64,000 bases of DNA from an uncultured virus (IMG/VR IMGVR_UViG_3300042319_002819) (Duplodnaviria; Heunggongvirae; Uroviricota; Caudoviricetes): the IMG/VR virus record IMGVR_UViG_3300042319_002819. One strand, 5' to 3'. The position numbers and the translations under genes are program-made. The stretch's first letter is position 1; every line of letters starts with the position of its first letter. This document shows, in pieces, positions 1 through 64,000 of the stretch. The notes under the pieces are model-generated. The model was not told the DNA's origin. It saw nothing but the letters and a program-made list of their open reading frames with translations, and searched no databases.

Positions 1-100
1 AGGCGCGGAACCCGAAGTTGACGATTCTGATATGAATCCAGATCAAGCTCGCGCTACCGTGGATAAAATGGCCAAAAGAGCCGCTAGTAAAGGAATTTAA
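1..100 (+). CDS. 3' end of a hypothetical protein (truncated by window edge)
   Basis: Open frame ...VDKMAKRAASKGI* ending TAA at 98-100. Confidence 0.5.
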   Translation, partial: GAEPEVDDSDMNPDQARATVDKMAKRAASKGI

Positions 101-101
101 C

Positions 102-218
102 ATGTTAGAAACTATCTTTTTAATAGCCATTGGTGCCTTTATTGGCTGGAACTTCCCTCAACCAGAATTTGCTCGTAATATTCAGAAGAAAGTAGTTGAC
201 TTCTTTTCAAAAAAGTAG
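102..218 (+). CDS. small membrane protein (38 aa, not in ORF track)
   Basis: AAGGA RBS, MLETIFLIAIGAFIGWNFPQPEFARNIQKKVVDFFSKK*, one hydrophobic helix. Confidence 0.65.
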   Translation: MLETIFLIAIGAFIGWNFPQPEFARNIQKKVVDFFSKK

Positions 219-279
219 TATACTAAACTGATGGGTAATGCGTTATATAATAATAACACTTACATTCGAGGAGATCATT

Positions 280-618
280 ATGAAAAAATTATTTGCAGTC
301 TTATTACTGGCTATCGCCGCAGTACCAGCCTTTGCTGGCCCTGAACGTCACGGTTCTAGACTAGTAGTCGAACCTCGTTGGCAGGTACACCACCAATACC
401 ATCATAGACATAGTCACTGGCGCCACAATGGCGGATTGAATTGGATGGTTCCGGCTATCATAGGTGGCGCAGTAATTTATAGTGCAACACGCCCAGATCC
501 AGTTATTGTACAACCTCCAGTGCAGGTAATACAAACACAAAAACAAAATTGCAGTCCTTGGACCGAAACAGAAAATTCTGATGGCACAGTTACACGAACA
601 AGAACCTGCACACAGTAA
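280..618 (+). CDS. exported His-rich hypothetical protein
   Basis: GAGGAG RBS before ATG 280; signal peptide MKKLFAVLLLAIAAVPAFA; His-rich stretch and C-terminal Cys pair. Confidence 0.7.
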   Translation: MKKLFAVLLLAIAAVPAFAGPERHGSRLVVEPRWQVHHQYHHRHSHWRHNGGLNWMVPAIIGGAVIYSATRPDPVIVQPPVQVIQTQKQNCSPWTETENSDGTVTRTRTCTQ

Positions 619-622
619 CACG

Positions 623-763
623 TTGCAGTTTGAAAATTACAAACGCTACGTATTCAAATGCAAATGCGGATGCGACCAGCATTGTGGACACGGATGTTCC
701 AAATGTGATTATTGCCCTGACTGCGAATGTGAAATATGTATAGCAGGACAGGGATATAACTAG
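623..763 (+). CDS. Cys-rich, metallothionein-like peptide (start uncertain)
   Basis: CKCGCDQHCGHGCSKCDYCPDCECEIC, 10 Cys + 2 His in 27 aa; fills gap between genes; TTG start assumed. Confidence 0.5.
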   Translation: MQFENYKRYVFKCKCGCDQHCGHGCSKCDYCPDCECEICIAGQGYN

Positions 764-1359
764 TGAAGCAGTCCAACGCCATAGAGCGTTATTTGATTAG
801 TGCTCCTCCGCGAGTTGGGGGTAATTTAATTGCAGATATAATAAAATCTGCAGGTGATAAAACTTTTTTAAAAACTGTACACTCACATGATCCGCGGTAC
901 GTGTTAGACAATTATTCGAATACCGCATTAATAATTGTAAAACGTCGAGATGCATTTGCATCAATAATGTCCAATTGTATTGTTTGGCATACACAACAAT
1001 CTACAATTTATAGTAATCAGACTATTGTTCCGTTTACTGTCAGTGAAGAAGATTTTTTATGGCAATATGGTTTTAACACATGGCATTCAAAAAGTGTTGA
1101 TTTGTCAAGGCCATATGCAGTGATTGAAGAGTTTTATTTTGAAGATTTTGTAAATGACCATCAGCATGTTTTGGATCGATTGGGATTGGTATCAAATACT
1201 TTTCGAGCTCGTAGGCTTAACTTTTTAAACAAAGCCCCTTACAACTACCGCAATGTGGTGTTAAATTATAAACAGTTAAAAGTTTTGTTTGACGGCCTGG
1301 ATCCTGAACGCACACCTAACCCATACATTGACGGGTATCAATCAATGTTAAACAAATAG
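763..1359 (+). CDS. sulfotransferase-like (P-loop, Stf0-type) protein
   Basis: N-terminal ISAPPRVGGNL resembles the PAPS-binding loop; later IIVKRRD..ASIMS and FYFEDF motifs. Confidence 0.5.
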   Translation: MKQSNAIERYLISAPPRVGGNLIADIIKSAGDKTFLKTVHSHDPRYVLDNYSNTALIIVKRRDAFASIMSNCIVWHTQQSTIYSNQTIVPFTVSEEDFLWQYGFNTWHSKSVDLSRPYAVIEEFYFEDFVNDHQHVLDRLGLVSNTFRARRLNFLNKAPYNYRNVVLNYKQLKVLFDGLDPERTPNPYIDGYQSMLNK

Positions 1360-1370
1360 AAAGAATTATT

Positions 1371-1760
1371 ATGGCATACTCAGAAAAAGTGGTTGATCAT
1401 TATGAAAACCCCCGGAACGTTGGATCTTTTGATAAGAGTAATACTGATATTGGTACTGGCATGGTTGGTGCCCCAGCTTGTGGCGATGTTATGAAACTTC
1501 AAATCAAAGTAAATACTGAAGGAGTCATTACAGATGCCAGATTTAAAACATATGGTTGCGGCTCGGCGATTGCGAGTAGTTCGCTCATTACTGAGTGGGT
1601 CAAAGGACGCACACTTGACGAGGCGGCAGCGATCAAAAATAGCGAGATTGCTGATGAGCTTGCCCTCCCCCCTGTTAAAATTCACTGTTCAATACTTGCA
1701 GAAGATGCCATCAAAGCGGCGGTAGCAGATTATAAAGCAAAACATGATCTCGCTAACTGA
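1371..1760 (+). CDS. iscU: Fe-S cluster scaffold IscU
   Basis: MAYSEKVVDHYENPRNVG, APACGDVM, FKTYGCGSAIASSS, LPPVKIHCSILAEDA. Confidence 0.97.
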   Translation: MAYSEKVVDHYENPRNVGSFDKSNTDIGTGMVGAPACGDVMKLQIKVNTEGVITDARFKTYGCGSAIASSSLITEWVKGRTLDEAAAIKNSEIADELALPPVKIHCSILAEDAIKAAVADYKAKHDLAN

Positions 1761-2064
1761 ACAAGCAGCCAAAAAAGTAAAATTACAAATTCAAAAGCGC
1801 GGCCAAGGCGACGGTATTCGAATAGGTGTTCGAACCACTGGTTGCTCGGGGCTTGCTTATGTGTTAGAATATGTTGATGCTGTAGACGAACATGATCAAC
1901 TATTCGAATCTCTAGGTGTTAATGTTTACATTGATCCAAAAAGTCTGGCTTATATTCAAGGCCTTGAAATGGATTGGGTCCGCAATGGACTCAACGAAGG
2001 CTTTGAATTTCGCAACCCCAATGAACGTGACCGCTGTGGTTGCGGAGAAAGTTTTAGAATCTAA
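1744..2064 (+). CDS. iscA: A-type Fe-S carrier IscA
   Basis: GCSGLAY and NPN...CGCGESF motifs; coupled to iscU. Confidence 0.93.
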   Translation: MISLTEQAAKKVKLQIQKRGQGDGIRIGVRTTGCSGLAYVLEYVDAVDEHDQLFESLGVNVYIDPKSLAYIQGLEMDWVRNGLNEGFEFRNPNERDRCGCGESFRI

Positions 2065-2774
2065 TGATAACTCAACGCTATAATTACGCCCCGCTTGATA
2101 GAACAACCATCAACGGCAAACGACATTATTGTTTGCCCGACGGCAGCAAAGTTCCCAGTGTCACCACCATACTAGATCGTACCAAGCCTGAAGAAAAGCG
2201 CCAGGCTCTTGCAAACTGGAAAAAGCGTGTGGGCGAGCAACAAGCACAGCAAATTACCACAGAAGCTGCCAATCGAGGCACCAGAATGCATGCCTACCTA
2301 GAGCATTATGCACTGCAATCAGACATGAAACCCTTGCCCGGAAATCCTTTCGCACAGCCCAGTTGGTTTATGGCCGCAGAAGTTATCCTTCAAGGTCTGG
2401 GCAATGTGGATGAATTTTGGGGAGTAGAGGTTCCAGTTTATTACAGTGGGTTATATGCAGGAACCACAGACTGTCTTGGGTTATGGAAAGGACAGCCTGC
2501 AATCATTGATTTTAAACAAACCAACAAGCCCAAAAAACGTGAATGGATTGATGACTATTTTATCCAACTTGCAGCCTATGCCTCGGCACATAATAGCACC
2601 CACGGCACAGATATCAAAACAGGGGTGATCATGATGGCCCAACAACCTGCAGTTTTGCCCGACGGCGCACTAGGCAAACCGGTTTACACTGAATATGTGA
2701 TTGAACAGGACGAGTTTGCACACTGGAACAACGAGTGGAACAAACGTGTGGAACAGTACTACATGATCAGCTAA
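2064..2774 (+). CDS. PD-(D/E)XK exonuclease (MGME1/Cas4-like phage type)
   Basis: PSVTTIL, RGTRMH, YAGTTD, IIDFK, QLAAYA motifs. Confidence 0.85.
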   Translation: MITQRYNYAPLDRTTINGKRHYCLPDGSKVPSVTTILDRTKPEEKRQALANWKKRVGEQQAQQITTEAANRGTRMHAYLEHYALQSDMKPLPGNPFAQPSWFMAAEVILQGLGNVDEFWGVEVPVYYSGLYAGTTDCLGLWKGQPAIIDFKQTNKPKKREWIDDYFIQLAAYASAHNSTHGTDIKTGVIMMAQQPAVLPDGALGKPVYTEYVIEQDEFAHWNNEWNKRVEQYYMIS

Positions 2775-2798
2775 ATACTCTAAACAGAGGATACTACC

Positions 2799-4367
2799 GT
2801 GGCTATAGTACAGATTTCACGAATTACCAACCGTAAAGGTTACACAGAAGATTTACCGCAGTTAGCCGGCGCAGAACTTGGCTGGTGCGTTGATAGTCGT
2901 CGCTTGTTCATTGGCAACGGAACCCTACAAGATGGCGCCCCAGAAATTGGAAATACTGAAATACTAACCCAGTATTCAGATATCACAACACTCAGCAATT
3001 ACACCTATGCAGATATAGCAGTGGGGTATGCCGCACAAACCGGCCCCACAAGTAGCACTCCTGTGGTACGCACAGTTCAGGCCAAATTGGATGACATGGC
3101 CAGTGTCAGAGACTTTGGGGCAGTGGGTGATGGAGTAGCAGACGACACGGCTGCCATTTCCCGAGCATTCTATCAACTTTACTGCCGAGAAAATAACACA
3201 CAAATTCGTCGTAGTTTGTTTTTCCCAGCCGGCACATATAGAATCACTAGCACAGTTGTTATTCCCACCTATGCTCGTTTAGTGGGCGAAGGTATCAATA
3301 GTTCAATCATTCTACTACAACCCGATGATTCTTCTATACCCAATTACGTGGCCCAGTATGGTGACAGCCGCCAGCAAACTGGTGCCAGCATTGGCAACAA
3401 TGGCGCTACCCCTCCTACCAACATTGAGATCAACAACATGGCATTTCAATCTGCCATCAGCACCAATGTGTTTTTGGTCGATCAAGCCACTCAATGCTCA
3501 TTTTCCAATGTTGGGTTTGTTGGCAACGTCACTTTGTCTGAGTTGGCTGCCGCTGGTGCAACTCCGTTAGATGACAGTTTTGCTGTGGGATTTGCCAGCA
3601 TTGGATCAAATATTTGCAACAACATTGTGTTTGAACAATGTGCATTCACCAACATCAAGTACGGCATCAGCACAGACGCATTGTTAAATGCTGCCGTGGT
3701 GTCTAACAGTCAATTCAACACTGTTTACCAAGGAATAGTGTTGGACAGCAACGTAACTGGATTCCGTGCTGTGCACAACTTCTTTGACAATGTCTACTAT
3801 CAAGGCATTGTCTATGATCAGGTCAGTCTCAACGTTTCTGCCTTCAATATATTTTACAATGTAGGCAACAGCATTGGCGCAACCAATCCCACATCAGCAG
3901 TGATTTCTTTTGGCAACGACAACAATGTTTCATCCAATGATTTGTTTGAACGCAGTGATGCTGATGCATTTGAAATACCGCGTGTTGAAATTTTAAGCAC
4001 CAGTGCAGCCACCGGCGGCACATTGTTACAAATGGGTCAGTATGCTAGAGAAGCTGGTCGCAGTTTTACTTTAGATGATAATTCAGCCAATCAAACTATT
4101 CTCAATGTTAACAGTGAAGTCACTCGCGCATTTCAAATGCAATACACCATAGTGCGAGATGTCGGTGTTAGAACTGGCATATTGACTGTGACTAGTGCAC
4201 CAACAGATAGTACGCTACCGAACTACACTGACGACTACACTGAAAATGTGAATTGCGGCGTTACACTTGCAGTGGACCAATCAGCCAATCAGGTATCAGT
4301 TGAATACACTACCACCAGCACTGGATTTGTTGGATTCTTGACTTATTCAATATCACATTTAGCCTAA
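2799..4367 (+). CDS. virion structural protein with N-terminal Mtd_N-like head and pectate-lyase-3-like beta-helix
   Basis: LPQLAGAELGW..DSRRLFIGNG head motif; SVRDFGAVGDGVADDTAAI and FFPAGTY; TAAATA upstream. Confidence 0.8.
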   Translation: MAIVQISRITNRKGYTEDLPQLAGAELGWCVDSRRLFIGNGTLQDGAPEIGNTEILTQYSDITTLSNYTYADIAVGYAAQTGPTSSTPVVRTVQAKLDDMASVRDFGAVGDGVADDTAAISRAFYQLYCRENNTQIRRSLFFPAGTYRITSTVVIPTYARLVGEGINSSIILLQPDDSSIPNYVAQYGDSRQQTGASIGNNGATPPTNIEINNMAFQSAISTNVFLVDQATQCSFSNVGFVGNVTLSELAAAGATPLDDSFAVGFASIGSNICNNIVFEQCAFTNIKYGISTDALLNAAVVSNSQFNTVYQGIVLDSNVTGFRAVHNFFDNVYYQGIVYDQVSLNVSAFNIFYNVGNSIGATNPTSAVISFGNDNNVSSNDLFERSDADAFEIPRVEILSTSAATGGTLLQMGQYAREAGRSFTLDDNSANQTILNVNSEVTRAFQMQYTIVRDVGVRTGILTVTSAPTDSTLPNYTDDYTENVNCGVTLAVDQSANQVSVEYTTTSTGFVGFLTYSISHLA

Positions 4368-4370
4368 AAC

Positions 4371-4805
4371 GTGTGGCCTGATTTATTTGAACAACGGCTG
4401 GCCGATTGGTACAGCCTAAGATCCAATCCCAACAATCTTACCCAAGAACAATACCTCCACGCAGTCAACGACTGGTGGTGGCGTGTACCTATGGTCAATC
4501 AATATTTGAATTGGGATAACTACACAACTTGGCCAGGTCCTTGGGACTTATTGGAAAAAAATCACTACTGTGATCTTGCAAGATGCCAGGGAATAGCGTA
4601 TACTATACTAATGTCATCATGCCCAGGCATAGAATCTCTATCCGTGGCGCAGACAGATCGGGGCAATTTAGTCCTGGTCAACCATGGAAAATATATACTG
4701 AATTGGGCCCCAGGTGAACTGTTAAATATCGACTCAACGGCAATAACAATAACTCGGCAAATTAGTGCTGAACAATTACAACAACATTTAGGTTACAACA
4801 TATGA
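4371..4805 (+). CDS. hypothetical protein, possibly transglutaminase/cysteine-protease-like
   Basis: WPGPWDLL....YCD...GIAYTI resembles the BTLCP-type core; coupled to nrdA. Confidence 0.45.
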   Translation: MWPDLFEQRLADWYSLRSNPNNLTQEQYLHAVNDWWWRVPMVNQYLNWDNYTTWPGPWDLLEKNHYCDLARCQGIAYTILMSSCPGIESLSVAQTDRGNLVLVNHGKYILNWAPGELLNIDSTAITITRQISAEQLQQHLGYNI

Positions 4806-7117
4806 CGCAAATACAAGTACAAAAAAGAGGTGGTAGACGAGAACTACTAGACATTGAAAAACTGCACAAAGTAGTTTTTTGGGCAACCCAGGGAATAACT
4901 GGTGTATCGGCAAGTGAGGTAGAAATAAAAAGTCACCTACAATTTTACAATGGTATTGCTACAGCAAGTATACAAGAAACATTAATTAAAAGCGCCGCAG
5001 ATTTAATCAGCGAAGAAAATCCAAATTATCAGTATGTGGCAGGAAGATTGATTTGCTATCACTTACGAAAACAAGTGTACGGTGCATTTACTCCCAGCCA
5101 TATACTTGATCTAGTTAAGAAAAACATTGAGCGTGGATTTTATGATGCTGAATTGTTGGCCGAATATTCAGCTGATGACTGGGAGAAAATCAATGGATTT
5201 GTTAGACACGAACGAGATGAACAACTAACTTATGCCGCAATGGAACAACTGCGCGGCAAATATCTAGTACAAAATCGTGTAACCAAAGAAATATTTGAAA
5301 CTCCACAAATGGCCTATGTGCTAATTGCAGCCACACTTTTTAGCAAGTATCCCACAGAAACAAGATTGACCTATGTCAAAGATTATTACGATGCTATTAG
5401 CACACACCAAATTAGTTTGCCCACACCAGTCATGGCCGGAGTTCGAACACCACAACGACAATTCTCTAGCTGTGTGTTAATTGAAACCAACGACAGCTTA
5501 GATAGCATCAACGCCACCACTTCAAGCATTGTAAAGTATGTAAGTCAAAAGGCAGGTATTGGCATCGGAGCCGGTCGTATTCGTGCTCTTGGCAGTCCCA
5601 TTCGTAATGGTGATGCTTATCACACTGGCGTAATTCCTTTTTATAAAATGTTTCAGGCAGCCACACGTAGCTGTAGTCAAGGTGGAGTGCGCAATGGCGC
5701 GGCAACGTTGTATTATCCAGTATGGCACTTAGAAGTTGAAGATCTATTAGTACTCAAAAACAACAAAGGCACCGACGATAACCGTGTACGCCATATGGAC
5801 TATGGCGTACAATTCAACAAAGTCATGTACGAACGTTTGTTAACCAATGGCGACATCACTTTGTTTTCGCCCAATGATGTTCCAGAAATGTTTGATGCAT
5901 TTTACAAAGACGTAGATCGTTTCCGCGAGTTATATGAGACCGCAGAACGCAATACCAAACTACGCAAGAAAAAAATCAAAGCCATTGATTTGTTTTCAAT
6001 GTTTGTACAGGAACGCAAAGACACTGGCCGTGTGTACTTAATGAATGTTGACCATGCAAACTCGCATGGTAGTTTCATTGCCGATGTTGCGCCAATTAGA
6101 CAAAGCAATCTTTGCTGTGAAATTGACTTGCCCACAAAACCGCTCAATGACATCAACGATCCCGAAGGTGAGATTGCATTGTGCACACTCAGCGCATTGA
6201 ACTGGGGTGTGTTTAAAAATCCCGAAGACATGGAAAGAGCCTGTACTCTGGCAGTTCGTGGACTTGACGCATTGTTGAGTTACCAACACTATCCTATTCT
6301 GGCTGCTCAGCTGGCCACAGAGAATCGCCGCCCGCTTGGTGTCGGCATCATTAATTTGGCCTATTGGTTGGCCAAGAATGATCTCAGCTACAGTGATCCA
6401 GCGGCATTGGCCAAGGTTGACGAATGGGCACAACACTGGAGTTATTATCTCATCAAAGCCAGTGCTGATCTTGCTGAAGAATTTGGCGCATGTCCCAAGA
6501 GCAATGAGACCAAGTACCATCTAGGAGTATTGCCAGTTGACACTTACAAACGAGAAGTTGATGAATTGGTGACACACCGTGATGTTGTTGACTGGACCGG
6601 CCTACGTGATCAACTCAAGCGCACCGGAATTCGTAACAGTACATTGATGGCACTAATGCCAGCAGAAACATCGGCACAAATTTCAAATGCCACCAACGGC
6701 ATTGAGCCACCACGTAGCTATGTAAGCATCAAACAAAGCAAGGACGGTGTGCTCAAGCAAGTAGTACCAGAATATCGCCGTTTGAAAAACAAATACGAAT
6801 TGCTGTGGGATCAAAAAAGTCCCGAAGGCTATTTAAAAATATGTGCAGTATTACAAAAGTACATTGACCAAGGCATCAGTGTCAATACCTCATACAATCC
6901 CCAGCACTATGATGAAGAGAAGATCACCATGAGTGACATGCTCAAACATTTAGTAATGTTTTACAAATATGGTGGAAAGCAGTTGTATTATTTTAATACC
7001 TATGATGGGTCAGGCGAAATTGATATTGAACGTCTTTCACGTAAAAGTATTCTCATTGAAAGTGTGATTCCTACTACCAATGATGAAATTGACGATTGCG
7101 ATAGTTGCAAAATTTAA
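4802..7117 (+). CDS. nrdA: class Ia ribonucleotide reductase alpha subunit with ATP cone
   Basis: VQKRGG ATP cone, QFSSCVL, SNLCCEI, MPAETS, C-terminal CDSCKI. Confidence 0.98.
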   Translation: MTQIQVQKRGGRRELLDIEKLHKVVFWATQGITGVSASEVEIKSHLQFYNGIATASIQETLIKSAADLISEENPNYQYVAGRLICYHLRKQVYGAFTPSHILDLVKKNIERGFYDAELLAEYSADDWEKINGFVRHERDEQLTYAAMEQLRGKYLVQNRVTKEIFETPQMAYVLIAATLFSKYPTETRLTYVKDYYDAISTHQISLPTPVMAGVRTPQRQFSSCVLIETNDSLDSINATTSSIVKYVSQKAGIGIGAGRIRALGSPIRNGDAYHTGVIPFYKMFQAATRSCSQGGVRNGAATLYYPVWHLEVEDLLVLKNNKGTDDNRVRHMDYGVQFNKVMYERLLTNGDITLFSPNDVPEMFDAFYKDVDRFRELYETAERNTKLRKKKIKAIDLFSMFVQERKDTGRVYLMNVDHANSHGSFIADVAPIRQSNLCCEIDLPTKPLNDINDPEGEIALCTLSALNWGVFKNPEDMERACTLAVRGLDALLSYQHYPILAAQLATENRRPLGVGIINLAYWLAKNDLSYSDPAALAKVDEWAQHWSYYLIKASADLAEEFGACPKSNETKYHLGVLPVDTYKREVDELVTHRDVVDWTGLRDQLKRTGIRNSTLMALMPAETSAQISNATNGIEPPRSYVSIKQSKDGVLKQVVPEYRRLKNKYELLWDQKSPEGYLKICAVLQKYIDQGISVNTSYNPQHYDEEKITMSDMLKHLVMFYKYGGKQLYYFNTYDGSGEIDIERLSRKSILIESVIPTTNDEIDDCDSCKI

Positions 7118-7128
7118 AAGGAATAATT

Positions 7129-8256
7129 ATGACAGTATTCAACACCACAAAAAACCGTGACCACACCACCAGCTTGGCCTTCTTTGATCCTGCAGGGTCA
7201 GTTGGCATTCAAAGATATGACACATTAAAATATCGTCAATTTGACAAGTTAACTGACAAGCAATTGGGATTCTTTTGGCGCCCAGAAGAAATTGATGTCT
7301 TGCGTGATGCCAAAGATTTCAAAGATCTCACTGACAATGAACAACATATTTTTACTAGTAACCTAAAACGACAAATTTTACTTGACAGTGTGCAAGGACG
7401 TAGTCCCAACCTGGCATTTTTGCCGTTGGCCACAATTCCTGAATTAGAAACATGGATTGAGACTTGGGCCTTCAATGAGACGATCCACAGTCGCAGTTAC
7501 ACTCACATCATCCGCAATATCTATGCCAACCCCAGTCGAATTTTTGATGAACTGTTAGACATTGAAGAAATTTCTAATTGCGCCAAGGACATCAGTTATT
7601 ACTATGACACATTGATCAGTGCCAGTTTAGCCTATCAATATCTTGGAGTTGGCAATCATCAAGTCAACGGTAAGGAAATCATTGTAGATCTTTACGAACT
7701 TAAGAAAAAGTTGTGGTTGGCACTAAATTCAGTGAATGCACTGGAAGGCATACGATTTTATGTGAGCTTTGCATGTAGTTGGGCATTTGCTGAACTCAAG
7801 AAGATGGAAGGCAACGCAAAAATCATCAAGTTAATCTGTCGTGACGAAAACGTTCACCTAGGTAGCACACAGACATTATTAAAATTGTTGCCTACTGATG
7901 ATCCTGACTTTGCACAAATCAAAGAGGAGTGTCTGCCAGAGGTAAGTAGTATGTTTAACGCGGTTGTTCAACAAGAAAAAGATTGGGCACACTATTTGTT
8001 CAACAACGGTAGTATGATTGGTCTTAACAAACAGCTTCTGTGCGATTACATTGAGTGGATCGCACACAAGCGTATGACTGCGTTGGGCCTACCCAACAAC
8101 TATCGAGGTGGCAGCAATCCATTACCATGGACTGCCAAATGGATTGCCGGGTCAGACGTACAAGTTGCCCCACAAGAAACTGAAATTACCAGCTACGTGG
8201 TTGGCGGCACAAAACAAGACGTAACAGAAACAACATTATCAGGACTAAGTTTATGA
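7129..8256 (+). CDS. nrdB: class Ia ribonucleotide reductase beta subunit
   Basis: FFWRPEE, ETIHSRSYTH, LEGIRFYVSF, RDENVH, VAPQETEITSY. Confidence 0.98.
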   Translation: MTVFNTTKNRDHTTSLAFFDPAGSVGIQRYDTLKYRQFDKLTDKQLGFFWRPEEIDVLRDAKDFKDLTDNEQHIFTSNLKRQILLDSVQGRSPNLAFLPLATIPELETWIETWAFNETIHSRSYTHIIRNIYANPSRIFDELLDIEEISNCAKDISYYYDTLISASLAYQYLGVGNHQVNGKEIIVDLYELKKKLWLALNSVNALEGIRFYVSFACSWAFAELKKMEGNAKIIKLICRDENVHLGSTQTLLKLLPTDDPDFAQIKEECLPEVSSMFNAVVQQEKDWAHYLFNNGSMIGLNKQLLCDYIEWIAHKRMTALGLPNNYRGGSNPLPWTAKWIAGSDVQVAPQETEITSYVVGGTKQDVTETTLSGLSL

Positions 8257-8528
8257 GCAATTTAACAGTTTATACCATACCAGTTTGCCCGCATTGCACA
8301 AATGCAAAAAAATTCTTACAGGCACATGAAATACCTTTTGAAGAAATCAATATTTTGGACAAAGATAGATTGGCTGAAAACACAATGATTAGAGAAAAGT
8401 ATCGCACTGTTCCTCAAATATTTTTCAATGGTGAATTATTTGTGGAAGGTGGATGGTCAGGCCTAAGTAAGTTATCTCCTAGCGACATCAAAAATCAAAT
8501 AGGATTAACTGATTTAGGAACCTTATGA
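8253..8528 (+). CDS. glutaredoxin
   Basis: CPHC active site, TVPQIF, GG; follows nrdB. Confidence 0.9.
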   Translation: MSNLTVYTIPVCPHCTNAKKFLQAHEIPFEEINILDKDRLAENTMIREKYRTVPQIFFNGELFVEGGWSGLSKLSPSDIKNQIGLTDLGTL

Positions 8529-8827
8529 TCATTGAAACAAACAAAACATACACATTCAAACTCGTCAGCGGTGAGGAATTTGTGGCCAAAGTCACAGAAG
8601 TCCATGCAGACTACTACATGATTAGTCAACCCATCAGCACTGTTATTAGTCCACAAGGGCTCCAAATGGTGCCAAGTTTATTCTCGGCAAATCTTGACGG
8701 AGATGTGCGGCTAAATATTAGCAGTTACTCAATGGTGGCTGAGCCCAGAGAAGATGTAGCTGACAGCTATCGTCAAGCAACAACTGGCATCACAGTGCCT
8801 GCGAGAAAGCAAATTATCACAGGGTAA
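8525..8827 (+). CDS. conserved T4-like phage protein (Sm-like fold)
   Basis: FKLVSGEEFVAKV ... Y.QATTGI pattern typical of T4-like hypothetical proteins. Confidence 0.55.
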   Translation: MIIETNKTYTFKLVSGEEFVAKVTEVHADYYMISQPISTVISPQGLQMVPSLFSANLDGDVRLNISSYSMVAEPREDVADSYRQATTGITVPARKQIITG

Positions 8828-8838
8828 ATGGAGAAAAT

Positions 8839-9114
8839 ATGCCAGCAGTATGTCGAGTAAATGATCAAAATAGTCATAAGCCACCTGGCCGTATACTAGG
8901 CGGAGTATCGTCTGTGATAGTCAATGGCCGCCCTATTGCTGTTGTTGGCAACAAGCTTACTCCCCATGGCAAAGGCAAACACGCAAAATCCATGGTACAA
9001 AAAGGCAGCGGCTCAGTATTTGCTGGCGGCAAAAAAGTAACCTATGTTGGGGCCACCGATGATTGCGGCGACACTCATATTACTGGCAGTGGCGACGTTT
9101 TTGTAGGTGGTTGA
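8839..9114 (+). CDS. PAAR spike-tip protein
   Basis: MPAVCRVND, SVIVNGRPIAVVG, GSGSVFAGGK, CG....TGSGDVFVG repeats. Confidence 0.9.
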   Translation: MPAVCRVNDQNSHKPPGRILGGVSSVIVNGRPIAVVGNKLTPHGKGKHAKSMVQKGSGSVFAGGKKVTYVGATDDCGDTHITGSGDVFVGG

Positions 9115-9116
9115 AG

Positions 9117-12100
9117 ATGGCAGCATTGTCATCAGTTATGGCCACTGCTGGTGCAGGACTATTGGCCTCCCCGCCCAGCGATGTTGGTACTAGTTTTATT
9201 ACTCCCATAGCCTTGGGAAATGCTGTAACAGCCTTTAATAATGTAACAATTATTGGTGACTTGCAAGCAGTGTGGGAACAGTCACTGACAATGGTGTTGG
9301 CCAATAACATGTCTTACACCACATTGATTCAACTGACACAGTTGGGATCTAACACTTTCCCAGCAGTCACAGGCACTATTCCTGCGCCCTACAAACCATC
9401 AGATTTAATTGTTCCCGGACTGATCACCAATTGGGACAGCAGTGTATTTTATAACATTGGTGATCAAGTCTATTACCAAAACAATGTTTACGTAGCCACA
9501 GCAACATCACAAAACAAAACTCCAACTACAGTAGACTTTTGGAAATTGAATTTAACATGTTATGGTATTGCTGACATCATCGATCTTGATGCCACAACTA
9601 TCATGGGCAACGGTGATCAATCCAAGTTCTGTGGTACATTTATGTCAGCACAGGGATATTTGTCGCAGGCCAATGCCACCATCAACTCGGTAAAAAACAG
9701 CGATGTACTTGCACAGGATTTTGGCCCGGTCACTGGCGGCATGGACAATTTGACCACTGGTGGATTAAATCAAGTTTCCTATAATCTTCAACAACTGGCC
9801 GCAGATCTAATAAAACTAGGAAAGTTGGTTGACACAAATAAACTCACTAACCTAGGACTGCCGGGAGAACTGCTGGCACAAATTGCTAGAGTTAGTAATG
9901 GTATACTTCCATCAGTGTCACAGTTATTGTTAGACAATGGTGTCACTGCTCAACAACTTAGTAGTCTTAATCTAGGTAAAAATACACTGACTGCGGCAGC
10001 TGAGAAAGCAGCCTACAATGCCATGCTCAAGGTCACTGGATCTACTTTAGACCAAGTAAAAGCAATTTTAAAAGTGACCACCACCGGCATTACCAACATG
10101 GCACAGTTGTTGGATCCAATGATGATTATGCCCAACAGTTATAAAACTCTGTTGTGCCCAACTTCAAATGGTCTGCTACCAATTTATGTTGCCTCGGACG
10201 GCATCTATGCAGCCAACCAACTTCTAATACCAACTGTTGAAAATGTTGGAGTGCAGGCCTATTCAGGTGGTGGTGATACCAGCAGTTACTCCACATTAAA
10301 ATTAATAATTCCTGCCAGCCAGGCCTTAGCAAACAAGGCGTTTGCACAAGCCCTACAGCAAGTAAAAAATATCACTGCCACAACACTGCCACAGTTGAGT
10401 ACCGCTATGTTGACAGTTGAAACCAACACAGGATTAACAGCAGTCAACAGTTTAACTGTTCCAGTCCCTGCAACTGTAACGTCAGCGTATCAAGCACAAT
10501 TGGGACAAGGATCAGGACCAAATGGTACCTTGGTAATCAAAGATATAATTGGCCTGGCCTACGATCCGTTGTTTGCCAGCAATCTGCAAACCCTTGCTAC
10601 AAATGTTGCCAAACTAACAGTGACATCATTGGCAGCGGTATACTCGAACATGGTAGACACAATGGATGGTCTTTATGGTCCACCAACTGGCCCTATTGAT
10701 ATTACCAGCGGTCCAGGTATTGGAACCTACACCGACATTACTGATGCGTTTGCCACAGGATTGATACCCGCCGCCGACTCAGCTATTGCAACCATAACCG
10801 CTGCCAATGCCACTATAGTAAGTCTCACCAAAACTGCTTACACTACAATAATCAACGAAACTGTTAGAGAAATTGCCAACCAAAACAAAGCTCAGATTAA
10901 TTTTGGAGGGTTAGACAGCAACTCCACCACCACCACCATGTCCTTTGCCGCCAATTTGCATGATTATGGAACTGATGCAGATGCCAGTGCTGTGTTGACC
11001 TTGTTGGCCAACACAGCGACCTTGGCTGGACAATGCATTATCAGCAGTCTCAGAGAAGGTAGAAACATTGCTGCCTTGCAGGCAGTGGGCATCAAACTGG
11101 ACACACAATTAAGCGATGCTCCAACACCAAACAGTACCCCGGCAGTGACCGGTGTATCTTGGTCAAGAACTTCACAGGCCTGGAGCAAGGCCACTACACT
11201 GACCGACTTGGATAGAAACTGGGGACTATTACGATCGTATCGTGGCAGCCAGATTGCAAACTGGGGTTCAGATGGAACTGCCAACCAACCCGGCACTGTG
11301 GCAGTCAAAGCCAGTGGAACAAACGTTGACATCGTCATTGTGGATGGGGTGATAGACCCAGCACATCCTGAGTTTGCACTGAATGCAGATGGTAGTGGCG
11401 GCACCAGAGTAAAATATTACAATTGGTATGATGCAAACATCACCGGCGACGCCAATGCTGGCAAAGCCTACAACCCACCAATCTACACCGGCGCCGCAAG
11501 TTCATCTGACGACAGCAGGCATGCCTGTCACGTTGCCGGCACAGTTGCCGGCAACACACAAGGTTGGGCACCCAAGGCCAACATTTATAACATAAGCCCA
11601 CAGTACGTCAATGGCGGCGTTCCGTATTTGTATTTGTATCCTTATATTCTTGCCTGGCATTTGAAAAAACGCAGTCAAGGAAACATGAATCCCACTATCT
11701 GTAACAACAGTTGGGGTTCGCGTTATACTATACCATTTGGATCTATTACTTCAATAACCTATCGCGGCACAGTGTATGCCGGTCCTTTTACTACCTCACA
11801 GTTATTAGACTACGGAATAACCAATAACGGTGCCGGTAATTGCATTGTGTCACTGCAAAACAGCACCATGGATGCACAAATACAAGATTGTATCAATGCT
11901 GGTATTATTATGGTGGCCAGTGCTGGCAACAATGACACAAGATTGGCAGTGTCTGGGGACGCTGACTACAACAATACATTGACTGCTACTGGATTTAACA
12001 GCGGCAATCCGATATACTATGCTCGTCCACCGTCACCAATTTCTGCCAATGTAATTTGTGTGGGCGCAATTGGTGCTGGTGTTACCTCAGGCGGTGATAG

Positions 12101-12470
12101 AAAACTAAGCTACAGCAACTGTGGTCCAAGAGTGGATATTTTTGCGCCCGGCTCTTATGTGACCAGTGCTTGGTTAACTAGTGCTCCTCCGTCGGGTGGC
12201 GGGTTCCCCAATCCAGTTCCAGATCCAAGAAACACAGCGTACTACATAGCCAAAGATTCTGGGACTAGTATGGCCGCTCCTCAAGTGTCTGGTATATTAA
12301 CATGCCAGTTAGAAATCAACCCCACTCTAACTCCAACCGCGGCAATGAGTTACATTACATCCGCTGCCATTGCCAGCCAAATTCCTGATTCTGGTGGCGG
12401 CTACTCAGATACCTTTAGTCTGCAAGGGGCACCAAACCGTTACTTGACGCTACCGTCTGGCCTAAAGTAA
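9117..12470 (+). CDS. large virion-type protein with CBM-like insert and C-terminal subtilisin (S8) peptidase
   Basis: S8 triad VDIVIVDG / HACHVAGTVAG / GTSMAAPQVSG plus oxyanion SAGN; WDSSVFYNIGDQVYYQNNVY..FWK insert; directly after PAAR. Confidence 0.8.
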   Translation: MAALSSVMATAGAGLLASPPSDVGTSFITPIALGNAVTAFNNVTIIGDLQAVWEQSLTMVLANNMSYTTLIQLTQLGSNTFPAVTGTIPAPYKPSDLIVPGLITNWDSSVFYNIGDQVYYQNNVYVATATSQNKTPTTVDFWKLNLTCYGIADIIDLDATTIMGNGDQSKFCGTFMSAQGYLSQANATINSVKNSDVLAQDFGPVTGGMDNLTTGGLNQVSYNLQQLAADLIKLGKLVDTNKLTNLGLPGELLAQIARVSNGILPSVSQLLLDNGVTAQQLSSLNLGKNTLTAAAEKAAYNAMLKVTGSTLDQVKAILKVTTTGITNMAQLLDPMMIMPNSYKTLLCPTSNGLLPIYVASDGIYAANQLLIPTVENVGVQAYSGGGDTSSYSTLKLIIPASQALANKAFAQALQQVKNITATTLPQLSTAMLTVETNTGLTAVNSLTVPVPATVTSAYQAQLGQGSGPNGTLVIKDIIGLAYDPLFASNLQTLATNVAKLTVTSLAAVYSNMVDTMDGLYGPPTGPIDITSGPGIGTYTDITDAFATGLIPAADSAIATITAANATIVSLTKTAYTTIINETVREIANQNKAQINFGGLDSNSTTTTMSFAANLHDYGTDADASAVLTLLANTATLAGQCIISSLREGRNIAALQAVGIKLDTQLSDAPTPNSTPAVTGVSWSRTSQAWSKATTLTDLDRNWGLLRSYRGSQIANWGSDGTANQPGTVAVKASGTNVDIVIVDGVIDPAHPEFALNADGSGGTRVKYYNWYDANITGDANAGKAYNPPIYTGAASSSDDSRHACHVAGTVAGNTQGWAPKANIYNISPQYVNGGVPYLYLYPYILAWHLKKRSQGNMNPTICNNSWGSRYTIPFGSITSITYRGTVYAGPFTTSQLLDYGITNNGAGNCIVSLQNSTMDAQIQDCINAGIIMVASAGNNDTRLAVSGDADYNNTLTATGFNSGNPIYYARPPSPISANVICVGAIGAGVTSGGDRKLSYSNCGPRVDIFAPGSYVTSAWLTSAPPSGGGFPNPVPDPRNTAYYIAKDSGTSMAAPQVSGILTCQLEINPTLTPTAAMSYITSAAIASQIPDSGGGYSDTFSLQGAPNRYLTLPSGLK

Positions 12471-12476
12471 TTCAAT

Positions 12477-12524
12477 TGTTGTTAAAAAACAACAGTTGAC
12501 CAATAATCTGATTCCTGTTATAAT
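12477..12524 (+). promoter_or_regulatory. TGTTG-N8-CAACA palindrome plus sigma70 promoter
   Basis: tgttg-ttaaaaaa-caaca 12477-12494; TTGACC 12496 -17- TATAAT 12519. Confidence 0.8.
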
Positions 12525-12556
12525 TCAAGTGTACAGTACACATATGGAGTCAACAC

Positions 12557-13927
12557 ATGATAGATTACACAGACAACAAGTTTAATGGACTAACAGTGGC
12601 CGCAGGATGGATACGTGATTTAGAAAGTAGCGACAGTCGAATTCACAAAGAAAAAGTGATCGAAAAAGCCTTGATGGCCGCCAAGCTGGGTAGTTCAGAT
12701 GCACAGGCTTTTTTGTTTAACTGCTATCAAGCCTACAATCCTTTTTATACGTTTCATGTCAAGCAAGTTCCTGAAACAAAAAACATTGTTGCCCAACACA
12801 ATCCTTGGCCAATGTTCTGGGCCTTGCTAGAAAGTTTGCGTACCCGCAGTGTCACTGGCGGCGATGCTCGACGAGCAATTGAACAATGCAGTGAACAATT
12901 TGACAGTGACGAATGGAACAATGTCTGCGCTCGTGTAATACGCAAAGACCTCCGTTGTGGTATCAGTGAAAAAACTCTTAATAAAGTGCTGGGCAAAACT
13001 GATTGGAAAATACCCACATTTACTTGCCAATTGGCACAGGACAGCACGGACCAACCCAAGAAACTAAAAGGCACCAAACGCCTTGAAGTCAAGCTTGATG
13101 GTGTTCGGGTGCTGGCAGTGGTGTCCGGCAACTCGTGCGTACTATACAGTCGCAACGGCAAAGAGTTTGAGAACTTTCCGCAGGTTGCAGAAGCTATTCT
13201 TGACAATCGCAAAGCCTTTCAATATGGTCGCGGCACAGGCGGCCATTTTGTACTAGATGGTGAGATTGTGGGAGAAACTTTTCAAAAGTTAATGAAGCAA
13301 GCACATCGTAAAAGTGATGCTAAAACTGATGGTATGGTGTATCATATTTTTGATATTATCCCCTTAGACGCTCTCAAAGAAGGTCATTGCAATCTACAAC
13401 AATACAAACGCATCGAGTGGCTAGAATCGGCTCGTAGCATATTAATGGAAACTGATTGCCTGCGCATCATGAATGGACTCAATGTTGATCTTGATTCTGC
13501 CGAAGGACATGACGTCATGCGTCGATTCGCCGAAGACTCTGTGGCTCAAGGGTTTGAAGGTATCATGATCAAGAGCATGGATGCGCCTTATGAGTGCAAG
13601 CGCAGTGACTTTTGGATGAAATGGAAACCCACCATCAGTGTTGATCTCAACATTGTGGGCTTTGAAGAAGGCACAGGTCGTAACAAAGACCGACTTGGTG
13701 CTATAATTTGTGAAGGAAATGACAATGACCGTAGAATTCGCGTTAATGTTGGCAGTGGCTTTAGTGATGCTCTTCGCAATGAGTATTGGGCCAATCGGGA
13801 TGACTTGCTTGGTCACTTGGTTGAAGTCCAAGCCGACGCAGTTACACAAAACCAAGACGGAACATACAGCCTCCGATTCCCAAGATTCTTGAGATTCCGA
13901 GATTTTGATGCTGGGGAAAAAATATAA
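12557..13927 (+). CDS. ATP-dependent DNA ligase
   Basis: EVKLDGVR (KxDG), LDGEIV, EGIMIK, KWKP, SLRFPRF. Confidence 0.95.
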   Translation: MIDYTDNKFNGLTVAAGWIRDLESSDSRIHKEKVIEKALMAAKLGSSDAQAFLFNCYQAYNPFYTFHVKQVPETKNIVAQHNPWPMFWALLESLRTRSVTGGDARRAIEQCSEQFDSDEWNNVCARVIRKDLRCGISEKTLNKVLGKTDWKIPTFTCQLAQDSTDQPKKLKGTKRLEVKLDGVRVLAVVSGNSCVLYSRNGKEFENFPQVAEAILDNRKAFQYGRGTGGHFVLDGEIVGETFQKLMKQAHRKSDAKTDGMVYHIFDIIPLDALKEGHCNLQQYKRIEWLESARSILMETDCLRIMNGLNVDLDSAEGHDVMRRFAEDSVAQGFEGIMIKSMDAPYECKRSDFWMKWKPTISVDLNIVGFEEGTGRNKDRLGAIICEGNDNDRRIRVNVGSGFSDALRNEYWANRDDLLGHLVEVQADAVTQNQDGTYSLRFPRFLRFRDFDAGEKI

Positions 13928-13945
13928 TCAATAAGTTCAGAAATA

Positions 13946-13974
13946 TTGATTAGCCGCAATTTCTATGCTAAAAT
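13946..13974 (+). promoter_or_regulatory. sigma70 promoter
   Basis: TTGATT-17-TAAAAT with extended -10 TG. Confidence 0.65.
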
Positions 13975-13979
13975 ACAAT

Positions 13980-14215
13980 GGCAGTGAAGGGGTGGTTTGG
14001 GTATAACCCAGGACACAAAGTAATATTGTGTGCCGTGGCTTGCGTGGTTATTTAAAATCCCATATCTGGTTGTGGCATCGTCTCAACGCTGGTATAAAAC
14101 CGTTGTAACCAGCGGCAAAACTTTAAGTCATGTGCGGATAGCACCTCTGTTAAAGGGTTTGGCCTTATTGAGTACGGTACGGTGAAAGCAAAAATTTATT
14201 TTGTATCAAAACGGA
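13980..14215 (+). ncRNA. candidate structured non-coding RNA or long structured leader
   Basis: 300-bp gap in an otherwise gene-dense genome, with its own promoter and at least five hairpins plus long-range pairing. Confidence 0.5.
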
Positions 14216-14228
14216 GATCTCTAATATT

Positions 14229-14510
14229 ATGTCGACGTCCCTAGATCCACTTAAAATAACGGCCCCGGATCTGCACCGTTTTTTTGTCTATGTGGAATCA
14301 CACAAGGAATGGTATGCTATTATGTCAGAAGCACGTCGGTGGTTTGGCAAAAATTGGAAATGTCAAAGCAAGGTGCGGCGAAAGCTAACAAACCGACCAT
14401 TCATTACTAATGCACCAATGCCAGTATGGTTTGAGGTACCCGATCCTGGTTGGTCCACTTGGGTTGCCACTAAACTGGGAGTAAGAGTGGTGGTGGATGT
14501 CGATAAATAA
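14229..14510 (+). CDS. hypothetical protein
   Basis: GGAG RBS, 93-aa ORF, Trp-rich. Confidence 0.7.
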   Translation: MSTSLDPLKITAPDLHRFFVYVESHKEWYAIMSEARRWFGKNWKCQSKVRRKLTNRPFITNAPMPVWFEVPDPGWSTWVATKLGVRVVVDVDK

Positions 14511-14514
14511 TTAA

Positions 14515-15999
14515 ATGATCTTAACAGCCATAATGTTTTTGGTGGCACTGTGCCTTAGCGCAGTGGCTGCATTTTATTCTATTGTAGGCCTCACCGCCAT
14601 TTTTGCCGCTGCCGTCATGCCCATTATACTCATGGGCAGTATTCTAGAGATTGCCAAACTCACTGTCACAGTATGGTTACATGAATATTGGGACCGCGCT
14701 CGTTGGTTGATGAAGGTGTACTTGTGCTCAGCAGTGGTAATGCTAATGGTGATTACCAGTATGGGCATATTTGGATTCCTGTCAAAAGCACACAGCGACC
14801 AAAGCATGGTATCCGGAGACATACTAGCTAAAATTTCAATATACGATGAAAAGATTCGAACAGCCAAGGATAACATAGATGCAAATCGCAAAGCACTCAA
14901 ACAGATGGATGAGGCGGTGGACCAGGTTATGGGCCGAAGTACTGATGAAAAAGGTGCCGATAAAGCCGTGTCTCTACGCAGGGGTCAACAAAAGGAACGT
15001 GGTCGTCTCCTTGCTGAGATCGAAGCCGAACAGAAAAAAATTACAGCATTTAATGAGGAACGAGCCCCTATTGCTGCCGAGGTACGTAAGGTTGAGGCAG
15101 AAGTCGGTCCGATAAAATACATTGCCGCATTGATATATGGTGACAATCCCGATGGCAATTTATTAGAACGTGCAGTGCGTTGGGTGATCATCATGTTGGT
15201 GATTGTATTTGATCCCTTGGCAGTGATGATGTTGTTGGCGGCCACAGAAAGCCGTAAATGGAACAAAGAAGCCAAGCCCAAATATGAACCTGATGATGGT
15301 GCATTAACTGAAGAACAAATTGCACAGCTAAAAGAAATAGCGCAAGGAAAAGAAAAAGTTCAGCAAGACCCACATCCACCAGGATGGATGTTTGGTGAGG
15401 TACCAAAAGTTTATCCCATGAGTGATGAAGAAGTGGAAGAAGTTATACAAGAGTTTGATCGTAGCAAACACGCATACTTAGATAAGCCATTTGTTCACTT
15501 TGAAAACTTAAAGCCCATGGTGGCCGCTGGCAAATCTGAAGTCAGTGACAACACCGTGGAAACACATTTATATGACGATGAATCGCATCTCGACTCTCTA
15601 GAAATTAAATTAGCAAAGTCCAAATGGAAAGAACTTAATCCCACTGATACGTTGAAAAATCAACGACACTTGCTGGAACTTGGTGTAATTACTAAACTAC
15701 CTTGGATGGACTTGGTTGAACCCCAAACACATCAAACATCTTTTGGTAAAGATTTTCCTGACATGCCCCAGCGTGGCGACCTCTTTATAAACACTGAAAC
15801 TTTGCCCACTCATGTGCTCAAATACAACGGTGAAAAGTGGATTGAAATTGACAAAACTGCCAGCGATAGTTATGTGCATGATGATGCTTATGTTGATTAT
15901 CTAATCAGCAGAGTAAGTTCGGGCGAATATGATCCAGAATTACTAACTGATGCCGAACGCACCCAAATTGAATTACGTTTACACAAAGACCAGACATGA
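14515..15999 (+). CDS. membrane/coiled-coil phage protein
   Basis: Three N-terminal TM helices, coiled coil, EVGPIKYIA and [14 protein letters not shown] 5 nt upstream. Confidence 0.75.
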
Positions 16000-17189
16000 C
16001 CGACACATTAAATATTAATTCCTGCAGTTTCTGCCACAAACACAAAGACGATGTGCAAAAACTCATCATCAGTGATGGAGTTGCAATCTGCAACGAATGC
16101 GTGAATCTTTGTCAGGACTTGTTAATTGACAAACCCGAAGATAGTGCAGTAGCAAAGCAACTCGACCCGCGAATGCTTAAGGAATTCCTGGATCAGTTTG
16201 TAATTGGTCAAGAATTTGCAAAAATGGTATTGTGTGTGGCAGTAACAAATCATTACAAGCGACTTAACCGCAGTGCCCAAGACCCCGAAATTGCCAAAGC
16301 CAATCTATTGATGATTGGACCAACTGGTTCGGGTAAAACATTGTTGGCAAAAACTGTGTCAAGATATCTTGACGTGCCTTTTGTCATTGCCGATGCAACC
16401 AGCATAACTGAAGCAGGGTATGTGGGTGATGATGTTGAAACATTGATATCTCGACTGTATGCCGCAGCCGGCAATGACATTGAACGCACCCAACGAGGTA
16501 TTGTATTCATTGACGAAATTGATAAAATAGCACGTAAAAGTGAAAGTGCCAGTATTACTCGAGATGTGTCAGGCGAAGGTGTACAACAAGCATTGTTAAA
16601 ATTAGTAGAAGGCACAGTGTGTCGAGTCAGTGCACAGGGAAACAGAAAACATCCCAGTGCTGAATTAATCGAAATTGATACCACTAATATTTTGTTTATT
16701 GCCGGCGGCGCCTTTGTTGGGCTTGACGCAATAATTAAAAATCGAATCAGTGGATCTAGTATAGGCTTCAACACAGTTATACATAGCAAAAGAGAAACTG
16801 AGTTGAATGACGTTGTTCCCGATGATTTAGTAAAATACGGAATGATTCCAGAGTTTGTTGGCAGGTTCCCAACCACAGTGACTTTAAACGAGCTCAGCCG
16901 TGAGGACATGATCAATGTGCTCACCGGAGTAAAAAACAATTACATACAACAGTATCAGTGGCTGTTCAAACAAGACTCTGTGGAAATCAATTTAACTGAT
17001 GCCGCTATTGGTGCATTAGTTGACCGTACCATGAAAACTGGCACAGGTGCTCGTGGCCTGCACAGCGAATTAGAGCGTGTGTTAATGCCACACATGTTTG
17101 ATCTTATTCGTTATCGAGACAAAGGCATCACCACAGTGACCATTGATGTTGACCAAGTAGAAGCACCCGCCAGCCTAACCGGAAGTTAA
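15996..17189 (+). CDS. clpX: ATP-dependent Clp protease ATPase ClpX
   Basis: CSFC..ICNECV zinc finger, [34 protein letters not shown] loop. Confidence 0.96.
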
Positions 17190-17202
17190 TACAATTCCGC
17201 CA

Positions 17203-18174
17203 ATGTTTGTTTACTCTTGCACTCACATCTATTCAGACACAATTAATGACCCAGCAAGGCTGGCAGCCACAGTGGCACAAGATCTTGCCAGGTATAACAC
17301 TCGGTTTGAAGACCATGACAGCATAATATTGAGTTTTCTTGCTGAAGGGCACGACAATAACACAATTGCGCCTTTTATAGATTATCTTACTACTATGGTG
17401 CCAATAGAAAAAATTGGTGTGCTGTTCAATGCTACCGTAACAGAAAGCTTGCCGTATCGCTATCAATGCTTTGAAGAATACCTGTGCAACTACTGCGATT
17501 TCTTTTGGCAGATTGAAGAGTTTGATCATGAATGGCCTACACTACAATTAGATAAAAAATTTCTGTGCTTAAATCGAAGAAGCAGTGAAATACGTGCACA
17601 GCTGGTGTATACTCTCCAGGATCGATTACACCCAGACTCAATGCGGGCCAGCCTTGATTCTATAAGTGCAACCAATTCTAGGAATGCAATTTTCATTGAC
17701 GGGTCAGTGGACATCAATCAGCAACACACCAATGTTGGCCTGCCATTTCGAAGTTGTTTGTTTAACATCATATCCGAAAGCAGTGACCAAAGCAGTCCCG
17801 GAGTTTGGAAAAAAGTTTTTATCACGGAAAAAACCTACAAGGCCTTTGCTTTTCGACATGTGCCATTGTGGATGGCAGTGCCAGGACTGGTGGCAAGAGT
17901 GAGAAATTTTGGGTTCGATTTGTTCGATGATTTATGCGACAATCATTCCTATGATGACATACAAGACGAAACTGAACGCCTGCACCGGGTAGTTGACATT
18001 GCAGCCAAATTAGATCAACAGTTTTCGCTGAGCGATTGCCAGCAGTTAAAACAAGATCTAGCATCAAGACTGAACCACAACTACAGTTTACTTAGAAATT
18101 TAGTGCACAATCTTGACCAAACAAGACAACAGCATTTTAACAATTTAGTAAATCCCAATGTACATCGAATTTGA
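17203..18174 (+). CDS. GT10-like putative glycosyltransferase (paralog 1)
   Basis: FLCLNRR, FNIISES, FITEKTYK, GFDLFDD..SYD. Confidence 0.55.
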   Translation: MFVYSCTHIYSDTINDPARLAATVAQDLARYNTRFEDHDSIILSFLAEGHDNNTIAPFIDYLTTMVPIEKIGVLFNATVTESLPYRYQCFEEYLCNYCDFFWQIEEFDHEWPTLQLDKKFLCLNRRSSEIRAQLVYTLQDRLHPDSMRASLDSISATNSRNAIFIDGSVDINQQHTNVGLPFRSCLFNIISESSDQSSPGVWKKVFITEKTYKAFAFRHVPLWMAVPGLVARVRNFGFDLFDDLCDNHSYDDIQDETERLHRVVDIAAKLDQQFSLSDCQQLKQDLASRLNHNYSLLRNLVHNLDQTRQQHFNNLVNPNVHRI

Positions 18175-18394
18175 TATTCAGGCGCACGAGTATGTGCCCA
18201 AGATTTACATGATACGAGATTACCTTGCAGTATGGGCTAAACAACAAGACATTCCCTACCGAGAAAAAGCCATCAAACGAAAACTGCGGGTTTCGTTTGG
18301 TGACGATCGCCACTATGCTGTTTTTTCACTGACTTGGAACCCTAACTTTAGAACAAACTACCGTATAGTCACTGACCTAAATAACAAAATATAA
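18158..18394 (+). CDS. hypothetical protein
   Basis: 78-aa ORF; F.DD.HY.VF.LTW motif shared with other small ORFs here. Confidence 0.6.
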   Translation: MYIEFDIQAHEYVPKIYMIRDYLAVWAKQQDIPYREKAIKRKLRVSFGDDRHYAVFSLTWNPNFRTNYRIVTDLNNKI

Positions 18395-18422
18395 TTGATT
18401 TTTCGTGTATAATAAATACTTG

Positions 18423-18480
18423 TGTAGCGCCGATTGTCGGGCTACATTTTATAGTCAACTTGCTTAATAAGGAGAACATT
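18423..18480 (+). promoter_or_regulatory. ROSE-like RNA thermometer leader of hsp20
   Basis: 5' hairpin 18423-18446, then CUUGCU-uaaua-AGGAG pairing over the SD with a bulged G. Confidence 0.65.
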
Positions 18481-18933
18481 ATGACTAAAATCACTTCATT
18501 TGACCTAACCCCCTTCTACCGTAACACCATAGGTATAGATCGTTTATTTGATCGTATTGTCAATCAGATTGACCATAATACTACGCAGACAAACTATCCG
18601 CCCTACAACATTGTTGAAACTGGTGAAAATACCTACGAAGTGCAGGTGGCAGTTGCTGGTTTTAGCCAAGGAGAATTAGACATTGTTGTTAGAGACAACG
18701 AACTAATTATCACTGGTGAAAAAACAGAAACTCAACTTGATACCTATGTGTATAGACACCAGGGAATCAGTGCACGTAAGTTTATTCGGACATTTAGTCT
18801 AAGTGACTACGTTGAAGTTAAAAGTGCAACTGCTCGTGACGGCATTCTAATTGTCAAGCTCGAGCGCATTGTGCCCGAAACTTTGAAACCTAAAAAAATT
18901 GCCATTGCGTACGAAAACACGATTCAAGCGTAA
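18481..18933 (+). CDS. small heat-shock protein Hsp20 (IbpA-like)
   Basis: IGIDRLFD, NYPPYNI, AVAGF, HQGISARKF.RTF.L, DGIL. Confidence 0.95.
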   Translation: MTKITSFDLTPFYRNTIGIDRLFDRIVNQIDHNTTQTNYPPYNIVETGENTYEVQVAVAGFSQGELDIVVRDNELIITGEKTETQLDTYVYRHQGISARKFIRTFSLSDYVEVKSATARDGILIVKLERIVPETLKPKKIAIAYENTIQA

Positions 18934-18942
18934 ATAACAACA

Positions 18943-18960
18943 TGGGGGCTTCGGCCCCCA
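18943..18960 (+). other. cUUCGg hairpin (5' stabiliser of clpS mRNA or terminator)
   Basis: tgggggc-ttcg-gccccca; lacks a U-tract; follows TAAATA at 18931. Confidence 0.5.
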
Positions 18961-18976
18961 ACTATAGGATAATAAT

Positions 18977-19291
18977 ATGTCAGATGCCGAAGTTAAAACT
19001 CGTACTCAATCCAAAGAAAATCTTGAAATCAAAGAACCTCCCATGTTTCGAGTGATTTACATCAATGATGAAACTACTAGCATGGGGTTTGTGGTTGACA
19101 GTTTAATACAATATTTCAGCTATTCGGTGCCTACTGCTGAGAGAATTACACATGATATTCATCAAGCAGGATCGGCCACTGTTGCTGTATTGCCTTATGA
19201 AATTGCCGAACAAAAAGGCATTGAAGTTACAATAAGTGCTCGATCAGCTGGATTCCCATTGCAAATTAAACTAGAGCCCGACTTGTGCTAA
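18977..19291 (+). CDS. clpS: Clp protease adaptor ClpS
   Basis: EPPMFRVIYIND..T.M.FVV, IHQAG, YEIAEQK, FPL. Confidence 0.9.
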   Translation: MSDAEVKTRTQSKENLEIKEPPMFRVIYINDETTSMGFVVDSLIQYFSYSVPTAERITHDIHQAGSATVAVLPYEIAEQKGIEVTISARSAGFPLQIKLEPDLC

Positions 19292-20073
19292 ATTTCTATA
19301 CGCACAGGGAAATACGGATCTCTGTGCCAAGGAGTACCAGTTACTCCCCTTGGATTGCAAACAAATCTAACTTTATTAATTGATTCGTCAACTTGATGAT
19401 GGTAATGACCAAAACACCAAAGTTGAATTTTCTTTTCAGTATCTTGTTCAATGACTCGTTGTTTAATATAACTGTTGATTGATGCATTAATTCGATAGCA
19501 ATCTGCAATGTCTGGATCATGCGCAATAAACTTGCCGTCCGGCACATAATGTGTGACCACTACAATTTTTTTAACATCTGGGTGTGTTTGCAATCTCTGA
19601 ACAGCATGCTCTAAATACTTTACATCATTGAGTGCAGCCATATACATGTTCATGGTACCCACAGGAGATATATGATAATGTCGTTCAACTGCACTTTTTG
19701 TTTCTTGCACACTAAATTTTGAAGTATAATCAAAACTACACCAGCTGTTGACCCCCACAAACGCTACACCATTTAAAACAACAATTTGATCTCGAAGATA
19801 AACTACATTTTTAATATGAGATATCTCTTGCTCCAGTGTTTCGTAGCTTTGATCCAGGTTCTCAAATCCACTGCGATGTTCGTCATTGCCGTCGATGTAA
19901 AACACCCCAAGATAGTGTTGGCCAAGATGTTCAAGAGTTTGTCGCAAAAGTTTGCGGTCTCTCGCTACATCGCCGGCTACCACACAGTACGTACTGGTGG
20001 CTTGATAAGTCCAATCAAAACTGGGCCAAGAATCAATATGGAGATCTGAAATAAGATCAAAACTAATTTGCAT
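19288..20073 (-). CDS. calcineurin-like metallophosphoesterase
   Basis: SDLH, AGD, GNDE, THY.P, FGHYH, CNPRG. Confidence 0.85.
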   Translation of the reverse strand: MQISFDLISDLHIDSWPSFDWTYQATSTYCVVAGDVARDRKLLRQTLEHLGQHYLGVFYIDGNDEHRSGFENLDQSYETLEQEISHIKNVVYLRDQIVVLNGVAFVGVNSWCSFDYTSKFSVQETKSAVERHYHISPVGTMNMYMAALNDVKYLEHAVQRLQTHPDVKKIVVVTHYVPDGKFIAHDPDIADCYRINASINSYIKQRVIEQDTEKKIQLWCFGHYHHQVDESINKVRFVCNPRGVTGTPWHRDPYFPVRIEI

Positions 20074-20102
20074 GATACATATATTTAATAAAGGAGTTAT
20101 AC

Positions 20103-20495
20103 GTGAATATAATACTAGGATCGGAAAACATTTCTGGCATCAATGACAAGTATGTAGTGCTAGAACTAGACCAATTACTTTTTTCTAATCGAACAGAACC
20201 ATTGACTGCTTACTGTATTGTTGAAAACATAGGGTTTGATGAACTTGCTACAGTAGAGCAGTTCCGTGATCTGCACAACAATCTTGTCAAGAACTATCGA
20301 CTAGGCAATTGGAAGTACTGCGAAGACGCACTAGAATATCTGCGTGGAAGATGGCACAATGAAGTAGACACGTTTTATGACGATTTGTCACAGCGAATAG
20401 CCAAGTACAAAACTGCCGAACCTGACCCTGATTGGAACGGCATTGTCAAAGTGGCTGCACCTGCAAGCGGTGACACTCAGCTAGAGTCTCAATGA
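20103..20495 (+). CDS. hypothetical protein resembling the C-terminal helical tail of class III adenylate cyclases
   Basis: VLELD...EP..AY, YR.GNW, P.PDWNGIV pattern; no cyclase core. Confidence 0.5.
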   Translation: MNIILGSENISGINDKYVVLELDQLLFSNRTEPLTAYCIVENIGFDELATVEQFRDLHNNLVKNYRLGNWKYCEDALEYLRGRWHNEVDTFYDDLSQRIAKYKTAEPDPDWNGIVKVAAPASGDTQLESQ

Positions 20496-21780
20496 GACTT
20501 TGTTTGGTGTACACCGAGTTAAACGATAGTAGTTCTTGCTTTAACTCTGGTGTACGACTGGCTATTTTTCTAAACGTTCTCCAGTTGTGTCCTTTACGAT
20601 GCTGGTCACAACGGTGTTTGGCGTGTCGGTAGTTTTGTAAAAATTCCTTCTTTAGTTGTTGTGCAAAATCTTCAGAGAAGAATCTTTGTTTGTTGAATTT
20701 AACAATGCTATCTAATTGACGTCCAAGTTCTTTTTGTTGGGCTGGCTCTAGCTGTTGTATATGTTGCATGGTCAAAATTATTTTATTCATGCGCTGTAAA
20801 GAGTCAGTTTCTAAGTCGTAGCTTTCATCAATGACATCCCCGAATGTGCGAAATCCATAAGACCTAAGGTATTCCAAAGCACCGTGGGTGCTGGCCAGTA
20901 TGAATGGTTTTCCACAAGCAATTGGCCGCAGTATTTTTTCAGTAAGATGTAGTCGATCATCGTCAAACAATGTTTCCAGCACAACATCAAACCAACATTG
21001 TTGATAGTCCTCGGCTGAGTACCCAGCACTATAGCATGGAGTAGTTGTATTTTCTGGTAACATTGTTAAATCATGCACTGGACGAAATGCTGGATTAACA
21101 AAGCTGTGTTGCTGATACGGCACATCATTGTCGACTGGGTTAAACTTGACCAAGCAATCTTTGACCAAATCTTTGTCAATTAGTTGATCAATAAACTTTA
21201 ACCTATACTCACGTGTGCCCGACCATGCCCGATTGTAGACATTGAACATTTTAGGAAAATTTTCCGGCATGCAAGTTAGCTCGGGATCAACACTGGCATA
21301 TCGATACCAGTCACGAGCAATCACAGCATGACTCCACCAATACACTCCTTCAAGTCCAACTTGCGAGTATTTTTCAACTTGACTACTACGGCGCTCACTG
21401 TGTATAATAATGTTACGATCATACAAGGATGCAACTGTGCCTGCTTCACCAACAAATGCTAGATTAAAATTTGCCCAATATTCCAAGAGTTCTTGGCTTT
21501 TTAAAAATGAAGTGCGATGTGCTGGTAAATTCTTATGCATCCAGGCAGCTATGTTTTCTTTGATGTATGTGGGGTTGTAGTATTCAAAATTCAACGGCTC
21601 TTGATCGTGTGCAACAACAAACGGCAGTGTATTACGGTTTTTCCATCCCTTGAACACAAATTTTAAAATACCCAAGTCTTCAAGTTTTTTACTGCCATGT
21701 GGAGAAAAGCGATAAATTATAACATCGGGATCGATAATATCACCGAGGTAATTGTAGATTAGATCTAAAGGAATATACAT
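20446..21780 (-). CDS. GT10-like putative glycosyltransferase (paralog 2)
   Basis: HDQEPL, FDVVLET, HLTEKILRPI, GFRTFGDVIDESYD. Confidence 0.6.
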   Translation of the reverse strand: MYIPLDLIYNYLGDIIDPDVIIYRFSPHGSKKLEDLGILKFVFKGWKNRNTLPFVVAHDQEPLNFEYYNPTYIKENIAAWMHKNLPAHRTSFLKSQELLEYWANFNLAFVGEAGTVASLYDRNIIIHSERRSSQVEKYSQVGLEGVYWWSHAVIARDWYRYASVDPELTCMPENFPKMFNVYNRAWSGTREYRLKFIDQLIDKDLVKDCLVKFNPVDNDVPYQQHSFVNPAFRPVHDLTMLPENTTTPCYSAGYSAEDYQQCWFDVVLETLFDDDRLHLTEKILRPIACGKPFILASTHGALEYLRSYGFRTFGDVIDESYDLETDSLQRMNKIILTMQHIQQLEPAQQKELGRQLDSIVKFNKQRFFSEDFAQQLKKEFLQNYRHAKHRCDQHRKGHNWRTFRKIASRTPELKQELLSFNSVYTKQSLIETLAECHRLQVQPL

Positions 21781-23023
21781 GAACAATACTGTAATAGGAT
21801 TCGTAGGGCTTGGTAAGCTTGGGCTAGATTGTGCTGAAGTATTTGCTGAACACTATCCCACTGTGGGCTACGATATTTACCCACGTACCAGCGAGCACGT
21901 TAAAGTTTTAGAAACGCTACGAGACCTAGTAATTGAATCTGATTGGATTTTTATTGCAGTTCCCACTCCTCACGAAGAAGGATATGATGGGTCGGTGCCT
22001 AGCAGCCACATGGAGCCAAAAGACTTTGGCCACGAGGCTGTGAGATCAGTGCTGGCAGAAATTAATCGTTATGCAGACAAGCCTAAAAAAATTGTACTTA
22101 TTTCAACAGTGTTGCCCGGAACAACCAGTCGGCATTTTGCCAAGTTGATTGATGACCAGCACACATTCTTCTACAATCCTTATTTGATTGCCATGGGTTC
22201 AGTGAAGTGGGACATGGTCAATCCTGAGATGGTCATGATTGGTACCCGCAAAGGTGACAACACTGTGGCACAGGAATTGATTGACATTTATCAACCGTTG
22301 ATGAAAAACAATCCACGTTATGTCACTGGCACCTGGGAAGAGTGCGAAGCCATTAAGATTTTTTATAACACATTTATCAGTGCCAAAGTTGGACTTGTCA
22401 ACATGATCCAAGATTTTGCATTGCGCATTGGCAACATCAACGTTGATGTAGTAACTGATGCACTAGCTGCCAGCACCATGCGCATCATGGGGCCCAAGTA
22501 TATGACAGCAGGCATGGGCGATGCTGGTGCCTGCCATCCCAGAGACAACATTGCTCTGCGTTGGTTGGCCAAAGAGTACGACATTGGATATGACTTGTTT
22601 GATACAGTGATGCATGCCAGAGAAATTCAGGCCAAGAACCTGGGATATTTTCTAGCCGACCTAGCCAAACAACATGGCATGAGTATTGTAATCCATGGCA
22701 AGGCCTACAAGCCTGATGTAGAATACTGCATTGGATCTTATTCTACATTGGTGGGACACTATGTCAAACAAGCCGGGTTTGGTGTAAGGTATCTTGATCC
22801 CATGGCTGACGATCCCACAGAAGTTATTTCAGAACTGGTTGGTCCCGCAGTTATCCTGTGGGCACACAACCGAAAAATCACCTACGAATACACCGGTGAT
22901 CAATTAGATACACAGCCCTATTGTAAAATTCCAGCTGGTAGTATAATTGTTGACCCATGGCGCAAGTTGACTTCCACAAATGAAGTCAAGGTTGTGCACT
23001 ATGGTAACACACGCAGTGCTTAA
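21779..23023 (+). CDS. UDP-glucose/GDP-mannose dehydrogenase family protein
   Basis: GFVGLGKLG Rossmann, FIAVPTP, STVLPGTT, KIFYN, GACHPRD catalytic Cys, G.AYKP. Confidence 0.9.
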   Translation: MNNTVIGFVGLGKLGLDCAEVFAEHYPTVGYDIYPRTSEHVKVLETLRDLVIESDWIFIAVPTPHEEGYDGSVPSSHMEPKDFGHEAVRSVLAEINRYADKPKKIVLISTVLPGTTSRHFAKLIDDQHTFFYNPYLIAMGSVKWDMVNPEMVMIGTRKGDNTVAQELIDIYQPLMKNNPRYVTGTWEECEAIKIFYNTFISAKVGLVNMIQDFALRIGNINVDVVTDALAASTMRIMGPKYMTAGMGDAGACHPRDNIALRWLAKEYDIGYDLFDTVMHAREIQAKNLGYFLADLAKQHGMSIVIHGKAYKPDVEYCIGSYSTLVGHYVKQAGFGVRYLDPMADDPTEVISELVGPAVILWAHNRKITYEYTGDQLDTQPYCKIPAGSIIVDPWRKLTSTNEVKVVHYGNTRSA

Positions 23024-23519
23024 ATATCACATTGAGCGGTTCTGGGATGACGAGTTCAAAACACTGGACTACATCCAGGAACCTTTCAACGATCCAGAGA
23101 GTGTAAACCTATGGATCAATCAAGGGTACCAAAGCAAAATAACTGGCGAGCTTTGCGACATGCGCCATCGCTTGCCTGCATGGGCCAGCAAGTTTGTTGA
23201 AATATACGAAGCGCAGGGTTGGAAAGACGTTGGGATTGCATTCTATCGCATGCGTACTGGCACAGTAATGCCGGTGCATGGCGACCTTTACAAACGTTAT
23301 ATTGAACTGTTTGACCTGCAGGGCCAAGAAAAATCAATACGTCGAGCATTGTTGTTGTTAGAAGACTGGAAACCTGGTCACTATTTAGAAGTCAACGGCA
23401 AACCTTACGTGTCTTGGCGTGCTGGAGACACAGTTGAGTGGGAGTACGATGCTCCGCACTCAGCAGCCAACATTGGTCTTGAAGACCGATACACATTACA
23501 AATAACCGGACATTTATGA
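23001..23519 (+). CDS. 2OG-Fe(II)/cupin oxygenase-like protein
   Basis: MPVHGD (HxD) ... PHSAAN (H) ... RYTLQITG. Confidence 0.7.
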   Translation: MVTHAVLKYHIERFWDDEFKTLDYIQEPFNDPESVNLWINQGYQSKITGELCDMRHRLPAWASKFVEIYEAQGWKDVGIAFYRMRTGTVMPVHGDLYKRYIELFDLQGQEKSIRRALLLLEDWKPGHYLEVNGKPYVSWRAGDTVEWEYDAPHSAANIGLEDRYTLQITGHL

Positions 23520-24433
23520 TTTCAAGTTACAACGAGTGGAGTCCATTAAAACGCATAGTAGTGGGATCAGCCACTGATGCTAACTGGCCAGCAACCGATC
23601 CTGTGTTTTCCAAAGAAAGTGAAAAGACTACCTGGAAAGAATCCCCAGTCCCGCGTGGACCCGTGCCTCAAAGAATAATTGACGAAGCTAATGAAGACCT
23701 AGATATTCTAGCAACCACCTTGGTGAGTCTGGGAGTAGAAGTGACTCGTCCAGATCCACTCAATTTCCAAACTCATGATGGAATGTATAATTATTGTCCA
23801 CGTGACAGATTACTTGTATATGGTTCTACAATAATTGACCCAGCTATGATGTACCCTTGCAGAGACATGGAACTACAATGTTATCATGACATTGTGGATT
23901 CAGCCAGTAACTATCTACATATGCCTAGAAACGAAGGCATGATATTGGACGCTGCCAATGTGCTGAGATTAAATGATAAAATGTTGTTTCTAGAATCAGC
24001 TTCAGGTAATCGGGCAGCCTACAATTGGCTTTGTGACCAGCTACCAGATGTTGACATTGAACTATGTAATTTTTATTCTGGAGTACACATTGACTCAACT
24101 ATTGTGCCGTTGCGCGAAGGTTTGGTTTTGTTAAATAGCAGTAGAGTAACCCCCGAAACATGCCCAAAGGTATTTGATACTTGGGATAAAATTTATGTTG
24201 ATGAAGTTGTGGCACAGGATTTCTTTCAATACCCCTACGCCAGCAAATGGATAGCAATGAATATGCTGGCAGTTGATCCACATACTGTGATATTAGATCG
24301 CAGACAACACAAGTTAATTGCCACATTAGAACAATGTAATTTCACTGTGATACCGTTGGAACTAAGACATAGCAGAACCCTGGGCGGTGGTTTCCATTGT
24401 GTTACTTTAGATTTATGGAGAGAGCATGCTTGA
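23516..24433 (+). CDS. amidinotransferase (GatM/StrB1-like)
   Basis: SSYNEWSPLK, NYCPRD, DAAN, HIDST, GGGFHCVTLD. Confidence 0.9.
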   Translation: MISSYNEWSPLKRIVVGSATDANWPATDPVFSKESEKTTWKESPVPRGPVPQRIIDEANEDLDILATTLVSLGVEVTRPDPLNFQTHDGMYNYCPRDRLLVYGSTIIDPAMMYPCRDMELQCYHDIVDSASNYLHMPRNEGMILDAANVLRLNDKMLFLESASGNRAAYNWLCDQLPDVDIELCNFYSGVHIDSTIVPLREGLVLLNSSRVTPETCPKVFDTWDKIYVDEVVAQDFFQYPYASKWIAMNMLAVDPHTVILDRRQHKLIATLEQCNFTVIPLELRHSRTLGGGFHCVTLDLWREHA

Positions 24434-25484
24434 TGCAAATGTACTAGAGCAAATAATTGCCAAAGAAATCAATGTTGCTGTCAGCAACGTAATTACCAAC
24501 AGTATTGAACATCTAGTTGTTGACCCAGTCTGGCTTGCCAAGATTGAAAATTTAATTGTACAAAACTACTCACAAAAATTGACTAGACATTTAAGTTCAA
24601 TTGACATCAATAAATTAATAGTAGATCAACTTGATACAACCCTAGACTTATGGCAGGAAAAACTTAAAGAAAATTTTAAAACTCGAGGAATAACTGACCT
24701 TGCCAACGGAATACAGCTTACTGTAATGGACGGTGCAGTAGTTGCCTCTGAGGGGTTAGCCGGGCAATCATTGCTGATTGAAAAAGATGCAGATGTGCGT
24801 GGCTCGTTATCTGTGAATAATTTAATACTGCGAGGATCTGTAAACACAGATAATCGCGCCTGGAATGAACTTGCTGACAACATTGCCGAGAAAGCTTTAA
24901 AAAAAGCCACTGCTGAATGGCAAAAAAAACTTGTGGATGAAGTACTTGAGCTTGCAAAAACGCAAGGTATTGATTTTGACAACATATTACTTGCTGGGCA
25001 ACCCCTAGTTGCTGATAATAAATTAAGCACAAGCGTCAAAGAAACCAGTATCGAGTCCACAGGCACCCTTAAAGATTTGAAGACCACAGGTGTAGTAAAC
25101 CTCAGCAACACAGTTACAGTTAAATCAAACCGTCTAGGTATAAACACACAAGATCCAGAAATGGCCCTGTCTGTGTGGGACGAAGAGGTTTCAGTCATTG
25201 CTGGCAAGTTGCGCAAGGATCAAGCATTCATTGGTACAGCAAGACGGCAGGCATTGACTATAGGAATCAATCGGACTGCTTGTATAGAAATTGATGTTGA
25301 TGGGCTAGTTACTGCCAAACAGTTTAGAATAGATCGCTGGCGCATAGGGCACGGCACCGAAGTTCCGGGCTATTCTGGCACACGTGGTGATTTTATACTT
25401 AATAACGACCCCAAACCTAATTCGCCATTTGCCTGGGTGTGCCTGGGTGGATTTAGATGGCAATCACTTCGGAGTGCCGAATGA
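24426..25484 (+). CDS. hypothetical protein, probably virion-associated
   Basis: RLGINTQDP repeat-type motif; C-terminal RGDFILN..P......WVC as in tail-fibre/spike ends. Confidence 0.55.
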   Translation: MLDANVLEQIIAKEINVAVSNVITNSIEHLVVDPVWLAKIENLIVQNYSQKLTRHLSSIDINKLIVDQLDTTLDLWQEKLKENFKTRGITDLANGIQLTVMDGAVVASEGLAGQSLLIEKDADVRGSLSVNNLILRGSVNTDNRAWNELADNIAEKALKKATAEWQKKLVDEVLELAKTQGIDFDNILLAGQPLVADNKLSTSVKETSIESTGTLKDLKTTGVVNLSNTVTVKSNRLGINTQDPEMALSVWDEEVSVIAGKLRKDQAFIGTARRQALTIGINRTACIEIDVDGLVTAKQFRIDRWRIGHGTEVPGYSGTRGDFILNNDPKPNSPFAWVCLGGFRWQSLRSAE

Positions 25485-26035
25485 GAATTAATTGGATTTA
25501 TTCGGCCAATTATAGCCCCCCTCCCACCATTGACTTAGATGCCATAAAAAGCGTTGGCCCAAGTTGGGGATCCTGGAAAAGCTGGCGTGCCTGTGGTACC
25601 GACAATGTTGTCTGTCACGATCTAACACAAAGCAAAGCACTGATACAACGAGAATTTCAAGCGTCTTGTAATTTTTATGTGCCACGTAGTTTGTACCAGG
25701 ATCTAAACCGTCCCACAGGAGTCAAACTCTATGATGGTGAGTTCCGTGAAGAAGTTGACAATCTTGAAGATATCATTTCCATGCACTTGTCCAGCGCAAT
25801 GTCTGATGTTGTGCTTTTGCTTGGATTTGATTTTGGAAAAAAAGAGCCACAAGTTGACAAGCTCAAACAACATCGGCAACAGAATAGATTTGGGCTAACA
25901 CGACAGGTCATTGCCAATAATCCAACTGTGCAATGGGTTTTGGTTGATCATCCCAACCAAATTGACAAATCCTATGCCGAACTCACCAATTTGACTTGCG
26001 ACAATATTGATAATGTGTTAAAATTACTGACGTAA
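25481..26035 (+). CDS. hypothetical protein (possible glycosyltransferase/Maf-like fold)
   Basis: VVLLLGFDF motif; ATGA-coupled. Confidence 0.45.
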   Translation: MRINWIYSANYSPPPTIDLDAIKSVGPSWGSWKSWRACGTDNVVCHDLTQSKALIQREFQASCNFYVPRSLYQDLNRPTGVKLYDGEFREEVDNLEDIISMHLSSAMSDVVLLLGFDFGKKEPQVDKLKQHRQQNRFGLTRQVIANNPTVQWVLVDHPNQIDKSYAELTNLTCDNIDNVLKLLT

Positions 26036-26053
26036 TTACTATTAAGGAAATTT

Positions 26054-27073
26054 ATGTCAGGCCGAATTGGTTTTGCATGCAAATGGCTAGATACTCCCGA
26101 CGAATGTGCAGGCCGTAAACCCACCAGTGAGAGTCGAGATCTTAATGGTCGTAGTACAACCATGCGCTGGCTCCGTGAACACAAGAACGAAGCCGAACAA
26201 CGCCAATGGGATATCATGAACCACAATGCTCGTGCCGCCTTGCTCATGGTAGAACGTGTGGGCAGTTTGCCTGCACATCTGCGCATGGTACGACTGGGCA
26301 GTGAAATGCTACAAGGCTACACTGAACCAGACTGGAAGGCTTGGTGGCAACGAGCAGAAGTACAAGACCATTGTGAACGAATCTTTGCACCCATTGGTGC
26401 CCGTGCTAGGGAACTAGGTGTGCGTTTAAGTTTCCATCCTGGGCAGTTTTGTGTGCTGGCCAGCGAAAGTAATGAAATTGTGGAGAGAAGCATTGAAGAA
26501 TTCGAATATCATGCGGACATGGCACGTTGGATGGGCTACGGCAAGACGTTCCAGGATTTCAAGATTAATGTACACATTTCCGGACGGAAGGGTCCTGCGG
26601 GTATTCAAAGTGCCCTCAAAAGGCTCAGTCCCGAAGCAAGAAATTGCATTACTATCGAAAACGATGAAATGACCTGGGGTATTGACGCCAGTTTGGAATT
26701 AGCCCAAGATTGTGCTTTGGTGTTGGATATTCATCACCACTGGATTAAAACTGGAGAATATATTGAGAACAATGATGACCGTGTTAAAAAGGTTACTGAT
26801 AGTTGGCGTGGTGTGCGCCCTGTTATACATTACTCCGTCAGTCGTGAAGATGTACTTGTCGGACATTCCAGACACAACCGCCCCGCTCTTGTTCCGTTGA
26901 TGGAAGCAGGTTACAAAAAAGGTAAACTGCGAGCACACAGTGATTTTTATTGGAATGATGATGTCAATGCCTGGGCTGTCACACACAGCACCTGGGCAGA
27001 CATCATGTGCGAAAGCAAGGGCAAAAATCTTGCCAGCATTGATTTTGCAGAAAGATTCTTAAGGAATGTATAA
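26054..27073 (+). CDS. uvsE: UV damage endonuclease UvsE/UVDE
   Basis: RIGFACK, RLSFHPGQF, IENDE, LDIHHH, HYS, RAHSD, ESKGK. Confidence 0.92.
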   Translation: MSGRIGFACKWLDTPDECAGRKPTSESRDLNGRSTTMRWLREHKNEAEQRQWDIMNHNARAALLMVERVGSLPAHLRMVRLGSEMLQGYTEPDWKAWWQRAEVQDHCERIFAPIGARARELGVRLSFHPGQFCVLASESNEIVERSIEEFEYHADMARWMGYGKTFQDFKINVHISGRKGPAGIQSALKRLSPEARNCITIENDEMTWGIDASLELAQDCALVLDIHHHWIKTGEYIENNDDRVKKVTDSWRGVRPVIHYSVSREDVLVGHSRHNRPALVPLMEAGYKKGKLRAHSDFYWNDDVNAWAVTHSTWADIMCESKGKNLASIDFAERFLRNV

Positions 27074-28220
27074 TGTGTACCAACACTGGGATCCACTCCG
27101 GACTTGTGTTGTAGGTCGCGGTTACCCGCCTGAATTTTATTCGTGGATCCAGGTTCCGCATGTTCGAGAATTGTTTGAAAAAATGGCACAGGAGACCGAA
27201 GAAGATTACCAAAACATTGTTAAAAAATTAGAAAGTTTTGGAGTTAAAGTTTTTCGTCCAGAGTTGCCTAGTACAACAATGATTGGTGGAAAGCACATGC
27301 CTCCACCCATGACTCCCAGAGACGAGCATATTATGTTGGGTACAACATTTTATGAAAATTGGAGTTTTAATTTCAGTGACGTTTACAAAAAAGCCAAAGA
27401 TGTAACATGGCCCGAATGTAATTCTTACGAAGAATTTTTGTCCTTGCCATCACACATACAAGATGAATGCAACGAAAGATATCAATTCAGTGAATGGTAT
27501 CATTATAAAAATGGTTATGCACACATTTACAAACACATCGAAGAGCAAGGCAATTTAATTAAACACCATGCGCATTTTAGTCATGGTGCATTTCGTTGCC
27601 CAGGTGCAATGATCAGCAGGATTGGCCAGGATCTCTTTTTTGGCACACCCGAATATCCAACAACCACAGTGAAATTTCCCTATAACTATCAGCAGATAAT
27701 CGATGAAGAGTGCCCAAATACAAGGAATCACATTGTGTACACAGGTGGTCACAGTGACGGCACTTACTGTCCAGTTGCACCCGGTTTAATTATCAGCTTG
27801 AAGGATGTGCCTACCTATGCTGAAACTTTTCCAGGCTGGGAAGTGATATATTTGCCTGAACAAAGTTGGGGTGCCATACAACCTTTCTTGCATCTTAAAA
27901 ATAAAAATCGTGGCAAATGGTGGATCCCGGGATTTGAATACGACAGTGATGTCATTGACTGTGTTGAGACTTGGTTAAATCATTGGACTGGATATGTAGA
28001 AGAAACTGTGTTTGATGTCAACATGTTGATCATTGATCCTAAAAATGTCATGGTATTCAACTACAACAAACAAGTATTTGACGCACTAGATCGTCACGGA
28101 ATTACTCCACACATTGTACCATTTAGACATAGATATTTTTGGGATGGCGGCATTCATTGCGTCACAATGGATCTTCACCGAGAAGGTGTTCGTCAAGACT
28201 TTTTTCCTGGACGCTTATGA
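27066..28220 (+). CDS. second amidinotransferase with inserted ~40-aa WP.C module
   Basis: QHWDPL, PMTPRD, GHSDG, FDVNML, WDGGIHCVTMD; insert YKKAKDVTWPECNSYEEFLSLPSHIQDEC. Confidence 0.85.
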   Translation: MYNVYQHWDPLRTCVVGRGYPPEFYSWIQVPHVRELFEKMAQETEEDYQNIVKKLESFGVKVFRPELPSTTMIGGKHMPPPMTPRDEHIMLGTTFYENWSFNFSDVYKKAKDVTWPECNSYEEFLSLPSHIQDECNERYQFSEWYHYKNGYAHIYKHIEEQGNLIKHHAHFSHGAFRCPGAMISRIGQDLFFGTPEYPTTTVKFPYNYQQIIDEECPNTRNHIVYTGGHSDGTYCPVAPGLIISLKDVPTYAETFPGWEVIYLPEQSWGAIQPFLHLKNKNRGKWWIPGFEYDSDVIDCVETWLNHWTGYVEETVFDVNMLIIDPKNVMVFNYNKQVFDALDRHGITPHIVPFRHRYFWDGGIHCVTMDLHREGVRQDFFPGRL

Positions 28221-28504
28221 ATGCACTTTTAAAACCCACCGTTGATTGGATACAAGATGACTTTAAGTCTAACAGAATTCGCTTTGTTGTTGAGCTTCTC
28301 GCTTGGGCTATTAGCATTGGTTGCAGTATTACTATGGCACTCACAGTCCCCACTCCACCGCTTCTTACTCTTTATCCTATTTGGATTATTGGCTGTGCCA
28401 TGTATGCTTGGGCTAGTTGGACTAGGAAATCTTTTGGCATGCTGGCTAACTACATCTTGCTGACCACTATTGATAGTGTTGGCCTTGCACGTATGATTTT
28501 GTAA
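28217..28504 (+). CDS. small membrane protein (3 TM)
   Basis: ATGA-coupled; hydrophobic helices. Confidence 0.7.
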   Translation: MNALLKPTVDWIQDDFKSNRIRFVVELLAWAISIGCSITMALTVPTPPLLTLYPIWIIGCAMYAWASWTRKSFGMLANYILLTTIDSVGLARMIL

Positions 28505-28533
28505 CAAAATTGTAACATGATTCTCCTTAAATA
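28499..28533 (+). promoter_or_regulatory. Pho box upstream of pstS
   Basis: TTGTAAC-AAAA-TTGTAAC direct repeat with 11-bp period, then TAAATA at 28528. Confidence 0.7.
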
Positions 28534-28558
28534 ATCTTGTCACAACAAGGAGAACTCA

Positions 28559-29560
28559 GTGAACAAACTACTAGCAATTTTATTAGCCGCAGTAACACTT
28601 TCAGCAAACGCAGATATTACAGGTGCTGGCGCAACTTTCCCATTCCCAATCTATGCCAAGTGGGCTGAGGGATATAAGAAAACCACAGGTACCAGTTTAA
28701 ACTATCAGAGTATTGGTAGTAGTGGTGGTATTAGACAGATTAACGCAAAAACAGTTGACTTTGGTGCAACAGATGCTCCAGTAAGTGGAGAAAACTTAGA
28801 CAAGAATGGACAAGTGCAGTTCCCTGCTATTATCGGCGGAACAGTTCCTGTAGTTAACTTAGATGGTTTCCGACCAGGCGAACTACGCATCACTGGTCCG
28901 GTTATGGCAGAAGTATTCTTGGGAAACATTACCAAGTGGAATGATCCTAAATTATTAGCATTGAATCCCGGCAAGACATTACCAGATCAACCTATCACTA
29001 TTGTACATCGTGCTGATGGTAGTGGTACAACATTCAACTGGACAGATTATCTTGCCACAGTAAGCCCTGAGTGGCTACAGCGTGTAGGTCGTGGTGCCGC
29101 AGTTAAGTGGCCGGCGGCAACAGCAGTTGGTGGCAAAGGCAATGAAGGTGTTGCAGCCAACGTGAATCGTATTAAAGGTTCAATTGGCTATGTAGAATAT
29201 GCTTATGTTAAGAAAAACAACATGACGTTCCTACAACTACAAAACAAATCAGGCAAATATGTTAGTCCAGATGATTTAACATTTGCTGCCGCGGCAGACG
29301 GTGCTGATTGGTTCTCAGTTCCAGGTATGGGACTCAGCATTGTGGATCAAAAGAATCCTAATGCTTGGCCAGTAAGTTCAGCCAGTTTCATCATTATGTA
29401 CAAAGAACCAAAGAGCAAAGCTACCAGCGATGAAGTATTAAAGTTCTTTGACTGGGCATTTAAGAATGGTAAGAAAGATGCTGTAGATTTAGATTATGTA
29501 CCATTACCTGATGCACTAACAAAGCAGATCCGTGAGCGTGTTTGGACACAGATCAAGTAA
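28559..29560 (+). CDS. pstS: phosphate-binding protein PstS
   Basis: Signal peptide, ITGAGATFP, YQSIGSSGG, DFGATD, HRADGSGTT. Confidence 0.97.
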   Translation: MNKLLAILLAAVTLSANADITGAGATFPFPIYAKWAEGYKKTTGTSLNYQSIGSSGGIRQINAKTVDFGATDAPVSGENLDKNGQVQFPAIIGGTVPVVNLDGFRPGELRITGPVMAEVFLGNITKWNDPKLLALNPGKTLPDQPITIVHRADGSGTTFNWTDYLATVSPEWLQRVGRGAAVKWPAATAVGGKGNEGVAANVNRIKGSIGYVEYAYVKKNNMTFLQLQNKSGKYVSPDDLTFAAAADGADWFSVPGMGLSIVDQKNPNAWPVSSASFIIMYKEPKSKATSDEVLKFFDWAFKNGKKDAVDLDYVPLPDALTKQIRERVWTQIK

Positions 29561-30704
29561 ACAAGTAATCAAGGCTATGACCATACTTGGTTCGATAGCC
29601 TTGTTCACTTAAAAATGGCAGGTGATCCACGGCAATGTTAGTGCCGTCACTCAGCAACATGATCCAGTGATTGTTTGTTAGTATTTCTTTTTTGAGTCTA
29701 TACAAACTGGCCTGGCCACTGTTTACTTTGGTCTTGGTTTGATGATAATTGTAATTTTTATCAAACTCAAAAATATAATCTTTAAAAAACTGCTTGTAAG
29801 AAGAAAACTTTTTGTTGGGCAACAGTTGGTCAACATTGTGCCACATGTAATCATCAAACTGTTGGCAGTAGAAAAACGAAGTCTTGTCACCGCCTGGCTC
29901 CTGCATCAGAGCTGTAAGCCGTGCCCCGCCGCGATTTCTACAACACATATAATACCACCAACGTGCATGCAACACAGTTTGTATGGGTCGCTGACTTCTA
30001 GCAAAGAACTCTTCACAGTAATTAACAAACTCAGTGTTTTGAGTTTTTTCATAGAAAAAATTCTGCCAGGGTTGATTGAGTCCATGCCATCCTAGCCGCT
30101 CAAAAAAACTTTGATCCAAACTAGCAGTGATATCGTCACCGGCTGCTCCGTCAACAAACATACCATCAACGGTTTGTTCCATGTAAACATCACCGCCCAT
30201 CTCCAGCATCTCAAGTTCTGGATGTTGTTCTAGTAACAGGAAAAATCCCGGGTTTTCTTTGCGGCTGGTCACGGAATACATTATCCGCACACGATTTAGC
30301 TCTTTGCAGTGTTTTAAAAATCCCACAACCATGGAAGTAGAGTCAATGCCGCCGCTCCAGAACAAATTGATTTTATGAGATCCTTGGCACAGCTCATCAA
30401 TTCTAGATTTAAAGCAACTGTCTAGATCTAGATTTGTGGTGGGACGAGTCCAAGCACGTTCAACGTACATTTGATAGGGCATGCGAGTTTGCAATGTTCG
30501 ATCTCGAACATCGCCAGCTGGCCTTGATGAAAAACAAAGATTGATGTCCAACAAGTAGTTGTACTCATCAAAACCTTTTATCTTTTGATGATGCCCGTTC
30601 CATCGATCGGGAGTAGCGCAAGTGGGCGAGTATTCAAGGCCATGATATGTGAGTATTTTTTGAAAGTACGGCCATACTGTGAGTGATATTGATGGTGGCA
30701 TCAA
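29553..30704 (-). CDS. PP-loop (asparagine-synthase-like) ATP pyrophosphatase-fold protein
   Basis: INLFWSGGIDST; later G..GD motif. Confidence 0.65.
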   Translation of the reverse strand: MMPPSISLTVWPYFQKILTYHGLEYSPTCATPDRWNGHHQKIKGFDEYNYLLDINLCFSSRPAGDVRDRTLQTRMPYQMYVERAWTRPTTNLDLDSCFKSRIDELCQGSHKINLFWSGGIDSTSMVVGFLKHCKELNRVRIMYSVTSRKENPGFFLLLEQHPELEMLEMGGDVYMEQTVDGMFVDGAAGDDITASLDQSFFERLGWHGLNQPWQNFFYEKTQNTEFVNYCEEFFARSQRPIQTVLHARWWYYMCCRNRGGARLTALMQEPGGDKTSFFYCQQFDDYMWHNVDQLLPNKKFSSYKQFFKDYIFEFDKNYNYHQTKTKVNSGQASLYRLKKEILTNNHWIMLLSDGTNIAVDHLPFLSEQGYRTKYGHSLDYLFT

Positions 30705-30976
30705 GAACTTATGTCAGTGATTAAATCAATTTCGCTTAGTAATAAAGTCAGTGTTTGATCACCGTAGTCTTCGGGATCTTCGGTGGTGAAATCTCTGATT
30801 TTAATCAACAGTTGGTGTTCGTAGTCTGCTAGTTGAATCAGCAAACGAAGCCGGCGCTTTGCTCTCACCGGATCGTCACCGTAGGCCACTAAATCTTTTA
30901 ATATTTTTTCTCTAGCCTGTGTGATATAGGTCAATACTTTGTAGATCAACCTTGGCTTGAGGAACGCCGAATTCAT
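30701..30976 (-). CDS. hypothetical protein
   Basis: 91-aa ORF in minus-strand run. Confidence 0.6.
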   Translation of the reverse strand: MNSAFLKPRLIYKVLTYITQAREKILKDLVAYGDDPVRAKRRLRLLIQLADYEHQLLIKIRDFTTEDPEDYGDQTLTLLLSEIDLITDISS

Positions 30977-30979
30977 GTG

Positions 30980-31207
30980 TTACTTGGCTGCTTCTGATTT
31001 GGGTTTTCTAGGAGCTCTAGGTTTAGCTGGAGTCTTGGGTGCGGCAGCTTTCTTTTCAAACTGTTGCTTTTTGGCCGGGGCCTTGGGTGCCACTGATTCA
31101 ACCTTGACTTCGGGAGTAGGGTTAGGTGCCACTGCTTCTACCTTGTAAGGTACTTCGACCACAACAGGTTGTTTGCCTGTAAAAAACTCTTTAATTTTAT
31201 TGAACAT
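30980..31207 (-). CDS. Lys/Ala/Pro-rich basic protein
   Basis: AGGAG RBS, TAAATA upstream; KAPAKK/KPRAPRKPK tail. Confidence 0.7.
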   Translation of the reverse strand: MFNKIKEFFTGKQPVVVEVPYKVEAVAPNPTPEVKVESVAPKAPAKKQQFEKKAAAPKTPAKPRAPRKPKSEAAK

Positions 31208-31208
31208 A

Positions 31209-32261
31209 CTATGTTTCTCCTAGTGTTCTATTTACACAATTTTTTATTTCCAAGCACATTTTCCTTTGCCAATCAGTTTGCATTACAAGCTGAAAATTAT
31301 GTTCTAGTATTTCTTCAATTTGTTGGGATATAATTATTGGATCCCGGCGACAAAGTTGTTCTACCTGTTCCAACACTAACTCAGTGCGTTTTTTAACATT
31401 GGGCTCAAGATCGTAAGATTCATCAATGACAGTGCTAAATGTCATGAATCCCAGTGCTTTTAAATTTTTAAGATAGTATTGCCCAGCGACTACAACAAAC
31501 AATCTTTTTGCTATCAAGCACTTGAGTATTTTTTCAGTGAAGAACGTTAATTCATTGTCGGGCATGGTTTCGGCCACCAGTGAATAATGGGTTTGATTGT
31601 AGATATCAATGGGCAAGATTTGACTCAAACTTACTATGACTCCGTCAACCATCACCTCCTGTGCTGTGAAATTTACTGGCTCCACTGACAGTGGAAGTAC
31701 TTCCACAGGCCATGAAAAATTACAATCGTTGTATTGTGTGATGTCAAGATCCTGATGCGATGGAAAATATTTTACAATGTTTTGTTGCTTGTTGATTGTA
31801 TCATAGATTTGATCTCGATGTGGTTTTTGCCGGCCTAACAACACATCAAAGTATTTGTGTTTTGGCACCGCAGTAAGTAGATTTAAAACCTCGGGGAAAG
31901 CGTGATAAAATGCAGTGGTGCTCCAGAACCAGTAAGTGCAAAAATTTATCTGTGCATGCGACAGGGTGTAATTTAATGCACCACTGACAAAAAATACCAC
32001 GTTGTCAAAATCAAATGTTTTACACCATTGATGATCGGTTAACTCAATTATAACAACAATTGCCAGCGCAGAATTTTGCTGACATTTTGCAACTAACTGG
32101 TCAGTGTTGTCGTTGAATTCTACAACATCAACTAAACTAACCCTAGTTTCTTTTGGTTGTAAAATCCAATCATCCCAATCTCGAAAAGTCATGTAATTGT
32201 CAAGCTCGGACTGCGACAACCACCATTCAGCTTGGTCAGTTGTTATATAAACGTTGTACAT
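31209..32261 (-). CDS. GT10-like putative glycosyltransferase (paralog 3)
   Basis: FDVLLGRQKPHR, YSLVAET, FFTEKILK, GFMTFSTVIDESYD. Confidence 0.6.
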   Translation of the reverse strand: MYNVYITTDQAEWWLSQSELDNYMTFRDWDDWILQPKETRVSLVDVVEFNDNTDQLVAKCQQNSALAIVVIIELTDHQWCKTFDFDNVVFFVSGALNYTLSHAQINFCTYWFWSTTAFYHAFPEVLNLLTAVPKHKYFDVLLGRQKPHRDQIYDTINKQQNIVKYFPSHQDLDITQYNDCNFSWPVEVLPLSVEPVNFTAQEVMVDGVIVSLSQILPIDIYNQTHYSLVAETMPDNELTFFTEKILKCLIAKRLFVVVAGQYYLKNLKALGFMTFSTVIDESYDLEPNVKKRTELVLEQVEQLCRRDPIIISQQIEEILEHNFQLVMQTDWQRKMCLEIKNCVNRTLGET

Positions 32262-32301
32262 ATACGTATTTAAGTTGGTTGTTTGTGGTCATAACTACTT
32301 T

Positions 32302-33006
32302 ATGACAGAAATTCTTACAACATTGGTGTTGACACACATCACCATACTATGCGTTACTCTTTATTTGCATCGCAGTCAAGCCCACCGTGGTGTGGAATTC
32401 CACCCCGCTGTATCACATTTCATGCGCTTCTGGCTGTGGCTCACCACGGGAATGGTTACCAAGCAATGGGTTGCTGTACACCGCAAACATCATAGATTCA
32501 CAGAACAAGACGGCGATCCGCATAGTCCACATGTGTATGGCTTTTGGCGTGTGTTATTCAAGGGAGCAGGACTTTATCATTCAGCAAGCAAGGACTCTGC
32601 TATGGTAGCACAATATGGAGCAGGCACACCAAATGATTGGATGGAACAACATGTGTACACCAAACACAGTCGTGCAGGCATTGTGCTTATGTTATTAATA
32701 GACCTGCTAGTATTTGGTTTGCCCGGTTTTGTAGTTTGGGGTGTTCAGATGATATGGATTCCATTCTGGGCCGCAGGAGTTGTCAATGGTGTGGGACACT
32801 GGCTGGGATATAGAAACGGTGAAACCAAAGACCTTAGTCAAAATTTCAGTCCCTGGGGCATTGTTATAGGCGGCGAAGAACTGCACAACAATCACCACCT
32901 TGATCCCGCCAGTCCTAAATTAAGTAGACAATGGTTTGAGTTTGATCTAGGATGGTCTTGGATCAGTTTGTTAAAATTTTTGGGTCTAGCCCAGGTAAAA
33001 AATTAG
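32302..33006 (+). CDS. desA: membrane fatty-acid (delta-9 acyl-CoA type) desaturase
   Basis: His boxes HRSQAH, HRKHH, LHNNHH; DPHSP; WFEFDLGW. Confidence 0.92.
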   Translation: MTEILTTLVLTHITILCVTLYLHRSQAHRGVEFHPAVSHFMRFWLWLTTGMVTKQWVAVHRKHHRFTEQDGDPHSPHVYGFWRVLFKGAGLYHSASKDSAMVAQYGAGTPNDWMEQHVYTKHSRAGIVLMLLIDLLVFGLPGFVVWGVQMIWIPFWAAGVVNGVGHWLGYRNGETKDLSQNFSPWGIVIGGEELHNNHHLDPASPKLSRQWFEFDLGWSWISLLKFLGLAQVKN

Positions 33007-33035
33007 TGACCATTCACTAATAAAAATCTTGAATC

Positions 33036-33057
33036 ATGTTGCACTGCAACATAAATA
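33036..33057 (+). promoter_or_regulatory. palindrome ATGTTGCACTGCAACAT (PhaR-like) fused to TAAATA
   Basis: Perfect 8-1-8 palindrome; near-identical copy at 40679-40699 on minus strand. Confidence 0.65.
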
Positions 33058-33072
33058 ATGCTACAATAAGAC

Positions 33073-33127
33073 ATAGGGTGCTGAATAGGTCGGGCCCTGT
33101 AGTAAACTCGCTTAATAGGAGAAATTT
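33073..33127 (+). promoter_or_regulatory. ROSE-like structured leader
   Basis: Hairpin 33073-33100, then CUCGCU-uaau-AGGAG; resembles the hsp20 leader. Confidence 0.55.
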
Positions 33128-33406
33128 ATGTTTACATTAGACGCAACAATCGACGCCGTACAAACCGGTAAAAAACAATTCGTTAAGACATTTGTCCAGA
33201 ACGAAAAAATCGCAGACGCAATGAACACTTTCATTGATGAGCAAGCCTCTTACACAAAGAAAGCTGCCAAAGTTGGAACTGATACGTTTGCTACATTAGC
33301 CAGCGAAATGGTAAAAACTTCACAAGAAGCCATGAAGTTTGACTACACCAAGTTTGGTGAAGGTATCATGAAGGCCTACACTGCTACCACTAGCAAAACC
33401 AAGTAA
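33128..33406 (+). CDS. phasin-like amphipathic helical protein
   Basis: All-helical Ala/Lys/Thr-rich 92 aa without Trp/Cys; PhaR-like box upstream. Confidence 0.55.
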   Translation: MFTLDATIDAVQTGKKQFVKTFVQNEKIADAMNTFIDEQASYTKKAAKVGTDTFATLASEMVKTSQEAMKFDYTKFGEGIMKAYTATTSKTK

Positions 33407-33459
33407 TTCTGGTTAACTGGTCTCTAGACCAATAAATCCTGTTTGTGTATAATGCATAC

Positions 33460-33699
33460 ATGAACAGGATTTTTCTTTTGTGTTTAATTTTGACAGGCTG
33501 TGCACAGGCGCCTCGTATGCCAGTGGATGTTGCATTGATACCCAACGATTGTGCAAATCGTCATGCCATAATTTCATGGTTAGAAAATCTTGCCAAAACC
33601 CCGCAAACAATTCGAGAATCGGATCAAAACTATGACCAAACACAGAGTGCAGTCAAAGCTCGCATTTGGCACCTGCGTTATAATTGCCAGCGTGTTTAG
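33460..33699 (+). CDS. lipoprotein
   Basis: Lipobox LTGC; ATG 6 nt after TATAAT. Confidence 0.7.
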   Translation: MNRIFLLCLILTGCAQAPRMPVDVALIPNDCANRHAIISWLENLAKTPQTIRESDQNYDQTQSAVKARIWHLRYNCQRV

Positions 33700-33976
33700 C
33701 ACCGGATGTTCCACCAGCGCACAACGAGTTATGCCAGTTGACGATCTTAATCGATTTCAAATTGATTGTCGCATCAAACCGCAACAAATTAAATTTTTAC
33801 AAAGCTTGAGAACCAGTCAGGATGACAAACTTGGTGCCAGGATGGCAAATGTTGTACAGCCCTGGACTGTGGTGACTGACTACTCCGGCTATCGTCAACG
33901 AGCCTTGATCGGCAATGGTTACACTGACTGGAGCATCAATCAACTACTGCTTAGATTGAGTCACGACTGCCCATGA
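33632..33976 (+). CDS. lipoprotein
   Basis: Hydrophobic signal ending STGC; DC...C pair like its neighbour. Confidence 0.6.
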   Translation: MTKHRVQSKLAFGTCVIIASVFSTGCSTSAQRVMPVDDLNRFQIDCRIKPQQIKFLQSLRTSQDDKLGARMANVVQPWTVVTDYSGYRQRALIGNGYTDWSINQLLLRLSHDCP

Positions 33977-34536
33977 AAAAAGTTATCACAACATTGTTAT
34001 TGATTGCAACCACAGCAATGGCCAATGACCAGTGTGTCATGCAAGAACGTGTGGTCACTCAAACTGACACAAAAATTTTAGAACGTAGCAAGATACGACG
34101 AGATGTGGTACCATCTCAGCACGGGCGAAAATGCATAGTTGATTTTCGTGTTCGTGTTGGCCGTGAATGGCACACTGCATTTGGTGAGCACACCTGGCCC
34201 GGAGATCGTCCCAGTGAAGAAGCATGTGCTGTGGCAGTAAAACGTGCTGAAGATGATGTTCAACAACGACTTGGACGCACGGTTGCTATAAATGAACGTA
34301 TTCTGGTCTGCAAAGATAGGCCCGAACTTGAAACTCTGCGCCGAACCCAAGTTGGTACAATTGGCGATGCCGGCCAATTCAGAATTCATCCCAATTACCC
34401 AGAAAAGTTTTACCATAATGGTGCCCAGTGTCGTTGGTTTGTTGAGCCTGCATTTACCGGCCGAGATATTCGCACGTTTCAGGGCGTGATCTGTAATGTA
34501 CAAGACCAAAAATGGGTAGTTGTGGACAAATTCTAA
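33973..34536 (+). CDS. exported Cys-containing protein
   Basis: Signal peptide MKKVITTLLLIATTAMA; six Cys. Confidence 0.7.
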   Translation: MKKVITTLLLIATTAMANDQCVMQERVVTQTDTKILERSKIRRDVVPSQHGRKCIVDFRVRVGREWHTAFGEHTWPGDRPSEEACAVAVKRAEDDVQQRLGRTVAINERILVCKDRPELETLRRTQVGTIGDAGQFRIHPNYPEKFYHNGAQCRWFVEPAFTGRDIRTFQGVICNVQDQKWVVVDKF

Positions 34537-34595
34537 CTTGACTGGATATTGCAATTCTTGTATAATTGTGTTATTGATATTACCAGGAGACATCA

Positions 34596-34724
34596 ATGAG
34601 TAAGTTTATAGCAGGTGCAATTTTTGGAATTGTACTGGCCACAGTGGGCTTTGGAGGTATCACTCGAATGTTGGACAAGGGTGTGGATACTGTAAAAACA
34701 CAAACTCAGGAGATTGCACGATGA
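34596..34724 (+). CDS. small membrane protein (42 aa, not in ORF track)
   Basis: TTGACT..TATAAT promoter, AGGAG RBS, MSKFIAGAIFGIVLATVGFGGITRMLDKGVDTVKTQTQEIAR*. Confidence 0.7.
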   Translation: MSKFIAGAIFGIVLATVGFGGITRMLDKGVDTVKTQTQEIAR

Positions 34725-34843
34725 AACGTTTGATTACAATTGCTGTGTTGACGGTGCTCACTGGTTGTGGTACAGTGGGTGGTATGGTAGGTGGTGCCGG
34801 TGATGACTTGAAAAAAGCCGGTGAGTGGGTTAAAACTCGTTAA
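34721..34843 (+). CDS. entericidin (EcnA/B)-like lipopeptide (40 aa, not in ORF track)
   Basis: MKRLITIAVLTVLTGCGTVGGMVGGAGDDLKKAGEWVKTR*; lipobox plus G.G.D+..AG motif. Confidence 0.65.
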   Translation: MKRLITIAVLTVLTGCGTVGGMVGGAGDDLKKAGEWVKTR

Positions 34844-34852
34844 GGAAACATT

Positions 34853-35428
34853 ATGAAAAAACTTTTACTATTGGTGCCTGTTGTGGCTATTATCACAGCA
34901 TGTAGTTCTGCTCCCAAGGATGCATTTGAACGCAGGGCCTACGAAGAACAACGACAGCAAGAAAAGAATACGGAACGTGCAATTGATCAAGCACCCAAAT
35001 GGATGACTGAACTTCCCAAGTCCACATCAGCTGTGTACCAAAACGGTACCTCTGTGAGCCCGGACATGAGCATGAGCGTGAACAAGGCCAAGACTGTGGC
35101 GTTTGGCAAAATTTGCATGAGCGCCGGCGGCCGAGTAAATCAGCAAAGTAAAATTTATCGCACTGACAGCGACAATGCCAGCACTGAATTTTCTGAATTA
35201 GCCATCAAGAGTTTCTGTCCCAGTGTTGACATTACCGGAGTTGAAATAGTAGAAACCAAGATGGTATCTGAAGGTAGTCGGTTCCGAACTTATGTGTTGA
35301 TTGCCCTGCCCACTGGCACTGCTAATCCCATGGCACGTGAGCGAGATGCTCGAGAACAACGCCGAGTAGCCGAAACACGTAGTCGCGAAGCTTTTAAAGA
35401 GTTGGAACAAAGCACACCCAAGCAATGA
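34853..35428 (+). CDS. lipoprotein (LPP20-like)
   Basis: Lipobox ITAC; PKW..E.P and A...A...I pattern. Confidence 0.65.
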   Translation: MKKLLLLVPVVAIITACSSAPKDAFERRAYEEQRQQEKNTERAIDQAPKWMTELPKSTSAVYQNGTSVSPDMSMSVNKAKTVAFGKICMSAGGRVNQQSKIYRTDSDNASTEFSELAIKSFCPSVDITGVEIVETKMVSEGSRFRTYVLIALPTGTANPMARERDAREQRRVAETRSREAFKELEQSTPKQ

Positions 35429-35446
35429 CAAATTGCTATTCATGAT

Positions 35447-35472
35447 AAACCGGGCTAGTCCCGGTTTTTCTT
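35447..35472. terminator. intrinsic terminator between convergent genes
   Basis: aaaccggg-ctagt-cccggttt followed by T-run. Confidence 0.8.
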
Positions 35473-36203
35473 TAGTATGTTAAATGGTCAGTTGTTTTAA
35501 ATGGTTTGCCTGCACAAGCATTATCAAGTTGGCACATTACTTTGTGCCTTAGACGTTGAATAATCTTGTGTTCAGTGTTCCAATCAAATGCTTTTAAGTA
35601 TCGATAATAGCTGGTTCGTTTGTGTCGCCGGACTCCGGTACTGGCCATGTATTGGCCAATAGCGTCAGGATCATATCCAAATCGATCAATCATTTCACAG
35701 GCAATGTTAAAGCTAAATGCACCCATTTCATCGGTATCGCCATAATACTCTTGTGCCTGTCGATCTTTGGCACGTTCGGCTGTGCTTAAATATCCAGGTA
35801 TGGCTTTGAACTTTCTTGCTCGATACTGGCGCATGTGCACAATTTCGTGCAAGATAGTATCAGCAAACAATTGACACATACGTTGAAATCGATATTTTGT
35901 CAAGTATATCTTTTCGTCAAGTATGTTGTAATTGAAATTAATTTCAATTGGTCTTGCTTGTTTCTTGTAATCAATCTCACTGTAGTACATTCCGCCAATG
36001 TAAATCCAACCAATTTTGGTGGTTGTGTCTCTGAGATTTTTTACGCGGATGGGAATATTCCGCCGAATATGTGTGCTCATGATTTTTTGAATCTGATCCA
36101 CCGGCAGTTCGCGATTTGTTACTTGTTTGTGAATTGAATACAGTAAACGATACAAATTATCGCGAGTTAACAGCGTCCAATTATACGATTTTCGAGTTGC
36201 CAC
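35472..36203 (-). CDS. HExxH zincin-like protein
   Basis: TILHEIVHMRQY ... EYYGDTDEMGA. Confidence 0.65.
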   Translation of the reverse strand: MATRKSYNWTLLTRDNLYRLLYSIHKQVTNRELPVDQIQKIMSTHIRRNIPIRVKNLRDTTTKIGWIYIGGMYYSEIDYKKQARPIEINFNYNILDEKIYLTKYRFQRMCQLFADTILHEIVHMRQYRARKFKAIPGYLSTAERAKDRQAQEYYGDTDEMGAFSFNIACEMIDRFGYDPDAIGQYMASTGVRRHKRTSYYRYLKAFDWNTEHKIIQRLRHKVMCQLDNACAGKPFKTTDHLTY

Positions 36204-36259
36204 GATTGTCTCCCACGTATGTTATTACTTAGTGTACTAGGAGATTTGGGCAGAGTCAA

Positions 36260-37621
36260 TTAATCGCTGACCTGATAGCTGATTTTGCCCTTGTCTTCCT
36301 GGGCCGAACTCTTGGTTTTAAGTGATACTTTTCCATCAACTTTGGCTGGCCAGAATGCTTTTGTTACTAATTTACCATTTTTAATATTGCTGTAAATCTG
36401 AACAAAGTTAAATCCCAAACTGGTTAACACAGCTTCGCGGAAATTGGGCACAGCACCAGCGTTCACCAATTTCATAACATCATTGGTCACTGCATAGTAT
36501 ACTTTACCACCATCTGTGGCATTGCCCTCGGCCACTTGTGGGCTTAGTCTGGAAGCGGTGGCCTTCATTAATTTTGGTGGGAGGCTTCCACCTTTTTTCT
36601 TAAAACTGGTGACAATATCTTGTACTTCGTCTGCTTGCCATGGCAGGTATGGTCGCCAGGCCTCAGGAACTAATTCAGGACTGTACTGATACAGCCAGTT
36701 CATCAACGCAAATGGCTGGGTTACTCCGGACAATGCAGGATCTTGAGCCTTTTTAATAAAACTATAAGCGTCGGGATATTTTCTTGCCAAGAATGGAGGC
36801 ACTTTCAATGATGTCAGTGCTGGTGGTGCACCTTTGCCGGCAGCCTTGCTTGACATAGCAAGAGCATTACCGGTTTGTCTATTTAAAAGACCATAGCTGT
36901 CAGCAATAGGGTTGCTGGTGTTCTTGGGGAAATACAATAACAAACTACCTAGATCCTGACCCACCCAATTCAAGAACGCATCGCGCTTGGGAAAGTCAGC
37001 AACTCCATTTAACACACTTAATACTCCCAGGAATTCGCTGGCATAAAGTTCAATGGCTTTTTGTTCTTGTGCACTGAGATTGTCGGGTACTATGGGCACT
37101 TGTCCCTGTGTAATTTGTTTGGCCATGGCAATAACAGCGTCGCCAATTTGACCCATGTCTTTTAAATGTGAGTTGGCAATTCTTTTGTAGAGTTCACTGG
37201 CCGGGAACCCTCCAAAGTCCAAGATGCTCTGCACTCCAGCTTCTAATTTTTCAGGATCCACGTCCTGGCTTGGGAATACGTCTGCAGGTTTAACCGGAAT
37301 GCCTTCGCTTTCTTTGCTGCCAAATTCCACAGTTTTTTGCAAGTCAGTATTTTTAACCGGGTTGCCGTTGATGTCAGTCATAGCAATTACACCGGTGGGG
37401 CCAGTTTTTACCCAGGCAGCTACTTTACGTGCTTCTTTTGGGTCAATGGTCACTTCTTCTCCGCTTACTTTGGTAAATGGTGAGCTGTTAATGACCTTGT
37501 ATAAAAACAATTCTGGTCGTGTAAATGGCTTGCCCGTGCGTGGGTTCTTCACAGCACTGGCTGAGTTGGCTGGTATTTGGTCTGCCCCTAGCTTGGCTTC
37601 GGTTAAATCTTGTAATCGCAT
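36260..37621 (-). CDS. late hypothetical protein, possible packaged PD-(D/E)XK-like nuclease
   Basis: TAAATA 4 nt upstream; N-terminus MRLQDLTEA; FP...NPIADS...AMSSK. Confidence 0.5.
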   Translation of the reverse strand: MRLQDLTEAKLGADQIPANSASAVKNPRTGKPFTRPELFLYKVINSSPFTKVSGEEVTIDPKEARKVAAWVKTGPTGVIAMTDINGNPVKNTDLQKTVEFGSKESEGIPVKPADVFPSQDVDPEKLEAGVQSILDFGGFPASELYKRIANSHLKDMGQIGDAVIAMAKQITQGQVPIVPDNLSAQEQKAIELYASEFLGVLSVLNGVADFPKRDAFLNWVGQDLGSLLLYFPKNTSNPIADSYGLLNRQTGNALAMSSKAAGKGAPPALTSLKVPPFLARKYPDAYSFIKKAQDPALSGVTQPFALMNWLYQYSPELVPEAWRPYLPWQADEVQDIVTSFKKKGGSLPPKLMKATASRLSPQVAEGNATDGGKVYYAVTNDVMKLVNAGAVPNFREAVLTSLGFNFVQIYSNIKNGKLVTKAFWPAKVDGKVSLKTKSSAQEDKGKISYQVSD

Positions 37622-37648
37622 GGTGTATTTATTGAAATAAGTATCATA

Positions 37649-38635
37649 ATGAAGACAAACATTAACGTGCAAATATGTGGAGACCATTGGGTAAATTCTG
37701 ACGAAGTACTGGCCCAGTTAAACAACGCCAACAACACACAGAACATTGTGCTAGACATGAATACCGAAGGCGGTAGCCTGTATGCCCTGGGCATTGCAGA
37801 TTCTTTGTTGACAGTGTGCACACAGCGCGACATTGATGTAAAAAAAGTGTTCATTGACAATTGGCCCAACGCTGTAGAACAAATACCATTTACACGAGTT
37901 TACACACCCATAGTCAGCCATTTCTTTTGGCTCAGTGAAAATTACTGGTTGCAAGAAATACCAACATCAACGCATGAATATAGATTTGGTTATTTTATGG
38001 GTAGAAAAACTCCTTCAAGGGCAGTGATGCTGTATGAGTTGAACCAACAGCACAGCAATGATTTTCTTTTCAGTGCCATGCAAACACGCGGCCCTATGCC
38101 ATGGCAAGTCGGCATGCCCGGCAAATACTTGGAACATCTTGAAGATTGGTTGCCCGCCAATCAGCATCAATCATTCAATGAATGGTGGAATACATGTCCG
38201 GTCAAGAGCTTAGATCAGCGCCAAGTCAGTGATCAATATGATCCAGCTTACAATACCAATCGTAGCTTGTTAGAGCACTACTCAAAATTTGACATTGAGC
38301 TAGTGGCCGAAACTTACACCTTGGGCACCACATTCTTTCCCACAGAAAAAACTGTGAGACCCATCATGGCCGGACGTCCCATGTTGGTGTACGGCCCACG
38401 GAACTTTTTAGAAAATCTACAGCAACTGGGGTTTAAAACTTATGCAGATTTCTGGGATGAAAGCTACGATCAATTTTCTGGACCCGAAAGATGGCATAAA
38501 ATACATCAAGTCATTGACACATTTTTAACAATGCCCAACAGAGATCAATTAAATGCTGTCAAGGCCATGCAACAGATTGCCAACTACAATCGCCAACATC
38601 TAGTGAATCTAATTAAACGGTATCGCCCCACATGA
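37649..38635 (+). CDS. GT10-like putative glycosyltransferase (paralog 4)
   Basis: FGYFMGR...SR, IELVAET, FPTEKTVRPI, GFKTYADFWDESYD. Confidence 0.6.
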   Translation: MKTNINVQICGDHWVNSDEVLAQLNNANNTQNIVLDMNTEGGSLYALGIADSLLTVCTQRDIDVKKVFIDNWPNAVEQIPFTRVYTPIVSHFFWLSENYWLQEIPTSTHEYRFGYFMGRKTPSRAVMLYELNQQHSNDFLFSAMQTRGPMPWQVGMPGKYLEHLEDWLPANQHQSFNEWWNTCPVKSLDQRQVSDQYDPAYNTNRSLLEHYSKFDIELVAETYTLGTTFFPTEKTVRPIMAGRPMLVYGPRNFLENLQQLGFKTYADFWDESYDQFSGPERWHKIHQVIDTFLTMPNRDQLNAVKAMQQIANYNRQHLVNLIKRYRPT

Positions 38636-39624
38636 TTATTCGCACCATAGACCAAGGATGGGGGCAGGAATGGCCCTTGAAACAATTTGAAAAAGAATTG
38701 CTAGACCAGTATCTAGCACCAGTGTCCCGGGATGCAAGTCGTACAGTGGTCATCAACAGTATCTGGTACACTGATCAGTTGCATGCCCAAACACTCAATG
38801 AATTGCGACAACTTGACTTTGATCAAATTGTGCTGTTGGCTACCCTAGACTGTGCAATACCACACCCAGAATGGTTTGCTGAATTTGACTGCAAAGTGTT
38901 GGCCGTGGGCTACTATCCAGGTGCAAACTACTTGGATTTCTGGGCACTGGTTGTTGATCGATTTTTTGCCATGCCCGACTATGCCATCAATGATCCCACC
39001 ATGATAGACACTGCCTACATGTGTTTGAACAGAAAGCCGCACTGGCACCGACGACAAGTTTATCAACAACTCAAAGATGCTGACTTACTGGATCATGGTA
39101 TTGTCAGCATGGGTGGCGATGACGAATATCCGCCACAGCGCATTTTGTTATTAGACGATGGCCAAACCGATATTGCACCCAATCCTGGTCCCGGACAACA
39201 CGGCATTGCCAATGACATTGCAAGCTTGGGGCATAGAAAAAATTGGCAACGACACTTGTTAAATGTTGTCACAGAAACAGTGTGGGACATTGATCATCAT
39301 CATTTTGTCAGTGAAAAAATATTCAAACCCATGCTGGGACAACGACCGTTTATAGTGTATGATCCAACGGGAGCAACAGCGTGGCTGACGCATCGAGGTT
39401 TTGAGACCTACTATCAGGATTTTAGTGACATTGCTGACTTTGATATTGCACCGGCAGGTCAGCAAGTACAGTTTTTAACTAACCTGTGCGCACAACCCAA
39501 CTCATATTGGTTGTCCAAGTATGTTGCGCTACAGGACAAGATACTGTATAATAAAAACAGATTCAGTGAATATGTCACCGAACAACAGGTTAAAATTAAA
39601 CAAGGAATACAATGCCAAACTTAG
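38632..39624 (+). CDS. GT10-like putative glycosyltransferase (paralog 5)
   Basis: [36 protein letters not shown]. Confidence 0.6.
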
Positions 39625-40205
39625 TCCCCATCGTTCTTGAGCAAACATCAAAAGGCGAACGAAGTTACGACATTTACAGTCGTCTGCTCCGAGATCGTAT
39701 CATCATGCTGGACACCGAAGTTGGTGAACATACTGCCAGTTTAATTGTTGCTCAAATGTTGTTTTTAGAAAGTGACAACCCTGACAAAGACATTAGTTTT
39801 TATATCAACAGTCCTGGGGGTAGTGTCACAGCCGGGATGGCCATCTACGATACCATGCAGTTTATCAAGTGCGATGTGCACACTATTGTCATGGGGCAGG
39901 CCTGTAGTATGGGTTCATTGTTGGCCACAGCCGGAGCACCGGGCAAGCGTTATATTTTGCCCTATGCTCGACACATGATCCATCAACCTTCGGGTGGTGC
40001 ACGTGGGCAGGCTACGGATATTCAAATCCAAGCCCGCGAAATACAAAAAATGAAAGAATATTTGACCAACATCTATGTCACGCACAATACCGCAGGAAAA
40101 ACCTATGCAGAATTGAGTGCTGACATGGAACGTGACTTCTTCATGAGTGCAGAAGAGTCAGTGGCCTACGGCCTAGCCGACAAGATTATCACCCGGCGTG
40201 ATTAA
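39612..40205 (+). CDS. clpP: Clp protease proteolytic subunit ClpP
   Basis: [39 protein letters not shown]. Confidence 0.97.
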
Positions 40206-40303
40206 AACCAGCCGGTGAATTCATCGGGGTCAACGAGGGGGTGAACTTCCCAGCCATCTCTTGACCAACGAAGCAACATTAATAGAGTTTCTAAGTATGT
40301 CAT
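40202..40303 (-). CDS. micro-ORF 4 (33 aa)
   Basis: [46 protein letters not shown]-coupled. Confidence 0.55.
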
Positions 40304-40377
40304 TTATTAAACTCCTCTGCCATACACACAAGAATTATTATCCCAAATAATATAATTTGAATTGCTGCCAATTCCAT
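40300..40377 (-). CDS. micro-ORF 3, single-TM peptide (25 aa)
   Basis: MELAAIQIILFGIIILVYMAEEFNK*; GGAG RBS. Confidence 0.55.
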   Translation of the reverse strand: MELAAIQIILFGIIILVCMAEEFNK

Positions 40378-40379
40378 GA

Positions 40380-40484
40380 TTATCTCCAATAATGATATTT
40401 GCTAGCAGAGCTTTGACGATATTCGTGAATCATCTCCGCCCAGGTCATTAATCCGTTAATGAATTTATTTAGAATATGTTTCAT
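40380..40484 (-). CDS. micro-ORF 2 (34 aa)
   Basis: MKHILNKFINGLMTWAEMIHEYRQSSASKYHYWR*; ATGA-coupled. Confidence 0.55.
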   Translation of the reverse strand: MKHILNKFINGLMTWAEMIHEYRQSSASKYHYWR

Positions 40485-40636
40485 AATCCGTAGTCCTGTT
40501 GATTATAACGATTAATCCAATAATTTACTTCGGCTTCATTCTGAAGATTTTTTGATTGTAAATAACGTTCTAAACGTGATTGATAATCTTGTTTAGGAAA
40601 CATTTCTGCTAATCTTTCTAATAGTCGTGCTATCAT
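40481..40636 (-). CDS. micro-ORF 1 (51 aa, DUF3563-like)
   Basis: AGGAGA RBS; MIARLLERLAEMFPKQDYQSRLERYLQSKNLQNEAEVNYWINRYNQQDYGL*. Confidence 0.65.
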   Translation of the reverse strand: MIARLLERLAEMFPKQDYQSRLERYLQSKNLQNEAEVNYWINRYNQQDYGL

Positions 40637-40659
40637 ATTTTCTCCTAGTTAATATAGAA

Positions 40660-40738
40660 ACTCGTGATTTCTACTGAGTATTTATGTTGCATTGCAACAA
40701 CACTCATGGTTTCTACTGAGTGTTGCACAAAAACAACA
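40660..40738. promoter_or_regulatory. complex divergent control region (20-bp direct repeats, PhaR-like palindrome, N8 palindrome)
   Basis: actcRtgRtttctactgagt at 40660 and 40702; tgttgcattgcaaca 40685; tgttg-N8-caaca 40721. Confidence 0.65.
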
Positions 40739-40758
40739 CCAAAAACGTCAAATTTTAG

Positions 40759-40787
40759 TTGACCAGAAACGCATCATTTGCTATAAT
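40759..40787 (+). promoter_or_regulatory. sigma70 early promoter
   Basis: TTGACC-17-TATAAT. Confidence 0.85.
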
Positions 40788-40818
40788 AGAAGCTACAGTA
40801 ACAAAACAGGAGTTCAAA

Positions 40819-41295
40819 ATGGGTACACGTTCAAGAATTGGTGTCATGCATGGTGACGTTTGCAAGTCAATTTACTGTCACTGGGATGGCTACCTAGAAC
40901 ACAATGGCAAGATCCTGCAAGAGCATTATGACAGTGCCCGGGCCAACCACCTGGTAGCACTTGGCGACATGAGTACTTTGCGTCCCGAGATTGGTGAGGC
41001 ACATGCTTTTAGCTATCATGATTTGCCCCAGGACGAAGTTGAAGCCTTCAAAGCCACAACAGCGAACATGTGCACCTTTTACGGTCGTGACCGCGGTGAG
41101 ACCGGCACAGACTTCAAAGTAGCACACACATTCACAGAATTTCTTGAGCAGGCAGATAACTGTGGTGCCGAATATTACTACATCATCAAAGACGGTGTAT
41201 GGTATTGCGGTACTACATACGAGAACACACATCCGCTGAGCCGGACTTTGACAGCGTTGACCGAGGCAATTGCCGCAGAAGAGGTGACAGCATGA
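40819..41295 (+). CDS. conserved early phage protein
   Basis: AGGAG RBS; MGTRSRIG..SIYCHWDGY..EYYY. Confidence 0.8.
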   Translation: MGTRSRIGVMHGDVCKSIYCHWDGYLEHNGKILQEHYDSARANHLVALGDMSTLRPEIGEAHAFSYHDLPQDEVEAFKATTANMCTFYGRDRGETGTDFKVAHTFTEFLEQADNCGAEYYYIIKDGVWYCGTTYENTHPLSRTLTALTEAIAAEEVTA

Positions 41296-41444
41296 TACAA
41301 ATTATACTTGGATTAATCATAGTCATGGGCGGTGTTGGCGGTGTTGAGAACAGCCAAACTGACTTTGATTTGCTGTTGGCCGCATTGATATCCGCATTTG
41401 GATTGATGATAATGGCCTCGGGTGTGAAATTTGTTAAGGAGTAA
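41292..41444 (+). CDS. small membrane protein
   Basis: Two hydrophobic helices; ATGA-coupled. Confidence 0.65.
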   Translation: MIQIILGLIIVMGGVGGVENSQTDFDLLLAALISAFGLMIMASGVKFVKE

Positions 41445-41446
41445 TT

Positions 41447-41647
41447 ATGGCATATCTAAGATTTGAACACGATCAAAAATGGGGGCCACGCAAAGGGCTT
41501 GAAGGTCCTTTTCACTACCCCAACGGTCAGGTCCTGTACTACGACCCCCGGGCAGGTGAGTACTACGACCCCACCACTGATTTTTACGTTCCCAACGAAG
41601 ATGTTGCAGAATTGCAACAGATGATTTTTCAGCGTCTAGCCAGTTGA
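41447..41647 (+). CDS. hypothetical phage protein
   Basis: GLEGPF...YYDP..GEYYDPTTDFY; AAGGAG RBS. Confidence 0.75.
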   Translation: MAYLRFEHDQKWGPRKGLEGPFHYPNGQVLYYDPRAGEYYDPTTDFYVPNEDVAELQQMIFQRLAS

Positions 41648-41672
41648 CCTGAAATGGCAGATTTCGTATAAT
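41644..41672 (+). promoter_or_regulatory. sigma70 early promoter
   Basis: TTGACC-17-TATAAT; tgttg-N8-caaca at 41602. Confidence 0.85.
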
Positions 41673-41705
41673 ACTTGTATTGTAAACAAAACAGGAGAAA
41701 CAGCA

Positions 41706-41981
41706 ATGGCTTCCATTAAAGAAATCAATTCTGCTATTATTGCAGGCAACTTTACCAATGATGAGCTGGTCAGTATTGGTGATGCGATTCGATTTGCCCG
41801 AGCGCAACTCACTCATCAAACTAAACGAAGTTTGACAATTGGTAGCACAGTGAAATTCACCAGCGCCAAACGTGGCATGACAGTGACTGGTACTGTGAGC
41901 AAGATTGCCATCAAGTACATCACAGTCAACAGTCCACAGGGTGCGTGGCGTGTGCCTGCCAACATGCTGGAGGTGGTATGA
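41706..41981 (+). CDS. hypothetical protein (SH3-like C-terminus)
   Basis: AGGAG RBS; G.V.KI..K...V....WRVPA.ML. Confidence 0.75.
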   Translation: MASIKEINSAIIAGNFTNDELVSIGDAIRFARAQLTHQTKRSLTIGSTVKFTSAKRGMTVTGTVSKIAIKYITVNSPQGAWRVPANMLEVV

Positions 41982-42157
41982 GTCAAATGAGCGAATTAGA
42001 TATTGAAATAAAATCAATGACATATTCTGAACTTGAACAGGCCTGGCTGGCGTTGAAGAATTCACCGTCAAAAGGTGTGCGTGACGAAGCCCTGCAAGAA
42101 TTTTACGTTCGAGAACTTGAGCGTCGTGAAAACATGTGGAAATCGATAGGTTTATAA
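41978..42157 (+). CDS. hypothetical protein
   Basis: GGAGG RBS; coupled. Confidence 0.6.
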   Translation: MSQMSELDIEIKSMTYSELEQAWLALKNSPSKGVRDEALQEFYVRELERRENMWKSIGL

Positions 42158-42654
42158 TGAACTGCAACCCTACACTCACTGCCGAAGAATTCAAGACCAT
42201 CCATAATGCCTTGTGGGAGTTGGATGGTGTCAAACAAGAACTTGAAAGTGTTCTGCACAAAGACCTTTACATCAAGTTGGCCCGTGTGGCAGGTGATATC
42301 CGCAAAGGGCTGAGTAGTGCCTATGAACAGGATTCACAGGCGGTTGAGCGCAAGAGCGATCACTATGAGCGAATCCGTGAAGAACTGGGACTCTCAACGA
42401 CATGGAGTATGTACGAGGTCAATGATCTCAATGAACGTCATCCTTACCAGGCGGCCACAACTGTGATTTACACCGATCACTGGGGCGACAAGGATGCTGT
42501 GAGGATTCCAATCAATGGCTTGACCTGGGCCGCATTGTACGTGGCCGCCAATGCCGCCATCCGTGACAGTGGCGACACCCATCATGTCTACATTGAAGAT
42601 TTCAAACCCTCTGAGGGCGATGTCACCACTTTGAGGCTAACTACCGGAAGCTGA
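42157..42654 (+). CDS. hypothetical protein
   Basis: SGD.HHVYIEDF....L.TGS C-terminus; coupled. Confidence 0.7.
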   Translation: MNCNPTLTAEEFKTIHNALWELDGVKQELESVLHKDLYIKLARVAGDIRKGLSSAYEQDSQAVERKSDHYERIREELGLSTTWSMYEVNDLNERHPYQAATTVIYTDHWGDKDAVRIPINGLTWAALYVAANAAIRDSGDTHHVYIEDFKPSEGDVTTLRLTTGS

Positions 42655-42659
42655 CAACA

Positions 42660-42908
42660 ATGAAGTCTACACGAGTTGACGGTGGCAATCTTAGTTTTAG
42701 AAACAATTGGAACATTGACGTGGTAGAAACAGCCACCGAGATGTTTGGACCGCCAGGTACTCAAACCGGCCGGCGTTGGTTTTATCGTGTGCAATTTCTC
42801 AACGAAGAATGGCGTAGAAAAGGTAGAAAAGCAGACTTAAAAGTACTGTTGTATTTTCGCAACAGTATAGATGCCACGTTTTTCTGCTTAAAAAAGTCGC
42901 AGAAATAA
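42660..42908 (+). CDS. hypothetical protein (F...DA.FF.L family)
   Basis: FGPPG...RW ... YFRNSIDATFFCLK. Confidence 0.6.
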   Translation: MKSTRVDGGNLSFRNNWNIDVVETATEMFGPPGTQTGRRWFYRVQFLNEEWRRKGRKADLKVLLYFRNSIDATFFCLKKSQK

Positions 42909-42910
42909 GT

Positions 42911-42965
42911 GGTTGACCAGAATTGCCCATTTTGCTATAATAGAAGTATAGTAAGAAACAAGGAG
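42911..42965 (+). repeat. promoter-RBS cassette copy 1
   Basis: ggttgaccagaattgcccattttgctataatagaagtatagtaagaaacaaggag; near-identical to 43295-43350. Confidence 0.85.
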
Positions 42966-42970
42966 TCGGG

Positions 42971-43300
42971 ATGCAAGCAACAGAATTAGACACAAAATCA
43001 GCACCATTTGCCTGGGTTGCGGCAAGAGATGCGGCCATGAAAAGTTATGCCGCTAGCACTCTTTACACAGAGGCACAGAAAGTTCGAGCCGAGCGTATGA
43101 AATTGGGGCTTGAATTGGTGTACTCCTTTAAGCAGGCTTACATCACTTATCGTAAAAAATTCATCACAATTAAGTTAGATCAGGCCCGGGTCAAGGATCG
43201 TAAAACTCTAACTCTTTTAGAGCAAGATTATACAGTTGAAGGCAGTATTACTAAAGTAGTAACAGATCAGGGTGTAACTTATCGTATTTCACGAGGTTGA
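42971..43300 (+). CDS. hypothetical protein
   Basis: ORF between two cassette repeats; stop TGA lies inside next TTGACC. Confidence 0.7.
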   Translation: MQATELDTKSAPFAWVAARDAAMKSYAASTLYTEAQKVRAERMKLGLELVYSFKQAYITYRKKFITIKLDQARVKDRKTLTLLEQDYTVEGSITKVVTDQGVTYRISRG

Positions 43301-43350
43301 CCAGAATTTACCATTTTGCTATAATAGAAGTATAGTAAGAAACAAAGGAG
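43295..43350 (+). repeat. promoter-RBS cassette copy 2
   Basis: ggttgaccagaatttaccattttgctataatagaagtatagtaagaaacaaaggag. Confidence 0.85.
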
Positions 43351-43356
43351 CTAGAT

Positions 43357-43620
43357 ATGCTGAAATTTGCAAACATTGCCCAGGTTGGTGACACAATCCG
43401 TGCATATGACTTCAAGCCCATGGTGGGTCGTGAAGATTGTTTTGTTGAAGGTGTAGTAAGCAAAATTGACAACCGAGGTTACGACTGTTATGTGATTGTG
43501 GTTACCAAAGACAGCTGGAGCGATGCTGAAGATCCTGGTCGTGTTGACAAAGAAGTGTTTGTCCCGTTTGAAGTCAGCTTCCGGGAATTCGATGCCCGTG
43601 TAATGAACCTGAGCCGATAA
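43357..43620 (+). CDS. hypothetical protein
   Basis: VGDTIRAYDF...DCFVEG.V. Confidence 0.75.
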   Translation: MLKFANIAQVGDTIRAYDFKPMVGREDCFVEGVVSKIDNRGYDCYVIVVTKDSWSDAEDPGRVDKEVFVPFEVSFREFDARVMNLSR

Positions 43621-43622
43621 TT

Positions 43623-43868
43623 ATGATGATATCTCAAAGACAAATAGACGATGCACTACAATGGACTGGTGCAGTGGCCATCATTGCCGGACATGTACTC
43701 AACAGCATTGGTCCCAGCATGTACCCCTGGAACATTGCAACCTTTGCTGTGGGCACTGTGATGTTCCTGGCCTGGGCCATTCGAGTAAACAACAAACCGC
43801 AGATGTTGGTGAATGTTGTGGCATTTGCCATTGGACTTGTAGGTTTGGTCAAGGCGTTTGCACAATGA
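43623..43868 (+). CDS. small 3-TM membrane protein
   Basis: Hydrophobic, YPWNI motif. Confidence 0.7.
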   Translation: MMISQRQIDDALQWTGAVAIIAGHVLNSIGPSMYPWNIATFAVGTVMFLAWAIRVNNKPQMLVNVVAFAIGLVGLVKAFAQ

Positions 43869-44215
43869 AAGTATTTTTAGAAACCACGGTGTGGGAGACC
43901 AATACTCCCAATCATGTCTACTTCATGGATGACAGCAAGAGCAAAATGTTTGCCTATGTGAAGTTTGGCAAAGGCTCACCATTCAAGTTTAAAAAACCCA
44001 TACGCATTGATGTTCGTGGTCGCAAATTCAAAGAAGTGCCAAACGTCTGGAAATTCTCATTAAAAGAGGAAGAGCCCGAAGGCCGTGTGGTCATTGTAAA
44101 AGGTAGCAAAGGTGACGAATACCGAGTCACCGAAGTACATGGCAATTGGAATTGTACTTGTTCAGGATTCAAATTTCGTGGTGATTGTAAACACGTTAAA
44201 AGTGTACAGCCATAA
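43865..44215 (+). CDS. SWIM zinc-finger protein
   Basis: V.GSKGDEY.V ... CTCSGFKFRGDCKH. Confidence 0.8.
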   Translation: MKVFLETTVWETNTPNHVYFMDDSKSKMFAYVKFGKGSPFKFKKPIRIDVRGRKFKEVPNVWKFSLKEEEPEGRVVIVKGSKGDEYRVTEVHGNWNCTCSGFKFRGDCKHVKSVQP

Positions 44216-44216
44216 G

Positions 44217-44244
44217 AAAGCCCCTTTCGGGGCTTTTGTTTTTT
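44217..44244. terminator. bidirectional intrinsic terminator
   Basis: aaagcccc-tttc-ggggcttt plus T-run between convergent genes. Confidence 0.85.
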
Positions 44245-44470
44245 ACGCGGCGTCTACAAACTTCTTGAGTTCTTCGGCTTTGACCACAATGTCCGTGCTA
44301 GACGGAAAATCTGGCATGGTTGGGAAAGGTAGCGTACCACGATTGGCATCAGTTAGTTTAGAGTGGTACTCATCCTTGAGTTCTCCACGTCTTTCGTGAA
44401 CTGGCGTTTGAAGTATCTCTCTGGCCAGATGTAACAGTTCGAGACGGATCTCGTAAGGTGTTTTGCTCAT
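44243..44470 (-). CDS. conserved T4-like hypothetical protein
   Basis: MSKTPYEIRLELL..A ... P...DI...AEELKKFV; AGGAG RBS. Confidence 0.75.
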   Translation of the reverse strand: MSKTPYEIRLELLHLAREILQTPVHERRGELKDEYHSKLTDANRGTLPFPTMPDFPSSTDIVVKAEELKKFVDAA

Positions 44471-44588
44471 GTTTTTCTCCTGTGTATGTGTGTGTCGTTC
44501 AAGTCCCGCCCCTTGCAGGACAAGATTGCTACACGAGCATGTTTACTTATAAATGTAATTGATAGTGGTAGAATTTTCGTGTTCAAAG

Positions 44589-44612
44589 AAAAACCCGCCG
44601 AAGCGGGTTTTT
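44589..44612. terminator. intrinsic terminator after porin
   Basis: aaaaacccgc-cgaa-gcgggttttt. Confidence 0.85.
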
Positions 44613-44627
44613 ACTTGGGTTCTAAAT

Positions 44628-45605
44628 TTAGAACAGGTGTTGTACTGACACAACAGTGGCAGTGGTATCTTTGGCGTTCAATGTTTTGTAATCTTCCTTC
44701 AACCAACGAGCATGCAACCATGTTCGCTTGCTGAGTGCATAACTGGCACCCAAGTTTTGGCTGTCAATTTCAACTGCACCAGTTTTCTTGCCCACGCTGG
44801 CCAACAGCAACAACTGTGGCTGAATCCAGTAACCAACATTTACGCTAGAGCCAGTAGAGTCCAGGCCAAGAATTTTGTCCTTAGAGTACACTGTACTCAA
44901 CTGTAATTGCTTGTTGGCACGGAACGTGGCACCGTATGCTGTGCTCTTGTTGATGCCACCATCATCAATTGTGGCAACACCCACTGACACACGATTAGCG
45001 TCATATTCAACGCGAGTACCAATAGTATCAGGTTTGCCAGCTACTTCGCTCAAGGTGTGTTGATATGCAACCAACATTCCTTTAACAGGTCGCGCAGTCA
45101 AAAACACTGTGTTATTTGCACGTATGCCGTGTACATCATGAATGTTGGGACCTAGGTAATAATCTAGAAACAAAAATGAACTATAATACTTTTCATGCAT
45201 GTTTACCAAAACATGCTTGTCACGACCTGCCTTGAGCTCAAACATGCCATTGCGCAAACCCACAACGCTGGCACGATCACCAATTGATGTGGCAGCCACA
45301 GTGCCTCGCGGAGCATCGGCTGCAAATCCAGTTTCGATGTTGTAAAATGCAGTCAACCCGCCACCAAGATTTTCACTACCACTAAAACCAATACGGCTGC
45401 TCAGATTGGTCATGGTTGTAAGGTCACCGGCTGCGCCAACACTTTGGTTGGCAATGCCAGTGTGTACTTGACCGTATATATTGATGGTACTGGACTTGGC
45501 TTCACCGACACCTCGGAAAGGTTGGTCAACTTGGGCAAACGCAGTCACAGTGCCAAGCATTACAGCGGCACCAAATAGCATTGATGCTAATTTAGATTTT
45601 TTCAT
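44628..45605 (-). CDS. Gram-negative trimeric porin (betaproteobacterial type)
   Basis: Signal peptide, INIYGQV, SRIGFSGSENLGGGLTA, Y.LSKRT, C-terminal H.F. Confidence 0.9.
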   Translation of the reverse strand: MKKSKLASMLFGAAVMLGTVTAFAQVDQPFRGVGEAKSSTINIYGQVHTGIANQSVGAAGDLTTMTNLSSRIGFSGSENLGGGLTAFYNIETGFAADAPRGTVAATSIGDRASVVGLRNGMFELKAGRDKHVLVNMHEKYYSSFLFLDYYLGPNIHDVHGIRANNTVFLTARPVKGMLVAYQHTLSEVAGKPDTIGTRVEYDANRVSVGVATIDDGGINKSTAYGATFRANKQLQLSTVYSKDKILGLDSTGSSVNVGYWIQPQLLLLASVGKKTGAVEIDSQNLGASYALSKRTWLHARWLKEDYKTLNAKDTTATVVSVQHLF

Positions 45606-45823
45606 TATGAGAGTTTCCTATATAAAATTGAACAATAAACTTACCGTTCAGAACAATTATATAGCGTCGGTAGTACAATGGTCAATAAAAACCAGTGGTA
45701 TTTTCATGATTTGGATGAATTTGCTGTTAATCTGAGCACATTACTTGTTGCTTTTATTTTGTTAATGTCATATACTAGTAACACGATGCAAACAACATCG
45801 AACTACTTAAAAGGAAATTTTTT

Positions 45824-46093
45824 ATGAAACATATGAATCCAGAAACCAAGACCTTCAAGGTGTTCACTGCCCTGCGTAGCGGCGACACTCTCACTCCTGC
45901 CGAAGCCAAAAAGCGTTTTGGCGTGGGTAACTTGGCTGCCGAAGCCAGCCGTATTCGTCAGCACGGCTTTGCTGTGTATGCAAACAGCCGCAAAGCTGGT
46001 AACGGTGTAACAGTTACCGAGTATGTTTTGGGCAAGCCAAGCCGCAAGGTTGTGGCAGCTGGCTACCGAGCATTGGCCATGGGTTTGGTCTAA
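45824..46093 (+). CDS. winged-helix DNA-binding protein
   Basis: G.TLT..EA..RFGV.N..A..S.IR..G. Confidence 0.65.
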   Translation: MKHMNPETKTFKVFTALRSGDTLTPAEAKKRFGVGNLAAEASRIRQHGFAVYANSRKAGNGVTVTEYVLGKPSRKVVAAGYRALAMGLV

Positions 46094-46130
46094 TAGACTG
46101 TCGCTGAACTGTTCAACTAGTTCACAGTAG

Positions 46131-46160
46131 AAAAAGCCACCGCCTAGGTGGCTTTTTCTT
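46131..46160. terminator. intrinsic terminator
   Basis: aaaaagccacc-gccta-ggtggcttttt. Confidence 0.85.
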
Positions 46161-46171
46161 TAAATACTGCT

Positions 46172-47089
46172 ATGAAAATAACAGGTCTGCATATTGAGCC
46201 CACTAATATATGCACGTTGAAATGCAGTGGATGTGCTCGAACTCGATTTATACAAAAATGGCCTCAGCATTGGCGGAACCACAGCATTGACGTTTCTAGC
46301 TTGATGCAGTTCCTGGACATTGATTTGCAAAACATCAACATTGAATTTTGCGGCAATTACGGTGACCCAATCTATCATCCCAACTTTGTTGAAATGGTGG
46401 CAGCCTTCAAACAACGTAGCGCCAACATAGCCATCACCACCAATGGCAGTTACCGAACACCAAGTTGGTGGAATGAATTGTGCGACCAACTAGGTCCCAA
46501 CGATGTAGTACGATTCAGCATTGACGGCATGCCTGACAACTTTACCCAATACCGAGTAAACGCAGACTGGGAGTCAATCAAACTTGGGATTACTGCCTGC
46601 GTTGACCGTGGCATTAAAACAATTTGGAAATTTATACCGTTTTCATTCAACGAACTTCAAATCGAACAAGCTCGACTACTAAGCCAGGACCTGGGCATGT
46701 CTGAGTTTGTGGTCAATCTCAGTGATAGGTTTGATCAGCAAACTGTGCATTTGATCCCAAGTAGCTCGCTGGTGGGCAAGAAAAAAACTGTGCACGAGCA
46801 CCAACAACAGGGCCAACAATACGCAGTTGAGCCCAAATGTCTGCAGAGACGCGGCGAACATTTTATAACTGCCACCGGACACTATGCTCCGTGCTGTTTT
46901 GTTGCTGACCATAGATTTTACTACAAAACGCCGTTTGGTAAAAACATAGACAGCTACAACATAGCCAACACCACATTCACCAAGTTACTTGGAGAAGAAT
47001 CGGTGAAGAGTTTTTACCAGACCATAACTGATCAGCCACCAAACGTGTGCCAATTTAACTGTCCGGGCACAACCCCAGTTGACCAATAA
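46172..47089 (+). CDS. radical SAM enzyme with SPASM/twitch-like C-terminus
   Basis: CTLKCSGC, GNYGDP, TNGS, FSIDG, C...G..APCC, C..NC; TAAATA 5 nt upstream. Confidence 0.88.
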   Translation: MKITGLHIEPTNICTLKCSGCARTRFIQKWPQHWRNHSIDVSSLMQFLDIDLQNINIEFCGNYGDPIYHPNFVEMVAAFKQRSANIAITTNGSYRTPSWWNELCDQLGPNDVVRFSIDGMPDNFTQYRVNADWESIKLGITACVDRGIKTIWKFIPFSFNELQIEQARLLSQDLGMSEFVVNLSDRFDQQTVHLIPSSSLVGKKKTVHEHQQQGQQYAVEPKCLQRRGEHFITATGHYAPCCFVADHRFYYKTPFGKNIDSYNIANTTFTKLLGEESVKSFYQTITDQPPNVCQFNCPGTTPVDQ

Positions 47090-47129
47090 TAGAAGATAGT
47101 GTATAATTACACTGTGAACAGGAGTTAAC

Positions 47130-47510
47130 ATGGAAATTTTTATTCTTGGCACCGCTTTTGGTGCATTGACAACATACGTTATTCAGCAGGTTATGATGTA
47201 CTACGCCATGCGAAATTTGCAAGAACTGCTGGGCAAAGAACTGCTTGACAAACTCAGCGAAATCGATCACGCACCCGGCCTTCAAGATCAAACTGATCAT
47301 TCTCAGATCAAAACTCGAATCGAAGAAATTGACGGAGTGTTTTATATTTTCAATGCTGACAACAACGAGTTTGTGGCGCAGGGTGCAACAATGACCGAAA
47401 TACAAGAACACATGAACGCACGTATGATCAAAAGTGATGTAGTGGTCACTGCCGGTGACACCGGAACTGTGGAAAAATTTCGTAAACTAGTCAATATCAG
47501 CAACAACTGA
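47130..47510 (+). CDS. membrane-anchored hypothetical protein
   Basis: TTGACC..TATAAT promoter, AGGAG RBS, N-terminal TM, EFVAQG.T. Confidence 0.7.
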   Translation: MEIFILGTAFGALTTYVIQQVMMYYAMRNLQELLGKELLDKLSEIDHAPGLQDQTDHSQIKTRIEEIDGVFYIFNADNNEFVAQGATMTEIQEHMNARMIKSDVVVTAGDTGTVEKFRKLVNISNN

Positions 47511-47520
47511 TTGGAAAATA

Positions 47521-47691
47521 ATGAGTAAAACATTTACAATAACTCTAGAAGAAGATCCCGAAACCGGTGATTTAATTCTACCATTGCCACAAGAATTGTT
47601 GGATGATGCAGGCTGGGCCGAGGGAGATGTACTAAACTGGGAAGATAACAAAGACGGTTCCTGGAGCCTGACCAAGAAAGATATCGAATGA
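47521..47691 (+). CDS. AbrB/SpoVT-like small DNA-binding protein (56 aa, not in ORF track)
   Basis: MSKTFTITLEEDPETGDLILPLPQELLDDAGWAEGDVLNW... Confidence 0.7.
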   Translation: MSKTFTITLEEDPETGDLILPLPQELLDDAGWAEGDVLNWEDNKDGSWSLTKKDIE

Positions 47692-48419
47692 AAATTTATA
47701 TTGGCAAATATCGAGATCACTGGATCTCACCCTACACCATGTTGGATTACATGTTCTTCTGGACAGACTGGTCAAAGTGCGCTCGCTGGAAACTTCAGCA
47801 AACCTTGGAAGATGAAAGCCGAGCCAAGTCTGTCTACGTGGAACGACCTGACTGGTGCGAACCGTGGAGCGACCGTCTTGAACCCATTAGCAAGGCAATT
47901 CAGTGGGTGCTAGACCTTGTGCATCCTAAAATTGACTATGTGAAGATTGACTACTGGGACACCTGGAGCATGGACCATACCTTGAGTCCCATTATCCTGC
48001 CCATGTTGAAACAACTCAAAGAAAAAAAACACGGCGCCCCGTTTGTGGACGATGAAGATGTGCCCGAAGGCCTTGGTCTGCGCAGTACTGAAGCACCTGC
48101 CAAGGAAAACGAATGGGACACTGATGCCAATCACTTCCTGCGTTGGGACTGGGTCATGGGCGAAATGATCTTTGCGTTTGAGTGCAAGGTGGATGACAGT
48201 TGGCAAGATGCTTACCGTTCAGGCGAAATTGACTGGATCAGCGTTCCCGTGGATGCTGCCGGCAACGAAGTTGCCAAAGGCGAGCACAAGTACTTTCAAA
48301 TGAAAGATGGTCCTAAAAATACCTACAAATGCGACTATGAAGGCATGAAGAAGGTTGAAGACCGTATTCAAAACGGTTTTCGCTTGTTTGGCAAATACTA
48401 CCAGGCGCTGTGGGACTAA
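47688..48419 (+). CDS. conserved T4-like hypothetical protein
   Basis: DTWSMDHTL..II.PML.QLK..KHGAP; GFRLFGKYYQALWD. Confidence 0.8.
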   Translation: MKIYIGKYRDHWISPYTMLDYMFFWTDWSKCARWKLQQTLEDESRAKSVYVERPDWCEPWSDRLEPISKAIQWVLDLVHPKIDYVKIDYWDTWSMDHTLSPIILPMLKQLKEKKHGAPFVDDEDVPEGLGLRSTEAPAKENEWDTDANHFLRWDWVMGEMIFAFECKVDDSWQDAYRSGEIDWISVPVDAAGNEVAKGEHKYFQMKDGPKNTYKCDYEGMKKVEDRIQNGFRLFGKYYQALWD

Positions 48420-48646
48420 TGTTACTGCAAATGCTGGAAGAATCTTCCAAGACCCGTAATTTTGATCCAGTCACACAAAAACAATTTGATGACTGGCGTG
48501 TTGGCTATATATTTGATGGACTTCAAAACATAAGATATGGCCAAAGTTTTTGCAACACGTTTGACATCACCGACAGTATCTTGTTCTATGAACGAGATCC
48601 TGAATGGGCCGATGCTTACATTCGTAAAACCTACATTAAAGAATGA
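48419..48646 (+). CDS. hypothetical protein
   Basis: RYGQSFCN.F motif; coupled. Confidence 0.65.
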   Translation: MLLQMLEESSKTRNFDPVTQKQFDDWRVGYIFDGLQNIRYGQSFCNTFDITDSILFYERDPEWADAYIRKTYIKE

Positions 48647-48876
48647 TTAGCACCTTAGAAATTCAATCTAGAAGTCAAGACAGTTTCAACTATGTGCGTG
48701 AAATTCATAAACCACATGGTGAATTGGATGCCATCTTAGATTGGTGCAAGGTTGAGCTGGCCAGCGAATGGCGCTGGCAATTGGTGGATGTGAGTTCAAA
48801 CACACGTCCAGGACGATACATTTTTTACTTTGACAATGATCGCGACTGTGTGGCATTTACCATCAAATGGAGTTAA
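48643..48876 (+). CDS. hypothetical protein (F...D..AF.+KW family)
   Basis: DWC....W.W ... YFDNDRDCVAFTIKWS. Confidence 0.7.
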   Translation: MISTLEIQSRSQDSFNYVREIHKPHGELDAILDWCKVELASEWRWQLVDVSSNTRPGRYIFYFDNDRDCVAFTIKWS

Positions 48877-49023
48877 TTATCTCGATCAGTTGACAAGATA
48901 AACAGTAGGTATTACACTGTGCAACTTGCATACATAAACTTACGTCTGTAAAATTTCACAAGAGCTTTTGTATATTTTCAGGCTCTTGGTGTGCGCAAGC
49001 ACACTAACACAAAGGAGAAACCA

Positions 49024-49584
49024 ATGGAAAAATATATTAAATTATCACTACAAACTGTGGTGTTTTTAATAATTGCCACTTTCGGCATATCACTGATCAA
49101 CGCAGTAACCCAAAACAAACTAAACCGCCTGGCCGAAGTTGATTTTAGTTCAGTAACAACAATTGGCGAATTTAAAACAGCTCTCAAGGACAAAGAGCGT
49201 AGGCTACAATGCATGACCCAGAACATCTACTGGGAGGCTGCCAGTGAACCTGCTGAAGGAAAGCTGGCAGTGGCACAGATTGTAATGAACCGAGTAGAGA
49301 GTGGAAAGTTTCCCAACGATCCATGTCAAGTTGTGCATCAAAAGAACATAGTGTACGAACGAGTGCTGTGCCAATTTAGTTGGTACTGTGAGCAGAATTT
49401 CAAGACTCGACCCATTCATAAAAAGCTTTGGCTTGAGAGTGAAGAAGCCGCAAAGATGGTGATGTTTGATGGGTTCAGAATCCCTGAACTCAAAGACGCA
49501 CTGTATTATCATGCTGACTATGTCAACCCGCAATGGAACAAGAAGCAAGTGGCCAAAATTGGCCGACATATTTTTTACAAGTGA
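49024..49584 (+). CDS. cell wall hydrolase (SleB/Hydrolase_2 lytic transglycosylase), membrane-anchored
   Basis: NIYWEA..E...GKLAVAQ...NRV, CQFSWYC, ALYYHADYVNP.W, IGRHIFY. Confidence 0.92.
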   Translation: MEKYIKLSLQTVVFLIIATFGISLINAVTQNKLNRLAEVDFSSVTTIGEFKTALKDKERRLQCMTQNIYWEAASEPAEGKLAVAQIVMNRVESGKFPNDPCQVVHQKNIVYERVLCQFSWYCEQNFKTRPIHKKLWLESEEAAKMVMFDGFRIPELKDALYYHADYVNPQWNKKQVAKIGRHIFYK

Positions 49585-49591
49585 GACCTAA

Positions 49592-49897
49592 ATGAAAAAC
49601 TTTGATATTGAACAAACTGTGACTACCATGCAATCTTATATTGCACCTATATCAGCGGCCACCTTGAGTTGGTTGGCAGTGATACTATTTCATTCAGCCA
49701 CCTTGCCAACCCTGATTGCTGTGCTCACCGGCCTCAGTGACCGTATGCCCAGTGTGGACATGGTATTGCTGACCTGGGCTGGACTCACTGCCATGTTTGC
49801 ACAGGCAGTGGTACAACGCAACTTCCTCAACATTGTGACTATTGCTTTTGGATTCATTATCCAGAGTAGTCTAATGGTGTTGATTTTCTTCAAGTAA
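49592..49897 (+). CDS. 3-TM membrane protein
   Basis: Hydrophobic helices; follows cell wall hydrolase. Confidence 0.7.
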   Translation: MKNFDIEQTVTTMQSYIAPISAATLSWLAVILFHSATLPTLIAVLTGLSDRMPSVDMVLLTWAGLTAMFAQAVVQRNFLNIVTIAFGFIIQSSLMVLIFFK

Positions 49898-49914
49898 TCT
49901 GTTATACTTGTTAG

Positions 49915-50649
49915 ATGAACTTACATAGACTTTTAGACCGCATTGAAGAATGGTGGCGCTACCCACAGCCCACCCGTGTGCAGAAAACATTGTTGGGACT
50001 CTACACTGATGTCATTGACACTGAGTTTACCGCAACGAGATTGGCCAGTGAGGAATCGGCTCGTTATGTGCTAGAACACATGCGGGCAGTTCCAAACTTT
50101 CCCACTGACTATGACTTACATGAGTGGGTATGCAAAACACAGTTAGACAACAAACTTGGCTTGCGTGGTATGGTGCTTGAGTTTGGGGTGGCCACTGGGC
50201 GTACATTGAATCAATTTGCACATTGGTTACCGCACAAAATTGTACATGGATTTGATGGCTTTGAAGGCTTGCCCGAAGATTGGACATCAAGAATGCGCAA
50301 AGGTTTCTTTGCAAGAAGCAAGCTTCCTAGAGTTCGTGCCAACTGTGAATTGCATGTGGGTTGGTTTGACCAGACCCTGCCAGGCTTTGTTCAAGAACAG
50401 GGGTCCAGGCCTGTGCAATTGTTGCACGTGGATTGTGATTTGTATTCCAGTACAAAAACAGTACTCAACCAATTAAAAGATAACATTGTGCCAGGCACAG
50501 TAATCATCTTTGATGAGTACATGAACTACCCTGGTTGGCAACTTGATGAATTCAAGGCCTGGCAAGAGCATTGTAAAATGTACGGAGTTAAATATGAGTA
50601 CATTGGTAGGGTTTCCAAGCACCAAAAAGTAGCAGTAAGAGTGTTGTAA
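49915..50649 (+). CDS. TylF/class I SAM-dependent O-methyltransferase
   Basis: LEFGVATG, GFDGFEGLP, GWFDQTL, LHVDCDLYSS, IFDEY. Confidence 0.88.
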   Translation: MNLHRLLDRIEEWWRYPQPTRVQKTLLGLYTDVIDTEFTATRLASEESARYVLEHMRAVPNFPTDYDLHEWVCKTQLDNKLGLRGMVLEFGVATGRTLNQFAHWLPHKIVHGFDGFEGLPEDWTSRMRKGFFARSKLPRVRANCELHVGWFDQTLPGFVQEQGSRPVQLLHVDCDLYSSTKTVLNQLKDNIVPGTVIIFDEYMNYPGWQLDEFKAWQEHCKMYGVKYEYIGRVSKHQKVAVRVL

Positions 50650-50698
50650 AAATACAACACTGTGCTGGTTGACAACAATTGGCATTTTCGCATATAAT
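50642..50698 (+). promoter_or_regulatory. TGTTG-N8-CAACA palindrome plus sigma70 promoter
   Basis: agtgttg-taaaaata-caacact; TTGACA-18-TATAAT. Confidence 0.8.
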
Positions 50699-50793
50699 AT
50701 GCATACAGTAGGAAATTCTACTGGCTAACCTAAAAACAATGACGTGACATGGTGTCACAGATTTGAATGGTTACGAACGAAAGGTACTTTATT

Positions 50794-51984
50794 ATGGCCA
50801 TCGCCAACATCTCCTATGCGGCTCAACGCAACGCCGTTTATCAAAACTCCTCCTCCAACCTTGTTGATCTAGTTCAACGTCTCAATGACACTGTTGCCGC
50901 AATGCCACTTCAGGCTCAGCGCAACTGGCAAGCCAAATTGGCCAAGGCCCTGGCAACATTCAAACGTAACAACCCTGGACTCAAGAGCATCAATGACCGC
51001 TCTAAGTTTCGTTTGTGCAAGAGCTTGATGGGCAAGCTCAAAGACATTCGAATCGACACCACCATGCAACGTGAACCCAACTTGCAGTGGATTATCACCA
51101 TTATTGAGAACTTCCGTGCATACCAAGCACAGCCTATTCAGGTATACGCCACACCCGATGGTGGATGGGGTGGGTGGGATGGACAGCACACCTCTCTGGC
51201 CTTGTTTCTGATTGCTGTGCACGGACTTGGCGAGCGTTTTGAAGATGTAGAAGTACCCATTAACATCTACGACATTGTGAGCCGTGGCGAGATTCGCGGT
51301 AACTTTATTCGTAACAACACTACCACTGGCAAGCAAGCCGGCAAAAAGTCCTTGGACATTATTGACTTGATTATGCAAATGATTTATGGCGTTGAAGTGG
51401 ACGGTGTCACTGAACAAGAGTGGGTAGATGCACATGCCAAGTGGAAGGCTCTTGCTGATGCTGGCATGTTTATGACTGCCGACAAGTTCAACGACACTGA
51501 AGAAATTGGTGCTATCAGTCGCCTCAATGAGATCAACGACTCTAGTGTCAATGTAATTAAACAATTTGCAGTTTATGGCAAGTATGTTGTGGACTTGCAA
51601 AAACGTTCTATTAATACCAAGGAAATTCCCATCATCATGGAATTCTTTAATCTGTGCGAACAGCAAGACATCGCATATACTGATGCTGAGATAGAAGACT
51701 TGGCTCAGCATTGTATTGACTTGTTTGATGCCAACTTTGATGCCAAAGGTCCATTCTGGGACGTGGCTCATCAAGCCAGCATAAACGCCTGGAACAAGCA
51801 CAACCGAGGCAAGGACAAGCGTGACTGGACTGACCCACCACGCAATAGCAAGAACGTGCCACAAGGTATTGCATTTTTCTGGCACCAATTGCAAAAGTCT
51901 TGGGTACCCACACAAGGTGCAGGCTTTAAGTTTCCCAAGCAACCCTTCTCTGTGTATCAACCTGACGCCAAGGACTTGTTCTAA
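50794..51984 (+). CDS. ParB/Srx-fold (DGQH) protein
   Basis: ID.TMQRE...I..NF....QPI.VY..PDG....WDGQHT. Confidence 0.7.
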   Translation: MAIANISYAAQRNAVYQNSSSNLVDLVQRLNDTVAAMPLQAQRNWQAKLAKALATFKRNNPGLKSINDRSKFRLCKSLMGKLKDIRIDTTMQREPNLQWIITIIENFRAYQAQPIQVYATPDGGWGGWDGQHTSLALFLIAVHGLGERFEDVEVPINIYDIVSRGEIRGNFIRNNTTTGKQAGKKSLDIIDLIMQMIYGVEVDGVTEQEWVDAHAKWKALADAGMFMTADKFNDTEEIGAISRLNEINDSSVNVIKQFAVYGKYVVDLQKRSINTKEIPIIMEFFNLCEQQDIAYTDAEIEDLAQHCIDLFDANFDAKGPFWDVAHQASINAWNKHNRGKDKRDWTDPPRNSKNVPQGIAFFWHQLQKSWVPTQGAGFKFPKQPFSVYQPDAKDLF

Positions 51985-52175
51985 TGAAAGTCACCAGAGT
52001 TGAACAACAACAAACCGCTTATCGTGCAGAGCAAGCTCGCTTGCAAGATCAACGCAATGAACAATACCTGGCCAAAGCTGAACAGAAAAAGTTTGATGAC
52101 ATTGTTGCCGAACGAGTCAATAGAGCTAGACGCTTGGGCTTGGACCGAGGTCAAAATGTTGACATGGAGTGCTAA
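51984..52175 (+). CDS. small coiled-coil protein
   Basis: Coupled; ends DRGQNVDMEC. Confidence 0.6.
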   Translation: MKVTRVEQQQTAYRAEQARLQDQRNEQYLAKAEQKKFDDIVAERVNRARRLGLDRGQNVDMEC

Positions 52176-52176
52176 T

Positions 52177-52734
52177 ATGAAACTAATACCATTACAAGAA
52201 CGTGTTACTAATTTTGCGCAAAAGAAACCCACACCTGTAAAACGTGGTGGTGCAAGCTATGATGAAACTCAGCAATTTTGCCGAAGTGAAATTGAGCGAT
52301 ATGTGGAAATGTATCGTCAACTAAAGGTAGAGGGCCAAACCGCACGTCTCATCCGAGACCAAATTGATGTGTTGTTGCGACGATATCATGGCTATAGCAT
52401 CAAAGAAAACATTGGCGCCCACTACTATGAAACTGGCTTGCCACATGGTACCAAGACAGACTTTGAGCACGTGATTCCAGCTTCTGTGGCTCGTGACTTG
52501 ATATTGTTTGGTCGACTCACTGTAGACGAAGCTTTGAACATTCCCACTTGCCGGTTGAGTGCCGCCAAACATAAAAAATTGAACTCCACCAAGTTGGGGT
52601 CAACTACGCCCGACATCTATTGGTTTTGGCAACGCTACCAAGAACTTGGTATCAAACTTGAGACCCATGATGGTGTTGAGATTGATGTCAGTACTTGGAA
52701 TTTAGACAGTCACTATTCTTACTTTAAGGTATAA
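52177..52734 (+). CDS. HNH-like (EHxxP) protein
   Basis: TDFEHVIP motif. Confidence 0.5.
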   Translation: MKLIPLQERVTNFAQKKPTPVKRGGASYDETQQFCRSEIERYVEMYRQLKVEGQTARLIRDQIDVLLRRYHGYSIKENIGAHYYETGLPHGTKTDFEHVIPASVARDLILFGRLTVDEALNIPTCRLSAAKHKKLNSTKLGSTTPDIYWFWQRYQELGIKLETHDGVEIDVSTWNLDSHYSYFKV

Positions 52735-52738
52735 TATC

Positions 52739-52999
52739 ATGAGCAGACTTGCATTATTTGGACGTCCCTGGGTTGTGTTTGATGCCACCAACAAAGATCA
52801 TCGTAGATGGTTTGCAGAGTTTAACAAAAACTCTTCCTGGGCACACTGTCCGGTTCGTTTTGTAGTAGATGACGGCGATTTGATCACTATGATTCAGCGT
52901 CATTTGATTCAATACTATGTGGATCGAGAATTTGTTGTAAAAAAACAACACGATTCCCGTGAGTGGCAAGTGGTAAAAAAACAACAAAAAAGAGGTTGA
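52739..52999 (+). CDS. hypothetical protein
   Basis: FDA.NK.HR.WF..F....SW..CP.RF. Confidence 0.7.
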   Translation: MSRLALFGRPWVVFDATNKDHRRWFAEFNKNSSWAHCPVRFVVDDGDLITMIQRHLIQYYVDREFVVKKQHDSREWQVVKKQQKRG

Positions 53000-53024
53000 C
53001 CAGAATTCCTGTATTTGCTATAAT
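52933..53024 (+). promoter_or_regulatory. two N8 palindromes plus sigma70 early promoter
   Basis: tgttg-taaaaaaa-caaca 52933, degenerate copy 52969; TTGACC 52996 -17- TATAAT. Confidence 0.8.
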
Positions 53025-53054
53025 AGAGCTATAGTAAACAAACAGGAGTTGGTG

Positions 53055-53795
53055 ATGAACCCTAGTACGTACTTTACCCCGCAAAATGGTTACAATCCTC
53101 GCTATGGTAAACGCCATCACGGTACAAAGGCATCTGTGAAATCATTCAAGTATTCAGTTGAAGATGTCTGGGGTGCGGCTGTGGCGGCACAACGTGTTAA
53201 CGGCGAGTACGTCAAAGAAGATAAGATCAATATCAACGAAGATGGTTCTCATGAAACTCTCAAGAAGCGCAATCGTGACATTATGATGGATTTCCTGGCT
53301 GTGCCCGGAACCATCACTGACGAAGATCGTGCAACTGGTCGTGAGTGCCGTAGATTCTTGCAAAATGATCTTACCTTCCGAGCTCTCAAAGGTCAGCTCA
53401 GTGCGTTTGATGCCAGTGTGAAACACACCGTTGCAGTCGAAGATGAATTTGACAGTGTGCAACATCGACTGGAGCTGGCTGTGGTTGCATGCCTACCACA
53501 GAGCCATCAACGTTCATTAGTGCGCCAATCAATACAGGATCGTGTACGTAATGCCAGCGGTGGCTATGTTGGCAATGTCAGCGACAAAGTCGCATTGGAC
53601 GCAGAAGTTGTGAGTGCCAATTGGAGCAATATATACAACATTTTTTGGGTCACCGCAATTACCCAAGATAACCGAGCTTTGTTTTTCAGCTACAAATCTC
53701 AGCTGAACTCGGGTGTCCAGGTCAAATTAGTTGGTACAGTGAAAGCTCACCGTGACAACAAAACCCAACTTAATCGTGTAAAGGTGATTGTGTGA
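53055..53795 (+). CDS. hypothetical protein, C-terminal OB-fold-like
   Basis: AGGAG RBS; G.VKAH....TQLNRVK. Confidence 0.7.
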   Translation: MNPSTYFTPQNGYNPRYGKRHHGTKASVKSFKYSVEDVWGAAVAAQRVNGEYVKEDKININEDGSHETLKKRNRDIMMDFLAVPGTITDEDRATGRECRRFLQNDLTFRALKGQLSAFDASVKHTVAVEDEFDSVQHRLELAVVACLPQSHQRSLVRQSIQDRVRNASGGYVGNVSDKVALDAEVVSANWSNIYNIFWVTAITQDNRALFFSYKSQLNSGVQVKLVGTVKAHRDNKTQLNRVKVIV

Positions 53796-54022
53796 ATACA
53801 GAATTGATTCAGAAATTAAAGTCGCAATGTATTGTCCGTGAAGTACGTGGTACCGATGCGTTTGACAATTATATGGTAGATCGGTTTGATACTGAAAAGT
53901 TTGCAGAACTGATTGTCAAAGAATGTGACCGTTATGCCCGTAGTGTATGGGAACATGGTCCGTTGTTGGGTAGAGACTTGTTAATCCATTTTGGTGTTGA
54001 GGAGATAAAAGATGAACAGTAA
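53792..54022 (+). CDS. hypothetical protein (KFAELIV.EC family)
   Basis: EKFAELIVKEC...HFGVE. Confidence 0.7.
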   Translation: MNTELIQKLKSQCIVREVRGTDAFDNYMVDRFDTEKFAELIVKECDRYARSVWEHGPLLGRDLLIHFGVEEIKDEQ

Positions 54023-54248
54023 ACCAATTACACTTACAAATCTTACGCCTCATCAAGTTGATCTGTTGGATCACATGTGGAATCTTGAAAGCATGCAAGA
54101 AGTAGAAGAATGGCAGTCTACCTTGAGTGCCAGCGATCGTGTGATGAGTGATACACTGATGCGCATGGTGCTTCATGAAGTAGTCGAGGATCTTGTGGTA
54201 GAAGATCTAAGTTTGGCACGTGAATACTTGACAAGGTTTCGGCTGTGA
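54012..54248 (+). CDS. hypothetical protein
   Basis: GAGGAG RBS; coupled. Confidence 0.65.
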   Translation: MNSKPITLTNLTPHQVDLLDHMWNLESMQEVEEWQSTLSASDRVMSDTLMRMVLHEVVEDLVVEDLSLAREYLTRFRL

Positions 54249-54586
54249 ACTACAAAGAACATCAATTCCTGGTTATGTGGGATTGTAACGGACTAGAATA
54301 TGTAGCCGACATCACTGCTGATCACCAACGTGTGACCTGGGAAAAACTACAAGGCAAAGACAGTCCCAAACATGCCTATGCAAACCCATATCATTTGAAG
54401 CTCAGGGCACAGTTTAATTCTCAACGTCACTACGAGATCTATACATTTAATGCTGTAGAAGGTATTGGTGAGCAAGAAATTCGTGACATGTTTGAAAACA
54501 ATCCGCAGATGGCCGCAGACACCATACGTGGAATAGGGCATTGCATCCATAGTGATCGTGCCAGGCAAGAAGTTGCAATACGATGA
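54245..54586 (+). CDS. hypothetical protein
   Basis: MWDCNGLE, RA..N.QRHYEIY. Confidence 0.7.
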   Translation: MNYKEHQFLVMWDCNGLEYVADITADHQRVTWEKLQGKDSPKHAYANPYHLKLRAQFNSQRHYEIYTFNAVEGIGEQEIRDMFENNPQMAADTIRGIGHCIHSDRARQEVAIR

Positions 54587-55047
54587 AGAAAATATACTAT
54601 GAAAAAATTGGCCGTCGATATCATCCTGTTGCTGAGTATGATAATGATCTTTTGGACAGTTTCCCTAAAGGTAATCACTTGGTCATGTGTTACCCCGGGG
54701 GTTCATCCCGTAGGTTTAACGTGGAACCTGACTATGCCGCGATGATTGCTGCCGGGCGTGTGGCCGAAGAAGCTATTTGTGAAGTAATGCGCAAGGCCAG
54801 CGAATTGCGACCACAGCAGACTCCCATCACGCTGGGTCAAAAGAAAGCATGGGAAAAGTTGGCCAAAGAGTTTGGATCTGAGCTTGCTACATTATCTGGG
54901 TTATGCATCCGCGATTGTGCCGAAGCTGGTGTCAATGCCATGCAACTAGAAGCTGATAAATTACTCACCAATTCAGCAGTGAAGCTGGCCTACAATCACT
55001 TTTTAATGGTATGTGAATTAACCAAGGAGAATAAAAATGGGGCTTGA
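54583..55047 (+). CDS. hypothetical protein
   Basis: Coupled 154-aa ORF. Confidence 0.7.
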   Translation: MKKIYYEKIGRRYHPVAEYDNDLLDSFPKGNHLVMCYPGGSSRRFNVEPDYAAMIAAGRVAEEAICEVMRKASELRPQQTPITLGQKKAWEKLAKEFGSELATLSGLCIRDCAEAGVNAMQLEADKLLTNSAVKLAYNHFLMVCELTKENKNGA

Positions 55048-55465
55048 TATGTATGCCTATGTTGCCACCAGAGCCGGGCAACAACGTGACTTTTATGAGA
55101 GTGCCGAATTTGACCAAGATTCCAAGGAATTTGTCAACAAGGTAGTATCCAAACCACAGGAACTAGCTTATTGGCGCAAGCATCCTAACCTCCATGGTTG
55201 GATGGAACAACTGTGGCACAGTAAAAATGAGCCTGGTCTGCAAAGTCAAGATCAAACTTTTAATGGCATTGAGCTAGAGCTAACATATGAGGACTTGGAG
55301 ATACTAGAACTTGATGTCATTGCTGGCACACTACCTGGCACCTCGGGATTCTTTTTTGGCGACAATGCTGATGAACACTACAAGGAACAGGACCTGGAGT
55401 TTATTCGGAATGCTCGAGCAGAGTTGTTCATGGGATTAAAAGTATTTTATAATTCTAGTTGGTAA
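55037..55465 (+). CDS. conserved phage protein
   Basis: MGLDMY, YWRKHPNLHGWM, GFFFG, Y.SSW. Confidence 0.8.
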   Translation: MGLDMYAYVATRAGQQRDFYESAEFDQDSKEFVNKVVSKPQELAYWRKHPNLHGWMEQLWHSKNEPGLQSQDQTFNGIELELTYEDLEILELDVIAGTLPGTSGFFFGDNADEHYKEQDLEFIRNARAELFMGLKVFYNSSW

Positions 55466-55471
55466 CACTAT

Positions 55472-55891
55472 ATGAAAATTGGATTAAGTTATAGTCGGTG
55501 TGTGCGCGACATTGTGGACGGCACAGTTGATATCAATGACGTTCTGGTCATCATTTCTCGCACAGATTTTGATCCGCACGATGATGAGCAATGGGCGGGT
55601 ATTTGGCAGGGATATCACCAACGTGGGGGCTGGAGTAATCCTGAATGGGGACATTACGCCAGTGAAGATGAGGGTCTCTTTCGTTCAGTGAGCATTGAAC
55701 TTTGGGAAACTGGGAAACTACACCAGCCTCGTAAGTTTGGCGCAGACCCTAGTCGCCGTCCTGAGATTTGGCTTGAGGCAGTTCTGCCCAGTAGTGAACT
55801 CAACCGCAATCCTGCGGCAAAGGATGCCTGGGACAAGTTCCAAACTGTGGCTGGGTTGACCAATGTAAAATTGGACTCAAAATACCAGTAA
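55472..55891 (+). CDS. hypothetical protein
   Basis: IGLSYSRCVRDI..G; GKLHQPR. Confidence 0.7.
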   Translation: MKIGLSYSRCVRDIVDGTVDINDVLVIISRTDFDPHDDEQWAGIWQGYHQRGGWSNPEWGHYASEDEGLFRSVSIELWETGKLHQPRKFGADPSRRPEIWLEAVLPSSELNRNPAAKDAWDKFQTVAGLTNVKLDSKYQ

Positions 55892-55897
55892 AATCTG

Positions 55898-56038
55898 GTT
55901 GACCAATAAATCCATTTATTGTATAATACTTGTATGATAACTAACAATTTTATCAGATTTGAGTTGCCCAAAAACAACAATTTTGGGTGCTCAGATACAG
56001 CAAAAGTGGTTGACACAATAATCCAATTTTGCTATACT
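55898..56038 (+). promoter_or_regulatory. tandem sigma70 promoters with N8 palindrome
   Basis: TTGACC..TATAAT ~55899-55927; agttg-N8-caaca 55962; TTGACA 56010 -17- TATACT. Confidence 0.75.
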
Positions 56039-56100
56039 AATGACATGCTGTTGAAAGCGGCATGTTTTTAATCAACTTTAGGCAATTTGAAAGGCATATT

Positions 56101-56463
56101 ATGGCTAAGCAAGACAACAAAACTTTTACCGTAGCTGGTACTGCAACTAATCCCGATGGGACTACCAAAGCTCGTTTTGCAAACGACTTTGTGGCACGTA
56201 TCAAGATTCTCAACAAAGCAGGTTGTACCAACGTCAATCTCGTTGAGCTACCCTCACCAATGACCAAGACCGAGGCCTTGGCGTATTTGCAAACCCTGGA
56301 TGGCTTTGCTGGTGATGCTGGTTATGCAATCGCTAATCGCGCCGCTGACAAGGCCAAGGCTTCTAAGAAAAATGAAGTCAAGGTCACTCTCAAAACTGGC
56401 GGGAAAGCCAGTGCCAAGCCCACAGTCACTGTTGAGGCAGGCAAACAAGCCGAAGCAGTCTAA
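56101..56463 (+). CDS. hypothetical protein with Lys/Ala-rich tail
   Basis: KARFAND..RIK.L.K.G...V.L.ELP..MTK. Confidence 0.75.
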   Translation: MAKQDNKTFTVAGTATNPDGTTKARFANDFVARIKILNKAGCTNVNLVELPSPMTKTEALAYLQTLDGFAGDAGYAIANRAADKAKASKKNEVKVTLKTGGKASAKPTVTVEAGKQAEAV

Positions 56464-56481
56464 CCAACTGTTTTCCCAACC

Positions 56482-56510
56482 AAAGCGGCCCCTGGGCCGC
56501 TTTATCTTTT
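56482..56510 (+). terminator. intrinsic terminator
   Basis: aaagcggcc-cctg-ggccgcttt plus T-rich tail. Confidence 0.75.
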
Positions 56511-56545
56511 GTGTAAAAGATTCTTGATTTGGCATAATTAATTTG

Positions 56546-56791
56546 ATGCTGAATCGTAATTCCTTGTCTACTGAAATCTGCGATATCATAGTGAAACTTT
56601 GTGCAGTACTACACAGTCACGGATATCAGCAAGTGCCAATCGGCGCCATGATGCGGCTGTTGGGAGTTGATCCAGCTCAGGCCGAAAAGCACGACAACGA
56701 ATACTTTGAGTTAGACTCAGACTTTTTAGAACTAATGCAACAACAAGAGTCAGTGGCTCAACCACCACCACCTGGTACCATATTACATTAA
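56546..56791 (+). CDS. hypothetical protein
   Basis: 81-aa ORF ending PPGTILH. Confidence 0.65.
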   Translation: MLNRNSLSTEICDIIVKLCAVLHSHGYQQVPIGAMMRLLGVDPAQAEKHDNEYFELDSDFLELMQQQESVAQPPPPGTILH

Positions 56792-57033
56792 TGTCAACAA
56801 TCAGTGCAAGAAGTGTAGAACCTCTCTACATCATAATAGTTCGCGAAAAAAACGGACAGCAACTTTTACAACAATGGGCCAAAACTCAATCTGTAAACGT
56901 GTCCATTGACACCAACCGCATGAAGGTGTTTGACGCCAGAGCCTTTCACTTGTTCCAACTCAATTGGGCACATAGTTGGGAAAATGTTACAATATGGGAC
57001 TGCTGGTTGCGTCGACACATTTACTCAAATTGA
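56791..57033 (+). CDS. hypothetical protein
   Basis: Coupled 80-aa ORF. Confidence 0.6.
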   Translation: MSTISARSVEPLYIIIVREKNGQQLLQQWAKTQSVNVSIDTNRMKVFDARAFHLFQLNWAHSWENVTIWDCWLRRHIYSN

Positions 57034-57078
57034 TTTAAAATAATTGACAGCCTGCGTTAATGACTGTATAATTAACGT

Positions 57079-57261
57079 ATGATAGTACATTATGCGTCTG
57101 CCAGCCAAGTTGTTGGCGATAACAATACTGAATCAGAATATCGATTAACAGGAAAAAAATTTCAGGTAATCGAATTTGATGCCAACACTTGTTCTTTGTT
57201 ACTAGAACAAGCCGAGGCTCAAGGGATAGAAGTAGTCATCATCAAGGAGAAATCAACATGA
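57079..57261 (+). CDS. hypothetical protein
   Basis: Follows TTGACA..TATAAT; no RBS. Confidence 0.45.
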   Translation: MIVHYASASQVVGDNNTESEYRLTGKKFQVIEFDANTCSLLLEQAEAQGIEVVIIKEKST

Positions 57262-57449
57262 CAACACAACACGAACAAATCGTCGCCGCCTACGAAACAT
57301 ACATTGCTGAAAACGCAAAGTTCAGCGAAAAAGGTGTCAAGGCCGCTGCCGCTCGTGCTCGCAAAGCATTGCAAGAAATGAGCAAGGGCATCAAAGAGCG
57401 TCGCAAAGAAATCACTGCTGAAAAAGAAGCATTGACTGTAGCCAAATAA
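57258..57449 (+). CDS. histone H1-like (Hc1-type) DNA-binding protein
   Basis: KF.EKG.KAAAARARKAL.E......E.RKEI. Confidence 0.8.
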   Translation: MTTQHEQIVAAYETYIAENAKFSEKGVKAAAARARKALQEMSKGIKERRKEITAEKEALTVAK

Positions 57450-57463
57450 TCAAAAACAGAGAC

Positions 57464-57955
57464 ATGCCAATTTCAACTATATCTATAGATGAGCTGGCTG
57501 GTATCAATAACCTCAACGATACCATGTCAACTGTTGACTTTTTAAGTTCGTCAAACACCGTTGATACAATCACGCTGACTTCGCCATCCTATAGTTTTTC
57601 AAATTCAACAATGAGTGGGGCAGTGTTGACCGCTGGCTCAAACGGTAGCAACACTATTTGGGGCACAGGCACATCAGGCTTGAATGGTACAAGTGCTGCC
57701 AAACTCAATCAACAAGGTATGTTGAGTTTAAAAGGTGACAAGGCTGACATTGACATCAATGGTGTGAGTCTAATGAAAACTTTGACCAGTATTCAAGAGC
57801 GACTCAACATATTAACACCTGCGCCTGAGCTTGAAAAAGATTGGGATCAGCTACGCGAGCTCGGAGAGCAATATAGAAAATTAGAGGCCGAGTTTGAAGA
57901 AAAAAGTAAGATGTGGAAAACACTAAAAGCCATGCCACCACCGGAGATAGAATGA
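57464..57955 (+). CDS. hypothetical protein
   Basis: Ser/Thr-rich N-terminus, ADIDING, coiled-coil C-terminus. Confidence 0.7.
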   Translation: MPISTISIDELAGINNLNDTMSTVDFLSSSNTVDTITLTSPSYSFSNSTMSGAVLTAGSNGSNTIWGTGTSGLNGTSAAKLNQQGMLSLKGDKADIDINGVSLMKTLTSIQERLNILTPAPELEKDWDQLRELGEQYRKLEAEFEEKSKMWKTLKAMPPPEIE

Positions 57956-58770
57956 CACCTAAACAACGAATCAAACACATAGTCAAGTGGACCAACACCT
58001 ATGCCAAGATTGCCAAAATTAACACTTTAGTGGTGGGAATTTCAGGCGGCATTGACAGCAGTGTGGTCAGTGCCTTGTGTGCAGAAACAGGTTTGAAGAC
58101 CATTGTGGTGCAGATGCCTATTCGTCAAAACAAAAAATTAGACAATCGCAGTTCAATGCAGGCCACTTGGTTGATGGAACGTTACAAAAACGTCACACAC
58201 ATAAGCATGGACTTGACCAAGGTGTTTGATGCATTTGAAAAAAATCTCATACCTTATTGCAGGGAAAATGAAGATGAACAAAGGGTTGACCTTGGCTTTG
58301 CTAATTCACGTGCTAGACTACGCATGATGACCCTGTACCAAATTGCACAAAGCCATGGTGGTATTGTGGTGGGCACAGGCAACCGGGTAGAAGACTTTGG
58401 TGTAGGCTTTTTTACCAAGTATGGCGACGGCGGTGTAGATATCAGCCCTATTGGTGACTGTATGAAAACTGCGGTATGGGACATGGGCAGAGAATTTGGC
58501 CTGCCACAAGAGATTATTGACGCACCTCCCACAGATGGATTGTGGTCAGATGATCGCACCGATGAAGACCAACTGGGTATGAGCTATCCAGATTTAGAAC
58601 GTGCTATGACCAATGATGAACATGATCGTCAGTGTGTGTATGAAACTTTGCCAATTGAGTTGGGCAAAGAAGAACGAGCACAGCTCAAGAAGTATCGAGC
58701 AATTCGAGCTAGAAACTTACACAAAATGTTGCCAATTCCAGTTTGCACAATGCCCAAGGACACCAAATGA
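57952..58770 (+). CDS. nadE: NH3-dependent NAD+ synthetase
   Basis: [47 protein letters not shown]. Confidence 0.93.
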
Positions 58771-59093
58771 CCCATGTGGTAACTGAATCTTGCATCAAAT
58801 GCCGGTACACTGATTGTGTGGATGTGTGCCCGGTGGACTGTTTCAAAGTAGGTCCTAACTTTTTGGTGATTGATCCAGATGAGTGCATTGACTGTGCAGT
58901 TTGTATTCCAGAATGTCCGGTCAATGCCATCTACGCCGAAGAAGATGTTCCACAAGATCAACTTGAATTTGTAATGTTAAATCGAGAATTGGCCAAGTCT
59001 TGGCCCACTATCTCAAAAAGAGTTGCTCCGATTGCTGATGCCGATGAATGGGCCAAAGTTGTTGTAAAAAAACAACACTTAGATCGTGGTTGA
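58767..59093 (+). CDS. fdxA: 7Fe ferredoxin
   Basis: [31 protein letters not shown]. Confidence 0.93.
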
Positions 59094-59118
59094 CTGATAA
59101 TACTACACCTGCTATAAT
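59060..59118 (+). promoter_or_regulatory. N8 palindrome plus sigma70 promoter inside the fdxA 3' end
   Basis: tgttg-taaaaaaa-caaca 59060; TTGACT-17-TATAAT. Confidence 0.8.
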
Positions 59119-59123
59119 ATAGC

Positions 59124-59354
59124 ATGTTTAAGAATTCTACAGGCCTTGCCGTTAAAACTCTGCGTCCCGGAGATGCTGATTTCACATTCTCGCCCGATGG
59201 CATTCAACTGGTGTCACGAGCGGCATTTGAGATCAGCAATAACTGTCCTGCTGAATACAAGAGTATCTTTATCACCGCCATCAACGCAGGTTGGCTCAAA
59301 CCCGTTGCCTACATGCTTGAAACCGAATATACCATGGAGTTACTGCGCAAATGA
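59124..59354 (+). CDS. hypothetical protein
   Basis: ATG 5 nt after TATAAT. Confidence 0.65.
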   Translation: MFKNSTGLAVKTLRPGDADFTFSPDGIQLVSRAAFEISNNCPAEYKSIFITAINAGWLKPVAYMLETEYTMELLRK

Positions 59355-59515
59355 TTGATGACAACGAAGTTGACGAGAAAGACATTGCCTACTCTGCGGA
59401 ATATGATGCCTACTACAATCAAAGAACCAACGAGTGGATCGACCACAAGTGCTGTGATCTCACCTGTGAGTTTTGTACAAAACGCCCTGCACGACCTTTG
59501 AAAGATCAATTATGA
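59351..59515 (+). CDS. small Cys-containing protein (54 aa, not in ORF track)
   Basis: YDAYY...NEWI..KCCDLTCEFC.KRP; ATGA-coupled both ends. Confidence 0.65.
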   Translation: MIDDNEVDEKDIAYSAEYDAYYNQRTNEWIDHKCCDLTCEFCTKRPARPLKDQL

Positions 59516-59913
59516 GCATGCATTTACATCACCCTGCACTTTCCTACAACGGCAAAAAACGCGGCAAGGTCAAGTTTCGCAATGCTGAAGAAGCACGTAA
59601 GGCACGTGAGCTTGACGCAAGCTGGAAAGAACTGCAAAAGAAGTGGGAAGTAGACGCAGAAGATAAAAAGCGTCGTCGAGCCATGAGCGCACCACCTTTG
59701 GCCGGCAACTATAGTTTGACCATCCCAGAAGGGCGTAGTACTAGACATATCCCAAGTCTTAACAATGGGGTGGATAATGGCAATGCTACTATGTCCCCTC
59801 CCAAGGTATATACTGGCACCAAGGTCAAAGGCATTGGTACCATGCACAAAAGCAATGCAGTTCCTATCTTCAGCGATGAGGAGGCCATTGCTATTTCTAA
59901 TATGAGACGATAA
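59512..59913 (+). CDS. conserved T4-like hypothetical protein
   Basis: YTGT.+KGIGTMHKSNAVPIF....A..IS.MRR. Confidence 0.8.
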   Translation: MSMHLHHPALSYNGKKRGKVKFRNAEEARKARELDASWKELQKKWEVDAEDKKRRRAMSAPPLAGNYSLTIPEGRSTRHIPSLNNGVDNGNATMSPPKVYTGTKVKGIGTMHKSNAVPIFSDEEAIAISNMRR

Positions 59914-60129
59914 ATGAACACAGAAGTAAAAACAGATGTCAGTGGCAAGTGGGTAGCAAGAGAAAATGTTGACGCCATTGTCAAAAGTACAGTGCAAGAA
60001 TGCATTGACATTCTAAACGATCAAAAAAATTACAATCGATGCATGTACACAACATCTGACTTGGATCGAGCCAAATGCGTAACTAGTGAGTTAATTAAAA
60101 CAATCAAACAACGATTTGAAATAAAATGA
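59914..60129 (+). CDS. hypothetical protein
   Basis: V.ECI motif similar to 53792 ORF. Confidence 0.6.
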   Translation: MNTEVKTDVSGKWVARENVDAIVKSTVQECIDILNDQKNYNRCMYTTSDLDRAKCVTSELIKTIKQRFEIK

Positions 60130-60971
60130 AAATTTACGTGACTAGTGATCTTCACCTTGAGTTTGGCGATTGCACAATCAAAAACGAGCACAACGCTGAC
60201 GTTTTAATCTTGGGTGGCGACATTATGTTGGCCCAGGATCTACACGACCATCCAGAAAGCTCGCACTTGCTTACTGGAGCAATGTTAGAAACTCTAGGCC
60301 CTAACCAAAAAAAAGCAGTTCGGTTCCGAGAGTTCTTGAGCAGATGTAGCTTTCAGTTTCCGCACGTGATCTATGTGGCCGGCAACCATGAGTTTTATCA
60401 TGGCAAGTGGCCCATTGGCTTGCAATACCTGCGAGATGAATGCGCCAAGTTTCCCAATGTTTACTTCATGGAAAACGATTGCCAGACCATTGACGACATT
60501 ACCTTTGTTGGATGTACGTTGTGGACTGACATGAACAAAGGTGATCCTTTAACACTTCATGCTGTGGCTGATATGATGAATGATTTTAAAATCATTCGCA
60601 ACAGTGATCTTGAGTTTGCAAAGTTGCGCCCGGCACATGTGGCTCAGGCACACAAGAAAAGTGTGGGGTATATTAGGTCAGTCATTGCAGAACAGCATGA
60701 CAAAAAATTTGTGGTTGTGGGACACATGTCGCCCAGTCGCATAAGCACTCATCCCAGGTACGCTGATCAAACTCTCATGAATGGGGCCTACAGCAGTAGC
60801 CTAGATGAGTTTATTTTAGATCATCCACAAATTAAACTTTGGACGCATGGACACACTCATGAAGATTTTGACTACATGATTGGATCAACTCGTGTTGTGT
60901 GTAATCCACGTGGTTATGTTAATTACGAAGAACGTGCCGACACATGGACACCAAAACTAGTAGAAATCTAA
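60126..60971 (+). CDS. calcineurin-like metallophosphoesterase
   Basis: SDLHLE, GGD, AGNHEFY, HGHTH, CNPRGY. Confidence 0.9.
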   Translation: MKIYVTSDLHLEFGDCTIKNEHNADVLILGGDIMLAQDLHDHPESSHLLTGAMLETLGPNQKKAVRFREFLSRCSFQFPHVIYVAGNHEFYHGKWPIGLQYLRDECAKFPNVYFMENDCQTIDDITFVGCTLWTDMNKGDPLTLHAVADMMNDFKIIRNSDLEFAKLRPAHVAQAHKKSVGYIRSVIAEQHDKKFVVVGHMSPSRISTHPRYADQTLMNGAYSSSLDEFILDHPQIKLWTHGHTHEDFDYMIGSTRVVCNPRGYVNYEERADTWTPKLVEI

Positions 60972-61165
60972 TATTCCAGTATCCAGTTAAATTGACCTGG
61001 GAAAGAAACCCCAAGTGGAATGAAATTTGCGCTTGGGGGATTGAACATTTTGGCTTGCCAGGCCATCAATACACAACTGAAGTTTGTGAAGAATACATGT
61101 GCTGGAACTTTGCCAGCGCACAAGATCAACTTTTATTTGTAACAGCATGGGGAAATGACCAATGA
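60944..61165 (+). CDS. hypothetical protein (F...D..LF...W family)
   Basis: CAW..EHFGLPG ... F....DQLLF...W. Confidence 0.6.
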   Translation: MDTKTSRNLIFQYPVKLTWERNPKWNEICAWGIEHFGLPGHQYTTEVCEEYMCWNFASAQDQLLFVTAWGNDQ

Positions 61166-61515
61166 ACTTTGAAGAAACCGCAATGTGGCAACGCCTAAGC
61201 AACGGTGATGCCAACTATTATACCAAAGCCGCAGAATCAGAACGCACAGCATTTCGTGTTTGGCTCAAAGGCCTGCTACAAGAACAACGAATCACTGTGG
61301 AATTTGAAAAAGCTGATGGTACTACACGGGCCATGGTTTGTACCTTGAGTGAAGAAAACGGTGCTAAGTATGTAGTTAATGAGACCAAAGGAGATGCTGC
61401 CACACCCAAGAAGAAACCCAACGATGATGTGTGCGCAGTCTGGGACTGTACGCAAAACGCATGGCGAAGTTTTCGTTGGGATAGACTAAAGAGGATTGAA
61501 TTTTCAATTGAGTAA
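61162..61515 (+). CDS. WYL-like/SH3 beta-barrel phage protein
   Basis: VEF.KADGT.R.M.CTL ... VWD....AWRSFR. Confidence 0.8.
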
Positions 61516-61726
61516 AGAAGAAGGTTTAAGGGTTGAGGGCACAGTATTTGACATCTTGCCCAATGCCACGTTTCGTGTAAAAGTTGATGTTCTTGGAACA
61601 TCAGTACTGGGAGTGATTTCAGGCAAGATGAGGAAAAACAACATTCGCATTTTGCTGGGTGATCGAGTAGAAATGGAATTCAGCCCCTATGATCTCACTC
61701 GCGGCCGAATTGTTCGTAGAAAATAA
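61508..61726 (+). CDS. infA: translation initiation factor IF-1
   Basis: [39 protein letters not shown] start. Confidence 0.93.
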
Positions 61727-63136
61727 ATGTCAACTTGGCAAGAGTTTTATCAACAGATCCGAGATCCCAGTTGGCCAGACTGTGTTGCCGAAGAAGATTT
61801 TATCACATTACCCAACCATATACAACAAGAATGCCAACAGCAGTTTGGATATGTGCCCGGGCAATTTCGAAAAACATCCAAGCTGACACAACGAGTATTC
61901 CCCATACACACAGCGACTGCCTGTCAGTTAAAATGGAATTGGAGTACTTTGTATCTTACCACAGAAAAAACTGCCAGCTGTCATAGAACCAACCATCACT
62001 TGTTTGATGTTGGCGAATTTGATTTTCATAACACACCGTCCAAGTTAGAAGATCGATCACGCATGCTGGAAGGGCAGTGGCCCGAGAAAGGATGTGATTA
62101 CTGTCGTAACATCGAAGCAGCCAACGGACAAAGCGACAGAATCACCAATTTAGATTTTCCAGGCATGCATGCGCCACACGAGCTTGACGGAAATCCCCTA
62201 GCGGTTCGCGTTACTCCTAGAATATTAGAAGTTTACTTTGACAACACCTGCAACTTGAAGTGCCTGTATTGTGGTCCTTACTTCAGTAGTTTATGGGACG
62301 CTGAAAACAAAAAGCACGGTACCTTTCGAAAAAATGATTTGACAATATCTGCGGAATTTGTCAAGAGTGCCAATATTGACAACAACAAACAGCGATTGTT
62401 TGAATGGTTAAAAAAGAATTCACAGCACTTGACTGTGTTTAATATCTTGGGTGGCGAGCCGTTGTATCAAGACGAACTTGATCAATGTTTGGATTTGTTT
62501 GACAAATACCCGGCACCCGAACTCAAGCTACAAATTTTTACCAACCTAAATGCCAAGTTGTCTCGAGTGCAACACCTGGTAGAACGGGTACGGGAACTTA
62601 TCAACGCTGATAAATTGCGAGAATTTGAGATAACAGCCAGCTTGGACTGTTGGGGCGCACCACAGGAGTATGTACGCTATCCGTTAGATCTTCAAGTGTG
62701 GCAGGAAAATTTTGAATACCTATTAGAGCAAGACTTTATTAATCTAATTATAAGTTCCACAGTGACCCCACTGACTATAAAAACTCTGCCAGATTTACTG
62801 GCACGGATACAAATCTGGGGACAGCGCAGAAAAATATACCACTATCAAAATTCAGTTAACTCGCCATCTTACTTGGAAATTGATGTGTTTGGGAATATAT
62901 TCCGCAGTGATTTCCAACAAGCACTGGAGTTGAAACCTGTTGTGACTCCCGAAGAAATTTCCAGTCGTGACTATCTACTAGGTATAGCAAAACAATCAGT
63001 CAGTGGTGCCCCTAGAATTTCTGAAATACAAAAACTCTATGATTTTCTAACAGAAATAGATCGCAGAAGAAACACCAACTGGTTTGATGTTTTTCCATGG
63101 CTGCAATCAGAATTTGATAAGCACAATATAAAATAA
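61727..63136 (+). CDS. radical SAM enzyme with N-terminal WP.C module and twitch-like Cys region
   Basis: CNLKCLYC, GGEP, FTN, ASLD; N-terminus WQEFYQQIRDPSWPDC...DF..LP.HIQQEC. Confidence 0.88.
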   Translation: MSTWQEFYQQIRDPSWPDCVAEEDFITLPNHIQQECQQQFGYVPGQFRKTSKLTQRVFPIHTATACQLKWNWSTLYLTTEKTASCHRTNHHLFDVGEFDFHNTPSKLEDRSRMLEGQWPEKGCDYCRNIEAANGQSDRITNLDFPGMHAPHELDGNPLAVRVTPRILEVYFDNTCNLKCLYCGPYFSSLWDAENKKHGTFRKNDLTISAEFVKSANIDNNKQRLFEWLKKNSQHLTVFNILGGEPLYQDELDQCLDLFDKYPAPELKLQIFTNLNAKLSRVQHLVERVRELINADKLREFEITASLDCWGAPQEYVRYPLDLQVWQENFEYLLEQDFINLIISSTVTPLTIKTLPDLLARIQIWGQRRKIYHYQNSVNSPSYLEIDVFGNIFRSDFQQALELKPVVTPEEISSRDYLLGIAKQSVSGAPRISEIQKLYDFLTEIDRRRNTNWFDVFPWLQSEFDKHNIK

Positions 63137-63140
63137 ATAC

Positions 63141-63698
63141 ATGATGCATACAACAATACGTCAAGATCTTGAACTACTCGAAGCCAGCACACGCCCGGCC
63201 AAGCTGGAAACTACTCCGTTGCCCTACAGCGAAAAAGAGTTGGAACCTGTGATGAGCAGGGCCACTATTGACTATCATTTTGAGCATTTGGCCAAAGGCT
63301 ATGCCAAACGCTACAACGCAGGAGAAGGCAATGCGGATTTTAATCGTGCTGGCAGTTTTTTACACAACAAGTTTTTCCCTCAGCTTCGGGCTCCCAAAGG
63401 CGCCAACCGGCCACGAGGTGCAGTACTTGCGCTGATAGAAGAAAAATTTACAACCTGGGAAGATTTCAAAGAAGAATTCAAACAAGCCGCAATGAAGATC
63501 CAGGGTTCAGGTTGGGTGTATTTGAGCACCGGCGGTGATATTAAGACCATTGCCAACCATGCTGTTCGCACAGATATATGCGTACTTATTGATTGGTGGG
63601 AACATGCCTGGGCCTTGGATTACCAAGCAGACAAAGAACGATATCTTGACAACATTTGGAAAATTATCGATTGGGACGTTTGTAACGAACGCCTATAA
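63141..63698 (+). CDS. Fe/Mn superoxide dismutase (shortened, with N-terminal extension)
   Basis: LPY...LEP.MS..TIDYH, FN.AG..LH..FF, GSGW.YL, DWWEHA. Confidence 0.88.
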   Translation: MMHTTIRQDLELLEASTRPAKLETTPLPYSEKELEPVMSRATIDYHFEHLAKGYAKRYNAGEGNADFNRAGSFLHNKFFPQLRAPKGANRPRGAVLALIEEKFTTWEDFKEEFKQAAMKIQGSGWVYLSTGGDIKTIANHAVRTDICVLIDWWEHAWALDYQADKERYLDNIWKIIDWDVCNERL

Positions 63699-63710
63699 TA
63701 TAGGACTATT

Positions 63711-64000
63711 ATGACTTTAGACGACAGTGCAGTTACAAAATTACGAGACCTTCTTGCCGAAGAAAACAACCCAGCAGTGATGCTACGGGTTTTTGTTCAA
63801 GGTGGTGGCTGTAGCGGAATGAGCTACGGATTTACCTTTGACGAAGAAAAGAACGAAGATGATTTTGACTTTGTGTATGATGAAGTCAAGGTTGTAGTGG
63901 ACAGCATGAGCTTGCAATATCTACAAGGTGCCAAAATTCGATACAGCGAAGGTGTCATGGGTAGCAGTTTTGTGATAGATAACCCCAACGCAGAAACAAC
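63711..64000 (+). CDS. erpA: A-type Fe-S insertion protein ErpA-like (truncated by window edge)
   Basis: [21 protein letters not shown] ... [12 protein letters not shown] ... F.IDNPNA. Confidence 0.88.

Follow-up and report, generated by a model that had tools for sequence, protein, structure and literature searches.

A small predicted three-helix module shared by unrelated tailoring enzymes in viral genomes

The window, a 64,000-nucleotide stretch of DNA from an uncultured virus (IMGVR_UViG_3300042319_002819), encodes two copies of a short protein module, one inside an amidinotransferase-fold enzyme and the other at the N-terminus of a radical SAM enzyme, together with a second enzyme of each kind that is devoid of it. 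The features concerned are:

23516..24433, + strand: amidinotransferase-fold paralogue of 305 aa without the module, an internal control (BLASTP; alignment gap; no profile match)
27066..28220, + strand: amidinotransferase-fold enzyme of 384 aa, with module copy 1 as an internal insert (ORF, translation, PDB profile matches, AlphaFold2 model, Foldseek)
27363..27491, + strand: module copy 1 (hmmsearch envelope, residues 100-142 of the amidinotransferase; core 27372-27482 in the initial annotation)
46148..47089, + strand: second radical SAM enzyme, 313 aa, without the module (PF04055, E 2e-11; no module-profile match)
61727..63136, + strand: N-terminal-twitch radical SAM enzyme of 469 aa, with module copy 2 at its N-terminus (NF033640, CNLKCLYC motif, orthologues)
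61727..61858, + strand: module copy 2 (hmmsearch envelope, residues 1-44 of the radical SAM enzyme; core 61736-61846 in the initial annotation)

The initial annotation had proposed that the two enzymes share a conserved WP.C stretch, and both copies translate as described: 27372-27482 (+) gives FSDVYKKAKDVTWPECNSYEEFLSLPSHIQDECNERY, residues 103-139 of the 384-aa protein, and 61736-61846 (+) gives WQEFYQQIRDPSWPDCVAEEDFITLPNHIQQECQQQF, residues 4-40 of the 469-aa protein. Whole-protein BLASTP between the two carriers returned a single significant segment (14 of 35 residues identical, 28 of 35 positive, no gaps; E 7e-9), and the same pair scored E 1.7e-7 in an all-against-all comparison of 38 window ORFs. 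A profile of 211 module instances was also searched, with no filter applied, against the six-frame translation of the window and found these two copies only (copy 2, E 5.5e-23; copy 1, E 1.6e-16), the next best match lying at 0.46.

The amidinotransferase label given to ORF 27066-28220 is borne out by sequence profiles and structure searches alike. Against the PDB, its family profile matched StrB1 (1bwd) at E 1.2e-33, HsvA at 3.3e-26, AGAT at about 1e-23 to 4e-24 and SxtG at 3.2e-20, the entries matched beyond 1bwd being 5wpi, 1jdw and 6u1r. The AlphaFold2 model (pLDDT 82, pTM 0.86) found the same four proteins, AGAT, SxtG, HsvA and StrB1, as its best Foldseek matches (E 2.6e-18 to 1.7e-15, TM 0.57-0.66). 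By both sequence and fold, the protein is a member of the amidinotransferase fold of the GME superfamily. The motifs PRD (D86), GGHSDG (H229, D231) and GGIHC (H364, C365) are kept in 90-100% of 24 sequences of the family, and some of these residues may correspond to the catalytic Cys-His-Asp triad of AGAT. The radical SAM assignment of ORF 61727-63136 is equally secure: NF033640 (N_Twi_rSAM) matched at 220.2 bits, above its curated cutoff of 170, over residues 64-460 and profile positions 3-395 of 398, and the translation contains the cluster motif CxxxCxxC as CNLKCLYC. Since this match starts at residue 64, module copy 2 lies upstream of, and outside, the family model.

The other amidinotransferase and the other radical SAM enzyme had been said to lack the module, and they do. 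ORF 23516-24433 aligns with ORF 27066-28220 (BLASTP E 2e-10, over residues 1-373) with a gap that takes in the module together with the next 40 or so residues, including the helices that follow, and has no match to the module profile; the window scan likewise found no copy in ORF 46148-47089. Elsewhere in the window there are genes for Fe-S assembly proteins, a ferredoxin and a glutaredoxin.

The module has the consensus W-x2-F-Y-x2-[IV]-[KR]-D-P-S-W-P-[DE]-C-x5-F-x2-L-P-x-H-I-Q-x-E-C. Folded alone by AlphaFold2 from 49 aligned sequences, copy 2 is predicted (pLDDT 80.3) to form helices at residues 4-11, 22-25 and 30-38 and no strand; within the model of the whole amidinotransferase, copy 1 has helices at residues 103-110, 121-124 and 129-139, and the 10-residue block means of pLDDT across residues 101-140 are 81-93. 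The predicted architecture starts with a helix, followed by a 10-residue D-P-S-W-P-D-C loop; a short helix and an L-P turn then lead to the third helix. According to these models, the stretch is a three-helix domain of about 40 residues that folds by itself. An EF-hand-like calcium loop was considered for D-P-S-W-P-D-C and dismissed on visual inspection, since one of the ligand positions is a proline. The module is acidic, with a mean net charge of -4 and a negative charge in 96.5% of 202 unique copies, and several polar positions are nearly fixed across unrelated hosts ([KR]12 in 200 of 202, Q/K/R33 in 199, E35 in 197 and D13 in 187). Selection on it acts at the level of protein, not DNA: mean pairwise nucleotide identity among copies is 0.59, 0.69 and 0.40 at codon positions 1, 2 and 3, and invariant residues are encoded by 2-5 synonymous codons (5 for Leu, 4 for Pro).

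No named domain had been recognised here at the outset, and indeed no Pfam, PHROG, NCBIfam or PDB family covers the module. Neither window copy had a significant match in Pfam-A, PHROGs v4 or NCBIfam 20.0; their sole listing, SipA_VBS at E 0.12, was taken as chance, and no Pfam family is common to more than 4 of 49 module sequences. Searched as an isolated structure, the module gave 0 Foldseek matches in the PDB at E <= 10 and, with VIA-align, a best Z of 2.4 and nothing consistent among 48,161 chains; the ESM Atlas gave no usable match. The portions of the literature available to us describe no protein motif of the DPSWPDC or DPSWPEC type, and the accessible parts of work on phage twitch-domain radical SAM enzymes, jumbo phage amidinotransferases, and pelagimyophage methyltransferases and radical SAM enzymes contain no such module.

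Several known systems nevertheless invite comparison. The initial annotation drew an analogy with RiPP recognition elements (RREs), which concerns function only. Like the RRE (PqqD-like), which is thought to bring enzymes to a common substrate and provides our working analogy, the module is a small domain on many unrelated classes of tailoring enzyme, including radical SAM enzymes and methyltransferases. The fold, however, is not of the RRE type: an RRE has about 85-90 residues and forms a winged helix-turn-helix that includes a three-stranded sheet, whereas the module has about 40 residues, three predicted helices and no strand. It also differs in having no Pfam or NCBIfam match, in being viral rather than bacterial, and in that no precursor peptide gene was found. 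Synthase docking domains and dockerin-type tags are likewise short terminal helical units that bring enzymes together, but they act as cognate pairs at termini, while the module also lies inside folds, occurs mostly once per record and had no cognate partner domain that we could find. Finally, the radical SAM N-terminus (MSTWQEFY...) is reminiscent of the T4 capsid targeting sequence. That sequence is a cleaved linear signal of about 10 residues, strictly N-terminal, on internal proteins. The Q-E pair of a T4-like signal is not kept in the module (Q5 in 42 and E6 in 34 of 202 copies), whose often internal or C-terminal position also fits such a signal badly.

Since word-index searches showed few enzyme classes, a profile search was needed for breadth. 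With the radical SAM module region, the word index gave 34 matches, namely P0038 and 33 orthologues of 456-471 aa that keep the N-terminal module; the amidinotransferase module region gave 2. The profile search, against 1.84 billion proteins, returned 760 cluster representatives (50% identity clustering) at E <= 0.001, 156 of them also passing E <= 1e-10, so the module is not confined to the two window proteins. Its description as portable is well founded. The 206 carriers place it N-terminally, internally, C-terminally or in tandem (P0041, P0043, P0049 and P0055), and from one host group to another the median of its relative position along the protein varies between 0.05 and 0.94. With the module masked, the carriers fall into 37 host-protein groups: 13 with at least two members, 7 singletons of at least 200 aa, and 17 shorter singletons that are possibly fragments. 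Among the best 150 matches, Pfam labelled hosts as Radical_SAM (12), MTS (6), DUF6492 (5), Asp_Arg_Hydrox (2), Methyltransf_24, Methyltransf_25/31 and PrmA, only 32 of these 150 having any Pfam match at E <= 1e-4. There are also proteins of 77-85 aa with little beyond the module.

The module was found only in viral sequence: 109 copies were confirmed in viral contigs and 0 in 185,579 cellular species genomes, the latter scanned with a single strict peptide pattern that divergent cellular copies could have escaped. This statement draws on those two scans. Together with the 760 representatives and the 37 host groups, the scans support the expectation that the module would recur on many enzyme classes, mostly in phages. 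Copies occur among T4-like myophage genes and in large records rated 21-91% complete by CheckV, and the genes adjoining carriers include gp23, gp32-like, UvsX/RecA-like, T4 baseplate and SegE genes. When 50,697 phage records were searched by tblastn with the 47-aa module, nothing came up at E <= 0.01, a negative that carries little weight because only close copies could pass with so short a query. Whole-carrier searches of isolated phages found 4 records for the amidinotransferase, and one Ralstonia jumbo phage homologue whose alignment begins at residue 55 and which is therefore without the module. The nearest genome record (G001), a 13.6-kb fragment, is also without a copy.

These results are consistent with the module being an unannotated phage micro-domain that acts as an adaptor for one common partner, a reading to which we give a probability of about 0.45. 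It is favoured by conservation across unrelated hosts: module identity averages 0.45 between host families and 0.54 within them, and it exceeds that of the enzyme body in host families of about 400 aa (0.53 versus 0.29) and about 305 aa (0.48 versus 0.36). In the window's own two families the module falls behind the body (amidinotransferase, 0.49 versus 0.60; N-twitch radical SAM, 0.65 versus 0.72), which counts against the reading. The acidic, conserved face of the module would recognise a single conserved macromolecule from the phage or its host, a partner or a substrate that is probably basic, and the enzyme carrying the module, whichever it is, would thereby be brought to that target. Such a function would be akin to that of a recognition element or docking domain, and a docking tag is plausible; in the window, it would equip the amidinotransferase-fold enzyme and the N-twitch radical SAM enzyme. 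We are more doubtful of a stronger version, in which the module would be a virus-specific 'address label', a folded tag of 40 residues that aquatic jumbo or T4-like phages put on any tailoring enzyme (radical SAM enzyme, methyltransferase, hydroxylase, amidinotransferase or sugar-active enzyme) for delivery to one conserved basic target. Candidate targets would include a protein of the virion, one associated with DNA, or else a substrate, whether protein or peptide. If true, the label would be a phage counterpart of the RRE and would imply a common target for hundreds of orphan phage enzymes.

Aquatic phages carry many orphan tailoring enzymes, among them radical SAM enzymes, methyltransferases, 2OG hydroxylases and amidinotransferases. 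One conserved tag on at least 13 enzyme families would give a single experimental handle for all of them, and identification of its binding partner would reveal, for the set as a whole, what these enzymes act on or where they act. In any case, a domain family of 760 clusters at 50% identity is added to the inventory. At about 40 residues, the module lies within reach of NMR and of binding assays with peptides, and its tolerance of N-terminal, internal and C-terminal placement means that it could serve as an insertable tag.

Not all of the evidence requires a common partner. The module could instead be an intramolecular accessory, a helical cap or lid that aids solubility or folding and has spread by tolerating any fusion site. 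We consider this unlikely, but it accords with the predicted folding both alone and in context, with a strong acidity like that of solubility-enhancing tags, with the single copy in most sampled genomes, and with a module identity near 0.5 whatever the host family. Moreover, 123 of 180 copies have their nearest module neighbour within their own host family, which indicates that most fusions are old and vertically inherited and that conservation could stem from folding needs alone. However, a passive solubility tag has no need of polar surface residues that are nearly fixed across unrelated hosts, nor does a cap sit easily with the 77-85-aa proteins that are little more than module, or with the module-less paralogues of the same enzymes in the window. 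Were the module merely a folding or solubility cap, the gain in annotation would be modest.

A further proposal of the initial annotation was that the module links the scattered enzymes into one system. The two carriers in the window stand in its favour, but the claim is weakened by the copy numbers of 15 large viral records, which hold one copy in 10 cases, two in 4 and four in 1. The counts are minimum values, the majority of the records being fragments that are 21-62% complete; nonetheless, a single copy is also all that is held by the record rated 91% complete, indicating that the module works without a second carrier. We infer that one carrier per genome suffices. It is thus quite unlikely that the module is a self-association tag by which a phage would gather several module-bearing enzymes into a complex or pathway, even though some records have several carriers, tandem copies exist and 5 of 77 loci have a pair of carriers no more than 3 kb apart. 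In the window they are 34 kb apart with unrelated genes in between, and a face with a net charge of -4 is a poor candidate for binding its own copy. Complex prediction for the radical SAM module against the amidinotransferase module scored 0.00, which is no verdict either way.

Distant kinship with, or convergence on, the eukaryotic helix-Leu-Pro-helix motifs, either the ubiquitin-binding motif (UBM) or the villin headpiece, with binding to a beta-grasp (ubiquitin-like) or filament protein, strikes us as very unlikely for the module. Profile A1 had four matches among PDB sequences, all of them UBM chains (Pol iota 2kwv, E 0.019, 2mbb, 0.08, and 2kwu, 0.94; HUWE1 2mul, 1.7), and these are the sole PDB sequence similarity of the module. 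The alignment spans its P-x-C...F-x2-L-P-x-x-I-Q-x-E, and the subgroup of modules ending ...IQxEI fits the UBM string best. The UBM (DNA polymerase iota, Rev1, HUWE1) is, as the module would be, a short portable protein-binding unit, with a helix-turn-helix on an invariant Leu-Pro (F-x2-L-P-x2-I-Q-x-E). Against this, the E-values are marginal and the 20-23 aligned residues all fall in the module's second half; its first helix and invariant W-P-x-C loop have no UBM counterpart. Pfam UBM (PF14377) did not reach its gathering threshold, the window copies being unmatched at E <= 1 and 1 of 49 members matching at E 0.12, and we know of no ubiquitin system in these phages. The villin headpiece is a self-folding three-helix micro-domain of about 35 residues, with an aromatic core, an L-P turn before the last helix and a basic actin-binding face. 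The helix order and L-P turn of the module presumably resemble it, but the module is acidic and has 10 residues between helices 1 and 2. PF02209 matched 4 of 49 members (best E 0.013), all under the curated cutoff. Neither family was listed by Foldseek or VIA-align, although a 47-residue query is too short to exclude a headpiece.

The two conserved cysteines (W-P-x-C and E-C) could in principle form a metal-binding, redox or disulfide site. Of 202 unique copies, 196 have Cys19 and 148 have Cys36, with His31, Asp13 and Glu35 nearby, and the Fe-S and redox proteins encoded in the window would suit such a role. Yet 53 copies have Ile, Leu or Val in place of Cys36, and 51 of these retain Cys19, while Cys19 itself becomes Ile or Val in 5 and His31 occurs in just 93. 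This pattern points to buried hydrophobic positions rather than ligands or an obligate pair, and makes the site highly improbable. Mere coincidence, or an element acting at the DNA level (recombination site, regulatory motif or mobile insertion) that happens to be read in frame, has only the short length of the module to recommend it and next to no prospect of being right, being ruled out by the free third codon position and the synonymous codon use, by the 56% identity of the window copies as DNA, and by the distance between their E-values and that of the next best frame.

Among the host proteins, the family of about 400 aa is the largest (65 of the best 150 matches) and has no annotation at all, and the family of about 305 aa has no PDB or Pfam identity. 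In the ESM Atlas, 30 of 30 neighbours of the 400-aa family were unnamed viral clusters, the nearest named one being Glyco_transf_10 at 0.78; PF00852 was matched by 0 of 36 members at E <= 1, and there was no PDB sequence match. That the family may be a GT10-like glycosyltransferase is a lead, for which the remaining support is a putative motif and one protein (P0213) in which the family core is fused to a DegT-type aminotransferase.

Both stretches lie where the initial annotation had placed them, as translation of the window confirms:

27372-27482, module copy 1, residues 103-139 of the 384-aa ORF 27066-28220
61736-61846, module copy 2, residues 4-40 of the 469-aa ORF 61727-63136

When the whole carriers were compared by BLASTP, a single significant segment was found (14 of 35 residues identical, 28 of 35 positive, ungapped, E 7e-9), and in an all-against-all comparison of 38 window ORFs the module was the sole link between the two (E 1.7e-7). 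A module profile built from 211 instances, run with all filters off against a six-frame translation of the window, recovered both copies (E 5.5e-23 and 1.6e-16) with the next best match at 0.46; the window therefore contains exactly two copies.

The first carrier, ORF 27066-28220, has an amidinotransferase fold. Its family profile matches StrB1 (1bwd, E 1.2e-33), HsvA, human AGAT and SxtG, and the same four enzymes came first when the AlphaFold2 model of the ORF (pLDDT 82, pTM 0.86) was searched with Foldseek (E 2.6e-18 to 1.7e-15). In the alignment with its 305-aa paralogue, ORF 23516-24433 (BLASTP E 2e-10), a gap spans the module and the additional helices, about 40 residues, that follow, and the match to phrog_25854 sets 332 residues of the amidinotransferase against 265 profile positions; the module has therefore been inserted into this fold. 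Opposite the module, the MAFFT alignment shows in the paralogue a faint echo (Y-x-x-I-V-D ... L-x-M-P ... E) of Y8, [IV]11, D13, L28-P29 and E35; the 211-instance profile did not detect it, and it could be coincidental or the vestige of a decayed copy. The second carrier, ORF 61727-63136, belongs to the N-terminal-twitch radical SAM enzymes, scoring 220 bits with NF033640 (cutoff 170); the family model starts at residue 64, and the module has been added at the N-terminus. In the window's other radical SAM ORF, 46148-47089, there is no module copy.

A profile (A1) built from 10 sequences and searched against 1.84 billion cluster representatives gave 760 proteins at E <= 0.001 and 156 at E <= 1e-10. 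In viral contigs, a two-peptide-pattern scan yielded 109 confirmed module relatives, with 80 loci kept, while the same kind of search in bacterial and archaeal genomes (185,579, one per species) used a single strict pattern, which could miss divergent copies, and gave 88 matches with none confirmed. The 150 best representatives were clustered together with 53 unique locus ORFs and 3 reference proteins after masking of the module, and these 206 carriers fell into 37 groups: 13 with at least two members, the rest being singletons, 7 of 200 aa or longer and 17 shorter ones, which may be gene fragments. These counts bear out the proposal of a portable module that recurs, chiefly in phages, across numerous classes of enzyme.

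Host groups of the module, with its position and the number of members
~400-aa family, unannotated: module C-terminal, 67 members
Amidinotransferase family: module internal, 21 members
DUF6492 proteins: module C-terminal, 15 members
~305-aa family, no identity: module mid-protein, 14 members
~340-aa radical SAM family: module after the core, tandem in some, 13 members
MTS-type methyltransferases: module N-terminal, 13 members
N-twitch radical SAM family: module N-terminal, 11 members
Second methyltransferase family: 11 members

Smaller groups include Asp/Arg beta-hydroxylase-type oxygenases, Methyltransf_24 (TylF/CmcI-like) proteins and PrmA-like methyltransferases, and just 32 of the 150 best representatives had any Pfam match at E <= 1e-4. 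Tandem module pairs occur in the database proteins P0041, P0043, P0049, P0055 and P0134, one example being a 404-aa radical SAM protein with the module at 161-196 and again at 210-251, and proteins of 77-85 aa exist that are scarcely more than the module. P0139 (191 aa) joins a PF19066 P9_TM segment (E 4.5e-8), from a family that takes its name from minor capsid protein P9, to a C-terminal module, which would be one possible setting of the module in a structural protein. In P0213 (623 aa), the core of the ~400-aa family, here lacking the module, is joined to an aminotransferase domain of the DegT/DnrJ/EryC1/StrS type (PF01041, precomputed), a hint that this largest carrier family acts on sugars.

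Pfam, PHROGs and NCBIfam showed no match to the module, and when 49 module sequences were scanned singly no family was matched by more than four of them (villin headpiece by four, best E 0.013; the ubiquitin-binding motif, UBM, by one, E 0.12). Against PDB sequences the profile gave four weak matches, all to UBMs (Pol iota at E 0.019, 0.08 and 0.94; HUWE1 at 1.7), aligned over P-x-C...F-x2-L-P-x2-I-Q-x-E. The resemblance is local, covering the helix-LP-helix half, and short of membership. The isolated model gave no Foldseek match and a best VIA-align Z of 2.4, values that at 47 residues show neither novelty nor identity of fold. The module is an unannotated domain family without demonstrable membership in the UBM, villin headpiece or RiPP recognition element families, and in kind a small promiscuous adaptor or accessory domain. 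By their titles and abstract openings, none of the papers retrieved with module motif strings apparently concerned a protein motif, and those retrieved on related topics showed, to the same extent, nothing on such a module.

Folded alone from 49 aligned sequences, the module gave a small, confident model (pLDDT 80.3) in which helix 4-11 is followed by a 10-residue loop bearing D-P-S-W-P-D-C, a short helix 22-25, an L-P turn and helix 30-38. The amidinotransferase model repeats the three helices (103-110, 121-124 and 129-139), with 10-residue block means of pLDDT 81-93 over residues 101-140, and the module is predicted to behave as a self-folding unit. It is acidic, with a mean net charge of -4 over 39 positions and 96.5% of copies negative. 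Among 202 unique copies, W16 is present in all, P17 and L28 in 201 each, Y8 in 200, P29 in 199, E35 in 197, C19 in 196, D13 in 187, I32 in 185 and C36 in 148.

We infer, with a probability of roughly 45%, that the module is an adaptor that would bind a conserved partner or substrate. This reading is favoured because polar positions, K/R12, D13, Q33 and E35 among them, are near-fixed across unrelated hosts, because module identity is 0.45 between unrelated host families as against 0.54 within them, because in the ~400-aa (0.53 versus 0.29) and ~305-aa (0.48 versus 0.36) families conservation is higher in the module than in the enzyme body, and because tandem copies and near-standalone forms occur. 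Against it, both families of the window show lower conservation in the module than in the body (amidinotransferase, 0.49 versus 0.60; N-twitch radical SAM, 0.65 versus 0.72), no partner came to light, and the nearest module relative lies within the same host family for 123 of 180 modules, so that most fusions are old. The alternative, a structural or solubility accessory that has no partner, we consider rather unlikely. The docking tag of the initial annotation is tentatively the best available reading; once a partner is found, the module would offer a single way into hundreds of orphan phage enzymes.

C36 is replaced by Ile, Leu or Val in 53 copies, 51 of which retain C19, and C19 by Ile or Val in five, a pattern typical of buried hydrophobic positions and at odds with metal ligands or an obligate disulfide. 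P0134 has two degenerate copies with Cys changed to Ile (W-P-T-I-S and W-P-K-I-S). Selection on the module acts at the protein level: the mean pairwise nucleotide identities at codon positions 1, 2 and 3 (0.59, 0.69 and 0.40), synonymous codon use (five codons for the invariant Leu and four for the invariant Pro across copies) and the DNA identity of no more than 56% between the two window copies together rule out that it is a DNA-level element or was recently transposed. These results show a protein-constrained, self-folding, acidic, virus-borne micro-domain that is fused, at the termini or internally, to many unrelated tailoring enzymes.

The further suggestion, that such a tag would unite multiple enzymes of a single phage in a common system, is weakened by copy number. 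Among 15 large viral records, one copy was found in 10, two in 4 and four in 1, counts that are lower bounds in what are mostly fragments, and the 316-kb record rated 91% complete has one copy; in its favour, two carriers lie at most 3 kb apart in 5 of 77 loci. For the ten records of at least 100 kb, completeness ratings of 29-91% point to genome sizes of ~350 kb. Neighbours of module loci include the gp23 major capsid protein, a weak gp32-like match, a RecA-family (UvsX-like) protein, a T4 baseplate protein and SegE. The weak gp32-like and RecA-family (UvsX-like) flanking-ORF families recur in 25 and 22 loci (L010, L056, L064, L067, L068, L072 and similar); in the viral locus L010 the ~305-aa carrier gene lies directly between the gp32-like and UvsX-like genes, which suggests that the gene's place in T4-like genomes is fixed.

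The window seems to belong to a very large phage. Encoded in it are ribonucleotide reductase, ClpX, ClpP, ClpS, Hsp20, a PAAR protein, DNA ligase, PstS, a porin, SOD, NadE and Fe-S assembly proteins. The 12 best matches listed for the ribonucleotide reductase comprise 11 phages of 287-368 kb and, in first place, one of 168 kb. Among the window's genes are the following:

17203-18174 (+), 20446-21786 (-), 31209-32261 (-), 37649-38635 (+) and 38632-39624 (+), five ORFs of 323-446 aa
15996-17189, ClpX with zinc finger
18460-18933, Hsp20
18977-19291, ClpS adaptor
39612-40205, ClpP protease
8839-9114, PAAR-motif protein
9063-12470, 1135-aa protein with a C-terminal subtilase (Peptidase_S8) domain, overlapping the preceding PAAR gene
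1371-2064, 58743-59093, 8253-8528 and 63141-63698, NifU-like and IscA-like Fe-S assembly proteins, a 4Fe-4S ferredoxin with DUF3470, a glutaredoxin and an Fe/Mn superoxide dismutase
28559-29560, PstS-like phosphate-binding protein
44628-45605 (-), Gram-negative porin
57189-57449, Hc1 histone-H1-like protein
19288-20073 (-) and 60126-60971 (+), metallophosphoesterases

The five ORFs of 323-446 aa, none with a match in Pfam, have in common a C-terminal region of ~100-190 residues (pairwise BLASTP E 3e-14 to 4e-5) and seem to be paralogues of one unannotated family, distributed on both strands across 22 kb. ClpX, Hsp20, ClpS and ClpP make up a near-complete proteolysis set, and the PAAR and subtilase proteins may form a spike-tip protein with an attached protease. 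The Fe-S assembly proteins, ferredoxin, glutaredoxin and superoxide dismutase would be support functions suited to the two radical SAM enzymes. The PstS-like, porin and Hc1 genes are host-like genes in a phage context. Finally, the two metallophosphoesterases, recognised by Pfam, are paralogues (BLASTP E 1.5e-14) 40 kb apart.

Follow-up and report, generated by a model that had tools for sequence, protein, structure and literature searches.

Two predicted PhaR-type operators in an uncultured phage and their possible link to host carbon reserves

Introduction

Phages are known to exploit the sensors by which their hosts detect phosphate, nitrogen or DNA damage. For many bacteria living in fresh water and soil, PHB is one of the main reserves of carbon and redox equivalents. 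Our literature search, in which sources were judged mostly from their listings, found no report of a phage sensing an intracellular storage polymer.

The closest described system is the bacterial PhaR/PhaP circuit, in which the regulator recognizes a degenerate palindrome whose halves are separated by a single base and whose core is TGC-N3-GCA (PMC12849132, PMC12542648). The operator lies on or beside the core promoter of a gene for a small granule-associated protein, PhaR is titratable, and titration of the repressor by granules is the expected signal (PMC12849132, PMC12542648). The S. meliloti consensus rests on EMSA and point mutants (PMC12542648), and the palindromic motif of R. eutropha tolerates up to three mismatches in its source paper (PMC12849132). 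The phage locus described here resembles this circuit in both palindrome and operator placement. However, whereas bacterial phaP promoters carry two or three degenerate sites, each of the phage promoters has one perfect palindrome. The operator is located on a jumbo phage whose related records, when searched, yielded no phaR, phaC or phaZ. Its predicted targets are a phage-only protein family and a set of micro-ORFs, and it is accompanied by a hairpin in the leader and by another inverted repeat, neither of which was detected in the bacterial loci examined.

Two other systems offer partial parallels. Lytic cyanophages place the site of a host nutrient regulator (pho boxes, read by the host PhoBR) before their own genes (PMC10976474), although there the signal is external phosphate acting through a two-component activator and here it is presumably the state of a storage polymer, acting through a repressor titrated by the polymer surface. 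In mixed cultures that produce PHA, phage genomes have been described with genes related to its metabolism (phaC, phbB, fadJ and others); these are annotated enzymes, and the available part of that source mentions neither phasin nor phaP (PMC12013262), whereas we detected no PHA enzyme in the whole 64-kb stretch of DNA studied here (hereafter, the window). At the protein level, the counterpart is the Phasin_2 family (PF09361), likewise composed of small helical proteins under a PhaR-type operator; the bacterial phasins that we found have 120-190 aa, about twice the length of the 92-aa phage protein, which falls below the family cut-off.

Results

The 21-mer TGTTGCAnTGCAACATAAATA occurs only twice in the window, at 33037-33057 (+) and at 40699-40679 (-). 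The first copy, TGTTGCACTGCAACATAAATA, lies 70 nt upstream of the ATG of a 92-aa ORF (33128-33406) and the second, TGTTGCAATGCAACATAAATA, 42 nt upstream of a 51-aa ORF (40636-40481). They are identical at 20 of 21 positions, the sole mismatch being the central base of the palindrome, and are spaced by 7.66 kb, in agreement with the initial annotation, which had reported two near-identical palindromes 7.6 kb apart at these same coordinates. The motif scan that it had proposed, run over the window with up to three mismatches, retrieved both sites plus site 1 read in reverse and nothing more; shuffled sequences gave a mean of 0.02 matches, and none of 100 shuffles reached three. With the 15-bp palindrome alone, besides the two perfect copies, eight others with three mismatches each were present (10 matches found versus 10.3 expected), such that the three-mismatch ones are at chance level.

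33037-33051, + strand: predicted PhaR-type operator 1, a 7-1-7 palindrome (TGTTGCA-C-TGCAACA); the flanked span 33034-33054 fits the 21-bp S. meliloti consensus at 21/21 positions
40685-40699, - strand: predicted PhaR-type operator 2 (TGTTGCA-A-TGCAACA), with its flanks also 21/21 to that consensus, followed by TAAATA (40684-40679)

We scored both sites against the published motifs of two bacteria. The S. meliloti PhaR/AniA consensus WNWDDNYGCRNYGCRNHHWNW was matched at all 21 positions by both, and the R. eutropha PhaR motif YTKNTGCRNYGCANMAR at 15/17 and 16/17, which is inside the three-mismatch limit of its source paper. A scan of the core word TGTTGCANTGCAACATAA across 185,579 species genomes gave at least 120 stretches, and those listed were nearly all from Pseudomonadota by title. 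We looked at the longest nearby ORF on each side of 80 of these proteobacterial loci (150 ORFs in total). A PHA-specific Pfam family adjoined the core word in 28 of the 80 (Phasin_2 in 22; PHB_depo_C, PHA_synth_III_E and PhaR, PHB_acc_N, in two each), a count whose baseline is the small number of phasin genes per genome and not a formal control; within this set, the PHA genes beside the word come from alpha-, beta- and gammaproteobacteria. In addition, five Burkholderiales genomes contained 2-9 sites each with at most one mismatch, versus 0-1 for a reversed control. The consensus fits and the position of the core word beside bacterial PHA genes bear out the initial reading of the palindrome as a PhaR-type operator, and we consider it likely that both phage palindromes are such operators, with PhaR binding as a prediction. 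The same annotation had named the host's PhaR as regulator. In five related jumbo-phage records, of which two are 97-100% complete, we detected no PhaR (PHB_acc_N) domain, so that the regulator most likely belongs to the host. DUF3563-like and Porin_4 genes only suggest that this host belongs to the Burkholderiales.

The exact 21-mer was found in 23 IMG/VR viral contigs, constant amid varying flanks. The gene downstream was phasin-like, or a comparably placed small helical one, in 11 of them and a micro-ORF in the other 12, and each phage genome had one or two copies, with a single site in several relatives. Within the phasin-like family, 29 of 64 distinct phage upstream regions contained the exact S. 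meliloti consensus and 44 contained it with at most one mismatch, compared with 1/640 and 7/640 control windows, respectively. Several positions that the consensus leaves loose were nevertheless conserved in the 44 phage boxes (T1 44/44, G2 40/44, T4 43/44, C14 40/44, A15 44/44); positions 7 to 9 were R, N, Y, the variation falling on positions that the PhaR consensus leaves free. In about one third of the phasin-like family, the promoter has no good box or one whose right half-site is damaged (e.g., L173, L186, L233, L179 and L183), and the micro-ORF family retains the box in just 11 of 52 distinct upstream regions. Because of these losses, PhaR control appears to be dispensable.

Two promoters can be read in the sequence at site 1, in one of which the predicted -35 hexamer lies inside the palindrome, so that box and core promoter would overlap:

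33039-33044 and 33062-33067, + strand: predicted sigma70-type core promoter P2, with -35 TTGCAC within the box, a 17-bp spacer and -10 TACAAT
33029-33034 and 33052-33057, + strand: alternative promoter P1, TTGAAT and TAAATA separated by 17 bp

A hexamer with at least five of six matches to TATAAT was found 16-18 bp past box positions 3-8 (TTGCNN) in 38 of the 44 distinct boxed phage upstream regions.

The gene behind site 1 appears to form a one-gene cassette with its own leader and terminator:

33004-33019, + strand: inverted repeat TAGTGA-N4-TCACTA, overlapping the desaturase stop codon, 17 nt upstream of box 1
33074-33100, + strand: conserved hairpin at the predicted mRNA 5' end, followed by a conserved AACTCGCTTAA (33105-33115) and a Shine-Dalgarno sequence AGGAG (33118-33122)
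33128-33406, + strand: phasin-like gene, 92 aa, three predicted helices (Pfam Phasin_2 E 0.011, 16.3 bits versus a cut-off of 24.9)
33434-33482, + strand: intrinsic-terminator-like hairpin with 17 pairs and a T run, closing the cassette

The assignment of this protein as a phasin, already cautious in the initial annotation, stays tentative. In its favour, Phasin_2 was the sole recurrent weak Pfam match in the family (25 of 150 representatives at E <= 0.1; best E 1.2e-4), and an AlphaFold model (pLDDT 67.9) is all-helical, with helices at residues 4-22, 26-69 and 73-91; the protein is thus predicted to be small and largely alpha-helical, as a phasin should be. However, no family member seen reaches the Phasin_2 gathering cut-off, profile-profile comparison by hhalign of the phage family against 19 bacterial phasins gave probabilities of only 4.7% and 9.5%, and a fold search with the protein returned no match. 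The family is abundant, with 982 clusters when sequences are grouped at 90% identity and 354 when grouped at 50%, and present in lake metagenomes from many studies; none of 401 sampled Burkholderiales genomes yielded a member. Contigs from four RNA libraries of four studies span about 33077-33398; they derive from relatives at 88-97% identity with possible DNA carry-over, and the start site cannot be placed from them. One relative's RNA contig extends 141 nt further upstream, in unlike sequence. RNAalifold analysis of the leader on 45 sequences supported a hairpin of 10 pairs, seven with compensatory changes, with no Rfam family at gathering score. A similar leader precedes an Hsp20 gene. The inverted repeat TAGTGA-N4-TCACTA was present in 40 of 64 distinct phasin-like upstream regions versus 4 of 554 control windows, and in none of the 128 bacterial loci examined. 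Allowing one mismatch, it occurs in the related genome G002 at the phasin-like locus only and in G003 at that locus and at one 1-mismatch site (279979-279994). The desA gene that the initial annotation had placed next to this cassette is confirmed as a desaturase (32254-33006; Pfam FA_desaturase, E 1.1e-14), but the box comes after this gene rather than before it, and the gene has none of its own.

Site 2 precedes an operon of micro-ORFs, and the frames previously proposed there hold as open reading frames on the minus strand:

40202-40636, - strand: four tightly packed frames of 51 aa (40636-40481), 34 aa (40484-40380), 25 aa, hydrophobic (40377-40300), and 33 aa (40303-40202)
40720-40701 and 40678-40661, - strand: direct repeats CTCAGTAGAAA(C/T)CA(T/C)GAG around operator 2, each able to form a short hairpin

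Frames 1/2 and 3/4 overlap at ATGA. The downstream repeat copy contains a possible -10 (TAGAAA, 40673-40668) located 18 bp past TTGCAA (40697-40692), and CTAAATA-N3-5-AGTAGAAAC is kept in relatives both with and without the box. A Pfam search with the 51-aa product of the first micro-ORF gave no match; its 7-member family aligned with 17 bacterial DUF3563 (PF12086) sequences over 44 columns (hhalign 53%, E 1.3e-4). Behind the same 21-mer, the L009 micro-ORF is DUF3563-like (E 2.8e-5; 24.5 bits versus a cut-off of 26.9) and, in other phages, the downstream gene encodes a DUF1127 protein (E 1.5e-11). The micro-ORF products appear to resemble DUF3563 or DUF1127 proteins. Among bacterial DUF3563 genes themselves, 17 of 28 loci had a PhaR-type box in the 280 nt ahead of the gene, versus 19 of 560 control windows.

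Discussion

These observations suggest that the phage probably tunes two small-protein cassettes to the carbon reserves (PHB) of its host. We consider it fairly likely, from the sequence, that both sites are operators for the host PhaR, gating the cassettes by PHB state. In bacteria, PhaR is the repressor that occupies phasin promoters, and nascent PHB granules with free surface draw it off the DNA. In the jumbo lake phage, the operator would be built into sigma70-type promoters, over the -35 hexamer and the spacer, and because it covers both, PhaR would be expected to block the host RNA polymerase at the phage promoters as long as the host has no growing granules. When the host lays down PHB, PhaR would be titrated off and both cassettes would fire: one with a single gene, that of the 92-aa helical phasin-like protein, with its structured leader and terminator, and the other with four micro-ORFs, of which the first encodes a DUF3563-like product. 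The products of both would mirror members of the bacterial PhaR regulon. PhaR binding, repression rather than activation, and coating of granules by the 92-aa protein are what we infer; since PhaR can also be an activator, as described for phaP3 of R. eutropha (PMC12849132), the sign of the regulation is read from operator position alone. A plausible gain for the phage would be control over the mobilization of stored carbon and reducing power during infection.

The initial annotation regarded the palindrome as fused to the late promoter. On this view, CATAAATA would be a T4-type element recognized by a gp55-like sigma, and PhaR would gate late genes. CATAAATA does match TATAAATA, the T4 late promoter consensus, at 7 of 8 positions, and all 23 contigs with the exact 21-mer share an unchanged TAAATA. 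The best match of the RNR large subunit is the 168-kb Stenotrophomonas phage DLP_6, the other nearest cultured relatives being jumbo phages of ~290-370 kb (e.g., XaC1, GAP32, 7t3 and PA5oct). In addition, G002 has fewer ATAAATA than expected from its composition, with a bias between strands (30 vs 8). TAAATA also occurs before Hsp20 and 10 nt past the Pho-box-like repeat that precedes the window's own pstS, and for this reason may be a real -10-type element. However, the Pho-box-like repeat beside it points to the host sigma70 and not to a late sigma. Moreover, the window contains no TATAAATA and only six ATAAATA, three of them within or at the ends of genes, and a complete relative of 352,754 bp only 38; these counts do not fit a T4-type late promoter, which should recur before many structural genes, and the 21-mer is found just once or twice per genome. 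Distant family members replace TAAATA (by AAGTTA, ATTTAT or TCATTG) while keeping a TAYAAT -10 located 10-11 nt further on, 17-18 bp past the in-box -35. The late-promoter claim is therefore unsupported, and we regard this explanation as unlikely.

The palindrome might instead be read by a phage-encoded DNA-binding protein, its likeness to a PhaR site being convergence or mimicry. HTH proteins of no known role are encoded (e.g., HTH_39 at 45824-46093), most genes between both sites have no family, and the 21-mer is kept more strictly than a host operator requires. Nevertheless, the core word marks PHA genes in three proteobacterial classes, the box varies where the PhaR consensus is free, the five related phage records yielded no PhaR-like domain, and a dedicated phage regulator would hardly be expected for a site with only one or two uses per 350 kb, all of which makes this quite improbable. 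The boxes might also act on the host, with replicated phage sites soaking up PhaR and derepressing the host PHA regulon or serving as a post-replication copy-number timer for the cassettes. Host genomes have only about 2-9 near-perfect sites, which phage copies could equal or exceed at an assumed copy number; PhaR can be titrated (PMC12849132), and the phage sites are probably of high affinity because they are perfect palindromes. Yet the boxes always occupy promoters of specific genes in a fixed geometry, neither of which a pure decoy needs, and several relatives have one site only; we give this a low probability. Finally, the palindrome could be a mere remnant, with no present role, of a host phasin promoter that was captured together with its gene; this seems extremely unlikely. 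Some lineages do keep the gene after losing half or all of the box, but the box persists while flanks diverge and the coding sequence falls to 22-45% identity, it stands ahead of genes from two families with no relation to each other, both the leader and the other inverted repeat appear phage-specific given the bacterial loci examined, and the protein family was not detected in the sampled bacterial genomes.

Returning to control by the host PhaR, a broader scenario is conceivable, although we consider it less likely than not: a widespread group of freshwater phages of ~350 kb would read PHB state via PhaR and only in PHB-forming cells deploy a phage-specific granule coat and DUF3563-like micro-proteins, taking over the granule surface and its mobilization; together with a PhoB-type pstS switch, this would constitute a small panel of host nutrient sensors, and bacterial DUF3563 genes would belong, so far unrecognized, to the PhaR regulon. 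The DUF3563 link provides a first handle on an uncharacterized micro-protein family, and the compact, perfect operator-promoter is a ready test object for PhaR biology. If true, a phage switch tied to PHB would couple the expression of viral genes to whether the host is in feast or famine, which matters for the flow of carbon through lakes and for the problems that phages cause in bioplastic fermentations.

Two predicted PhaR-type operators in the phage genome

A 21-mer composed of a 15-bp PhaR-type palindrome and the following TAAATA occurs twice in the window, exactly where the initial annotation had placed it: site 1 (33037-33057, +) lies 70 nt upstream of a 92-aa phasin-like ORF and site 2 (40699-40679, -) 42 nt upstream of the 51-aa ORF that opens a micro-ORF operon. 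This count was reached in 0 of 100 shuffles, and the window contains no further perfect copy of the 15-bp palindrome. PhaR is the PHA-granule-titrated repressor of bacterial phasin genes, and the Herbaspirillum PhbF motif has the form TG-N-TGC-N3-GCAA. Both sites fit the S. meliloti PhaR consensus, WNWDDNYGCRNYGCRNHHWNW, at 21 of 21 positions; EMSA and shift-abolishing mutations support this consensus (PMC12542648). The R. eutropha motif, YTKNTGCRNYGCANMAR, which has been applied with up to three mismatches (PMC12849132), is matched at 15 and 16 of 17 positions, with misses only at the outermost ones.

The same word is found beside PHA genes in bacteria. Scanning one genome per species for TGTTGCANTGCAACATAA gave at least 120 matches; among those listed, nearly all were from Pseudomonadota according to record titles, and many were the longer palindrome TTATGTTGCANTGCAACATAA. 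For 80 loci with DNA among the matches listed, we surveyed the longest ORF close to the word on either flank, which gave 150 ORFs. A Phasin_2 gene adjoined the word in 22 of these 80 loci, and PHB depolymerase, PHA synthase subunit E and PhaR itself in two each; DUF3141 and short-chain dehydrogenase genes (two loci each) were excluded from the PHA count. In an informal comparison, the resulting 28 of 80 loci, among the matches listed, appears far above chance because genomes contain few phasin genes; our ORF picking overlooked some likely phasins (e.g., loci L098 and L058). Sites with at most one mismatch numbered 2-9 in each of five Burkholderiales genomes, against 0-1 for the reversed word. 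Together with the two published consensus fits, this neighbourhood supports the original reading of the palindrome as a probable PhaR-type operator. As a terminator it was rejected, its stem reaching 5-6 bp at most with no T run. Another palindrome, TGTTGCA-GAAT-TGCAACA (41602-41619), has PhaR-box half-sites around a 4-base centre; it lies within an ORF (41445-42260, -) and also scored as a weak terminator-like hairpin.

Conservation of the operators among phages

The window belongs to a large phage genome of ~43% G+C, and many lake-water metagenomes contain this stretch. No near-identical DNA was found among cultured phages, and tblastn with the phasin-like protein gave no match in 50,697 phage records. 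By the RNR large subunit, the closest cultured phages (56-62% identity) are mostly jumbo phages of ~290-370 kb (XaC1, GAP32, 7t3, PA5oct); Stenotrophomonas phage DLP_6, of 168 kb, is the best match. The genome of G002, a close relative, is complete at 352,754 bp and has terminal repeats.

The exact 21-mer is present in 23 IMG/VR contigs, with freely varying flanks. In 11 contigs the gene that follows is the phasin-like one or, at loci L008 and L011, a small helical gene of divergent sequence; in the other 12 a micro-ORF follows. It is rare in whole related genomes: G002 has only two sites, 7.8 kb apart across its ends and the second with one mismatch, and each of the related records G003 to G006 has a single site. 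The nearest record, the 13.6-kb fragment G001, lacks the motif.

We collected 80 phage loci via the phasin-like protein, yielding 64 distinct upstream regions. The S. meliloti consensus occurred in 29 of them exactly and in 44 with at most one mismatch, versus 1 and 7 of 640 random windows from the same loci; the R. eutropha motif with at most two mismatches occurred in 42 of 64 versus 15 of 640. Even positions at which the consensus is loose were kept in the 44 boxes (T1 and A15 in all, T4 in 43, G2 and C14 in 40), and the box centre varied as R-N-Y. In five loci (L173, L186, L233, L179 and L183), the right half-site is damaged (TGCAAGG or TGCCAGG) or the palindrome is missing. Among distinct upstream regions of the micro-ORF family, just 11 of 52 retained the box (6 of 520 in controls). 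The PhaR switch thus seems common but dispensable, since some lineages have a damaged box or none and few micro-ORF upstreams keep it. The same five loci retain the -10 hexamer and the leader, and these natural 'operator-minus' variants offer a useful comparison.

Predicted promoter architecture

Features of the phasin-like cassette at site 1
33029-33034 and 33052-33057, +, possible alternative promoter, TTGAAT and TAAATA separated by 17 bp, which would place the start near 33064
33039-33044, +, predicted -35 element TTGCAC, inside the box
33062-33067, +, predicted -10 element TACAAT, 17 bases after TTGCAC
about 33073-33075, +, transcription start predicted from TACAAT
33074-33100, +, leader hairpin, 7 of its 10 pairs with compensatory changes among 45 sequences
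downstream of the hairpin, +, conserved AACTCGCTTAA, then AGGAG, then the ORF
33128-33406, +, 92-aa phasin-like ORF
33434-33472, +, predicted terminator of 17 pairs, after the ORF

A TATAAT-like hexamer (five or more of six positions matching) lies 16-18 bp downstream of box positions 3-8 at 38 of the 44 phage boxes. Distant relatives have exchanged TAAATA for other letters and retained the TATAAT-like hexamer. Under either candidate promoter at site 1 the operator overlies core promoter DNA, a layout that suggests repression by occlusion, in line with the description of phaP1 (PMC12849132).

Features at site 2
40684-40679, -, -10 candidate TAAATA
40673-40668, -, -10 candidate TAGAAA, 18 bp after TTGCAA
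40636-40202, -, micro-ORF operon of four frames (51, 34, 25 and 33 aa)

The site 2 promoter is less clear. Direct repeats CTCAGTAGAAAyCAyGAG stand on both sides of its box (40661-40720, -), and relatives keep the repeat core AGTAGAAAC after CTAAATA whether or not they have the box. We rejected GTAGAAAC as a general phage promoter, its promoter context being confined to site 2.

The initial annotation had the palindrome fused to the late promoter, and this part of the claim found no support. The window has only six copies of ATAAATA, half of which lie within genes or at gene ends, and the 352,754 bp of G002 have 38, too few for a general promoter; TATAAATA does not occur in the window, and nothing marks TAAATA as late. 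TAAATA may instead be a -10-type element, because it recurs upstream of a few host-like cassettes, namely pstS, Hsp20 and both PhaR sites. Upstream of pstS (28559-29560), at 28500-28535, are direct repeats TTGTAAC-AAAA-TTGTAAC, which we take to be a Pho box layout, followed 10 nt on by TAAATA. Viral contigs with the exact Pho-box-like 18-mer number 46, and 16 of these have a PstS homologue 40-55 nt downstream; TAAATA follows the repeat by 10 nt before pstS in 16 of the 46 loci.

Upstream of the box at site 1, an inverted repeat TAGTGA-N4-TCACTA (33004-33019) recurs in 40 of 64 family promoters versus 4 of 554 controls, at a variable distance from the box (8-25 nt, by eye). Allowing one mismatch, it occurs in G002 at the phasin-like locus only, and in G003 at that locus and one further 1-mismatch site; it was absent from the 128 bacterial loci examined. 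The leader of the phasin-like gene (33074-33122) is of the same type as that of the Hsp20 gene (18420-18475), with a 5' hairpin whose inner stem is GCYG...CGGG, followed by ACTYGCTTAA and AGGAG. No Rfam family matched the hairpin or reached its gathering score anywhere in the window. Four RNA libraries, each from a different study, contain contigs of relatives (88-97% identity) that span about 33077-33398 and are absent over 33006-33073 and past 33413; such contigs show that the sequence occurs in RNA libraries and do not establish transcription or where transcripts end.

The phasin-like protein and the micro-ORFs

The proposal that the 92-aa protein is a phasin held up in part. Its sole Pfam match is Phasin_2 (E 0.011, under the cut-off), a family that is also by far the commonest weak match among 150 representatives of the phasin-like family (25, best E 1.2e-4; next family 4), and the predicted model has three helices (pLDDT 67.9). 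Where the nearest ESM Atlas clusters have a family assignment, it is in each case to PHA-granule proteins (Phasin_2 0.87, PHB_acc 0.86, PHA_synth_III_E 0.85), leads only, as all scores are <0.9. Against the call, hhalign of the family with 19 bacterial phasins gave probabilities of 4.7-9.5%, a fold search of the model against PDB returned generic helical matches only, none of them at E <= 0.001, and a profile search against PDB sequences returned designed helical bundles only. A sample of 401 Burkholderiales genomes yielded no member of the family. We judge the chances that the protein is granule-binding and phasin-like to be about even.

In other phages the gene after the same 21-mer encodes either a protein of DUF1127 (E 1.5e-11) or one that resembles DUF3563 (24.5 bits, cut-off 26.9). 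The micro-ORF family of the window aligned with 17 bacterial DUF3563 proteins at a probability of 53%. Of 28 Burkholderiales DUF3563 loci (L252-L281, excluding two loci from unpublished genomes), 17 had a PhaR-type box in the 280 nt ahead of the gene, six of them exact, versus 19 of 560 control windows, none exact. This suggests that the uncharacterised DUF3563 family, for which our literature search found no publication, belongs to the PhaR regulon. Because bacterial DUF3563 genes often have PhaR-type boxes, both phage cassettes appear to mirror members of the host PhaR regulon.

A host regulator probably read by the phage

Host-like auxiliary genes abound in the window (among them RNR, DNA ligase, NifU, Hsp20, PstS, fatty-acid desaturase, ClpP, porin, NAD synthase, ferredoxin, IF-1 and SOD).

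Some phage-encoded proteins of the window
45824-46093, winged-helix HTH_39 protein
57189-57449, Hc1 histone-like protein
57913-59093, NAD synthase and ferredoxin
61496-61726, IF-1 homologue
63141-63698, Fe/Mn superoxide dismutase

A search for the PhaR domain PHB_acc_N in five related phage records, including two that are 97-100% complete, gave no match, and the scanned window ORFs included no PHA enzyme. The simplest reading is that the phage uses the PhaR of its host. The DUF3563-like and Porin_4 genes hint at a Burkholderiales host; the phage porin itself, with 28-46% identity to proteins of the 401 Burkholderiales genomes, was uninformative.

Lytic phages wired to a host nutrient regulator are already known from cyanophage genes under host PhoBR control (PMC10976474), and phages that carry enzymes of the PHA pathway have been described (PMC12013262). 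The logic is thus known; our literature search found no phage-borne PhaR operator or phage phasin, and PhaR binding here is a prediction. Host PhaR would bind both phage operators, repressing the two cassettes and tying them to the PHB state of the cell; the phasin-like protein would then associate with the granules, from which the phage may benefit.
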